A stretch of DNA of 48,728 bases, the filler included, from Stramenopiles sp. TOSAG23-3 (lineage: Eukaryota), in assembly GCA_900128585.1 (NCBI GenBank). It is 4 parts of 4 records of this genome, joined end to end, with 100 filler letters (N's around TTAATTAATTAA, not from the genome) between each part and the next. Parts side by side here need not be neighbours in the genome. Positions count along the whole stretch, not along the records: positions 1 to 22,278 come from LT642340.1; positions 22,379 to 44,554 come from LT642341.1; positions 44,655 to 46,641 come from LT645179.1; positions 46,742 to 48,728 come from LT645180.1. The stretch is one strand, 5' to 3'. The notes below the pieces were generated by a model that was given only the letters and a program-made list of their open reading frames with translations, did no database searches and was not told the DNA's origin. This document shows positions 1 through 48,728 of this stretch, one piece after another. A program made the translations under genes and the position numbers. Position 1 is the stretch's first letter. Each line of letters starts with the position of its first letter.

Positions 1-53
1 TGAATATGCATATATGACAGAAGATATTTTTAGAAAAACACGCCATCGTATTT

Positions 54-77
54 AAAACAAAAAATTGGCTATTATTT
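54..77 (+). repeat. Dispersed 3'-flank element copy (partial)
   Basis: AAAACAAAAAATTGGCTATTATTT. Confidence 0.7.
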
Positions 78-130
78 GGAGAAAAGTTCGCAGTACATGA
101 AGGAACGTAAACCTTTAATGGACAAAATCT

Positions 131-161
131 ATTACTTAAATAACAGCCAATTTTCTTGTTT
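131..161 (-). repeat. Dispersed 3'-flank element, downstream of the Kelch gene
   Basis: rc AAACAAGAAAATTGGCTGTTATTTAAGTAAT. Confidence 0.9.
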
Positions 162-189
162 CTTTTAGTTCAGAGAATATTTGAGTGAC

Positions 190-2826
190 TTACGCCACTG
201 CTTTGAATTTAGAAAACGAGTGTGCAGGAAGCGGTGTTTCAGCAGGTACAGTTATCCCATTCGAATCTAAGAGCGTACTGTTTTTCCGCTGCATGAGCAT
301 CTTGTTTTGATGTAAAGTTTCGCCCTCCTCTTGCAGTAGACGTATTTCCTCCTCTTGCGCGGAAATCATTCGCTCGAAATCCATCTTCTCTTCGCGTATT
401 GAATCCAGTTTTGCTTTCAGGTCTGTTTTCTTCTTTTCCTGCTCATCGATCGAAATCCTTAACAAACCTATGTCTTTTGAAACTTGCTCGTCCTCCAATT
501 CAATCCCATCACCAATGGAATTAAGCCGCTCCATGTCACTCTGCAATCTTGAAATTATCCCTGCGGCTTCGTTTCCCATTTCACGGTACCGTTCCTTCGC
601 AGACCGCTGAAAGTCAGCCCGCTGCTTTGCTTCATTGTAATTTTTTTCAGAAAGTTTTAATTGGGACAACATTTTCGAAGCCACCTCTCTCGCTTGCTGT
701 TCTCTACTTGTTGCTATATCCAGAAGCTTTAACTCTTGCTTCTCCTCGAGTTCATATTGTTTTCTATCTACTAAAGCTTCCCGCCCTTTCTCATCAATGC
801 TATGCTTGAACTGTTGATGCGACCCGATGAGTTTTGTGTATGCTTCATCCAAGCTGGCAGCAGTAGCTATGTTTTTCTCTATTTCTACTCGTTTCACCTC
901 CTCATTTGAAACCGTAGTGCCATCTATTCGCCTGGCTTGTTCTTGGGCGTACTGCCCGGATTGCTTGGATGCCACAGTGCCGTAGCCCAATACTGCGGCA
1001 TTTTGAGGTGGCGACACAGCTACTGACTCCGCTTCCGTTAAGAAGAATCCCCCCTTTTTTGGTGATGATTTATTCACTATGCTCGGAAAGACCAAATTTA
1101 GTGGTCGTGCATCCTGTGAAGTTTCGAAACGGGAAGCTTTTTCGGAAACAATTGGAGATGCGGTGCCTCTGGAATCAACGAGAGAATTTCTTCGGAGAAG
1201 CTCCATGTGCGCTTGCCTCCCTGCCCTTTTGTTCCTTGCAAGGTCCTCATCTTCCATACTTCGCCACGACTTTAACTTCCTACGATCTCTTGCTGGCATA
1301 AGCGATTTTTTAGCGGCGCAGTAAGACGGAGAAAGCGACATGGAAATAGCACGGGTTCTTGGGCTGTTCTGAACTCCTGGAGACGACGGGTTTTCACCAG
1401 GGGGTGCAAAGTGAACCATTTCTAACCCTTTCTTGGGGATTCTGGAGTGCGTCCCGTTTTTGTCTGCTCCTTTTGTCGGTGCATTCGCGTCGCTGCCAGT
1501 AAAGATAAAATCTGCACCTAGACTGCTGCTCTTTCCCTCTTTTGCACCACTGGTAGTTGAATGTGTTGGCGTTTTTGCATCGCTTTGAGTTGTATCGGTA
1601 GAGCTGCTCGATACACTTTCATTCACTTTCAGCTCACCGCTTGTGAACTGGCATTTCGAAATCAGATCACTAACATCAAGGTTCATAAAATCTCCATGGC
1701 AGATAGGCCAGCAGCATCCTCCAAAGACATACAAACCGCTTCCATCAATTTGGCCCGCTGCATGCCCTTCTCTCGGTTTAAGTAGTGCCCCGGGAGTTTC
1801 CATCAAAGAGTACCAAGCCATTGACTGCAGATTCAAAATGTGCACGTCGTTTGACCAGCCAACATTATACCCCCCAACAACAAGCATTAAATCACCAATC
1901 AGAGTTGCCGTGTGGCCGTATCTAGCTGTTGGGGGGGACCTTGTCTTTACCTTTTTCCACGTACCGGAAACTAAATTCAAGACAAACAAGTCGTTAAACC
2001 GCTGCTTCCCATCGTAGCCGCCAAAAATTACGACCCGTTCCTTCCAAGAAACTGCGGAATAAGCTGTGCGGGGGGACGGTGCCCTTCCGCGAGGGGGGGG
2101 GCAGCTGTAATCTCCAGTCAATAAATTAAGTTTGTAATATTCCAATATCCCAGACGATTTTGCTTTCTTAGATTCTGAGAACAAAATAAGGTCGCCCAAG
2201 GCACCATATGGGGCTTCCATTTGTACACAAGTCCACAGTAGACGAGAATTCAAATGCATTGATACCCCAGTGCCAATCACCCGGGCCCACTCTCCCGAGT
2301 CCAGGTCCAGCTTGAACGCGTCCTTTATCGGGTCTCCTTTCTTCGTCCTGCCTCCAAGTACGTAAAGGTGTCCTTCAACTATTGCGGAGCAATGCTGGTG
2401 CCTTGGAGACGGGCAATCCCCCCCGGCTTCTATCTTCGTCCACCTCTTTGATTCCATGTTGTAAATGTAAGTGTCGTTGAATAACTGCCCCCGACCCGAG
2501 TCACCCATGGTAGTAATCCCCCCGAAAACCACAATACTACGATTTTGGTAAATGTCTATACTATGCCCTTTCCGACCACAAGGGGAATTGGCTTTACCGC
2601 CTTCACCTTTTTGAACCATGACTTTATTCCACATCGAGTACAAGTCATTTTCATCATTAGATGACGTCGCCGATGCGCTTGAACTACCGCGCCTCCTCAT
2701 ACGACCATGCTGAGACGATTTTTTGCCACGACGGCGCTTCTCGTCTCCCGTTTCCTTCGTCCGGTGGCGCGTGCGAATCTTCTGGTTCGTCAAGTAGTCT
2801 CGTGAAAAAGTAGGAAGAAACGACAT
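190..2826 (-). CDS. Kelch-repeat beta-propeller protein with low-complexity linker and C-terminal coiled coil
   Basis: Uninterrupted ORF. Repeated Kelch motifs (IVVFGG, LYVLGG, VVIFGGYDG, MLVVGG, LYVFGG; PSPRHQH, PTARYGH, PREGHAA). E/K/Q-rich heptad C-terminus. First ATG at 2826 (track start 2832 is TTG). Confidence 0.9.
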   Translation of the reverse strand: MSFLPTFSRDYLTNQKIRTRHRTKETGDEKRRRGKKSSQHGRMRRRGSSSASATSSNDENDLYSMWNKVMVQKGEGGKANSPCGRKGHSIDIYQNRSIVVFGGITTMGDSGRGQLFNDTYIYNMESKRWTKIEAGGDCPSPRHQHCSAIVEGHLYVLGGRTKKGDPIKDAFKLDLDSGEWARVIGTGVSMHLNSRLLWTCVQMEAPYGALGDLILFSESKKAKSSGILEYYKLNLLTGDYSCPPPRGRAPSPRTAYSAVSWKERVVIFGGYDGKQRFNDLFVLNLVSGTWKKVKTRSPPTARYGHTATLIGDLMLVVGGYNVGWSNDVHILNLQSMAWYSLMETPGALLKPREGHAAGQIDGSGLYVFGGCCWPICHGDFMNLDVSDLISKCQFTSGELKVNESVSSSSTDTTQSDAKTPTHSTTSGAKEGKSSSLGADFIFTGSDANAPTKGADKNGTHSRIPKKGLEMVHFAPPGENPSSPGVQNSPRTRAISMSLSPSYCAAKKSLMPARDRRKLKSWRSMEDEDLARNKRAGRQAHMELLRRNSLVDSRGTASPIVSEKASRFETSQDARPLNLVFPSIVNKSSPKKGGFFLTEAESVAVSPPQNAAVLGYGTVASKQSGQYAQEQARRIDGTTVSNEEVKRVEIEKNIATAASLDEAYTKLIGSHQQFKHSIDEKGREALVDRKQYELEEKQELKLLDIATSREQQAREVASKMLSQLKLSEKNYNEAKQRADFQRSAKERYREMGNEAAGIISRLQSDMERLNSIGDGIELEDEQVSKDIGLLRISIDEQEKKKTDLKAKLDSIREEKMDFERMISAQEEEIRLLQEEGETLHQNKMLMQRKNSTLLDSNGITVPAETPLPAHSFSKFKAVA

Positions 2827-3740
2827 TTTCAAAAAGCTAATCCAACCACAAATGCCTCGGAAAACATAGACAAAATTCCTATTGTTTTATTTCGTTGTTA
2901 ATAGTTCTTTGTCATTTCTCCTTTTTAAACTAAAAACTGGGCTTTCCTCTCTTCTCAAAAAAAGTAGACAAGAAAGAAGAAAAAAAGAAGATGATGAAAG
3001 ACGACGACTACTTACTACTACTAATAATAAAAAAATATAATATATTCATCATATACCAATAATAGTTATAAATAATAATATAATAATAATAATAATTATT
3101 ATTAATAAATAATCATCTCACCACATCATCATCTCATCCATCAAAATCATTCATCATTCATCACATTATAATAAAAATAAATATCAAAAAAAAAATAATA
3201 AAAAATTGTTGGAGAGATTTAAGTCTTAATCGATGGTATCGTTATGTAAAATTAAACTTTGATTTTCGTGAGCTTTATTTACAACATCCAATAGCAGCAG
3301 GAACGAAACATAAATCTCGCCAACTACAGGCAATAGCGTCAAAATCCACCGAAACGACTATAATAATAATAATAAAAAAAAAAAGCCGGAGGACGACGGA
3401 GGACCCAACCAACGCCCAACGCCCCCGAAGAACGGCAAATCTTGAATCATGTACGAGGAGTAGTTCACCCCAAAAGTGGACAAGTCATCCATCTCAGGAT
3501 TTTGATGCTTAGTCTCTCAACAAATATATATAAAAATAAAATTAGCACAGTGATATAGTATACACAAATATATACAGCGATGGGAGCGATTCAATCATCG
3601 AATAGTTTTCCATAATTTCAATTTCATTTAACACCAAGTGTAGAAGAAGTTGAAGAAGAGGAACGTCGCGAACGACAACAGAACGAGCAAAGAACTGGAG
3701 GGGGGAAAGATTGTAAAGGAAAAAACAGAAATTCAGACAA

Positions 3741-4475
3741 ATGAAGAAAAAGAGGAAAAAAGGAAAGCCGAAGCAATCGCAACAAAGCTCCGGGAGAAGT
3801 GTTGCGGCCCAGCCGCTTATAGAGGCCCTTTTTGTCCACGCGGGCGAACAATTCAAGTCGAGCGGGGGGTTTAAGACAACCGTTCCAACCATGGAGAAGA
3901 AAAAAATAATGGACGAAAGTATTTTTGAAATTAAAAATGTCTTGAGCGAAAAAGAAGCTGGATCAATCATAGAAGCGGCCGAAAAGCAGGGATTTGTTAA
4001 CTCCTTCCAACGCGAAACTCGCGAGTGTGCTCACCGAGATAATGGCCGCATTCAGTTTTACTCAAACATTATTGCCGAATCGATGTGGGACCGGATATCG
4101 CCGTTTCTGCCGGAAAATATAAATGGCAAGGGGCCCACTGGTCTTTCCAATAATTTTAGATTGTACAAATACGAAAAAGGCCAACGGTTCGGCCAACATA
4201 TTGACGAGAGTGTACAAGTGAAGAACGGCCAGGATTGGACGCTGTACACGTTGCTCATTTATTTGAATGGTCCAGAGAGTGGTTTGAGGGGAGGCGAAAC
4301 TTTCTTTTACGAAGAAGGTTCGCGAGGTGGGGCGGGAAACGTCCTTCTCTCTTACAGTCCAAAAATGGGGCATGTGCTTTGCCACATCCATGGAGAGTTT
4401 TGCTTGCTGCATGAAGGCGGCGAGGTGACAAGTGGTGTCAAGTATTTGATGAGGACAGACGTGACTTACGCCTGA
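3741..4475 (+). CDS. 2OG-Fe(II) oxygenase, prolyl-4-hydroxylase-like
   Basis: FRLYKYEKGQRFGQHID (HxD), TLLIYLN, GGETFF, LHEG (distal His), KYLMRTDV. Confidence 0.9.
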   Translation: MKKKRKKGKPKQSQQSSGRSVAAQPLIEALFVHAGEQFKSSGGFKTTVPTMEKKKIMDESIFEIKNVLSEKEAGSIIEAAEKQGFVNSFQRETRECAHRDNGRIQFYSNIIAESMWDRISPFLPENINGKGPTGLSNNFRLYKYEKGQRFGQHIDESVQVKNGQDWTLYTLLIYLNGPESGLRGGETFFYEEGSRGGAGNVLLSYSPKMGHVLCHIHGEFCLLHEGGEVTSGVKYLMRTDVTYA

Positions 4476-4610
4476 AGTGTCTAAGAGCAGGTAAGAATCT
4501 TAGGAATGCATTGTTACCCCCCTGCCACAAATTGGGGGCTGAGGAGTATCAGTGGAAAAGAAGAGGTAAACTTAAGTTAATCTTTGTAGGCTGCAATGTT
4601 TTAAACTTAA

Positions 4611-4655
4611 AAAACAAGAAAATTGGCTGTTATTTAAGTAATTAAATTTAGCTTC
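4611..4655 (+). repeat. Dispersed 3'-flank element, downstream of the 2OG oxygenase
   Basis: AAAACAAGAAAATTGGCTGTTATTTAAGTAATTAAATTTAGCTTC. Confidence 0.9.
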
Positions 4656-4805
4656 TTAAGCTTACTCTTAAGAATCTTAGCGGCAAATATGAAAAAAACT
4701 ATTTTTTATAACACGTAATTAGTACATAATATGTACTTTGTACGAAGCAAGTTCTTACTAAATGCGTGCTGCGTGCTTCCTTTTTATAATATAATTCCGA
4801 TAATT

Positions 4806-4830
4806 TTAAATAACAGCCAATTTTTTGTTT
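4806..4830 (-). repeat. Dispersed 3'-flank element, downstream of kinesin
   Basis: rc AAACAAAAAATTGGCTGTTATTTAA. Confidence 0.85.
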
Positions 4831-4947
4831 GATTATAATTTCTCGAAAAAGTAAACTGATCAAATCATACATTTGGGCGCGCGCGAACAGTTGTGCGTTG
4901 GCAATGCCAAGTTTCCAATACCCTGTCAATCCAACAGCACAGTGTAA

Positions 4948-7900
4948 TTACCGGCGTTGTCGTTTCGTGTTGCCAGACATCCCTGGTCGAGGGCGGCTAT
5001 TGCCCTGGCTGCTCCCTGTGCTGCGACCGGGGGCTGTCGATGGTCGCTTTGTGTTTGATGCAGCAACGTTCTTTTTCGCCCGGCCAAGTTCAGTTTGGTT
5101 AACGCTCTTCGCAAAACGAAGAGAGCATAGTGTTTCGTTAGAAGATTTTGTGGTGGGTGACACGTTCACGATCATCATCGTTTTTCCGTGACCACTCAAA
5201 CACCCTTGCAGCATGAACGTCAATTTGCTGTTTCGAAAAGGAACGTGCTTGCTCTTCTTTGCCAGAGCATTGAAAACGTCGACCAAACTACTTAGACTTT
5301 TGTTGATCGCCAACGTTTCCTTCAAACGATCGCCAGTTACCCCAGACCGATCCAAACGTTCGCTACCAGCGAGGTCCACCAAGTTCAACATTCCATGAGC
5401 TACAGTCTTTCGCTTTTCATTAACACCTTTGATTCGAAGAATAAAGCAGCAATGGCTGCGGCTCGAGTTTTGGTTCATCGCGGTGCTAGCAACAGATTTG
5501 TTTCTTTGCGCCCGCGCCAGAAGCCCTTCCAGCTGAGAATAGTCGTTAAGCCCTTCCGTCTCCAAATTATCGATTTCAACTCCCTGCTTCGTTTGGCGAA
5601 TGGTGTATTTTACATTTTCCTTCCCTTTCACTTTGAAGAGATCGTTCACAGTTTCATTGTAGATCTCCAAAAAAGACGTAGTGATGGTGTATTCCCACCC
5701 GTCCTCTTTCATGGCCTCTGACGTCGCCAAAATCTTTTCGACCGCCCTGGGAATGAGACCACGCATTTCACCGTGACCGCCTTGCATGGTGTGCGTTTTT
5801 CCCGAACCAGTTTGCCCGTAACTAAAGATACATACCTGGTAACCGTCCAGGGCGCTCTGCACCAAGTCAGACACGTCCTCGAATACGTCTTTCTGGGTCG
5901 TTTTGTTGTCAAAAACTTTGTCGAACTCATAGTTGATGTCGTCCTTTTTGGGGTCATTCCTTTCCAGCGACACAAACTGTGTCTTTTTGTCGCACATAAC
6001 AATACCGTGGTCGTTCGTTTCTTCTTCTGGCTCTTTGCCCAACAGCGGGCGCACTCGGACGGCAACGCGAACGTTTCCTCGCAATTCCGAAACTAAATTA
6101 TGCAGTTTCCTTCGCTCTGCCTCTCGAGCAAATATTTTCTCTTCTAATTCTTTGATTTTTTCTTCAGCCGCTTGCAAATGAAGTGCATGCTCAGACGCGG
6201 TACCTAAACGCTTCTTCAGCGTCTCATTTTCTACGGATAGTTTACAAATCTTTTGCAGTTGGTCGTGCTGAGAAGCACCTTGGTTGGCAGTGAAAGCTTC
6301 GATTTGAGTTTCCAGAGAGTCTTTTTTGTCGGTGACAAAGCGCAGGTTGTTCTTGCACTCCCTCAGCTCTTCTCCCGTGCTTTCGATTTTCTTCGACATT
6401 TCCTTTGAAGTCGTCTCTAGCTTAACAGACAGGGTGACCTTCTCCTTTCTTAATCCATCTAGCTCGGCCTCAAAATTTTCGATTTGAAGCTTTTGAGTCT
6501 TCACCGTGCTGTTCGCAGCATTCAGCTCGTCACCCAGCTTTGCCTTTTCTTCGACCAAAGCTTCATTTTTCACATTCAATGTTGTCACAGAGTTTTGCAG
6601 CCCGGTTCGCTCCTCTTCCAACTTTTTGATGTTGTTCGTCGCCTCTTCAAAATCACGCGTGAGCTTTGTAAGTTCCGCCTGTGTTTGCGTCAACGTTTGC
6701 TCGAGCTCCCTGCGTTCCGCAACGACAGTGCCGAGCTTTTCCGCCAACTGCACTTTTTCTAATCGAAACTCTTCGCACCGTTTTTCGCTCATTTGCAGAG
6801 TCTGCTTCAAACCCTCGGTCATTCCTGCCGACTGGGAATCTTTGTCATGCAAGCGCTCTTTAAGGTGGGCAATTTCTGAGTTGTGGGTTGCAGCGGCAAT
6901 TTCTTGCTTGTGCAACGTCTCCTTCTGCTCCGCCAGCTGCGCTTGAAGCGAGGTGATTTCTTCCCTCGCCGCAAACTCCTTGCTTTCCAGCACAACATAG
7001 TTACTACCTGCCGACGTTAGTTCTGCTATTTTCCCAGAAAGTTCTGCCTGAACAGACGCTATCTTATCGTGAAGAGAGGCTTTTTCTGCTTCAAACGTTT
7101 GTCGAATCGCTTCCTTTGCCTTTTCTGCCTCTTCTGCGTCGTGCGATGCTTTCTGGTCGAACTTGGCCTGCTGCTCGAGGCATTCTTCCTTCTTGATCGC
7201 CAAGGCTTTGCTCACATTTTCAAGTTTTTCCTTGGTCACAGCATCTTCTTGGGTGAGCGTCGCGAGCTTTTGGGCGTACTCCTCGATCTTTTTTTCCAGA
7301 TCCTGTGCCTTTTTGTCCAGTTGTTCCCGTGCTTTCTTAAACTCGACCTTTTCCGTGGCGAAATTTGAGCTTTCCGACGACAACATCTGAACTTTCATGT
7401 TCAAAGTGTTGACTTCTTGCTCCAACGAGCGACAAGAGGCGGACAGCATGTCTTGTTCGGCCCGAAGCCTGTAGTTCTGCTTATCGATTTGGTTTTCGAC
7501 GATCTTGACCTGCTCAATGAACTTCTTCACCGGCTGAATGCAGTTTCCTCCGGCAGATTTTCGCAAATCCATCCATGCCGCCTTAAATGCGTCTGCACGC
7601 TTTTTGTGGTCGTACTTTGCCCCTTTGGGAATGTTGGGGAATTTGTTTACCTGTTTGCGGAACTCGTCCACTGCCAACTCCACGCCATCGGCTAGGTCGG
7701 TGAGTTGTCCCTGCGTGCTGTCAAAATTGTCCGTTTCTGGGCACCCTTTTGCTTGCTTCCGGGCCGAGCGCTGTTTTGTATGCGAGGTGGAAGTCCTGCT
7801 GCGGGTCTTCTTGTGGCTTCCAGACTTGGACAACGTTGGAATCTTCGACTGCACGGGGGTTGCATTGCGCACACCAAGCACCTTCTTTTTTGGAACGGAC

Positions 7901-8064
7901 TGGCCGTTCGCAATTTTGGATTTTTTCTCAACGATGTTTCCATTGTTCTCTTTTTGCTCGCCACTATCAGACATGTCTCGTTCCGAAGACTTCCTCTTCA
8001 AGCGCCGTGACTGTTCCGTCGTCGTCGTTGAAAACTTAACGGAAGGGGGTACAATAGAACTCAT
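4948..8064 (-). CDS. Kinesin-14 (C-terminal, minus-end motor; KIFC1/Kar3/Ncd type)
   Basis: Basic tail, long coiled coil, neck ERRKLHNLVSELRGNVRVAVRVRP, P-loop YGQTGSGKT, NSSRSH, LVDLAGSER, HVPFRNSKLT. Confidence 0.96.
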   Translation of the reverse strand: MSSIVPPSVKFSTTTTEQSRRLKRKSSERDMSDSGEQKENNGNIVEKKSKIANGQSVPKKKVLGVRNATPVQSKIPTLSKSGSHKKTRSRTSTSHTKQRSARKQAKGCPETDNFDSTQGQLTDLADGVELAVDEFRKQVNKFPNIPKGAKYDHKKRADAFKAAWMDLRKSAGGNCIQPVKKFIEQVKIVENQIDKQNYRLRAEQDMLSASCRSLEQEVNTLNMKVQMLSSESSNFATEKVEFKKAREQLDKKAQDLEKKIEEYAQKLATLTQEDAVTKEKLENVSKALAIKKEECLEQQAKFDQKASHDAEEAEKAKEAIRQTFEAEKASLHDKIASVQAELSGKIAELTSAGSNYVVLESKEFAAREEITSLQAQLAEQKETLHKQEIAAATHNSEIAHLKERLHDKDSQSAGMTEGLKQTLQMSEKRCEEFRLEKVQLAEKLGTVVAERRELEQTLTQTQAELTKLTRDFEEATNNIKKLEEERTGLQNSVTTLNVKNEALVEEKAKLGDELNAANSTVKTQKLQIENFEAELDGLRKEKVTLSVKLETTSKEMSKKIESTGEELRECKNNLRFVTDKKDSLETQIEAFTANQGASQHDQLQKICKLSVENETLKKRLGTASEHALHLQAAEEKIKELEEKIFAREAERRKLHNLVSELRGNVRVAVRVRPLLGKEPEEETNDHGIVMCDKKTQFVSLERNDPKKDDINYEFDKVFDNKTTQKDVFEDVSDLVQSALDGYQVCIFSYGQTGSGKTHTMQGGHGEMRGLIPRAVEKILATSEAMKEDGWEYTITTSFLEIYNETVNDLFKVKGKENVKYTIRQTKQGVEIDNLETEGLNDYSQLEGLLARAQRNKSVASTAMNQNSSRSHCCFILRIKGVNEKRKTVAHGMLNLVDLAGSERLDRSGVTGDRLKETLAINKSLSSLVDVFNALAKKSKHVPFRNSKLTFMLQGCLSGHGKTMMIVNVSPTTKSSNETLCSLRFAKSVNQTELGRAKKNVAASNTKRPSTAPGRSTGSSQGNSRPRPGMSGNTKRQRR

Positions 8065-9241
8065 GTTTTACAAATTCAAACAATTTGTCTCAAAAGGCTG
8101 TGGATTGTTTTAAAGTGTTATGATACGCTTTTCGCTTAATACGTCAACTAAGTTTCGTTGTTGACTTTGCTGTTTCTTTAATCGTCCTTTCTCCTAAAAA
8201 TCTACAAGAGTTATCGTTTTTACTGCAGACGTATATATATAGATTGAACGTAAGAATTTTCCCTGCGCATCAGTTTTTTGTGATTGTTGTTCGTTGTGTT
8301 TTCATCTTACGTATATATTTTATTATTATTATTTTTTTTCTATTTTATTTATAGTAGTTGTTGTTGTTATTTCTCCTTCTTCTTCTTAAACACAACAACA
8401 ACAACAACGAAAAGAATTCCAGGCAGCGGTGTTAGTTAGATAAAGAAATAAATTATGATTTAAACATTACACAGCATTGGAACTAATGATTTAGTTTATT
8501 TTCTTAACGTTTCTTTTTTTCTTTCTTTCTTCCTTCTTCTTTCTGCCTTATTTTTTATTATTATTTTATTTTATTATTTGGACCATTATTTCTCTTTCGC
8601 ACTTCTTCTTCTGTGGTTGGTGTATTATTTCATTTAGAAGATCCATCCTTAATTGTTTAAATGCTATTTCTATATTATACTAATGAAAAGTGTCTGGTGG
8701 TATTGTGTTACATTATATTAATAGTAATTATTTTATAATAAAATATATTTTATTCTTCAAAATATTCTTCTTTCTATTTTAATTTAATTTTTTATAAATA
8801 CTGTATTTATAATTGAAAAAAAGAAGATAAAATTATTATCTTTTACATTTTATAAATAGGAAATATGTATAGCAATAATATTTCTAAATATTACTTGTAT
8901 TTCAATATAGTATACTAATTTATTATATCTATAGGAATGTATTATGGAATTTAGTTCATAAGCCCATCCTCATAGTGGATATAGCCCTGCCCGACAGAAC
9001 GAAGAATGAAGAAAAGGGTCATATTGAGGTTTTAATAGGTAAGTAGGTAGGTAGGTTGGTTTAATAGGGTAGGTAGGTAGAAATAGTTAATTAATACAGG
9101 TAAATAGTAAGGAAGGAAGTGTTTTTTTTATTTTTATTCGATGAAGAAGAAAAGTGCGCGTGTTCATTCAATGTTCATTCATTCCTTGTTGTTACATAGA
9201 CACAGTATAAAGTTGCGACTCTCTCTTACGAAAAAAGAGAC

Positions 9242-9335
9242 GAAGAAGAAGAAGAAGAAGAAGAAGAAGAAGAAGAAGAAGAAGAAGAAGAAGAAGAAGA
9301 AGAAGAAGAAGAAGAAAGAAGAAGAAGAAGAAGAA
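9242..9335 (+). repeat. (GAA)n microsatellite
   Basis: Read directly from the sequence. Confidence 0.95.
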
Positions 9336-9745
9336 AGAGAAACGAGGGAGGAGGAAGGAGGAGGGATGAAAAAAAAGAAGAAGAAGAGAAAAAAAGAAGA
9401 AGAAAAAAAGCCTACCTCTTATATACCGGTACTATTTACCTGTATTTATAATTCGGTCGGTGGTCTTCGTCGTCGATGATGTAGTACTACTTCGAGTACT
9501 ACGAGTACTACACAAGTAAGTAAGTAAAATTTTGTTGTTGTCGAAAAAGAGTTCAACTTGAATTTTTTTCAGGTGTTTGGTATTGTACATAAAGCGTAAG
9601 AATGATAAAGAGTGAGCGGTTTGCTTCTATCGCTTACATACATAAACGTACCTGTTACTTATTGGTAGGAATATTTTCTTTTACCGTTTGTGGTAACTCC
9701 TTTTTTCTGCTTTTTGCGTTTGTGCTCGTCCAGACGATTGCCACG

Positions 9746-11014
9746 ATGCCCCTTTTGACTCCCGGTTTTCGGTATGCGCCCGACGGTGCTTTGCGCCTAC
9801 GACTCATTTTTGCCCTTTTCATGGTGGCTGCCTCGGGGGTGCGTGCTTTTTCTGACAAATACAAGCAATTTCATGGCATCGGTACACTTCGTCAGTTGGC
9901 AAAAAACAATGGGAAATACATCGGTTCCTGTTCTCGCATTGAAGCGCTGACGGACCCAGGGGACCCGACATACTTGACCACACTGGGCGCTCAGTTTTCT
10001 TTGGTGACGGCTGAGAACCAGTGCAAGTTTGCAGAAACGGAGCCTATAGATAAAAACTATTCGTTTACTGGCTGCAATACCATTCTTTCGGCCGCGGTGG
10101 ATGCCACCCAGCTGATGCGTGGCCACAACCTGGTGTGGGGGAAGCTAAACCCCCCGTGGCTCACGCAGAGCAACTTTACGTCCGCTCAGAGCGCAACAAT
10201 TTTACAAAACCACGTGGACACCGTCCTGAAATTCTACGGGGGGAAAGCCTTCGTCTGGGACGTTGTGAACGAGGCAGTCAGTGACGACCCCGTTCTAAAT
10301 GGGACATTCAAATATAATGACTGGTACCCACAGGTGAAAGATTATGTCGATCTGGCGTTCACTAAGGCCGGAGCTTCCCGCGCGAACGGGGTGAAACTAT
10401 TTTACAACGATTACAACATTGCCTCAGGCTATGGCCTGTTCGCGCCAAAAAGCCAAGCTGTCTACGACTTGCTCTCCGATATGCGTAAGAGGGGCATTCC
10501 TGTCGATGGCATAGGGCTCCAATTGCACATCGATATCAACTACGACCTCATGCTGGGCGTGGTCCACAATTTGAAGCGCCTGGCAGCCCTGGGGCTGACC
10601 ATCCACATGACCGAAATAGACGTGTCGTGCAACGCATACCCGCTCCCCTGCGAACAATGGACTGAAAAAGAGGAAACCATGCAAGCAGAAGTATATGCTG
10701 CTCTGATGCAGGCATGTTTGGATGAACCGATGTGCGAATCGTTTGAACTGTGGGGCTTTACCGACAAGTACTCCTGGCGTGGAGAGTCCCAGCACCCTTT
10801 GTTGTACAACGCGGACTATTCCCCGAAGCTGGCGGTTACTGCCTTGGCTGACACGCTATCGGGAAACCAGACTTGGGTCAACAACTACTACAACCGTGTC
10901 AACAGCACCAGCTCGGTAGACGGTGGGGATCTGGGTGCCCACCCTCGTGCAAATGCAGCCAGGCTGTCCGAACGCTCATGGGTCAACACTTTCCATGGTT
11001 TGGCTTCCATCTAG
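9746..11014 (+). CDS. Glycoside hydrolase family 10 endo-1,4-beta-xylanase, probably secreted
   Basis: TAENQCK, RGHNLVW, WDVVNEA (acid/base Glu), LFYNDYN, DGIGLQLH, MTEIDV (nucleophile Glu), WGFTDKYSW. Hydrophobic LRLIFALFMVAASGVRA follows ATG 9746; the ORF is open from 9602, so the start is uncertain. Confidence 0.93.
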   Translation: MPLLTPGFRYAPDGALRLRLIFALFMVAASGVRAFSDKYKQFHGIGTLRQLAKNNGKYIGSCSRIEALTDPGDPTYLTTLGAQFSLVTAENQCKFAETEPIDKNYSFTGCNTILSAAVDATQLMRGHNLVWGKLNPPWLTQSNFTSAQSATILQNHVDTVLKFYGGKAFVWDVVNEAVSDDPVLNGTFKYNDWYPQVKDYVDLAFTKAGASRANGVKLFYNDYNIASGYGLFAPKSQAVYDLLSDMRKRGIPVDGIGLQLHIDINYDLMLGVVHNLKRLAALGLTIHMTEIDVSCNAYPLPCEQWTEKEETMQAEVYAALMQACLDEPMCESFELWGFTDKYSWRGESQHPLLYNADYSPKLAVTALADTLSGNQTWVNNYYNRVNSTSSVDGGDLGAHPRANAARLSERSWVNTFHGLASI

Positions 11015-11668
11015 GATGGTAGTGGAGAATCAAGCTATGATATGATCAATAATTTTCATTTTTTTCCGATAATGTGTACAAACAAGAAGAAGAGCGGTGA
11101 GTTGTTTGTTTTTTCGGTACCTGGTGGACCTTCGTAGTAAAGTTTCTTTTTGATAGGTATTTATTAGTACATATTTATATTATTCTTATTTTTCTGTTTT
11201 TTATTCGTTTTTTTTTTCCTTTTTTTTTTTTTGGAATTCTACTCTTCTTCCATGATGATGCTATGACTATATAGTATATATTATAGGTGAATATACACGG
11301 TAATAATAAGGTACGCTATATTTATCTTTTTCATATTATTGTAACTCCTTTTACTATTTTAAGAAGATAAACAACACATTATATCCACATGTTGTTGTCT
11401 CAATAATATTTCAGTTCTTGCATACCGTACTTCCTATATTCTCCATCTATCTATATATTATATGTTACAGAAGAAGAATGGTGGGTTGGGTTCACTCTTG
11501 TTAAACGGAAGTTTGATAGACTAGTATCTATCTTTCTAGGAGGGGGTTTGAAATGAATGAAGAAATAAAAGGCAAGGTAAACAGTCGGTCGGGTGTTGAG
11601 TAATACCTAAAGAGTAGCGAAACGGTGTTTGTTTATGATAGTGTAAGCGTCTGTCATATTTTTTTTCA

Positions 11669-13768
11669 ATGGCGTTTTATAGAGCTGCTTATGATTTTAA
11701 AGCAGAAGATGCCCAAGAACTTCAGCTTGAAAAGTCAGATTTGGTGTACGTAAACGATGGCCTCGTGGATGGGGGAGAAGACTGGGGCAAGGGCTATTCG
11801 CTGCGTTTGCAGCGGGTCGGCGAGTTCCCGGTGTCTTTTGTGACCTTGGTTGACTCTGGGGCGTGTTCGAAATTCCGTGCCAAATTTGATTTTGGCAAAG
11901 AAAAGGAAGATGAAATAGATTTTAAAAAGGACGATGTCATTGCCTGCATGCCGGACCAAGATCCAGAGGGTGAGTGGTTGCAAGGGTTGAACACTAGGAC
12001 GATGATGCAAGGACAGTTCCCAACAAATTATTGCAAACGAATAGAAAAAGGTGACGCCGATGTAAAGCCCACCCCAAAAGGCAAGAAGGGTGAAGGTTCT
12101 ACGAAGAACGGAAAGGCCAAAGCAAAAGGCGAGAAAGGGAAGATAACCGCTAAGATAAATATCTATTTTAAAGCGTTGCACGATTTTACAGCGGAATCGA
12201 CAGACGAAATAGATCTTGCGGAGGGTGACATCATTGCGCATCTAACGTCGGTTGGTAAACACGTATTGGGCGAATGGAAGAGGGGGGAGAACACGAGGAC
12301 AAAGAACGTGGGGCTTTTCCCCGTGAACTATTGCGAAGAGATAGGGGAAGCGGAAGCCAACGCGATTATGACGGCAATGAAATTGCAGGAAGAAGCTGGC
12401 GCTGCAGTGAAAATACAAGCAGTTGCGCGTGGCGCTCGAACTAGAAGAGAGACGAAAAAGCAGGTTTCTAAAAAGCCACCGATAAAGAAAACGACCAAAA
12501 AAAAAGGGGCTGTCGCAACGGTAGATTATGATCTATTGGAACAAGTAACGAGTAAAATAACAGAGCAGATGAGCACTGAAATAAACAAACGCGATGAAGT
12601 CATTCTGCAACTTCAGGCCCAGATGAAGAAAATGCAAGAGCTCATAGACCCCAAAAATGAAAAAGAAGTCCCGCAGCCTCTCGACCCGTCCCCCATTCGA
12701 TTCCCTTGGACACGAAAGAAAAAGAAGAAGGCTATAAAACCTAAAATTGAGGAAGAGGAGCAGGAAGAAGAAGTACAAGAAAATGAAGACGACAGAGAAA
12801 GTGTTTTGTCGTCATCGTCGTCTTCGGTGTATTACGATTCGCCAGTTCCTCCAAATCGCCGCAATAGAAGAAATCACCTCCGGCCAGGGACGAAGAAGTA
12901 CAAGCCACAGGAAGTCGAGCACTCCGATTTGCTTAGCAACAAAACGGAGCTTCGGCGAAGATTCGCAAGAAGCAACAGCACAAAAGCATTGACCCAGGAT
13001 GACTTGAGGCTACTGCGAGACCAGTATTACAATGGGCATGCTAGCGCAAAGCGTTCTAACCGCCACTTGAAACTAGACGATTTGCAGAGTGATGCTGTCA
13101 AAAGCGCCATTGCAAAGGTCAAGGCTTTTGCTGCAATACCGGCGAAAAGTGGGCGGTTCGACCTGAAAGGGTTCCAAGGAGAAGCAGTAGACGCGCATGA
13201 GCTGCGCCGACAGTTCAAGCTTCTACACGTAAAATTGGACGAGGAAGAAGCGGGTGCACTAGTAAACTTGTGGGATACGGACGGGACCAACCGAGTCGAT
13301 TACACGGAATTCTTATATAATTTCCACAAATGGCGAAGGGAGGGTCAATCTAACGATGCCAAGGCCAAAGCGTCCGCAAGAATATACTTCCCCTCCCTTC
13401 AGCGCAAAAGAACTCTAAAAGCAGACGAAAGCACGAAAGGGGTTTTGAAATTTAAAGAGCACAGAAACAACACCAGGGACCAAACGACCTGCCCAATATG
13501 CGGTGAAGATGGTCACTACGCTGCCGAGTGCAGAATGGGAGCGGTTCACACCAGAGAAAGAAAAAGGGCGAAAGACCAGCGGATGGTCCGTGCGAGGTAT
13601 GATAGGCGGAAGTTAACGGAGTTGAGGATTCCGCGGAGACCAGCAAACCACAAAGCGGCTTTTGGCGGCCGTGCAAAGATGAGTGACAGGGAGCGAATCC
13701 GGATGAAAAGGCAGCGAGACCAGTATTCGTTGAGCAAAAACGGCCGTCGCCGAGGGTTGAGACCGTAA
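11669..13768 (+). CDS. 3xSH3 + IQ motif + coiled coil + EF-hand + CCHC zinc-knuckle protein
   Basis: SH3 motifs AAYDF..ELQL..W..GEFP, AKFDF..EIDF..W..GQFP, ALHDF..EIDL..W..GLFP. IQ motif AAVKIQAVARG, EF loop DTDGTNRVDYTE, knuckle CPICGEDGHYAAEC. Confidence 0.85.
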   Translation: MAFYRAAYDFKAEDAQELQLEKSDLVYVNDGLVDGGEDWGKGYSLRLQRVGEFPVSFVTLVDSGACSKFRAKFDFGKEKEDEIDFKKDDVIACMPDQDPEGEWLQGLNTRTMMQGQFPTNYCKRIEKGDADVKPTPKGKKGEGSTKNGKAKAKGEKGKITAKINIYFKALHDFTAESTDEIDLAEGDIIAHLTSVGKHVLGEWKRGENTRTKNVGLFPVNYCEEIGEAEANAIMTAMKLQEEAGAAVKIQAVARGARTRRETKKQVSKKPPIKKTTKKKGAVATVDYDLLEQVTSKITEQMSTEINKRDEVILQLQAQMKKMQELIDPKNEKEVPQPLDPSPIRFPWTRKKKKKAIKPKIEEEEQEEEVQENEDDRESVLSSSSSSVYYDSPVPPNRRNRRNHLRPGTKKYKPQEVEHSDLLSNKTELRRRFARSNSTKALTQDDLRLLRDQYYNGHASAKRSNRHLKLDDLQSDAVKSAIAKVKAFAAIPAKSGRFDLKGFQGEAVDAHELRRQFKLLHVKLDEEEAGALVNLWDTDGTNRVDYTEFLYNFHKWRREGQSNDAKAKASARIYFPSLQRKRTLKADESTKGVLKFKEHRNNTRDQTTCPICGEDGHYAAECRMGAVHTRERKRAKDQRMVRARYDRRKLTELRIPRRPANHKAAFGGRAKMSDRERIRMKRQRDQYSLSKNGRRRGLRP

Positions 13769-13993
13769 AACTCCTTTTTTAAGAAAAGGTGTGTGTAATC
13801 ACATTTAATTGAAACCAAAAATATTTGTGACATTTGTTTTTTGTACATTACAAAAAATACACTTACTTTATAAACATTTCACACTGCAGTTTGTTATTTC
13901 TAAACTGTGTGTGTACAATAATTAAGAGCACGTTAAAACACTAAAAACTCAGGGGTGCCAGGTCAAATGAAAGAAAGGCAAATGCGCAGAAAA

Positions 13994-15448
13994 TCACTTT
14001 CGCAACACCCACTCGTTTTCGTTCGGGGTAAGCGCTTTCTCTTTGGCGAACCAATCAAGTTCTTCCTTGTCAATATGATACTGTCGAAACCGTTGCATAC
14101 CGTATTCAACGAAATTAAATTCTATTGTAGACGTTGTTGCTTGGATAAGCCCCCAAAGGCCCCAATATATATGGTTCAGTAGGGTGTAAGTCCTCACCTC
14201 TTCATCGAATTTGTACAGCTCTTCGTCCGGGATCTCGATCACTTTCTTCTCATCCGCCTCGTCGCTCCCTGGGTACACTGGGCCACCCTCCAGATACGAC
14301 CGGTAAAAGGAATATCGTGTAGAAAGTGAGGGGGACCTATTCACATAGTCTAAAATGTGAGCCTCCGTGTTGCACCCAGAGTAGTCCGCAGCAAATTCAG
14401 CAAAAAAGTGCGCAAAATCAAAGCCTCTTGGAACGTAACCAGCGTACTCAAAATCAATGAAACAAAGGTCATACGGTGGCTCCTTGTTACGCATTATGTT
14501 GCCATACTGAAGGTCGTTGTGCCCAAAAACTTCAGGGCTCTTTACAATTTCTTCAATCTTCAACTTTTTCTCTAGCCATTCAATCTCGTTGCGTAACATG
14601 GCTAGGTTCGCTTCTTTGAAGCTGCTGTCCGTGCACACGGTACTGGCATAGTCGTACCACGCCCACAACGTCTTCCATAAAAATCCGGTTTTCCGCGAAG
14701 CGGGGCAGTCCTCGAGCTGCAAAGTGTGCAGCTGTCGCATCTTCCTTGCCACAGTGTCTTGTATCGCTGGATCTTTCACCGCTTCTGGCAAAATTGTGAC
14801 GTAGCTGTTTAGATACACCTCACAACGCCCATTCTCGAACGAGTTCAAAAGCCTTGCTTGGTTAATCCCTGCCCCAGACAAAGCGGCGAACAGTGCCATT
14901 TCGTCCTTTCTGCTGAAAAAGTGATCGGTGCCAGTGCCAAATATTCGCAATAAAATCTTCTCTCTTTGGGCGGCCTCTCGGTTGTGTGTGCATTTAAAAA
15001 CCAAGTTTGTTAAAGCGCCATTAACTGGCTCTATTTGTACATCTTTCTCCGTCAAATTTGGTGATCCCCAACTCTTGTAGCCTGTCGAGGTCAATATTGG
15101 AAACGCCGCTGCTCTCAAAGTCTTCATCTCCTGGTCGTAGATTACTTGCAGTTCAGCCCTCTCCTTTTCTTCGAAAGTCTCCTCCAAAAGAGCACCATGC
15201 TTAGTCACCCCTGATGCATCAAGGATTGCGTTTATTGATAATGCCGATTTTGCATGGGCCGACATGGAAATGCTGCAGTGCTTCAGTATACCAGGAAAGC
15301 TAAGTGATATTGGTGCAGCAAGCGCACGAGTTGCCGGTGCGCATATAATTGGACTCAAGTGTCTGCGGGAAAGAGCACTAAACGCTTTATACATAAGATA
15401 ACCTCGCCTTTTCTTCGTGGTATATGCTGTTTTATAAACTTGTTTCAT
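13994..15448 (-). CDS. Choline/ethanolamine kinase
   Basis: GALTN, LLRIFG, FENGRCE, Brenner motif HNDLQYGNI, IDFEYAGY..RGFDFAHFFAE, WGLWGLIQ. Alternative start ATG 15394 (MYKAFSALSRR). Confidence 0.93.
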   Translation of the reverse strand: MKQVYKTAYTTKKRRGYLMYKAFSALSRRHLSPIICAPATRALAAPISLSFPGILKHCSISMSAHAKSALSINAILDASGVTKHGALLEETFEEKERAELQVIYDQEMKTLRAAAFPILTSTGYKSWGSPNLTEKDVQIEPVNGALTNLVFKCTHNREAAQREKILLRIFGTGTDHFFSRKDEMALFAALSGAGINQARLLNSFENGRCEVYLNSYVTILPEAVKDPAIQDTVARKMRQLHTLQLEDCPASRKTGFLWKTLWAWYDYASTVCTDSSFKEANLAMLRNEIEWLEKKLKIEEIVKSPEVFGHNDLQYGNIMRNKEPPYDLCFIDFEYAGYVPRGFDFAHFFAEFAADYSGCNTEAHILDYVNRSPSLSTRYSFYRSYLEGGPVYPGSDEADEKKVIEIPDEELYKFDEEVRTYTLLNHIYWGLWGLIQATTSTIEFNFVEYGMQRFRQYHIDKEELDWFAKEKALTPNENEWVLRK

Positions 15449-15559
15449 CGGTAACCTTCCTTTTCTTTAATTCTTCTCTCTCTCTCTCTCTCTCTCTTAA
15501 TATCAAGATCACTCATTTACTAATAACATGCTTTGATCAACTTTCTTCTTTGTTTTTAG

Positions 15560-15610
15560 TAGAAGAAGAAGAAGATGATGAAGAAGAAGAAGAAGGAAGA
15601 AGAGGAAGAA

Positions 15611-15645
<35 letters not shown>

Positions 15646-15662
15646 AGAAGAAGAAGAAGAAG

Positions 15663-15691
<29 letters not shown>
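15560..15691 (+). repeat. (GAA)n microsatellite
   Basis: Read directly from the sequence. Confidence 0.95.
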
Positions 15692-15694
<3 letters not shown>

Positions 15695-17018
15695 TTAATA
15701 TTAATATAACCTTCCTCCTTCTTTCTATCTTCAAATATTATTTTATTTTTTTTTCGCAAAAAAAAAAATAAACAACAACACACAACACACTTATTAATAT
15801 ATTTAATTAATATTTATACCGTTGTTCCTCCTCACTCGCTTTTTTATTTTAAGTTACACAGCATAGGAATCATCAGCATTTTATTTATTATTTGTATTCT
15901 TTCTTTCTTCTTCTTCAGAAGGTTTTTCATATTTTTACAATAATTAATATTACACAGTATTGTAATATTTTAATACAGCACAGTATTAAAGTAAATACAA
16001 TATACCGATTTTTTTTTAATAATAAATATAAACTTCATCTTCTTATCTTCAATTCGACATTATCATAGACTAGCATGACAATAACATAAACAGCATAATA
16101 TTTCTTTAATTAAGGTATCAATATGTTTATGTAATTTAATATTACTTAATAGTAAATAAAGGTCCTTAATATTTATTCATCCCTTTTGCTGACCCATTTT
16201 TTTTTCAAATGACAAAAACGAAATTTAGATAGGAGTATTTTATTTTACAATACGGATCATTTTTTATTTGTTGGATCCTCTTTCCTCTTCGAACTTCTTT
16301 CTTTGTCTCTTTCAACGAATATTAATTAAATTATTGCCATTGATTCTTCTCACAATTCTCAATTCTCAACAATTATTATTCATTTCGGTATGATTATAAT
16401 GTCGTCTAATATAATAATAATAGCGCTCTAGCATGGTTTTTGTGATGTATAATAAATAATATTAAAAATAATTTTAAAACAAATTTTTTTTAAATTAATA
16501 ATAATAGTTTTTATGAGAAAATAATTTCTTACAATACACATATTATACAGACACATCTCATAACAAATACATAGATCTAGTGTAAGAAAAGGCCGTTTTT
16601 TAATTTTTTTTTACCTTTCTTTCTTATTTTTTTAAAAATAATAATCATTATTATAAGAACTATAAAAAAATAAATATTTAACAGAGGACAAAACAAAAAA
16701 AAGAAAAACATCTTTTCTTTTCATACTAATAAAAAACAAAACTGTCATGTTAAGACTTCGTGTGATTGATGATGATTACTGCATTAAAAGTATTGGAAAT
16801 ATAAAATTATTCCAGATGTCTTTGGTCTTGTCTTTTTGCCTGGTTATAAATTGATTGTTCGTATCTTTTGTGTGTTTTCAGAGGGGGGGGGTTTTCAAGA
16901 GAAATACCATGAGATAAACTCCTTGTGATCGGTCGTATGCATTAAGAACAGAAAGGGGTAGATTAATTGTGAGTGACGGTGTTGTAGGGGTTTATAGAAA
17001 TAAAAGAAATCCATCGAT

Positions 17019-19025
17019 ATGAGTGATTCTGATGGGGAGGAACCCTTGTTTGGAGACGCGGGCGCGTCCGAGTGGTTGCTTCGCCCGGTGATGGACGAAA
17101 GCGCACCCCTACTGCTCCGGGCCAACTGCATGAGAAGTTTAGCTGTTCTTGCCAACGGTAGTGCTGCCCACCGAAGCTTGCTTTCTAAATCGAAGGAGTC
17201 TGCCGGGATAGCTGAGGCCGCAATGAACATTATGTCCCTGGTGGATAGCAGGCTAGAGCCGTTGAAGCACGATAGCGACAAGCACGTTTCGATCTTAGCC
17301 CACCGCTTGACGAATATTGCACGGCTCCATGCGATGACACTGCTCACGTCGAGCATGCCGACGTCCGATTACTCGAGGCTTGGAAAGTCGAGGCGGCAGT
17401 TTGGCTTGAGGACCGCGACAGAAATAGAAAGTCCCGAAATGCCATCCAGATTGATTGGTGGCACGAAAGGCAAACAACGATTGCAGCAGGGCAAGGCTGG
17501 AATTTCGCCAACAGACGTTGTCGTCTTCGAAAAGCTTTTGGTGGCACTAAACGGGGACGAGGGAAAGGGTGGTGAAGCGAGAACAAATAGCGGCGATGAA
17601 GTCCTGAGCGAATCAAACACGACCCTTCTGCTTCAGTTTTGCCAGACAGCATGGAAGTTTTCCTCCCAATCGCCGACAAAGAAAATCAGCACGTCGAAAC
17701 GTGCGGTTACAAAGCCTTCCAGTGATCCTGGTGGGTTTTTTGCCATTTTGGACAAAGAATCTTCGTTCTCTTTAAGAAGCGCTGGGATTTCAACCCCTAT
17801 CCGGAACGCACCGGCGGCCAGTGCGCGTGCCATACCTCCGCCGCCGCCTTCCTTTTCCCCTCCGTCATCCCCGTTAGCAAATGCCGATAAATTTGGTCCC
17901 CGATTCTCGAGGACTGCGTCTGGGCTATCGCACAAGTCCATGCGTATGGAATTGCTAAAGGTGGGCAAAGCCGATGAGAAAAGTCCATACCATAAGAAGT
18001 TGCGTGCCGTCCCTGCGCCCAGGGTCCGTCCGCCGTCGTCTCCTAGACTCTTAAAACCTCTTTTACAAAAGCGATCTAGAAATCAAACAGTGCCAAACGT
18101 GGTCCCGTACAACGCTTGGTTGGATGATACGAAATTAAAGAAGAACGTCTCCGATCAGGGAATGAACATATTTTTTATGTCCCCAATCAAAGCAAACGAT
18201 AGCATCCTTGACCCCTCTGGGCCAAAACTAAGCTCTGCACAAGAGGACAAGCTTCCTTACGAGTTGAAGGAATCTTCGAAAGTGATCGAAAAACGCTTGG
18301 TGGTCGCTCGGAAGAGCACTGCGGATGCAGGGAAAAAACTGGCGCGTCGAATTGCAGAAGAATCGCTTAAGCTTCCTGCGAATTTTATAATAGAGTACGG
18401 GACTCCAACAATGATTAAGCATGTTGGACTGTTGGCGATTCGTGCCGTTGTGCGACACCTGGCCCTAAACTTGATCGCAAGAGGATTTTTTCGATGGTTT
18501 GATCATATAGAAGATTTGAAATTTCGTGACCGTCGGCGCTCAATGCTGCTTGGCCATATGATGAAGGCGCTCCGAGCTGGGCATGATCGGGCGCAAATGA
18601 TCATGCTTCGGCAATGGCTAAAGATTGCAAAGCGGCTTAAACGGGACGAAAATATGCGCAAGCGTGGGGTCACAAAATTTTTGCGGTTTATGACAAGAGG
18701 GTTGCGAAGGTTAGAAAGGGCCAGAAAACAGCACGGATTCGACAAACTGCGTGACAACTTGTTGCACTACCGACAAATCATGATGCAAAAACGCATGGCG
18801 GTCAGTAAAATAAGGAAGGTGCTTTGGCGGCGGTTGAAGAAATGGAAAAGAAACTCTCTTAGGAAAATGCGAGATGCTGATCTGAGCGTGTCTGCCAACA
18901 AGATACAACGGGCATATAGGATGCGATCTTACCGCCGACATGCAATGGCCCGTGTGATTGAAACATACTTTCGAAGGCACAAAAGCATAAAGCTTGCAAA
19001 AACACGGCGGCTCTCTATTCATTAG
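17019..19025 (+). CDS. N-terminal part of a large IQ/PDZ/EF-hand protein (helical N-terminus, Pro/Ser-rich region, basic region, IQ motif)
   Basis: 668-aa ORF with IQ-like SANKIQRAYRMRSY. The end IKLAK matches the first strand of the PDZ repeats of the overlapping +1 frame ORF. Confidence 0.7.
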   Translation: MSDSDGEEPLFGDAGASEWLLRPVMDESAPLLLRANCMRSLAVLANGSAAHRSLLSKSKESAGIAEAAMNIMSLVDSRLEPLKHDSDKHVSILAHRLTNIARLHAMTLLTSSMPTSDYSRLGKSRRQFGLRTATEIESPEMPSRLIGGTKGKQRLQQGKAGISPTDVVVFEKLLVALNGDEGKGGEARTNSGDEVLSESNTTLLLQFCQTAWKFSSQSPTKKISTSKRAVTKPSSDPGGFFAILDKESSFSLRSAGISTPIRNAPAASARAIPPPPPSFSPPSSPLANADKFGPRFSRTASGLSHKSMRMELLKVGKADEKSPYHKKLRAVPAPRVRPPSSPRLLKPLLQKRSRNQTVPNVVPYNAWLDDTKLKKNVSDQGMNIFFMSPIKANDSILDPSGPKLSSAQEDKLPYELKESSKVIEKRLVVARKSTADAGKKLARRIAEESLKLPANFIIEYGTPTMIKHVGLLAIRAVVRHLALNLIARGFFRWFDHIEDLKFRDRRRSMLLGHMMKALRAGHDRAQMIMLRQWLKIAKRLKRDENMRKRGVTKFLRFMTRGLRRLERARKQHGFDKLRDNLLHYRQIMMQKRMAVSKIRKVLWRRLKKWKRNSLRKMRDADLSVSANKIQRAYRMRSYRRHAMARVIETYFRRHKSIKLAKTRRLSIH

Positions 19026-21033
19026 TGTGCAAAGTGATACACAGTCCTCAGCGTCCGGTAAAATTAGGAAGGGTATGAGACTTTTGTACATTGGAGAAAC
19101 GGACGTGTCATCTAGCACTATGAAAGAGGTAGTTGCTATAATAAAGGAACACGAACGTCCAGTTAAATTTTACTTCCGAACAACTCCAAGTCGAAGTCTG
19201 AGTCCCGATATTATCAAGCAGAAACTGAGGAGTCGGTTCACCCCCACTCCAAAAACTCGAATCCCAAAACGAGTGTCCGAACACTTTGTTTCCGTTGTGT
19301 TTGGCCCTGGTCCCATGGGCATGGAGCTGGTACAACGACGAAAAGGCGGTGCGATGATAAAAAGTATATCAAAAGGTGGAGCAGCAGATCAATCTGGAAA
19401 GCTTCGACGAAGCATGGTTCTTGCAACTGTGGATAATGAAGATTGCACAAAACTGAAACTGGCAGAAGTGCTAAAAAAACTCTCGGTGGCTCACAGGCCT
19501 GTTGAAATCCAATTTCATGAATTGTCTAGCATCGATCACAGGTATGATCCGAAAAAAATGCGCAAAATTGAAAGTTTAATCTCAACCACATTTCAATTTA
19601 AAGGCTCCTTGGGTTTAGAGCTTGCGCAACGAAAAAGTGGGGGTGTCATTGTTAAGAAAGTGCTTCAAACTGGTCTGGCTGCAGGATCTGGAAAGATCAG
19701 GCAATCTATGGTGCTGGTTAAGATTAATGGAATCGATGTTAGCAAAAAATCACTGGTAAAAGTTCTCAGTATGTTAAAATCTAGTGATCGACCAATAACG
19801 CTGATGTGGAAGAGTGCCCCGAGCAGATCTGTGTCGCCTGATGCCAAAGAAATACGCCATCAAAGATGGGAAGAAGAACGGGCATTTAAAGAGTTTTTTG
19901 ACAAAATTGATAAAGATTCTTCGGGCGTGGTGACCAAGGCGGAGCTTATGGCCGCGCTGCAGAACAATGCCTTGAAAGAAGAACTCCGCAAGATTGTTGC
20001 GGAGTACAGTAACCTTCAGTCTCTTCTTGACTTGAATAATTTTACTACCAGCTTTGACCGAATACAAGCAAGTTCAAATGATGGGGTAACGTTTCAAGAT
20101 CTGCAAAATTACGTTAAGAAAACTAATGAAATGCTTCAAATGTCCAAGTCTATTCGAGACGTTACAACAATTTTTCGAGGCGAAGGATTCTTGGGTCTTA
20201 AGCTTGCTCAACGAAAGTATGGTGGTGTAATTGTAAAGGATGTGCTTCCGGGTGGATTGGCTATCCAGACTAGAAAGATTCGGAAAGCTATGGTTTTGAA
20301 AACCATAAACTCTGAAAATGTTTCTAAAAACTCTTTGTCTGAAGTCCTTGCCCTTCTTCAATCCAGTGCTCGTCCGCTCAAATTGGTGTGGAAGTGTGCC
20401 CCGTCGCGGTCCATTTCTCCTTACGCTCGCGAAATTAAACGCGTAAAGATGGAAGAAGAAAAAATGATTGATGAATTTTTCCGCTCTATTGATGTTGATT
20501 CTTCGGGTTTTATAACAAAAAAGGAGATATTGAGACACTTGCAAGATGCAGAGAATTTTGAGTCCATGATATCCAAATACAAAAATTTAAAGCCTTTGGT
20601 AAAATCAAAGACATACGCGAACACTTTTAAGCAAATTGATGTGGACAATAGCAAAGGAATTAGTCTGGGTGAGCTGAAAGCATTTTTAAAGGCCGTGTCC
20701 ACTCCGCCAGAAGATAATGAAAAGGGAGGAGGGGAAATGAAAGAGACAATAGTAAGTAAGGCTGTCAAGAAACGCGGTCGAATCAAACTTAGGCAGTTCT
20801 TCAGAAAGATTGACAAGGACGACTCGGGATCAATATCTAAAAAAGAACTGCTGCAAGCGCTGCAAAGCTGCGATATAGTATCTGGTATAATTCCAGCATT
20901 TCCCAATCTAAAACCTTTGGTAAAAAGTCGAACATACTTGCAAACTTTTAAGAACATTGATACTGATAAAAGTGGTGACATTTCATTCGAAGAATTGTCG
21001 TACGTCCATTTCCCTGCCGGCGCCAAAGAGTAG
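18994..21033 (+). CDS. 4 PDZ-like repeats + 3 EF-hand pairs (likely continuation of the 17019 gene after a frameshift)
   Basis: Repeats MGMELVQRRKGG/LGLELAQRKSGG/LGLKLAQRKYGG ...SGKIR.SMVL..INGIDVS..RP. EF loops DKDSSGVVTKAE, DVDSSGFITKKE, DVDNSKGISLGE, DKDDSGSISKKE, DTDKSGDISFEE. Starts at TTG, not ATG. Confidence 0.8.
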   Translation: MQKHGGSLFISVQSDTQSSASGKIRKGMRLLYIGETDVSSSTMKEVVAIIKEHERPVKFYFRTTPSRSLSPDIIKQKLRSRFTPTPKTRIPKRVSEHFVSVVFGPGPMGMELVQRRKGGAMIKSISKGGAADQSGKLRRSMVLATVDNEDCTKLKLAEVLKKLSVAHRPVEIQFHELSSIDHRYDPKKMRKIESLISTTFQFKGSLGLELAQRKSGGVIVKKVLQTGLAAGSGKIRQSMVLVKINGIDVSKKSLVKVLSMLKSSDRPITLMWKSAPSRSVSPDAKEIRHQRWEEERAFKEFFDKIDKDSSGVVTKAELMAALQNNALKEELRKIVAEYSNLQSLLDLNNFTTSFDRIQASSNDGVTFQDLQNYVKKTNEMLQMSKSIRDVTTIFRGEGFLGLKLAQRKYGGVIVKDVLPGGLAIQTRKIRKAMVLKTINSENVSKNSLSEVLALLQSSARPLKLVWKCAPSRSISPYAREIKRVKMEEEKMIDEFFRSIDVDSSGFITKKEILRHLQDAENFESMISKYKNLKPLVKSKTYANTFKQIDVDNSKGISLGELKAFLKAVSTPPEDNEKGGGEMKETIVSKAVKKRGRIKLRQFFRKIDKDDSGSISKKELLQALQSCDIVSGIIPAFPNLKPLVKSRTYLQTFKNIDTDKSGDISFEELSYVHFPAGAKE

Positions 21034-21297
21034 TCTGTAGGACCCAGTGATGCGGTGTGTGAATGCACATATGAATCCTTCATTGGATAGTCCGGTGTAT
21101 AAAACATACTATATATTTTGTTTTTTTTTTAAACACAAAAATAGTTATATTCTGTTATTTAGAAACCGTAACGAACCCGTGCTTTATCAAAGAGCGAAGA
21201 TTCTCTTTCACTGAATCGTCGCAACCTTCGACGCTGCCTCTGCAGATACTGTTTGAAGCTCTTCCCTTGCCCAGACAAGAAAATTAGTACAACACTT

Positions 21298-22278
21298 TCA
21301 AAGTCCATTGTGCAACTTCTGTCTTAAATATGTCACTACGCTAATTCGCTTTCCAGAACCCTGTTCTATAATCTTTGTGTTCCCATGCCACAGTTTGTGC
21401 GATTGACTGAAAAGTATATCACCTTCTCGAACGTCAAAGCCAACACTGTACTCTGGGAAAACTATGTACCCGCCAGAGTAATTGCCCACCTGTAAAACTG
21501 TCAGCGTCGAAAACCCTTCGCTGAAATCGCCACGGTCCTTGTGATAATAGGTTTCATAGTTTACATTGATCGATACTGTAGACAGGGGTGTGTTGCTGCA
21601 AAGACAACTGGCTAAGTGCAATGTGTCACGTTCTTTGTGCAAATTGTAAATCTTAGGCAGAAAGAGTTCGAATAGTTCTCCTACTTCATAGAACAGGGGC
21701 AAAGCATTTTGAAAATCTCTAGGAAATGAATTACTGAAGCCCCATTTTGCGTTTTTTTTTCGATACATGTCATAGTAGACTCCTGCTTTGAAACTTTTGA
21801 CGGGGTTTGATACCACCTTCTCCAATGCCTTGCCACTCTTCAGAACAATGCGCCCCTTCCCATTTCCAAGTTGAACGATTTCTTCTATAGAATCTTTATT
21901 TTTGAACTTGTCCTTCATAACAATATTCCCCGCTGCGTTTCCTCTTGACTGCGATTCTTTCATCCTGGTATCTATGTTTGAAAACGTAGACTTTCCAGAC
22001 TGAATACCAGTGGCGGAGATAACGTTTTTCCGAAACGTAAACAAAAGTTCTCCTGTGTTCTCATCGTAACAGTCACAATCCTCCTCTATAATTCGTTTAA
22101 AATCTTGTGCATTTGGTGCTAAACCAGCCATTGTGTTCCTAACATGTTTTTCCGACAAAACGCGTGTTAACTTCATCTGATTCACTTTTGTTCTGTCTTG
22201 GCCATCGCTGCTGGGTATCAATGAACTGGAAACCTTGAGGAGGGCGTTCTTTTGCTTTACATTGGGGGCTGGTTTGTG
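21298..22278 (-). CDS. TET/JBP-like 2OG-Fe(II) dioxygenase, 5'-truncated at the contig end
   Basis: TVSINVNYETYYHKDRGD (HxD), YSGGYIVFPEYSVGFDVREGDILF, WHGNT, KRISVVTY. The frame is open to the N-run (HKPAPNVKQKNALLKVSSSLIPSS...). Confidence 0.8.
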   Translation of the reverse strand, partial: HKPAPNVKQKNALLKVSSSLIPSSDGQDRTKVNQMKLTRVLSEKHVRNTMAGLAPNAQDFKRIIEEDCDCYDENTGELLFTFRKNVISATGIQSGKSTFSNIDTRMKESQSRGNAAGNIVMKDKFKNKDSIEEIVQLGNGKGRIVLKSGKALEKVVSNPVKSFKAGVYYDMYRKKNAKWGFSNSFPRDFQNALPLFYEVGELFELFLPKIYNLHKERDTLHLASCLCSNTPLSTVSINVNYETYYHKDRGDFSEGFSTLTVLQVGNYSGGYIVFPEYSVGFDVREGDILFSQSHKLWHGNTKIIEQGSGKRISVVTYLRQKLHNGL

Positions 22279-22378
22279 NNNNNNNNNNNNNNNNNNNNNN
22301 NNNNNNNNNNNNNNNNNNNNNNTTAATTAATTAANNNNNNNNNNNNNNNNNNNNNNNNNNNNNNNNNNNNNNNNNNNN
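22279..22378. other. Artificial contig-join linker (N44-TTAATTAATTAA-N44)
   Basis: Six-frame-stop palindrome centred in exactly 100 nt; an identical structure occurs three times. Confidence 0.95.
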
Positions 22379-22380
22379 GT

Positions 22381-23307
22381 TACATCGTCAGCGTAGATAA
22401 AGATGGCATGCTATACGAAGATGCCGGGGACAAGGTCGGAAAAACATACGAAGAAAGCAGCAGGATTGAAGCCGTTGCTTCCGCAATGGGGCTTTTGAAA
22501 GCCCTGGTTGAGTTTGCACAGCGGAGTTCGACGAACGCCCAAGAGAACTTCGTGTGCGCCGGTGGCCTGCACATGTTGCTGATCTTATCCTACTGCAATT
22601 TGAGGCGTGCGAGCCGGGTTGCCAGGGTGGTCTTGCAGCGCTTCGAGCTGAGGGAACTGATGTACTTATCTAGCCCCGCATTGAATTTAGACCTCCCCGA
22701 TGAAATCGCGCAAAGCAGCATCATGGAGCACTATGAGCACGCCCTTAAAGAGGAAACGCTCCGTCGAGTGGAGCGTACCCGAAGAGAGCACGCGGTCATT
22801 CGCAAGCACATCGACGAGGCGACGCAAAACACACCCAGAACCCAGAATGCCGACGAGAGAAGGCAACGTTTGAACAAATGGTTGGAGAAGAGGGACCTGA
22901 AAGCGGCGGAAGAGAGGGAAAAATATTTGAAACGGAAAGCAGCAGAAGACGAAGTTCAGAAAGAAATAGAACGCATGGAAGCCGAGAAAGCGAGAATAGA
23001 GGCAGAAACACGGAAAGAGATTGCCGAGAAGCAGCGCCTGTTGCTCGTTGCACGCTACGACGGATCCAAAAAGGAGGCCACCGAAATGCAGCGGAGGGAA
23101 CTGCTCGCGCTGGAAGAGGAGCGGCGCAGAAGAAAAGAAGAAAATGGCAACAGCATGAAATTGTGGTTGGGGGCGAAGAGACGCAGAGAAATTGCCGACG
23201 ATAAGAAACGGGAGGAGAACGAACGAAATGAGCGGAACCAGAGAGACTTGAAAAAGAAACTGAGTGTGCTGGCGACAAAAAATGCGTACACCGAGTACAA
23301 CCGGTAA
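22381..23307 (+). CDS. Partial hypothetical protein (ARM-like helix segment + charged coiled coil), 5'-truncated
   Basis: Frame open back to the linker. ENFVCAGGLHMLL is ARM-like; E/R/K-rich C-terminus. Confidence 0.7.
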   Translation, partial: YIVSVDKDGMLYEDAGDKVGKTYEESSRIEAVASAMGLLKALVEFAQRSSTNAQENFVCAGGLHMLLILSYCNLRRASRVARVVLQRFELRELMYLSSPALNLDLPDEIAQSSIMEHYEHALKEETLRRVERTRREHAVIRKHIDEATQNTPRTQNADERRQRLNKWLEKRDLKAAEEREKYLKRKAAEDEVQKEIERMEAEKARIEAETRKEIAEKQRLLLVARYDGSKKEATEMQRRELLALEEERRRRKEENGNSMKLWLGAKRRREIADDKKREENERNERNQRDLKKKLSVLATKNAYTEYNR

Positions 23308-23352
23308 ATTTGTGAGCCCATGAGCATTAATTTGAAAAACAAAAATATGTAT

Positions 23353-23410
23353 GATTAGGGTATGAGGAAGCTAAATTTAATTACTTAAATAACAGCCAAT
23401 TTTCTTGTTT
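23353..23410 (-). repeat. Dispersed 3'-flank element (long form), downstream of FGGY
   Basis: rc AAACAAGAAAATTGGCTGTTATTTAAGTAATTAAATTTAGCTTCCTCATACCCTAATC. Confidence 0.9.
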
Positions 23411-23524
23411 CTACAGTGCTTGTAAGATTACTTTCCTCGTTTTTGAAGATTTGAGCACATTTACTTTCCTTCTCATGTGTACACTGCGATTTGGTTAAAA
23501 ACTCAAAAAAAGCGTTCATCCACA

Positions 23525-25420
23525 TCACCGAGAGGCTTTGTCCACATCCTTTTTCAATTGTTCATACAGCGCTTCAACGCTTTTCCCAGTTTTCTTCAGC
23601 AAAAGGTCGGGGAATCCAGCTACGTTCATGAACGATTCCTTTTTAATTCCAGTCAGAAGCTCTTCCAGAGACATCTTACCCCCAGCTAGTTTTTCATCGT
23701 AGTCTTCTTGGTTTACATCGTTGCCCACTGCCAGGTCAAGTAGACCCCTGGCGTGACCGTCCATCATCATTCGATACTTCAGCTGGTCACGCCACATCTC
23801 CAGAAAAATATGGTACTTGTAAAGGTGGTAGCGCTGCGTATTTAGGTCTACACCTGTGACCCTGTAGCTGCTTGGCATTTCTGCCATGGCTTTTTCGACA
23901 TTTTCGTAGAAATTTGCAGCTACTGCTGCAATTCTAAACCCACCCAGGAGAGTTGGTTCCCCTGAAATCACATGGATATTGCACCCTGTGATATTTGCCA
24001 TTTCTCGAAGCATCAAAGGGTTTTTCGTGGTTCCCCCGCACATTGCAATTTGTTTCACTTGATGACCTTGGTCATTCATTTTTTCGATGATGTGGCGTGT
24101 TCCATAGCAAATGGACTGTATGGCACTTAGATACCTCAGGCACAAGTCACGTTTTGTGCGATTAAGGCTAAGGCCAGATATCATCCCCTTCAACGTCGGA
24201 TCAGCCCTTGGACTGCGGTTACCATGGTGGTACCCCAGAACGTGTGTTTGGAAGGTCAACATCCCCGGGACTGGAAACGGGTGCCCGATCACCATCTGCT
24301 CAATCATTTCTGGGTTTCTCTCTTTTTCCCACTTGAAGATTTCGTCGTTGAGTATTTGGTAGACCGAGAGTTTGGTTTCGTCCGCTTCTCTCAGCAGTTT
24401 GCTATAGTACGCGGAGTCCTGTATTGTGTGGTCCAGAAGGCTCCCAGCAGCTGATTGTCCGCCCTCAGATAAGAACATGTTTGGCAAGACCACCCCCCAA
24501 TAAGGTCCCCAAATGCCTTTCACCCAGGCAGCTGTTTTAGAGAGCGACATGTGGCAGTTCGAAGTCCCACAAATAAGCACCAGCGTTTCAGTAAGCTCTT
24601 TCTCCGACCCGCTCAAACAGCCAACAGCCCCGGTGTGGGCATCGATCATCCCCGCCGCCACGGTTGCATTCGTACTAATGTTCGTTTGTTTCATGGTTTC
24701 GTTATTTACATTTGAAACTTTCCCCCCGACCTTACCAATTTTAGGGTAATCTTTACTAACAATTTTGTGCTCCGTCAACAGTTCTTCCACGCCCAGTTTC
24801 TTAAACAACTCAGTGCTCCATCGGTTTTCGCACGAAATATATGTCCATTTGCAAGTGAGAGTGCAGGTACTTCTCTGGTCAACACCCGTTGCTTTATAAG
24901 TCAAAAAATCGGCAAGGTCAAGAAACTTGGTAGTTTTCTTGTAGCTCTCTGGCATATTTCTTTTTAACCACAGCAATTTTGGCAACTGCATTTCTGGGGA
25001 AAGCTTTCCACCAACATATTGCAATGCCACATCTCCCGTTTCGTTAATCTCCTCGGCTTCTTTCATCGATCTATGATCTGCCCACAAAATAATGTTGTGC
25101 GACGGATCGCCAGTTGGAGACAGCGATACTGGCTCGTCGTTTTCACCGAGGGCAACCAAAGAGCACGTTGCGTCAAATGCAATGCCCTCTACGGCGTAGG
25201 AAGGCGTCCCAGTTTTTGCCAGTACCTCTCGTATGCACTCGCATGTCATAACCCATATGTTTTCACTGCTTTGCTCAGCAAAGTTTTCTTTCGGGTGATA
25301 CAAATCGATTGGCCGTGTTGCATGGGCAAGCAGTGTCCCGCTTGCGTCGCTAACCCCGGCCCGAACCGACGACGTCCCTACGTCAACGGCAACGAAGCGG
25401 GTTTCAGCAACCGAAGCCAT
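23525..25420 (-). CDS. FGGY: FGGY-family carbohydrate (pentulose/ribulose) kinase
   Basis: VDVGTSSVRAG, FDATCSLV, WADHRS, SPEMQLPKLLWLK, IDAHTG, GTSNCH, EGGQSAAG, HGNRSPRADP, CGGTTKN. Confidence 0.93.
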   Translation of the reverse strand: MASVAETRFVAVDVGTSSVRAGVSDASGTLLAHATRPIDLYHPKENFAEQSSENIWVMTCECIREVLAKTGTPSYAVEGIAFDATCSLVALGENDEPVSLSPTGDPSHNIILWADHRSMKEAEEINETGDVALQYVGGKLSPEMQLPKLLWLKRNMPESYKKTTKFLDLADFLTYKATGVDQRSTCTLTCKWTYISCENRWSTELFKKLGVEELLTEHKIVSKDYPKIGKVGGKVSNVNNETMKQTNISTNATVAAGMIDAHTGAVGCLSGSEKELTETLVLICGTSNCHMSLSKTAAWVKGIWGPYWGVVLPNMFLSEGGQSAAGSLLDHTIQDSAYYSKLLREADETKLSVYQILNDEIFKWEKERNPEMIEQMVIGHPFPVPGMLTFQTHVLGYHHGNRSPRADPTLKGMISGLSLNRTKRDLCLRYLSAIQSICYGTRHIIEKMNDQGHQVKQIAMCGGTTKNPLMLREMANITGCNIHVISGEPTLLGGFRIAAVAANFYENVEKAMAEMPSSYRVTGVDLNTQRYHLYKYHIFLEMWRDQLKYRMMMDGHARGLLDLAVGNDVNQEDYDEKLAGGKMSLEELLTGIKKESFMNVAGFPDLLLKKTGKSVEALYEQLKKDVDKASR

Positions 25421-25717
25421 TTAACATCAACTGTTGAAAACGAAATAATTGTTTAGTAGATAAATGAACGGTTCGGAATTCAACGCTCGCACCTGATGGA
25501 CCCGACGAACGCGAGGCCAGGCCAACCTTTTGTTGTTAAAACAAGTCAAGCAAAAAATTAGCCCTCCTTTTCCCTTAAAAATGGCGTTTTGGGGGTCTCT
25601 TTTAACGGTTAAAACAAAAATATATAATAAATGTTGAGATACTTTCTAACTATGATTTTTTAGTAGAAGAACACGAATATGCTATTGAAAATGGGGGAAA
25701 ATTGATAATTTTAATAG

Positions 25718-25788
25718 NNNNNNNNNNNNNNNNNNNNNNNNNNNNNNNNNNNNNNNNNNNNNNNNNNNNNNNNNNNNNNNNNNNNNNN
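25718..25788. other. Assembly gap (71 N, no linker)
   Basis: Plain N run adjoining a CTT-rich tract. Confidence 0.95.
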
Positions 25789-26104
25789 TCTTCTTCTCTT
25801 CTTCTCTTCTTCCTCCCCTTCTTTTTTTTTTTTATTATTATTATTTTTTTATTTGATGAGTGATGAGAGTAGCGGTAGTACTTGGTATAATAGTATGAGA
25901 TATGATGATTGATGGGGAACACGATTTTTGATAGCTTGATTCAACTTTGTATTATGAACGCAAAGAAATTGTAGAAGAAAACAAGACAACATAGCAGTGC
26001 AAAACCATTGCCTTGAAAAAAATATCTCTTGGCCTAGGGATACCGGTTACTGTTTTGTCGCTTCTGGGCCATTGAAATTAAGTTTGTGAATTGACAGCCT
26101 GCCG

Positions 26105-27223
26105 ATGCAAAGGGTGGGGAAGACTAGTTTTCGAATTGTAAAGGACTGTATTTTTCTGCAACGAGCAACTCGCGCTTTGGGTGTAAATATGAACAATCAG
26201 TCGGTTTCATTGTACGATGAACAATATGGGTGGAGAAGGTGTTTAGAGGTTCGTTCGAGGGCACTTATTCACACGAGCAGTGCCCCGAAGAAGAAGAAGA
26301 GGCAGCAGCAGCAGCGTCCTGCTTCCTCTAGTGCACCGTCAGCAGCGAACTCGTATTTTTCAGACGATTGCGAACCTTTGCTATTTGACGTAGACTGCAA
26401 CCTTACGCACGCAGACATGGAGAAGGACATTGAAGAGCACATAAAGGGGGCAAAGGACAGTGGGATTTGCGGCATGATAGTCCCAGGTTCTACGGTGGAG
26501 GAAAGTCGCACTTGTATAGAAATTGCAAAAACTTACGGAAGTGGACCCTTTGTTGTTAAGACGACTGTGGGAGTACACCCATACCATGCGGGGGGATGGG
26601 GAGGCGAGGAGATCCGTCAGATGAAGGAGATGATCATGAACACTACCGGCATAGTGGCTGCAGTCGGCGAGTGTGGCTTGGATTATTCAGACGGTTTTCC
26701 CGATCGTAGCTTGCAGCTTCCCGTGTTCGAGGAGCAGGTCAAACTATCGTGCGAGTTGAAATTACCACTATTTTTACACCAGCGTGGTGCGTTCGACGAT
26801 TTTGTGCGGGTCATGGAGTGCTACAGACCAAATGAAAATGGGATTAATGTTCTTGTTCATTGCTTTACAGGCGACCAACGAGAAATAGATTGGATACTTA
26901 GCCAGAAGAATTATTTTTTAAGCTTTAGCGGTATCATATGCAAAGATGGGCGTGGGGATGGCCTGCGGAGCGTGCTCGCAGGTGTAGGCAGGGACGAATT
27001 GAAGCACAAAATAATGGTCGAGACCGACGCGCCATACCTGGGGTTTCCAGGATGCCGCAGTGCCTGCGCCTCAAAGAAGAAGCGCCAATACCCGAACGTT
27101 CCCTCTGCACTCCCGCGTGTTGTAGACGAGCTAGCGAAGTGCTTGGGTGTACCAGAAGATGAGAAACGGGTTTTTGCGAGAGAGCTGACCAACACTGCCA
27201 GGTCGTTCTTCTCCTGCGTATGA
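26105..27223 (+). CDS. TatD-family deoxyribonuclease
   Basis: DVDCNLTH, TVGVHP, AVGECGLDY, LPLFLHQR, VHCFTG, VETDAPY. Start uncertain. Confidence 0.93.
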   Translation: MQRVGKTSFRIVKDCIFLQRATRALGVNMNNQSVSLYDEQYGWRRCLEVRSRALIHTSSAPKKKKRQQQQRPASSSAPSAANSYFSDDCEPLLFDVDCNLTHADMEKDIEEHIKGAKDSGICGMIVPGSTVEESRTCIEIAKTYGSGPFVVKTTVGVHPYHAGGWGGEEIRQMKEMIMNTTGIVAAVGECGLDYSDGFPDRSLQLPVFEEQVKLSCELKLPLFLHQRGAFDDFVRVMECYRPNENGINVLVHCFTGDQREIDWILSQKNYFLSFSGIICKDGRGDGLRSVLAGVGRDELKHKIMVETDAPYLGFPGCRSACASKKKRQYPNVPSALPRVVDELAKCLGVPEDEKRVFARELTNTARSFFSCV

Positions 27224-27297
27224 GGTGAAGTTTGGTAAGCTACTCTTTATAAGCATTTGCAACTTTTTTCAAGTATTTATTAAGTAATTCTCAACAT

Positions 27298-27361
27298 AAA
27301 AACAAGAAAATTGGCTGTTATTTATAAGTAATTAAATTTAGCTTCCTCTCATACCCTAATC
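27298..27361 (+). repeat. Dispersed 3'-flank element (long form), downstream of TatD
   Basis: AAAAACAAGAAAATTGGCTGTTATTTATAAGTAATTAAATTTAGCTTCCTCTCATACCCTAATC. Confidence 0.9.
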
Positions 27362-27606
27362 CTAACTTGGTTCTGAAATTTTGTTTCGTTGTTGGTTGTC
27401 AATCACCGAGGGGATGATATATATTTTTGTTTTTTTTAAGGTACGAAAAATAAAAAGTCTTACAGTAAACAACCAGCCTATTTTGTTTTTAAAGTATTAA
27501 AAAACAAATTATACGCAGTATTAAATACCACCTTCTTCCCGCACGTAAAGAATTTAACTTCCACGCGCCCAGCAACTCTTCTTCAGTCTTCCACAAGCCT
27601 CGCGAC

Positions 27607-28959
27607 TTACTCTGCATGCGCAAGCACTGCTAGCACGCCGACTTTTCGCATGTAGCGAAGCATGCTGACCGTGTTTTCGTACAGGGTTGGGTAGTACTTG
27701 TACGTGACCCCGTGGCGCTTGCAACACTCGCGCACGGCATCCTGTAGGTACGGGTAGTGCCACGATGAAATGCGAGGGAAAAGGTGATGTTCAATTTGTA
27801 AATTCAAGCCGCCAGTCAGCAGCATTCCAATGGTGCCCCCGTAGGTGCAGGAGGTTTCCGCCTGGGCTTTGTACCAGCAGACGGGTTTGTTGGACGCATT
27901 CTTTCCTTTCAAATCGAGCGGGTCACGGTCGGACCCTTCAAAATTGTGCGAGACAACGAACAAACCCGTCAGAAATACCCCGGTGACGAAGTTCACAAGA
28001 AAAAAAGCCATGAACAGGTTGGTGTTATTGAGGTACCACGGCGCCACCACGATGCGGAAAAAGTAAAAGGCGCGCAGGGCAACGGCCAACGGCTTTTGTT
28101 TGGTAAAAAACTCTCCGGTCGACACACTCTCAGGGATGCGGTCGCTGTGCTTCATCGTATAAACGTACGGGTTGTAGATGACGGACGGGCCGTACATTCC
28201 AAGGACGGCGTACACGAGGTAGTCCTGGTAGCTGGTGGCCGGCTTGACTTTCTCCTTCATCGTCCCGTTCTTGGTGTAGTCATTGAAAACGATGAAAGGC
28301 TCCGCGCTGGACGCGTCCGGGTCAAGGTCTTGGTGGTTCGTGTGCGGGTGGTGCCACAAGATGTGCTGTTGCAGCCAAATCCACCTCGAGTTTCCGATCC
28401 AATCTGCCCCGTACGCAAAGAACGCGTTGACCTTTGGGTCTTTCGATATCGCACCATGGCTCCCGTCGTGCTGTATCGACAGGCCGATCTGGGAGTGCAT
28501 GACGCCCACAAGAATCCCTGAAAGGAGGGTCCCCGTCGTGATCCAGTAGTACTCCGTGTACAGCGTCAGCGCCATGATGAGGAAAGTTCTGGCCCAGAAC
28601 CCGGTGGGAGCGTACCATGAGGTATTTCCCATCGCCTTTCTGACCGTGGCTATCAAGTCCTTCGCAAACGGGGAGTCAAACGTGTAGTTGGGTTCCGTCG
28701 CTTCGTTTCGTTTATACGTGCCAACGCAGTGCTTTTGGAACACTTCGGACTTTTCTGGGTCTTTGCCAGGGTGCATCGACCGAAACAAGGCCGTCGCGTC
28801 GTAGGCCCCGGCAGAAAGGATGTGCGCACCGCCTGGGTGAACTTTTGCAAACGCTTCAAGGTCGTAAAGCTTCCCGTCTACGGCACACAAGTTTGGGTGA
28901 GAGAGCAACTGTTCGGTCGTAAGGACCAACTTCTTCGAAGTGGCTGTTTTCGAGGCCAT
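27607..28959 (-). CDS. Front-end fatty acid desaturase (cytochrome b5 fusion; delta-5/delta-4 type)
   Basis: HPGG heme motif; His boxes HDGSH, HILWHH, QIEHH. Confidence 0.93.
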   Translation of the reverse strand: MASKTATSKKLVLTTEQLLSHPNLCAVDGKLYDLEAFAKVHPGGAHILSAGAYDATALFRSMHPGKDPEKSEVFQKHCVGTYKRNEATEPNYTFDSPFAKDLIATVRKAMGNTSWYAPTGFWARTFLIMALTLYTEYYWITTGTLLSGILVGVMHSQIGLSIQHDGSHGAISKDPKVNAFFAYGADWIGNSRWIWLQQHILWHHPHTNHQDLDPDASSAEPFIVFNDYTKNGTMKEKVKPATSYQDYLVYAVLGMYGPSVIYNPYVYTMKHSDRIPESVSTGEFFTKQKPLAVALRAFYFFRIVVAPWYLNNTNLFMAFFLVNFVTGVFLTGLFVVSHNFEGSDRDPLDLKGKNASNKPVCWYKAQAETSCTYGGTIGMLLTGGLNLQIEHHLFPRISSWHYPYLQDAVRECCKRHGVTYKYYPTLYENTVSMLRYMRKVGVLAVLAHAE

Positions 28960-29519
28960 TGTGAAAAGGTTGCTGGGAAGGGATAGAAAGTCAGGAGGAC
29001 GAGTTCGCCGAGTTGAGGAAGTATGTCTTCAAAATACAAGCAACAGTTAAAGACAAGAACAATTCCTGTTATTTCGTTTTTCAACTAGTCTAATCCACAA
29101 AAATTGATTGTATAACGTCTTCACACATTTGCAATCATCATATCATTCCTATCTTCTGAACGAAACGCACAACAATTATGTGCTTTCTTGTATTATAGAC
29201 TATATTTTTTTCTAATTTTTTCTGTATTAATAAAAAATACATCATAATACGATGAAGTAATAAAAACAAAACAATATAAATAATAAACACATCTAGACTA
29301 TCATTCAGCACACACTATAATGTGACACTATATTTATTTAAATCATTTATAAATGTAATCTAATAACTCTGCTGAGGACTCCACTCCTCTTCGTACACTA
29401 CTACGAGTGGACAACGAGGGAAGCTTATTTTTATTTAATTATGAATTTAATTTAGAATAGTGTTCTACCTCGTAGTTGTGATAAAAAAAATCATTCTTCG
29501 TTTGCGCGTCACCACTTCA

Positions 29520-29790
<271 letters not shown>

Positions 29791-30219
29791 TCTAGAATAT
29801 CGATACACATCCTCATCAAAACCATTTATTATAGTTTTTAAATTTTTATTATTTTAGCCTTGCCTCCTTTCCTTTCCTTGCCTTGAATCCTTGAATCCTT
29901 GAGAATAGCAAAATATGACAAGTCTTTCTATCGGATTTTATTAATATTTATACAGTATTATATAATACATTATTTTAATACTATGTAAAATAAATTATTG
30001 TACTATATATTAACGTATTCTAAAAATCTTTGCGAATTCTTTTTTTTTATTCTTATTTTCTTATTTTTAACTTTTTCATCAAAATGGTGTCATGAAAAAC
30101 ATTGGTATAGCATGGTTTTTGTTTTTTGTGGTCAGCACAGGAGGAAAAAATAATTGAAGAAAAAAGGACCGTACAGGGTACAGTGAGAGAGAGAGTAGAA
30201 AAGGACTAATATTTAGTGG

Positions 30220-30277
30220 AGAAGAAGAAGATACAAAAGAAAGAAGAAGAAAGAAGAAGAAGAAAGAAAGAAAGAAA

Positions 30278-30338
<61 letters not shown>

Positions 30339-30367
30339 AAAGAAAGAAAGAAAGAAAGAAAGAAGAA
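30220..30367 (+). repeat. (GAAA)n polypurine microsatellite
   Basis: Read directly from the sequence. Confidence 0.95.
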
Positions 30368-30697
30368 GGAGGTATACGGTATTTATATTATATCGGTACT
30401 ACCTACCACAGTAGTGATTGGTAAAAGAATAATGTACAATAAAAAAAGAGGTTCTATCTATCGGATAATCTGTCGAGTGGAACAAGTTCAATATGAATGC
30501 AACAATGTCTTCATCATTGAGTACATGTATAGATAGACGGAGTGAAGATACAACAGATAAAGTTGTAGACGAGTCATGCTTATTGAGCCATCGAGAACGA
30601 TAGGTAGTAGAAAGGAATTTTGCTATAGCCGATATACCTCTGGGTTGGAAAACTTCGATCGACGGTGCACACACAGAGTATAATAATAATAGAAGAG

Positions 30698-31891
30698 ATG
30701 ACGACCGTTTCCGAGCGTTTGGAGAAGACGGAGGAGTGTTTGGACAGGATTTTGTCTTTCATCCCCCCCCACTTGTACGTAGCCGCCCCAGTAGAAGAGG
30801 AAAGAAAACACTACTGGATGAAACCGACTGAAACGGAGAAGCAGTTGCTAAAGCTGAAAGCTAAAGAAGGGAAGCGCTTGCGCCTGGACCCTACCGCCGG
30901 CGCGTCGAACGTCCAGGGTTTGCAGAAGAAACAGAACCAGAAGGCTTTTCCCAAGACGAAACCAGCACAAGAAGCAGAAAAGGCCAAGAACGAAGGCGAA
31001 GACGACCAAGCTGCGGTTGCAACTGAAACCCATCCAGCAAATGGGAGCAGCGACAAGGGCCCCGCAAATATAAACGGTTTGAGGGAGCGCCTTCACGCTC
31101 GGCTACAAATGCTGCGGGGCCAACGCAAAGGCGATGGGAAGCGCTTGAAGCGCGCCCTGAAAGCGAATAGTACTGGGAATAGTAAGAAGAAAAATAGTAA
31201 GAAAAAGCGCAAGCTGAACGATGGCAAGAAAAGCTCAGAGGAGGAACAGCCGGAGAGCAAGAATAGTGGTCAGGATGACCGTGCAAAGCAGCGCAGTAGA
31301 TCAAACGGGGACAGCGCTGTCATGAGCAACATCAGGTTCTCGACGGTGGAAGGGCTTGGAGAAAAGACAGGTTACAAGCCGGAGAAGAAGAAGAAGAGCC
31401 TGAAGCTTTTGCTGAAAGAGGCGGAGAAAAAACAGCAAAGAATTGCCGAATTGAAAGCCACAGGGCGGTCGGAGGAGGCGTCGAACGAGGCCTGGAAGGC
31501 CACGTTGGCCAGGGCAGCTGGAAAGAAAGTGGTCGACGACCCGAAACAGATCAGAAAAGCATTGAAGAGGAAGGAAAAAGAGAAGGCCAAGAGCCAGAAA
31601 CGCTGGAACGAGCGGTTGCAGAGCCAACAGGATTTGAACGATAAGGTACAAGCCAAGAAGGATGAAAACTTGAAAAAAGTCGAAATGGTCCGTGAGGCCA
31701 AGCGCCAGGGCAAGCATTTGAAACTGTTAGACATGAAGCCATCAGTGCAGAAAGAAAAAGAGAGGCAGGAGAAAGAAAAGGCAGGCGAAAAAGCAGGCAG
31801 TGCGAAATCTTCCCGACCTGGGTTCGAAGGTAGCAAATCCAAATTTCTGAACAGTCCTACTGGGGGAAAAAAAGGGTCCAGGAAGCGTTAG
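30698..31891 (+). CDS. SURF6: SURF6/Rrp14 nucleolar ribosome-biogenesis protein
   Basis: N-terminal ILSFIPPHLY, LRERLHARLQMLR, WKATLARAAGKKVVDDPKQIRKALKRKEKEKAKSQKRWNER, RPGFEG. ATG at 30698. Confidence 0.88.
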   Translation: MTTVSERLEKTEECLDRILSFIPPHLYVAAPVEEERKHYWMKPTETEKQLLKLKAKEGKRLRLDPTAGASNVQGLQKKQNQKAFPKTKPAQEAEKAKNEGEDDQAAVATETHPANGSSDKGPANINGLRERLHARLQMLRGQRKGDGKRLKRALKANSTGNSKKKNSKKKRKLNDGKKSSEEEQPESKNSGQDDRAKQRSRSNGDSAVMSNIRFSTVEGLGEKTGYKPEKKKKSLKLLLKEAEKKQQRIAELKATGRSEEASNEAWKATLARAAGKKVVDDPKQIRKALKRKEKEKAKSQKRWNERLQSQQDLNDKVQAKKDENLKKVEMVREAKRQGKHLKLLDMKPSVQKEKERQEKEKAGEKAGSAKSSRPGFEGSKSKFLNSPTGGKKGSRKR

Positions 31892-32423
31892 GGAGGGGAT
31901 CAAGGTTGCCGTTCCAGCAACTGTTTGTGTCTATTTGTTCGAAGAAGGAAGGAAACTATATACTCGTTTTTATTAAAACCGGTAGTATTATACAATTATT
32001 CCACCGATGGTCATCATAAATTACGATGGATTGGGTGGGCTCTCCTAGAAGATGTCCCAAACTTATTAATTAAGGAATGTCAACATTCTCCCGAAGTTTT
32101 CACTAGATATAACGATAATTGAAAATTAATTTAATAGTCATTTCCCAGTCCAAACAAATAGAGGAAAACCCGTCGAAAATAATGCTATCTATATATATTA
32201 TAATTTATTTAGGAATTAAGGAGGCAATAATTTTACAAATTAAAAACGCGCAATTTTATTTGTTTTTTTAATAATTGTTCCGTTATTAGTACTTAAGCAT
32301 CATAGAAGCAGGACGCAGCATCATGCCACAGTTGCAAGTTGAGCTAGCGTGAAGCAGCAGGAGTACTATTTACTTACAGCAATACAACTATAGCCAACTG
32401 CAGTTCTTCACAAATCATATATT

Positions 32424-35400
32424 ATGAAACAACGAGAGGAGGTGTTCTTGTTGATCCTCATGATTGATGAAGGGGCTTCACGCAAAGAACTTTTACAAAA
32501 GGGCAAGCTCATTTCACCACCAATAAAGGATTGCACGCAAAAGGAAGCCCCCCCGTCTCATACTTTTGGACCAAGGGTTTTGAGAATGTCAAGCCGCACT
32601 AGCCCCAAGTTGAAGTCGGCGAAAACGTGGTCGCCAACGCGCAGGCACTCTGGCATTGCCAGGGCAGAAGCGGAGGAAGAGCGTTATTCGAGCTGGGTTA
32701 CAGAGAACTCACGACTGGCCGACAAGCGTCATTTAGAGCTTATACAAGCTAACTTTAAAAAGTTGTTGCGGAAACAAACATACCATATCGAAGCCAGCGA
32801 AGCGGACAGGGAAGCCAACGAAGAGAAAACGAAATTCAACCAATCCGAAAAAGTTCGCAAAAAAAAACTTGCCAGGCAAGAGGAGCACGAACGGTTTTTA
32901 AATAGAGTTTTGTCCCCAGGGGAGGTATTGGAGTCTTTACCAAAAATAGAACAGGATAAACTCGCCAATTATGCAGGGCTAGACCCTGGTCACAAAGAGT
33001 TTAACGAATACGTAGAAAAATGCACACGGGTTGGGACTGTCGTTCCGTGCGCAGAAATTATGGGGCTAGAGATGAAGGTTCGTGGGCAAGGCGTGTACAG
33101 GAACTCGTACTGGGGGAAAATGGACATACACCACCGGTTCCAGCACGAGTTTGTCTTGGACTTGACTGGTAAAAATCACCACGCCCAATCCATCAAGTTC
33201 TTGACTCCAATGTTGCACCACAAGAAGCAGATAACAATTTTAAAATTATCAGACAACCCCCTGAAAGGCAGCGGCGCGAAGCTTCTTTTCACCAACTTGC
33301 ACGAGAGCTGTCCCAACCTTGAAGAGTTGCACCTAACCAAATGTGGAATTGGGACGCAAGGGGGCAAAGCGTTATGCTCATACCTCAAAAATGCAACTTC
33401 GCTGAAGAAGATATATGTGCGAAGCAATGCGCTGCGGGAACAGTTCTGTGCGTCCTTTTCGGATGCAATGTGCAACACTCAATGTGCGTTGGCGGAAATA
33501 GACTTGGGGGACAATGCGCTCACCCCAAAGGCAGGGCTGTTGTTGAGTAAAGGAATACAGAGAAGGGGCAAATCGCTCATGGTGTTTTTGGCAGATTGGA
33601 ATAGGTTAGGAGACGAAGGCGTTGGGGCGATAGCGGAAAGCTTTCCCACAACCTCCTTGATCGGAAAGGTTAACTTTTCGTACAACAACTTGACGGACAA
33701 AATTTCAAAAGGGCTCCCTGATCTTGCCCTTCGACCGCAGATGTCAACTTTCGACGCTTCCCACAACCAACTCGGCCCGATATTTGCCAACCGCCTGCGC
33801 GAAAACATCACAGGGGCGAAGTCATCGTTGGTATATTTGGACATCGGTTACAACCCCCTTGGCACGTTCGAAACGGCGCATATTGTTGAATGTATCAAGA
33901 ACAACAAAATTAGGACGTTGAAAATAACCAACACGACAGACTTTTCGGGGGGGGACGAAGACAAGCAGTACGTCTTCGAGCTGGCAACGCGCGTCGCAAG
34001 GGCAAAAGGTGTTCTGTTCATGCTAAAAAGAGGACGGAAGAAGAAGATCGTCGTAGAGATTGAATGGCCACCAAAAAAACGGGTGCAACGGAGCAAACTG
34101 ATCAATTCTATGATGGGTTGGATGAAAAAGAAGCGGAAGCATAAAGGCGTAACGGAATGGAGTGGGGGCGAGAACAACCTAGTAAACCTGGGAGAAGGCT
34201 GGCACTCTCTTCACATTGCAGACGACGTGCCAGACAAGCCCAAGCCTGTTAAGAAGGAAATAAAGTATTACAGCGTTTTTCACGACCGCATTAAGAACTG
34301 CGACTCCCACAGTTATTGGGACAGTCAGCAGGTAAATGGCATGGCATTTGAGGAAGATTGGTGCGTGCTAGATCACACACGAATAGTCAAACCTAGAATG
34401 TCCAAGCCGGAGGAGCGCAAAGTCCACGATCTGCTGAAAGAAAACTACATATTGCTCCGTGAGATATTCATGTTCTACGCCGCAACCGGAAACAAGCAGA
34501 TGAAGAAGGAACTTTCGGTGAGCATGTACGGCATGCGGGATTTTGTTGCGGATAGCAAAATCGTCTCAAAAAAGTACTCCACCAACGATGTTGATATGAC
34601 GTTTCTCGCAGCGGCCATGGACAACAAGGCCGACAACAACGATTTTATCAAGCAGCAAAAGAAAGAGTACTACAACAGAAAAGTAAAGCACGTAACGAAG
34701 ACGGACGACCACCACCTTAATATATTACGGGTCTCCCAGCACATGAAAATGCAAAAAGAAATATTTGACGAGCATGTGAAGGACTTTGCCGAGATCGAAG
34801 ACCATGACCAGGCAGTCCAAGAGCTGCTCAAGTTACAGGCCCTCAATCACGAAAAAGCCAAGGGCACCAAAGAGGACGGCAAGGCAGTTAATATTGGGGC
34901 GCAAACATTGACCAGGACAGAGTTTCTGGAATTTATTTTTCGATTGTCCATGGACCGTTACTTGAAAACGAAGCAAGCTCAGTCTCCCAGTGAGGCCATT
35001 ACGATGATGCTGGATAACCATATAATTCCCAACGCATTCTCAGACATCGTCGACTACGATCGAAGTATGTTTTTTGACCGCAATCGTTTCCGGGACGAAA
35101 AGTTGTACTTTAAAGAAGTAGACCAAGCCTTCCGTGACTATTTCATGGAGCTCCAAGCAATTTATGGGTATTATAGTTTGGGGGAGCACTTTGCATTCGA
35201 AGGGAAGTTGGTGGAGCTGGAGGAGCTGGACATGGTCGAATTTTGGAATTGCATGAAGTCGCTCGAAGGAACTCCGCTATTTAAAATAATCCGAATGAGA
35301 GACGTAAAACTAGCTTACACATTTTCACAAATGGCGTCCGTGAAAGATCCGGAACTTCTTGGCATCCAGTCGGACTTTGTGGAGTTTCTGGAAGGAATCG

Positions 35401-35702
35401 CAAGGCTCGCCGACATGACTTTTGGGCGAGGGCTACCCGATGCAATGAAACAACCGCTCTCGGACAAACTAAGAAAATTTATTCCTGCGCTAGTCGCCGC
35501 CAATGGACACATCGTCTCCAAATTTACCAAAAGGATGGTAAAATCTACAAAAGAAAAGGTAAAACATATGGAGCGGGGCTCAGCCGATTGGCAGCGAGAA
35601 GAGCGTTCACAGATGATGGATAAGCTAATGAACTGGAAAGTTAGGGCAAACACCACTGAGGAAAAGGCGGCGGAAGAAGGCGGCGAGAGTGTAGCTAAAT
35701 AA
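32424..35702 (+). CDS. RNI-like leucine-rich repeat protein with a helical/EF-hand-like C-terminal region
   Basis: LKLSDNPL, LHLTKCGIG, IDLGDNAL, DWNRLGDEG, LDIGYNPLG; LTRTEFLEFIFR, FVEFLEGIARLA. Start uncertain. Confidence 0.85.
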   Translation: MKQREEVFLLILMIDEGASRKELLQKGKLISPPIKDCTQKEAPPSHTFGPRVLRMSSRTSPKLKSAKTWSPTRRHSGIARAEAEEERYSSWVTENSRLADKRHLELIQANFKKLLRKQTYHIEASEADREANEEKTKFNQSEKVRKKKLARQEEHERFLNRVLSPGEVLESLPKIEQDKLANYAGLDPGHKEFNEYVEKCTRVGTVVPCAEIMGLEMKVRGQGVYRNSYWGKMDIHHRFQHEFVLDLTGKNHHAQSIKFLTPMLHHKKQITILKLSDNPLKGSGAKLLFTNLHESCPNLEELHLTKCGIGTQGGKALCSYLKNATSLKKIYVRSNALREQFCASFSDAMCNTQCALAEIDLGDNALTPKAGLLLSKGIQRRGKSLMVFLADWNRLGDEGVGAIAESFPTTSLIGKVNFSYNNLTDKISKGLPDLALRPQMSTFDASHNQLGPIFANRLRENITGAKSSLVYLDIGYNPLGTFETAHIVECIKNNKIRTLKITNTTDFSGGDEDKQYVFELATRVARAKGVLFMLKRGRKKKIVVEIEWPPKKRVQRSKLINSMMGWMKKKRKHKGVTEWSGGENNLVNLGEGWHSLHIADDVPDKPKPVKKEIKYYSVFHDRIKNCDSHSYWDSQQVNGMAFEEDWCVLDHTRIVKPRMSKPEERKVHDLLKENYILLREIFMFYAATGNKQMKKELSVSMYGMRDFVADSKIVSKKYSTNDVDMTFLAAAMDNKADNNDFIKQQKKEYYNRKVKHVTKTDDHHLNILRVSQHMKMQKEIFDEHVKDFAEIEDHDQAVQELLKLQALNHEKAKGTKEDGKAVNIGAQTLTRTEFLEFIFRLSMDRYLKTKQAQSPSEAITMMLDNHIIPNAFSDIVDYDRSMFFDRNRFRDEKLYFKEVDQAFRDYFMELQAIYGYYSLGEHFAFEGKLVELEELDMVEFWNCMKSLEGTPLFKIIRMRDVKLAYTFSQMASVKDPELLGIQSDFVEFLEGIARLADMTFGRGLPDAMKQPLSDKLRKFIPALVAANGHIVSKFTKRMVKSTKEKVKHMERGSADWQREERSQMMDKLMNWKVRANTTEEKAAEEGGESVAK

Positions 35703-35749
35703 TATAAGAATTATGCGTCGGCACAATATACATATACATTACTCTACAT

Positions 35750-36802
35750 TTACTTGTGCGTCTCTAGATTCTTGAGCATGCGATTGTAAAATTCCTCCTG
35801 GGCTTTGGTCTCTTCGATTTGCTTTTGCAATTTCAGATGTTCCATTTTGCGATGTCCCTCTTTGGTCATTCGGTTTTTGTTCGTATGGCAGCTCTTCAAA
35901 GTTGTATTTTCTTCCAAAGCATCATGTATGGCAAACGAGCCTTCGTCGCCAAGATGGTTGTTTTCCAAATAGATGGCCTCCAAGGTTTTGTTCCGCTTGA
36001 GCCCTTCCGCAATATCTTTCCCTGCCTCTGGGCCCAACTTGTTGTGCCGTAAGTTTAACCGAATAAGGGATTTATTGACTTTCAGCATGTCGTGGAAGAA
36101 ACCCTCGCAGGCATCATCCAGCAGGTTGCCTTCCATAAACAGCCCTTCAAGGCAGTAATTTTCCCGCAGGGCCTCGATTATAGCAATAGCACCTTCTGAT
36201 GATATTCTATTGTGTCCTATTTGCAGGCTCTTAAGAGTGCAGTTATGTTTCAGAGCCTCCGCAATCGCCTTTGCTCCTGCGTCACTTATGTTGTTCCCCC
36301 ACAGCACCAGATGTTCTAAGTGCTGGTTGTGCCCCAGTGCATTCGCAAAATATTTTGCTCCTTGGTTGCCGAGGGCGTTGTTGCTTACGTCAAGCGTATG
36401 CACAGAGAAGTTTGTCTTCAATTCCTCAGCAAAACGCTCAAAGTCGTGGAAACTTAACGTTGGAATTTTCAGAGTACTCTTGTGGGGCGGGATTAAAGGC
36501 TCTTTTTCAAAATTGGACAGTGGTCCATGCTCTACATATAGCGACGGTGTCAAGCTAGCAACGGAAGCAGTAGACTGTACTTCTACAATTCTGCCATTAT
36601 GCTTCATTTGTTCGGATGGCCATTCTACAGTGCTCATAGCATCTTTCCATTTCATGGCTCGTTTGGGAGCCGTGAGTTCCCAGGTTTTGCCAAATTTTCT
36701 AGGCGTGCCTTTATTTATAACTCGTGGCAACAGCTCCGTGTACTTGTACCTGGGAGAGGTGTCGGAACGGGTCGTGGACGTAGCCCACGGGCGATCGGAC
36801 AT
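35750..36802 (-). CDS. RNI-like (NLRC3-type) leucine-rich repeat protein
   Basis: 28-aa repeats: LDVSNNALGNQGAKYFANAL, LVLWGNNISDAGAKAIAEAL, LNLRHNKLGPEAGKDIAEGL. Confidence 0.9.
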   Translation of the reverse strand: MSDRPWATSTTRSDTSPRYKYTELLPRVINKGTPRKFGKTWELTAPKRAMKWKDAMSTVEWPSEQMKHNGRIVEVQSTASVASLTPSLYVEHGPLSNFEKEPLIPPHKSTLKIPTLSFHDFERFAEELKTNFSVHTLDVSNNALGNQGAKYFANALGHNQHLEHLVLWGNNISDAGAKAIAEALKHNCTLKSLQIGHNRISSEGAIAIIEALRENYCLEGLFMEGNLLDDACEGFFHDMLKVNKSLIRLNLRHNKLGPEAGKDIAEGLKRNKTLEAIYLENNHLGDEGSFAIHDALEENTTLKSCHTNKNRMTKEGHRKMEHLKLQKQIEETKAQEEFYNRMLKNLETHK

Positions 36803-37640
36803 GATAAGAGTGCCCGCCTCGACTTATATGCCTTGGTGTGCTTTATCCATTTGTACGTAGAGGGGGTCACAATAATAGTGAACGAAGGAACCCTTTCCCA
36901 AGTTTGAGGGGTCAGTCGCGTACACTGTGGTTCCACTTCAGTTGGTCATTTGGGTTGGTCTACTAAAACATCTCCCTTCATCATCTTTATTAATTACACG
37001 ATGAAGCTTTTGCTATTGATATGTTATACAGTTGCAATCGTCTACAGCAGTAAGTAAATATCTGTATAATAATACCTGATATTGTACATATTATAGTCGT
37101 CTACGAGGAGTTATTTTAATACCAGGTTCCTGTAAACGTATTAGTTAATTTTTAATACCTGGTACGTGGTACCTAGGTATTAATACCTGGTATTAATACA
37201 GAATTGCAGTTGCCAATCGTCAAAGATGACTTCGGTTCCGGTACCTGTACCGGTACAGGTATTAAACTCAGTCTATTTATTATTTATTTAGCCCAACTCT
37301 ATACGAACCCAATGTACACTGTAGTCGCATTACACTAGACGACGACTATTATATTGTATTATATTAGACGAACATAAACAATGTAGGATGTGGTGTGCAC
37401 TTTTAAATATTATGATACGCGTATACCTCGTAATACTATTTAGCTTATAGTCGTCTACCACCTTGGTTATCATTTTTTATTAATTATTATTATATATTTT
37501 GTCAGCCGTTCAATAAAAAATGATGAGGTGACGATGATTAAACCCTGGTAAAATTTGGTAGGTTTATTTCCAACCCCGTGGACTGCATCCCAATTCCTAA
37601 TCCTTTTTTTTACTTTTAATACTGCAGCAAAATATTGTTA

Positions 37641-37825
37641 AATACATTGAATAACATTAAGTTTTTTTAATCATGATGGGGCAAATGGGGCAAATGGGCC
37701 AGATACTTAATACATTGAATAGCATCAAGTTTTTTTAAATTTCACCGCACGCCATTTGTTTTATTGCATACGTACACTTCCAAAAAAGTATTAATAAATA
37801 CATTGAATAGCATAAAGGTTTTTTT
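37641..37825 (+). repeat. Three ~28-bp direct repeats upstream of the 38058 gene
   Basis: AATACATTGAATA(A/G)CAT(T/C/A)AAG(G)TTTTTTT at 37641, 37709 and 37797. Confidence 0.85.
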
Positions 37826-38057
37826 ATTTTAAAAGTTCACTTTCCCTCCACAATTTTTGTTCATCTACCTTCTACAGTCACGCTGCATTAACCGGCCACC
37901 AAACGGTCTCATGCCAACGGCCACCTCCCAGCCCCTGGCCTCTCACGCATCTTTCGTCAGTCTGCGAAAGCGAAATTATTAAGTTCCGAAGATGCCGTCT
38001 TGTCATTCTCTTCTCTAAAAAGCAAAACACGACAAAACCCAGCCACGTACACAAAAA

Positions 38058-39890
38058 ATGAATAAAATGAAAGCGAGCGTTGAAGCCAAAGCACAGGCAC
38101 GAGCAGAAGCTCGGAAAGCTGCAGGCAAACCCCCAAGTTTCCCAGAGAAAATGCTACCAAAGATCCCTCTGTTAGGGCCAATTTTACTGAGATTGTATCT
38201 AATTTGGGACTGGTTTTCAAAAACAAGATTCTGGCACACCATCCAAGCTATTCTCGGATACGTGGCCTTGGTTGCAATGGGTGTTGTACTTGCAAAATTG
38301 CAAGCAGCCGTCCCTTTCGAGAAAGACACGCCTGTTTACTCAGCCGTGTCCCAGCCAGAAGCGAGCAAACCTGCAGCGAACGACATGCTCAATGCCCTGG
38401 GGGCAGCAAGCACGAACCAAAAACTTGAAAATACGTATTACTTATATGCCTATGAAAATGGAAAATCTGCCGTGCGCGTGTGCACGGATTTGACCGAGAC
38501 CGAATTCGAAGACATAACAAAAGTTGGGCCGTACAAAAAATGGGATTCCATGGACCCAAACATGATAAAAGAATTTAAAGCGGACGGCTGCAAAAATGCG
38601 ACAATATTGGCATACAATGGTGGTTGTACCGACACAATCGTGTTTCCGAATCTCGGTGAACCGCACAATTTTCATTCACAACCCGGCAATGTTGAGGCAC
38701 AAAGAGGTCGCTGCGGATCCCCAGGCGTTGTCGACAAATTGTTTGCCAAGCCACAGACCCCGGCAGCGGACGGGTGGCTATGGCACTACATGATACGGGA
38801 TGTAAATCCTATTGATTTTAAACCAATTGAATTGACGAATTTGACATGCACTACTTCTGCGTGCGAAACCGCAAAGTGCATGGACAACGCATGCCATAAC
38901 CCTGCAGAAACCTGCAATGGCTTTCAGCCAACTACAAGGTGCGGGGCAGGCGGTGCTTCCTACAATACTACCGGGACTTTTGAAGGATGTAACAAGGCAC
39001 TCGGAAACCAACTGACCGGAGAATATAGTCAAGGCTATTGTGATTGTGGAAACAATCGTAAAGTATGGATGTGCGGAAAATACGCGTACGACTTCAAGTG
39101 TGCAGACACTTGTAAGTGCAACAACCCAATTAACAATGTTGCACCGACATGCACTGGCGCTGGAGAGCAGACATGCAGCTGCAACATGACAACAGTTAAA
39201 GGGGGAGATAAACCGCCTGAATGGATGGAAGACAACCCTCAATACGAAAACTCAAAGTGTATTCGCAGTTATGGCCGGTTCAATACTGTGGAATGCGAAG
39301 GTAAAACGGTATTGAGCTACGCAATGCAAATCGATTGGGTTGTTACTCTGTTCACTGCTGCCATTATAATCCGTATTGGAGTGCAGGTCTGTTTCTTCTA
39401 CTGGGCTTGTGTGGAAGACGAACCCCATTATCGAATGTTGATTGCGAACGAAACCATCTTGGTTCTGTATTTCCTTTACAGTTGTAAGGCACAATACGGA
39501 GTCCGAAATTTGAACGAGGCCTTAGAGGCGGAATATTTTCAAGCTTGGCCATGGTTATTTTCATTACTGGATAACGTGTTGGTGACGATCGCTATGTTGG
39601 GGGTCTCGTATGGAGCAGACCCTTTCCCCTCCCTTGGCCGTGGCAAATTCACACTTTTTCTGTTGTGGATTGCTGCATTTAAAGAGGTTGGAAAACTGCT
39701 CAAGTCTCTTTACACGACTTACTCTAAAAAATCCTACCGGCAGGTTGGCGACAGAGGCCTCCGCTATCCTTGGTTGCCTTGCATCAAAAAAGATATGCCG
39801 TGGTGTATCACGATCACACAAGAAGAATTCGACGAGCTCAAGCTTAAGAAAGAGGAAGCAAAAAAGGCGAAGTCGGTCGAAGTTGCGTGA
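38058..39890 (+). CDS. Multi-pass membrane protein with a large Cys-rich extracellular loop
   Basis: Hydrophobic ILGYVALVAMGVVLA, then a Cys-rich region with N-glycosylation sequons (NAT, NLT, NTT, NMT), then several hydrophobic segments. Confidence 0.75.
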   Translation: MNKMKASVEAKAQARAEARKAAGKPPSFPEKMLPKIPLLGPILLRLYLIWDWFSKTRFWHTIQAILGYVALVAMGVVLAKLQAAVPFEKDTPVYSAVSQPEASKPAANDMLNALGAASTNQKLENTYYLYAYENGKSAVRVCTDLTETEFEDITKVGPYKKWDSMDPNMIKEFKADGCKNATILAYNGGCTDTIVFPNLGEPHNFHSQPGNVEAQRGRCGSPGVVDKLFAKPQTPAADGWLWHYMIRDVNPIDFKPIELTNLTCTTSACETAKCMDNACHNPAETCNGFQPTTRCGAGGASYNTTGTFEGCNKALGNQLTGEYSQGYCDCGNNRKVWMCGKYAYDFKCADTCKCNNPINNVAPTCTGAGEQTCSCNMTTVKGGDKPPEWMEDNPQYENSKCIRSYGRFNTVECEGKTVLSYAMQIDWVVTLFTAAIIIRIGVQVCFFYWACVEDEPHYRMLIANETILVLYFLYSCKAQYGVRNLNEALEAEYFQAWPWLFSLLDNVLVTIAMLGVSYGADPFPSLGRGKFTLFLLWIAAFKEVGKLLKSLYTTYSKKSYRQVGDRGLRYPWLPCIKKDMPWCITITQEEFDELKLKKEEAKKAKSVEVA

Positions 39891-40187
39891 TTTGGGGCCC
39901 GTCAAATATATTTGGGAGAATCCCCCGGAACGGCTTCAATCTGCTTTTGTCAAAAAGCGCTTTAAAAATTCAAAATCAGTTTGATCGCGTCACCGCCGGG
40001 GAATCACGAGATACCCGTCTCGTACATTTTTTACTCAAAAATTATTTGTATCAATATTTGGTCAGAATTGTTTTTGCTTGGTGGGAAAAAACATTTTACC
40101 TCTAGCAAAAAGCGTTTTAACTACATGTAATGAAAAATACGAATTTAATTAAATTTTGTGAAAAGTGAAGGAACGTAAGAACCTTTT

Positions 40188-40235
40188 AAAACAACAAAAA
40201 ATTGGCTGTTATTTAAGTAATTAAAATTGATCTTC
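40188..40235 (+). repeat. Dispersed 3'-flank element, downstream of the membrane protein gene
   Basis: AAAACAACAAAAAATTGGCTGTTATTTAAGTAATTAAAATTGATCTTC. Confidence 0.85.
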
Positions 40236-40981
40236 ATCCTGTTCCGCGAGAATGAATCTGCTCCTTTTGTCCATTCATTAAAGGTTTACGTTCCTTTAAT
40301 TGCTAATTTTTTGTTTTTAAGTGAATATTAACTTTGGTATTATACCGGTACCTGTACCAAAAATGAACAGGAACGGGTAGAATATTATTATACCCAGGTA
40401 TCCGCGAATGGGGTAATTGAGAGGTATAATAATTATTATTATATTAAAAAAATAATATTTGGCCGTTGTAGCTTTTCGTAGCAAGCAGGCTCTGAGAATC
40501 GTCTATCAAAATACTCTTATTAAGTATGTGATTTAATAATAATAAGGAGGAGGACGGGGGAAAGAAGAAAGAAGAAGAAAAAAAATAAAAAAAGAAAGAG
40601 AGATAATCTTTCTATCGTTACATCTAGATCTAGATATACAAGATTATAAATAAATAGAGCATGAAAATAATTTCAATCTTTATGTTTATGTAAGGAACGA
40701 GTAATTTTAAATTTCACATTTGTCCTAAAAACTTAGCAGGGTGTCGAAAAGGACCTGGGCGTGTTAACCGTTTCCGGTCGGGGTGGGACACGAAAAGATG
40801 TTTCAAAACATTTTTTCTAATGCCGATGATGCCGCAAAGATCATTTGTGGGGACGATCCGAACAAGGCCGTAATGGTGAGGTACCTTCGAAAGCGTGAGA
40901 TTGTCTACCTGGCCGTAGACGATGGGACTGTCGGCTGGGCAGCCACCTGCGAAGAGTCCGCTGATGTGGTTGGAGATCTTA

Positions 40982-41446
40982 TTAGAGCTTGTCCGCTGCA
41001 TTTTCCGTATGATGAGCCGCAGAAAGCATTAGAATGGGTGGGAGAGGCGCCTTCCTTCGTTTAATGCCGCACGCGACTGGGTTCACTTCGATGTTGGGGG
41101 TAAATTTTAGCAACGGCATTGGGCCACCAATTTCTTCCAGCCGTTCGTCGACGGTTAGGTCGCGGGTCAGGTTGTACTTTACCATGCTTCTGTCCTGCAG
41201 CCCGTCGTCCGCCCCGGATTGGGAAGCACATGAACTTTCCGACAGCGCCGACCCCGGACGGGACCCGGACGAAAGCGCGTCCGATTTTTCACGGGAGCTC
41301 GATCGAGACGACGGCTTGCTAATTGTCCCTCCTCTTTGATGCTTTTCTATGGTGCTTGGCAAAGTCACCCCGCCCTCCTCCGCTCTTATGGGGACGATCG
41401 TTGTGACAACCGCATCAATGGAGCCGTCACTGTTGGCACTGCTCAT
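40982..41446 (-). CDS. Hypothetical Ser-rich protein (possibly continuing in another frame to ~40714)
   Basis: ATG-initiated 154-aa ORF within a GC-richer island (about 40730-41450); no recognised domain. Confidence 0.4.
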   Translation of the reverse strand: MSSANSDGSIDAVVTTIVPIRAEEGGVTLPSTIEKHQRGGTISKPSSRSSSREKSDALSSGSRPGSALSESSCASQSGADDGLQDRSMVKYNLTRDLTVDERLEEIGGPMPLLKFTPNIEVNPVACGIKRRKAPLPPILMLSAAHHTENAADKL

Positions 41447-42566
41447 GGTTTAGAAAGGAATGATCCTACCTTGTTAACGGCACAAAATTATCGTCCGTTA
41501 AGTGGCGGAGCCCTTTTGCACAATCCCACAACTCTTCCCTTAGTTCTCTATTCATGTAAATACCTATGGTCGTCCTGTCATGAAGTGCTTTACAATATAT
41601 AACCGATACTTCCTTCACTTACATATATTATTATATATATTTTTTTATACCTTTCTTCTTCTTCTTTTCTTTTTTCTTGTTACAAATATAATAATATAAT
41701 ACGTATATAGAGTGTACGTAAGGAAGTGCTTAAGTTTAAAAAAGAGTATTTAGATGATATCTTATATTATTATTAGTCAGTCGTCAATTATACCATCATT
41801 TATATAAAACATAATTGTGTGTTATTATATGTTGTTACAGTATGTTAGTTATTTATTTTATCTAATATATTTTTATAAATTATCTTTTTTCTTGAATCCA
41901 TCCATCCATCCATCCCTCCCTCCCTCCCTCCCTCCCTCCCTTGTTTTGTTGTTGTTGTCAGTTTTAAATGATACCTGATGATTTAATACGTTAAGTGTAT
42001 ATATTCTTATTCTATATATTTATTTATAATAAAGTATATTTTATTAAGAATGGGTGGGGTTTTAACGACATTTAAAAAAAAAAAGAAGTGATTCCAATAT
42101 TATACGTACGAAGATAGAGAGCTCTAATAAAATACAAAAAAATTGTATAATTTAAATTATATATTACTGTATAATTATACTAATTATTATAATTAATAAA
42201 CATGAAGAAGAGAACGCACAGCAGATTATTATTATTTTATTATTTAATAGAGTTTTTGGATTCTCATCATCATTCATCTTGTTCTTCTCTCTTCTTCATT
42301 CTTCTTCTTCTTCTCTCTTCTTCATTCTTCATTCTTCTTTATTAATAATTATTATTACGAAGTACCTGTACGACTTGTAAAAATAGGAGACGAAAGCAGC
42401 GTGGTGGAAAAGAACATTCGGTCTTGGTAAAATCCAAACTAATAAATTTTAAGAAAACAAAATCAAAAAAGCCTTTCATATTTTTACGAACTTCTCAGCT
42501 CGTAACCCATTTGCAAAAAATTGGATATGTCACCAACTTCTCATAAGATTTAATTGTTCATTGGAA

Positions 42567-42627
42567 TAGGGTATGAGGAAGCTAAATTTAATTAACTTAA
42601 ATAACAGCCAATTTTCTTGTTTTTTAA
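42567..42627 (-). repeat. Dispersed 3'-flank element (long form), downstream of the vWA gene
   Basis: rc TTAAAAAACAAGAAAATTGGCTGTTATTTAAGTTAATTAAATTTAGCTTCCTCATACCCTA. Confidence 0.9.
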
Positions 42628-42768
42628 GATTTAAAGCAAAACATCGCAGCGCACTTGGTATTTGCTATTTTTCATTTGATTCTCCTCATAAACAGCTTTC
42701 AACTTCTACAGTTAGTAAGCCGTCCGTATATAATTTTAGCAAATGGAAATTGCGCACCAGGTAAGAGC

Positions 42769-43920
42769 CTACGATATGATACACGAGCCACCACCTGGCA
42801 GGTGGTGCAATCTAATCCATGGTTTCGTCTGCTTCTTCTCAGGGCACATCGCCATTGGGCTTTCTGCCAACCTGTCCTTGACGTAATTATAGAACTGCCT
42901 TCTCCCCATAGATGGGTGCGGGTAATTTCCCTCCGGCCCACCTAGTACATTGGCAATCACCGTGCGTATTTGGGAGTCGTTCAGCACGGCTTCGTCGAGT
43001 AAATCAAATTCTTTTAGATGGCACCCAAACTCACGTATACGATGCAACGGCACCCCATACGTCAGCCACCGATTCTTGGACCTGACTTCGTCGTTTTCCC
43101 CGAACAAATCGTCCAAGCAATCCATCTGCAATTCAAGGTTGTCGTCCACATTATTCCAGTAGTTAACAACACTGTCGTCATCGGTGCACAGTCGAATGAT
43201 TACTCTTATTGGCAAATATGACAACGGTTTGAGGGCTTTTGAGACGTCCCCATCTGACGATTTTCCATCAGTAAAAATAGTCAACGATACCCACTGACCA
43301 CTTTGCTGTAGCTGCTGCTTCATGGACTGGACCCGCGTAACTACTTCCTTAACGTGTTTGCACAGCGGCGTCACTGTGGCGTGTAGTGAAGGGAAAATAA
43401 GGAGGTTAGCTATTCAGTTGTCGAAGAGTTGGGAGTGAAATAAAAATGAGATAAACTTACTACCCCCGGGGGAACCGTCCAAGAGCGAGCCCAGGAGCAT
43501 GGTGTTCTGGTTACTCTCAGGACCCGCACCGACGACAATTGGACTACCGTTGTTCAGCAAGCGGAATTCGGTAGGTGCGTTGGCAGCGTTGGCAAACTCT
43601 GCGTGAAACTTAATGGCATCGACCATCTCTGACCAGCGGGTGCACCCAATCTTCGCCGCGTGTAATCCTCTCGACGTATTCTGGAGCCTGTTCCCATCCC
43701 CAGAGGCCATCGACCCGCTGTCGTCCACGATAAAGACGCGATAGCACGTCTTACCAAGACCCGAGACCATCAAGTTAGCCAGTCCCAGCGGCCAGTTCCT
43801 TTGCCGCAAGAAATGCATCGCGGCATTCGTATTTATCGTCAGCCCCCCCATCGCCCCAGAGTCCGGGACTGCGTCCACCACGGAGACCGGCACAGCTTGT
43901 GCGGTAGCCAAGGATGCCAT
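42769..43920 (-). CDS. vWA-domain protein with C-terminal CAAX; two exons (43920-43461, 43373-42769), 354 aa
   Basis: MIDAS motif DDSGSM, TRWSE, spliced GGMTPL, IFTDG. 87-nt intron with GTAAGT donor, GCTAAC branch site, polypyrimidine tract and CAG acceptor. C-terminus GGGSCIIS. Confidence 0.85.
43374..43460 (-). other. Spliceosomal GT-AG intron (87 nt)
   Basis: GTAAGT...GCTAAC..CTTATTTTCCCTTC..CACAG; splicing joins two ORFs into a coherent vWA domain. Confidence 0.85.
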
Positions 43921-44419
43921 ACTCAATAGATTTGGTATACTGTTTTCTATGTGGCGAAAGTCGATAATTTATCGTTGCAGTTGATCTCTCTCTCATTACT
44001 TTTGTGAAAGGAGTAAAATCAAATCTACATTTAAAAGGAAGCGAGGTTTAAATAGTACTGTATATAATATATAAGTAGATAGTTTTTTTGGTGAGATAAT
44101 GAAGAAGAAGTGCTGTTTTTCTCCTCTACCAAGGTACTTACTTTAAAGAACACCTTGGTAGTCTATATTATTTAATAGTACACACCATGGGATTTTTGAT
44201 GCCCAACTTTGAGCAGATTAAAAAAAACAAAACAGACGACTACGCGTGGCCACTACGAGGTATAATATTCAGTAAGAACACACCATGGGATTTTTGATAG
44301 ATACCTTACTTGAGCAGATTAAAAAATACCAGACGAATACGTCCGGTAAAAAAGAAGAAGAAGAAAGGGGAGGAGGAGAGAGAGAGAGAGTGAATAAGAG
44401 CATGCACAGATTATTATTC

Positions 44420-44489
44420 TCTCATTCTTCTTCTCTCTTCGTCTCTCTTCTTCTTTCTTCTTCTTCTTTCTTCTTCTTCTTCTTCTTCT

Positions 44490-44553
<64 letters not shown>

Positions 44554-44554
44554 T
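44420..44554 (+). repeat. (CTT)n/(CTTT)n microsatellite at the contig end
   Basis: Read directly from the sequence. Confidence 0.9.
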
Positions 44555-44654
44555 NNNNNNNNNNNNNNNNNNNNNNNNNNNNNNNNNNNNNNNNNNNNTT
44601 AATTAATTAANNNNNNNNNNNNNNNNNNNNNNNNNNNNNNNNNNNNNNNNNNNN
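44555..44654. other. Artificial contig-join linker
   Basis: N44-TTAATTAATTAA-N44. Confidence 0.95.
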
Positions 44655-44880
44655 CCGCCGCAAGCATGAGCAATAAATAGAAAGGGCCACGGCAACCAAA
44701 TACTTTACAGCACGTTGCACGTTTCATAAATTCAACGCGTGGGTCCAATGAAATCTGGCGCCCCGCCCCGTCGTCATCACTACCATGTCTCCCAACGCCC
44801 GACGCCACCATTGGATTCTGCCTCACAAACATAGACCCATCAACTTCCAAAGCATTCATCCGATTCGCTGTTTCTTCCAT
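44655..44880 (-). CDS. 5' fragment of a hypothetical (probably type II membrane) protein, cut by the contig end
   Basis: MEETANRM...FYLLLMLAA runs into the linker; GC-richer than its flank. Confidence 0.5.
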
Positions 44881-45718
44881 CTCAACGTACAAGCCCTAAC
44901 CCGCAGCTGGTACACTCGATTAAATTAACAAATAATTCAATTAAAATGATCTTTTCCAATAATACTTCAAATTTCATAAAAAAATATCATTTATAAAAGT
45001 AATTTGCAGCCATTATTTTTTTGTTTCTATTTTATATAAAAGTAACCAAACTTATATAATTTTTGAAAAAAACTATGAAGGAAGAAGAAGAATCGAATAA
45101 AATAATATGGTGGAAGAAGAAGAAGTCAGTCGTCAGTCAGTCAGTCAGATACATATATAATAATATATATAACAATAGCATTAATGCTGTAATGATATTA
45201 TTATTGCAATAATTATTTAAAAAAAAAAAGGATTCTTCTGGAGTTCTAAAAAGATAAAAAAAGAGGGGATGAAGGATGAGAGTTGTTTTAATTTAATATC
45301 CATCCGATAAATAATAGAAAAATACAAAATAGAGTGAATATTAAGGTAAATGGAAATATATAAGTAGTGTAATGAATACATATTGATGTATATGAGTGAA
45401 TGGATAAAGATGAAGGGTTTTGTTCGTTTATTTCATATTTAAGATTTATAAGAGAGACGTGTGTATAATAATCCTTATTTATTCAATTGTTATTATTTTA
45501 TGAAAGAAGTCAGTGGTGGTATTCTTATTATAGTCGGTCAGTATAGTAGTCAGTAGAAGTTGGTCAATCAAATCTAAATGTATAGTTGTTATATAGTTTT
45601 GTTTACACATCACAAATGAAGGAAACGAAAGAGAGAAGGAAAGGAGATCAAGACCAAACATAATTCTTGCTTTGTGTTTATTAGTTATCTTTTCTATACC
45701 CCGCGTTTGAATTTGAAT

Positions 45719-46633
45719 ATGAAGATTCCAGCATTGGCTGCTGCGTCGGTGCTCTTGATGGCCCAACTCAGCGAGGGAACACCCGCTAAATGCGCAAGTG
45801 ATCAAGCATTCAAAGGAAGTATGGTGGTCGAAGGCTTCTTTAACAATAGACCGGGAGAAGGGCACAGAATGATTTTGAAAGAGAAGATGGGGGACCGTAC
45901 TTGGAACACTGACTTATTGATTAGAGTGGGCAAGGTCGGAGAAGGCGCTGGTAGAATCGGAGAAATTGAAGCGCAACGTGTCAACAAGAATTTGGTAATT
46001 GAAATGGACTGTTGCCCCGGTGGGGAGCACACGCTAAATCCTGCAGCATGCGATCTGAAACTTAGGCGTAACCTCTTTGTCGTGGGGACAGGAAAGCCAG
46101 AGAGCGCTGTATACCAGTGGTTTCTTCCCCTAAATAAAAAAAAAAGAAACGAAGAATTTGAAACACACTGCTTGGCAAAAAAGAACAGCAGAACACAATG
46201 CGCGGAAGACAATTCGGAATTGCGTTATCCCGTTGAAAACCATTTTAAAGTTTTCTCACATATTTTTGAGGGAATGGGGAAAATGTTTTCTCAATTTCGT
46301 ACACCCATTGGGGCAAAATTTGGGAAAGAAGAGAAGACTCCAGAACCCGAGAAAGCCGCTCAGGTTGACGCCGAGACGACAGACACTGGCATCGAAGAGA
46401 AAAGAGCGGCCCGTGCACAGGCACGAAATGAGCGAAATAAGGCCCATGCACAGGCACGAAAGGAGAGAAATAAGGCCCGTGGTCAGGCACAAAATGAGAG
46501 AAATAAGGCCCGTGGTCAGGCACAAAATGAGAGAAATATGGCCCGCGCCGCCTCTTCTCGTGGTCGAGCGAGGAGAAACCGTAAAAATGGACGAAAACTC
46601 CTTGTTGCAGGTGGTAAATCGCCAATGAGCTAA
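45719..46633 (+). CDS. Secreted hypothetical protein with basic 11-aa repeats
   Basis: Signal-like MKIPALAAASVLLMAQLSEG; Cys-containing core; ARGQAQNERNK repeats. Confidence 0.7.
   Translation: MKIPALAAASVLLMAQLSEGTPAKCASDQAFKGSMVVEGFFNNRPGEGHRMILKEKMGDRTWNTDLLIRVGKVGEGAGRIGEIEAQRVNKNLVIEMDCCPGGEHTLNPAACDLKLRRNLFVVGTGKPESAVYQWFLPLNKKKRNEEFETHCLAKKNSRTQCAEDNSELRYPVENHFKVFSHIFEGMGKMFSQFRTPIGAKFGKEEKTPEPEKAAQVDAETTDTGIEEKRAARAQARNERNKAHAQARKERNKARGQAQNERNKARGQAQNERNMARAASSRGRARRNRKNGRKLLVAGGKSPMS
46408..46545 (+). repeat. 33-bp coding tandem repeat x4
   Basis: GGCCCGTGGTCAGGCACAAAATGAGAGAAATAA and variants. Confidence 0.9.
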
Positions 46634-46641
46634 AAAACAAT

Positions 46642-46741
46642 NNNNNNNNNNNNNNNNNNNNNNNNNNNNNNNNNNNNNNNNNNNNTTAATTAATTAANNN
46701 NNNNNNNNNNNNNNNNNNNNNNNNNNNNNNNNNNNNNNNNN
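46642..46741. other. Artificial contig-join linker
   Basis: N44-TTAATTAATTAA-N44. Confidence 0.95.
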
Positions 46742-46971
46742 ATTATTATTATTATTATTTTATATTTTTTTATTGAAACAATTCTATGTAAACTATTATA
46801 TATATATTATATATATAACTTCTGCGTTTACACATAAATGTTGGATGATTTTTTGAGAATCAGAACGGCTATGTTACCATCGCGGACTGTGGATATGTGC
46901 TTTACATTTCTTGCTTTGTTTCGTGTACGTAGTAGTAGCATTATTTTTTATTATCGTCCATTGTAGTACCC

Positions 46972-47631
46972 ATGTCGTGGGAGAGTGCACGAAAGCGAGC
47001 TAGGCAGCAGGAGAGACTAGTAGAACGGAAGATTGAAGAACTTCGTGCCGTCAACTCTTCGTTGACGGTGAGTGGTGGTGGTTATGATCCTGAAGCAGCG
47101 AACTATCCGAAAGAGGCCGGGTTGATGAATGAGATAGAAAACCTGTTTACGTCTTTGTGTGCGTGCGTGGACGACATGACCAACGTTGCGTCTGGGGAAC
47201 GAAGCAAGCAGCAGCAAATTCGTCGTTACAGGCAGGTGATACAGGAAAACCGTACCGAGTACCAAAGGATTGCGCGCAGCCTTAAAGAAAAGCGGGAGAG
47301 TGCTGCCCTGTTCGGCGACATGAATAGCGAATTTAACGGGAAGAACTCGGAGGTGGACCATTTGTTAAGGGAGCGACGTGGACTGGAGTCGGGGCTCCGA
47401 AGCGCGGACTTGCTCTTGGACCAAGCGGACGCGACGAAGGCCGAGCTGCTCGGCCAACGTAGTATCTTTGAAAGCACTGGCAGGCGGCTCATGGGGCCGA
47501 TTTTGAACGCTTTCCCTGTGCTGAACACGTGGATAGAAAAAGTAAAAAAGAGGAAACAGAGGGACCAGATTGTGCTTGCGGCCGTCATTGCAACCCTGGT
47601 GCTGTTCTTGTTGTGGTGGATCAGGCGGTGA
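46972..47631 (+). CDS. GOSR1: Golgi SNAP receptor complex member 1 (GS28/Gos1, Qb-SNARE)
   Basis: MSWESARKRARQQE, RYRQVIQE..EY.R, LLRERRGLE..AD.LL.QA..T..L..QR, FP.LN, KQRDQIVLAAVI C-terminal TM anchor. Confidence 0.9.
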   Translation: MSWESARKRARQQERLVERKIEELRAVNSSLTVSGGGYDPEAANYPKEAGLMNEIENLFTSLCACVDDMTNVASGERSKQQQIRRYRQVIQENRTEYQRIARSLKEKRESAALFGDMNSEFNGKNSEVDHLLRERRGLESGLRSADLLLDQADATKAELLGQRSIFESTGRRLMGPILNAFPVLNTWIEKVKKRKQRDQIVLAAVIATLVLFLLWWIRR

Positions 47632-47680
47632 TGGATGAACGCGGGGGTGCAGCACTCAGAAAACTTATTTAAAAAAGAAA

Positions 47681-47738
47681 AAAACAAGAAAATTGGCTGT
47701 TTTCTTATAAAAACAAAAAATTGGCTTTTTTTAAGTAA
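47681..47738 (+). repeat. Two tandem partial 3'-flank elements, downstream of GOSR1
   Basis: AAAACAAGAAAATTGGCTGTTTT and AAAAACAAAAAATTGGCTTTTTTTAAGTAA. Confidence 0.8.
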
Positions 47739-47981
47739 CATATCCTACGAGAGTATAAAAAAGAAGGGTGATGTGCGGGAAACGACTCTTTTTTAAAACC
47801 AGAAATGATGGCGGTTATTTAGAACGACTCTTTTTATGTTATGTTAAGCTTTATAAGACTTGGACTTATAATTTGTTTTTTTTATAAGACTTAGAATTAT
47901 TAGCCAATGAAGCGCACACTATATTTAATTTTAAATAAGAAATTACGCGGCTATTACAGCTCTCGGTATACAACTCGTAAT

Positions 47982-48386
47982 TTAATGTATATGGTCACGA
48001 ACGTCTTTCTTGAATTGATTCAATAGTTTCTTTATCGTAGCCGCACTTTTTGATTTAGATTTGTAGGCGTATAATTTTCGTGTATTTACATTAATAGCAG
48101 TTAATATATATTTATACTGTTTGTTTTTACTTGCTAACCGTTTCATTTCCGTCAAATCCATTTGGAATGCACCAGGTCGGTAGCTAAAGATCGGCAAGTA
48201 ATTTATTTTTTTGGTCTGACGATAATGGACTTGAGTAGTAGCTTGCTTTTTATACCACGATTGAACGTCTTTTAACTTGATAGTTTTTATTACTTTTTTA
48301 GCTTTCTTATACAAAGAGTTGATTCCCATCAATCCTTCTAAAGGGTCGTAATATATTTCGGTCAATACTTTCTCGATTTTGCTCAT
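47982..48386 (-). pseudogene. Truncated Polinton/Maverick- or virophage-type retroviral-like (rve) integrase
   Basis: IYYDP..G..G...LY, DVQSW..Q, FQMDL (first catalytic Asp), YKYILTAINVNTRK.YAY..KSKS. TAA is followed in frame by ITS, where the second Asp motif is expected. AT-rich. Confidence 0.8.
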
Positions 48387-48414
48387 ATATATATAAAAGA
48401 CTATATAAATTAAC

Positions 48415-48728
48415 TTATGGTTGGACCGGGGTTATTTTCGTCATTTTTTTCTCTTCCTCTTTCTGCTGCGCTTTGTATTCGTCCCACGTCAAAATTCCTC
48501 CTTTGCTATCGTCCAAGTTCTTGGAGCAGAAGGGAAACACAAAGACCTCGCTTGGTTTGGGGCACTCGTCCTTTGCATTGCTCGCCCATTTCAACACGTA
48601 AAACAGCGGAATGTATTGAAGCACGAAGGAGGCAATCGCAATGATGCTAAAGAGCATAAACGAGTAGGTGTGCGCTTGGGTCAGTTTCCAGACGATGAAC
48701 GGAATCATCACGAACCCTTCCAGGGTTT
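48415..48728 (-). CDS. 3' end of a multi-pass membrane protein (runs off the window)
   Basis: Frame open to the window edge; hydrophobic FMLFSIIAIASFVLQYIPLFYVL; charged tail. Confidence 0.65.
   Translation of the reverse strand, partial: TLEGFVMIPFIVWKLTQAHTYSFMLFSIIAIASFVLQYIPLFYVLKWASNAKDECPKPSEVFVFPFCSKNLDDSKGGILTWDEYKAQQKEEEKKMTKITPVQP

Follow-up and report, generated by a model that had tools for sequence, protein, structure and literature searches.

The window, the whole stretch of 48,728 nt that was analysed, comes from the assembly of Stramenopiles sp. TOSAG23-3 (GCA_900128585.1) and contains N runs between joined contigs. About 9 of its roughly 22 genes have a copy of a short repeat behind them, in line with an earlier note on this DNA, which had remarked that not every gene has a clear copy. 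Among the genes named in that note, Kelch, 2OG oxygenase (P4H-like), kinesin, FGGY, TatD and desaturase match Pfam, while the ORFs called vWA, GOSR1 and membrane protein have no Pfam match. The repeat is real, as claimed: its core 20-mer (AAAATTGGCTGTTATTTAAG) has 7 matches in the window at no more than 3 mismatches, against 0 in 100 shuffles, and a head profile made from 143 heads of loci other than the window detects 10 head copies at E <= 0.04. The heads lie 27-299 bp downstream of stop codons, at distances that had been given correctly and that vary without any fixed value. By contrast, a supposed degenerate copy at 27471-27492 on the minus strand is unsupported, because the profile does not match it even at E <= 10. 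The remaining repeats in the window are (GAA)n/(GAAA)n simple sequence. The features related to the repeat are the following, where T1 and T2 are two tail types and A, B and C are types of body adjoining the head.

54..79, plus strand: T1 head ending after ~26 nt (profile match 54-76, E 0.04); its opposite strand would be the 3' terminus of a retroposon copy
80..161, minus strand: T1 head and B/C-type body with an internal deletion (profile match 126-161, E 4.7e-11; repeat depth over 79-179), 28 nt past the Kelch stop
4610..4655, plus strand: T1 head and first bases of an A-type body (profile match 4610-4650, E 2.1e-13), 135 nt past the 2OG-oxygenase stop
4806..4830, minus strand: T1 head ending after ~25 nt (profile match, E 4.8e-06), 117 nt past the kinesin stop
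21004..21096, minus strand: internal fragment of the element ORF (tblastn, 31/31 residues identical to P0068 283-313)
21097..21131, minus strand: truncated T2 head, the second tail type (3 mismatches to the 20-mer; repeat depth over 21100-21131)
23353..23410, minus strand: T1 head and 58 nt of A-type body (profile match 23372-23410, E 5.5e-13), 114 nt past the FGGY kinase stop
27298..27420, plus strand: T1 head and ~120 nt of A-type body (profile match 27298-27340, E 4.7e-10), 75 nt past the TatD stop
40166..40187, plus strand: inverted fragment of B/C-type body immediately before the next head (compared by eye with family C rows)
40188..40293, plus strand: T1 head and C-type body (profile match 40191-40228, E 4.7e-10; repeat depth 40173-40299), 297 nt past the stop of ORF 38058-39890
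42544..42553, no strand: first copy of the 10-nt target-site duplication (TSD) of element 42554-42624 (counted on the sequence)
42554..42624, minus strand: T1 head and truncated A-type body, 71 nt (profile match 42584-42624, E 1.6e-11), in a tandem spacer, 141 nt past the stop of the ORF pair 42769-43926 and sense to that gene
42625..42634, no strand: second TSD copy of element 42554-42624 (read on the sequence)
47670..47679, no strand: first copy of the 10-nt TSD of element 47680-47755 (counted on the sequence)
47680..47755, plus strand: two tandem T1 heads and a short body, 76 nt (profile matches 47680-47701 and 47709-47738, E 6.4e-06 and 0.011), 49 nt past the stop of ORF 46972-47631
47756..47765, no strand: second TSD copy of element 47680-47755 (read on the sequence)

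The presence of the repeat on several contigs had led to the proposal that it is genome-wide, and it is indeed widespread, with at least 131 stretches matched in a metagenome scan. In run X20, the summed contig depth, which is not a copy number, reaches 16360 at position 27323 against about 13 in the flanks, and contigs from three runs part from the window sequence at 27421. For comparison, we used 130 related metagenome loci among the matches listed, chosen by the exact 20-mer, only one of which overlaps the window. Roughly 220-270 heads were counted in related loci among these matches. The consensus of 154 head copies runs from AAAACAAG to ...AATTAAA and is preceded by a weak TTA. In the 130 listed loci, this head of ~40 nt stands before at least three body types (A, B and C), and within each of these families a truncation series is visible in which the head stays constant; the aligned 5' ends and ragged 3' ends that had been described are correct for the window copies and for the related loci alike. 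All three bodies lead to the C-terminal end of a single ORF encoded on the opposite strand. The second tail, T2 (21 copies, of which several have 11-16-nt duplications), behaves in the same way as T1, and both start with AAAAACAA. Read on the strand of the element, copies terminate in ...CTTAAATAACAGCCAATTTTCTTGTTTT-3', that is with TTGTTTT, and a poly(A) or simple-repeat tail is absent from their 3' end.

Then, we searched for target-site duplications, as the earlier note had suggested. For 40 of 160 copies, an exact stretch of at least 11 nt from the 26 nt immediately upstream of the head is found again no more than 1.5 kb downstream, compared with 6/160 and 7/160 for control flanks. After filtering, 41 copies are fully defined, and in these the duplication abuts the head: copy ends ...CTTGTTTT touch it directly. 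The duplications measure 10 nt (8 copies), 11 nt (8), 12 nt (12), 13 nt (7), 14 nt (4) or 15 nt (2), and the elements that they enclose 24-335 nt. Two copies in the window, 42554-42624 and 47680-47755, have TSDs of 10 nt. A search for pairs of empty and filled sites found none.

A constant head, a varied cut-off and TSDs of 10-15 nt indicate 5'-truncated, target-primed retroposons. We thus consider it probable, at about 0.78, that the element of 25-60 bp represents the conserved final ~40 nt of a retroposon family, viewed on the opposite strand, whose copies arose by target-primed reverse transcription. In this process, one DNA strand would be nicked after an A-rich stretch, the element RNA would be copied from its 3' end, with synthesis often halting early, and the second strand would be cut ~12 bp away. 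The expected outcome would be copies whose 3' end is constant, whose 5' side is cut off at an arbitrary point and which have a TSD of 10-15 bp. The family would comprise several subfamilies with a common tail, namely the 3'-UTR types A, B and C, in addition to the second tail T2, and its longer copies would extend into the C-terminal end of a single ORF, at least 851 aa long. Because no reverse transcriptase gene was found in the family, we infer the reverse transcription step and the retroposon class from the anatomy of the copies. The last of three readings offered by the earlier note, a short mobile element at transcript ends, is essentially correct, the copies being single insertions flanked by TSDs.

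The heads could also be the terminal inverted repeats of MITEs or of a DNA transposon, solo heads being decayed or deleted derivatives. Facing pairs do exist in the window (54+/161-, 4610+/4830-, and 40188+ with a weak partner near 40300), and 27 were counted in the related loci; these pairs however account for at most 54 of the ~220-270 heads, the others being solo, and a duplication surrounds the pair in only 1 of the 27 (L011), whereas duplications flank one-ended copies. The earlier note had held that TSD-flanked paired copies would make the repeats MITE termini, a rule that is inapplicable as worded to such single insertions. The weak TTA ahead of the head could be a target preference, and the common start of T1 and T2 would also suit terminal repeats, but the length of the TSDs varies from 10 to 15 nt and the points of truncation are spread in an unbroken series. 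Neighbouring heads are also often back-to-back (13) or in the same orientation (62), as expected from independent insertions in a hot spot, and no transposase domain was detected in 95 long ORFs. MITEs and TIR DNA transposons, with both ends inverted and a duplication of fixed length, were rejected on the single enclosed pair and the variable TSDs, and we regard this origin as very unlikely. A SINE, with a 5' part derived from tRNA, 5S or 7SL and an internal pol III promoter, was also rejected: a search of Rfam gave no family for the window or for 7 loci that contain long copies. Since bodies B and C lead into the very ORF end reached by A, they are 3'-UTR variants and not SINE bodies.

The earlier note had also proposed a search for an autonomous partner. 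Long pieces of an element ORF (744-851 aa) were found, with no recognised reverse transcriptase or endonuclease. Fragments of this ORF are abundant (67 matches in a representative search), and no relatives longer than 1359 aa were found. For the longest pieces (P0068-P0071), Pfam gave nothing above threshold and PDB no match by sequence, and the AlphaFold2 model of the ORF is unusable (pLDDT 30.9). Among 95 ORFs of at least 330 aa in the related loci, neither a reverse transcriptase nor a transposase domain was detected. In the nearest named Atlas clusters (score 0.86-0.87), only 42% and 20% of the members have zf-RVT, which is a lead only. Insertions of the element also reshape host genes. 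The host PDZ/EF-hand ORF 18994-21033 takes its final codons and its stop from the opposite strand of the fragment 21004..21096, and in the database protein P0072 a host domain is joined to a piece of the element.

We then investigated the placement of the heads relative to genes, which were approximated in the related loci by ORFs of at least 150 aa. In the listed related loci, heads occur in 45 of 52 convergent spacers, 12 of 43 tandem spacers and none of 30 divergent spacers, i.e. 76, 17 and 0 heads for ~28 kb of each spacer class, and only 2 heads were found in 267 kb of ORF sequence. The window agrees, with no head in any divergent spacer; the lack of copies in divergent 5' spacers, observed earlier, is a genuine and strong depletion. 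In GC content (0.33) divergent spacers equal the others, and A-rich hexamers are about as dense in them. Copies persist almost only in the spacers behind genes, chiefly between convergent genes, and in either orientation.

The orientation of the heads bears on the reading favoured by the earlier note, a sense-oriented 3'-end or 3'-UTR system. In its broader form, the head would be a functional sense-strand element (poly(A)/cleavage, termination, RNA-binding-protein or small-RNA site), evolved as such or co-opted from a retroposon tail, a fate with a precedent in the SIDER retroposons that the cited reports place in Leishmania 3'UTRs (PMC2323293, PMC5689007). The claim that copies always lie on the sense strand is true in the window, but of the 10 window copies 8 lie between convergent genes or beside a single gene at a contig end, positions in which a copy is sense to some gene either way. 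In the tandem spacers of the related loci, 9 heads are sense and 8 antisense, and, of 114 heads whose upstream neighbour is known, 14 are not preceded by a stop on their own strand. Where both element ends are defined in convergent spacers, the head side is the nearer one to its sense gene 8 times and the farther one 7 times. Facing pairs exceed back-to-back ones among opposite-strand neighbours within 400 nt (27 vs 13, not deduplicated), which leaves a weak orientation effect possible. The heads do follow stops by 27-299 nt, but at no fixed distance and behind a minority of the window genes, and truncation leaves copies of any length, as short as 24 nt. The head has no Rfam match and no significant fold (z-scores 0.56, 0.76, 0.48 and -0.16).

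RNA-library contigs extending from the upstream gene, such as the X18 contig 38914-40201, also include heads, and one X1 contig has 13 unmatched T before 42595, which would correspond on the minus strand to an A run inside a head. These contigs indicate that heads are present in transcripts and nothing further: contig ends at repeats are an assembly effect, not RNA ends, and the lone T-run contig may derive from any copy. A poly(A) or 3'-end processing signal was rejected on the minority of genes concerned, the spread of distances and the two orientations in tandem spacers. Together with the TSDs and the arbitrary truncation, these points speak against the favoured reading, and we judge a functional 3'-end element very unlikely. 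A tempting false lead is thereby removed: a long conserved motif behind unrelated genes would be the shared terminus of truncated mobile-element copies, and not a new 3'-end signal.

The placement bias of the retroposon tails could result from purifying selection in a compact genome or from active targeting. With the same anatomy, integration may be directed to transcription-termination zones instead of harmful insertions being lost. The extreme ratio of 76, 17 and 0 heads in about 28 kb each, the similarity of the spacer classes in base composition and in density of target-like hexamers, and the repeated clustering of insertions in the same short spacers would fit such targeting, and retrotransposons of compact genomes can target narrow windows, as described for Dictyostelium TRE5-A in the cited reports (PMC9012585, PMC5391098). 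Selection would nevertheless account for the same pattern, there is no fixed head-to-stop distance, and re-insertion into earlier heads (20 tandem heads lie 25-37 nt apart) can build clusters without gene-directed targeting, so that we hold targeting as a tentative alternative, rather unlikely at present. A more specific version, in which a retroposon lineage, by a large ORF of at least 851 aa with no recognisable reverse transcriptase or nuclease, directs integration into termination zones between convergent genes in the compact genome of a marine protist, its tails perhaps becoming later parts of host 3'UTRs or terminators, is doubtful. Confinement to 3' flanks makes the organism a clean case for asking whether retroposons survive in compact genomes by targeting or by selection.

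Among known systems, the family resembles the non-LTR (LINE-type) retrotransposons and their truncated or non-autonomous derivatives in its constant 3' end, arbitrary 5' truncation, variable TSDs and lack of terminal repeats. Stringent LINE/SINE pairs share 3' tails, and the subfamilies likewise share one tail of ~40 nt, as LINE derivatives share that of the LINE. A poly(A) or simple-repeat 3' tail is common, but not universal, in non-LTR retrotransposons; unlike poly(A)-tailed members, the tail ends here with TTGTTTT, and the TSDs are rather tight (10-15 nt, mode 12). Also unlike these retrotransposons, the element ORF shows, over up to 851 aa, no domain of a reverse transcriptase or endonuclease. 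Like Tourist- or Stowaway-like MITEs, the copies are short, AT-rich, abundant, near genes and sometimes in inverted pairs, but most are one-ended, with TSDs of variable length, and only 1 of 27 pairs is TSD-bounded.

SIDERs lie mostly in sense orientation, unlike the tandem-spacer heads, which show no sense preference. According to the cited reports, Leishmania SIDER1 and SIDER2 are short truncated retroposon remnants in 3'UTRs (PMC2323293, PMC5689007), and the copies studied here are similarly concentrated behind protist coding sequences. SIDERs are extinct and reported to regulate mRNA, whereas the present copies keep clean duplications. As in Dictyostelium TRE5 and TRE3 (PMC9012585, PMC5391098), retrotransposons of a gene-dense genome would be confined to narrow 'safe' intergenic zones; the TRE elements lie at a fixed distance from tRNA genes, whereas here the zone, on the 3' side of protein-coding genes, has no set distance, and targeting is a candidate only. 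Judged by its anatomy, the element is probably a further example of a known retroposon type, with a large ORF matching no known family, and the discovery of a full-length copy could extend the catalogue of protist retroelements by one lineage.

The window is gene-dense, intron-poor and eukaryotic, with several contigs joined by N runs; its Pfam families include Kelch, 2OG oxygenase, kinesin, GH10, SH3, choline kinase, PDZ/EF-hand, Tet/JBP, FGGY, TatD, desaturase, SURF6 and LRR proteins. A 3-kb piece of it is present in 20 of the 24 public sequencing runs listed, labelled as marine, seawater or aquatic metagenomes; 15 of these runs are on record as RNA, and 9 studies are represented. Hence, the host is a marine protist with a wide distribution. 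Regarding gene structure, a GT..AG intron of 87 nt (43374-43460, - strand) joins ORFs 43414-43926 and 42769-43374, and was confirmed by one contig of sequencing run X1 that skips it. Two long ORFs overlap on the same strand (17019-19025 and 18994-21033, +) and are probably one gene broken by a frameshift or a short intron. In addition, an RNA-library contig of run X3 links 40127 to 41440; the 1312 nt skipped (40128-41439) have non-canonical ends and could be a strain structural variant or the product of a chimeric contig.

The repeat described in the earlier note is real. Its core, AAAATTGGCTGTTATTTAAG, was found seven times in the window at up to 3 mismatches versus none in 100 shuffles, and a profile built from 143 copies outside the window recovers 10 window copies at E <= 0.04. 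One copy previously proposed, at 27471-27492 (-), has no match to this profile even at E <= 10. The distances reported to the preceding stop codons are right, the copies lying 27-299 nt behind them. By scanning public metagenome contigs with a 20-mer, we obtained at least 131 stretches, giving 130 loci (439 kb in total), which hold 220 distinct copies of the repeat at up to 4 mismatches. Of these loci, only L091 (331 nt) is shared with the window; as the overlap is limited to this short locus, the loci represent independent DNA carrying the same repeat. Moreover, 1052 contigs of run X20 align to the window, and their summed depth at 27323 reaches 16360 versus about 13 in the single-copy flanks. 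This depth cannot be read as a copy number, but it means that the conserved block at the end of each copy (hereafter, the head) is present in a very large number of different contigs.

The head spans about 40 nt, starting with AAAACAAG and ending in ...GTAATTAAA, and has a weak TTA ahead of it (154 copies). It is followed by at least three different bodies, A, B and C, for which a script counting marker motifs found 22, 28 and 10 copies, respectively; the copies outside these counts are shorter than the markers or divergent from them. Deeper into the element, A, B and C merge into one sequence, the C-terminal end of a single ORF on the opposite strand. Related elements thus carry alternative 3'-UTRs (A, B or C), and the head corresponds to their 3' terminus read backwards. 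As noted earlier, the 5' ends of the copies are aligned and their 3' ends ragged: the stop point differs from copy to copy, the longest collinear copies reaching about 485 nt.

A second conserved terminus, T2, was observed at 21097-21131 (-) of the window and in 21 copies in the loci (e.g. L005, L015, L065 and L077). It starts with AAAAACAA, as the first head does, and differs afterwards. T2 copies also have truncated bodies and duplications of 11-16 nt, and the T2 body meets the A-type 3'-UTR around a common ...CCCTAATCC... stretch. T2 therefore looks like the alternative tail of a sister subfamily. About 55 nt from the terminus, both tail subfamilies also conserve a stretch resembling a telomere repeat (on the element strand, TTAGGATTAGGG):

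Telomere-repeat-like stretch in the element 3'-UTR (A-type and T2 bodies), examples
23353-23370
27345-27362

We then searched for target-site duplications, comparing the 26 nt directly upstream of each head with the 1.5 kb downstream (exact match of at least 11 nt). The upstream flank is repeated downstream in 40 of 160 copies, while two control flanks, shifted upstream by a further 30 and 60 nt, recur in 7 and 6 of 160, respectively. These flank repeats are located exactly at the breakpoint of the element body. By requiring that the duplication abut the head, dropping head-internal repeats and removing one of 42 rows as a contig-end artefact, 41 copies with both ends defined were retained, with element lengths of 24-335 nt.

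Duplication length in copies with both ends defined
10 nt: 8 copies
11 nt: 8 copies
12 nt: 12 copies
13 nt: 7 copies
14 nt: 4 copies
15 nt: 2 copies

Duplications in the window
42544-42553 with 42625-42634: 10 nt
47670-47679 with 47756-47765: 10 nt

The inferred nick has mostly A before it and T after it, as read by eye from the rows and uncounted. Target-primed reverse transcription classically leaves this footprint: one constant end, another end truncated arbitrarily and duplications of variable length. The element behaves like a family of LINE-type retroposons whose copies are heavily 5'-truncated. No insertion polymorphism was seen among the few overlapping locus pairs.

The window contains facing pairs of heads, which suggested that heads could be the inverted termini of a MITE, and the loci hold 27 such pairs among the approximately 220-270 heads counted. 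The earlier note had held that paired copies flanked by target-site duplications would point to MITE termini; a duplication surrounds only 1 of the 27 facing pairs (in L011), and we rejected this reading. Neighbouring heads less than 400 nt apart are in the same orientation in 62 cases, facing in 27 and back-to-back in 13 (overlapping loci not deduplicated). Among the same-orientation neighbours, 20 are spaced by 25-37 nt, consistent with the insertion of new copies into the A-rich ...TAATTAAA stretch of older heads. The spacers act as hot spots for insertion and do not represent single composite elements.

Next, the ORF of the retroposon was characterized. The 141-aa translation of its end matched 67 proteins in a library of 1.84 billion representatives, nearly all of them fragments of at most 266 aa. 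Word-index searches retrieved longer pieces: P0068 (776 aa), P0069 (744 aa), P0070 (851 aa) and P0071 (678 aa); no relative longer than 1359 aa was found in the protein searches. A strongly conserved core, at about residues 378-690 in P0070, is common to these four proteins; it includes a Cys/His cluster (CPC...C...HFIGC) and several acidic and aromatic motifs that are invariant. None of the four passes the threshold of a Pfam family (the zf-primase match, at E 0.0095, falls short of its cut-off) or has a sequence relative in the PDB, and the AlphaFold2 model from the four-sequence alignment is unusable (pLDDT 30.9). In the ESM Atlas, the clusters nearest to the long pieces are unnamed and eukaryotic; in the nearest named ones, 42% and 20% of the members have zf-RVT (scores 0.87 and 0.86), a lead only. 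A tblastn search with P0068 for a full-length element gave fragments plus one relative, at L043:943-2341 (-), with 34% identity over 415 aa. With such a low identity, the ORF family is old and diverse within these genomes. No core match was found in viral contigs.

The loci contain 95 ORFs of at least 330 aa; each is either an ordinary host gene or unknown, with no reverse transcriptase among them. We therefore infer the reverse-transcription step from the footprint and not from a gene, and no membership in a named clade can be claimed. We weighed an Exo_endo_phos ORF (L049:2520-3845) as a candidate LINE endonuclease and discarded it, since its strand is the wrong one with respect to the neighbouring head. 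Within the window, a 93-nt piece of the element ORF (21004-21096, -) is identical to P0068 283-313 at 31 of 31 aa. It lies at the end of the PDZ/EF-hand gene, where host ORF 18994-21033 (+) appears to take its last codons and its stop from the opposite strand of this piece. In the database protein P0072 (647 aa), also retrieved by the word-index searches, a host DUF229-family domain (PF02995) runs straight into a piece of the element ORF; judging from this fusion, insertions in sense orientation may lengthen the reading frames of the host.

We then investigated the placement of the copies, approximating genes by non-overlapping ORFs of at least 150 aa. First, 222 distinct heads were classed by their neighbours on both sides; second, heads were counted per spacer type in the 117 of 131 sequences retained after overlap removal.

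Placement of 222 distinct heads
Between convergent genes: 72
Tandem spacer, sense: 9
Tandem spacer, antisense: 8
Divergent spacer: 1
Inside an ORF: 2
Without one or both neighbours: 130

Heads by spacer type in the 117 sequences retained
Convergent spacers: 45 of 52 with a head; 76 heads; 28.3 kb
Tandem spacers: 12 of 43 with a head; 17 heads; 29.5 kb
Divergent spacers: 0 of 30 with a head; 0 heads; 28.3 kb
ORFs: 2 heads; 267 kb

The bias in placement is extreme. As the loci were picked for having a head, the share of spacers with a head is inflated; the distribution among spacer types is unaffected by this choice. In tandem spacers, the element is always close to the stop of the upstream gene, in either orientation. 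A looser 9-mer search found a head in 1 of 32 divergent spacers (in L072, the same head as the divergent one among the 222), and the divergent spacers of the window have no copy, as already reported. Target availability does not explain the emptiness of the divergent spacers in the loci, since their GC is equal to that of the others (0.33) and their density of A-rich hexamers similar. The remaining repeated DNA in the divergent spacers of the window is (GAA)n/(GAAA)n simple sequence. Most of these promoter-side spacers hold long tracts of 60-190 nt, which are common in related loci too, with a BLAST depth that reaches 164:

(GAA)n, (GAAA)n or complementary pyrimidine tracts
8510-8577
9227-9410
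15557-15708
25791-25850
29563-29751
30216-30371
44411-44553

The BLAST depth peaks at 9227-9410, 15557-15708, 30216-30371 and elsewhere correspond to such tracts and not to copies of the element.

In convergent spacers, the head start is closer to its sense gene in 50 of 72 cases, as expected, since the other side is lengthened by the body. For the 15 convergent cases with both element ends known, the split is 8 to 7, so no strand preference is seen; the excess of facing over back-to-back neighbours (27 to 13) leaves room for a weak one.

The earlier note had proposed a sense-strand 3'-end or 3'-UTR system. RNA-library contigs running out of the upstream gene do include heads, so that at least some heads are in 3'UTRs or read-through RNA. 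All four aligned runs consist of contigs, from which RNA starts, ends and strand are unreadable; thus, no weight was given to contigs ending at or inside heads, to a single 13-T loose end before 42595 (X1) or to short A-rich loose ends behind 40228 (X3), and uncovered parts, such as 40813-42064 in X20, were not counted as evidence. The head shows no significant RNA fold and no Rfam match. Moreover, an upstream neighbour is known for 114 heads, 14 of which are not behind a same-strand stop. The duplications, the truncation series, the occurrence of both orientations and the patchy distribution among genes make a dedicated 3'-end signal unlikely. Heads of the retroposon may occasionally have been co-opted by the host, as described for the SIDERs of Leishmania (PMC2323293, PMC5689007).

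Finally, we compared this family with known systems. The motif strings and their complements are absent from the searchable full-text literature, in which the matches were unrelated, and our literature search on retrotransposons between convergent genes returned nothing specific. The TRE elements of Dictyostelium are likewise confined to safe zones in a compact genome (PMC9012585, PMC5391098). Unlike that of TRE elements, the zone of the present element is the 3' flanks of protein-coding genes, with a convergent:tandem:divergent ratio of 76:17:0, a clean example of such confinement that may merit follow-up.
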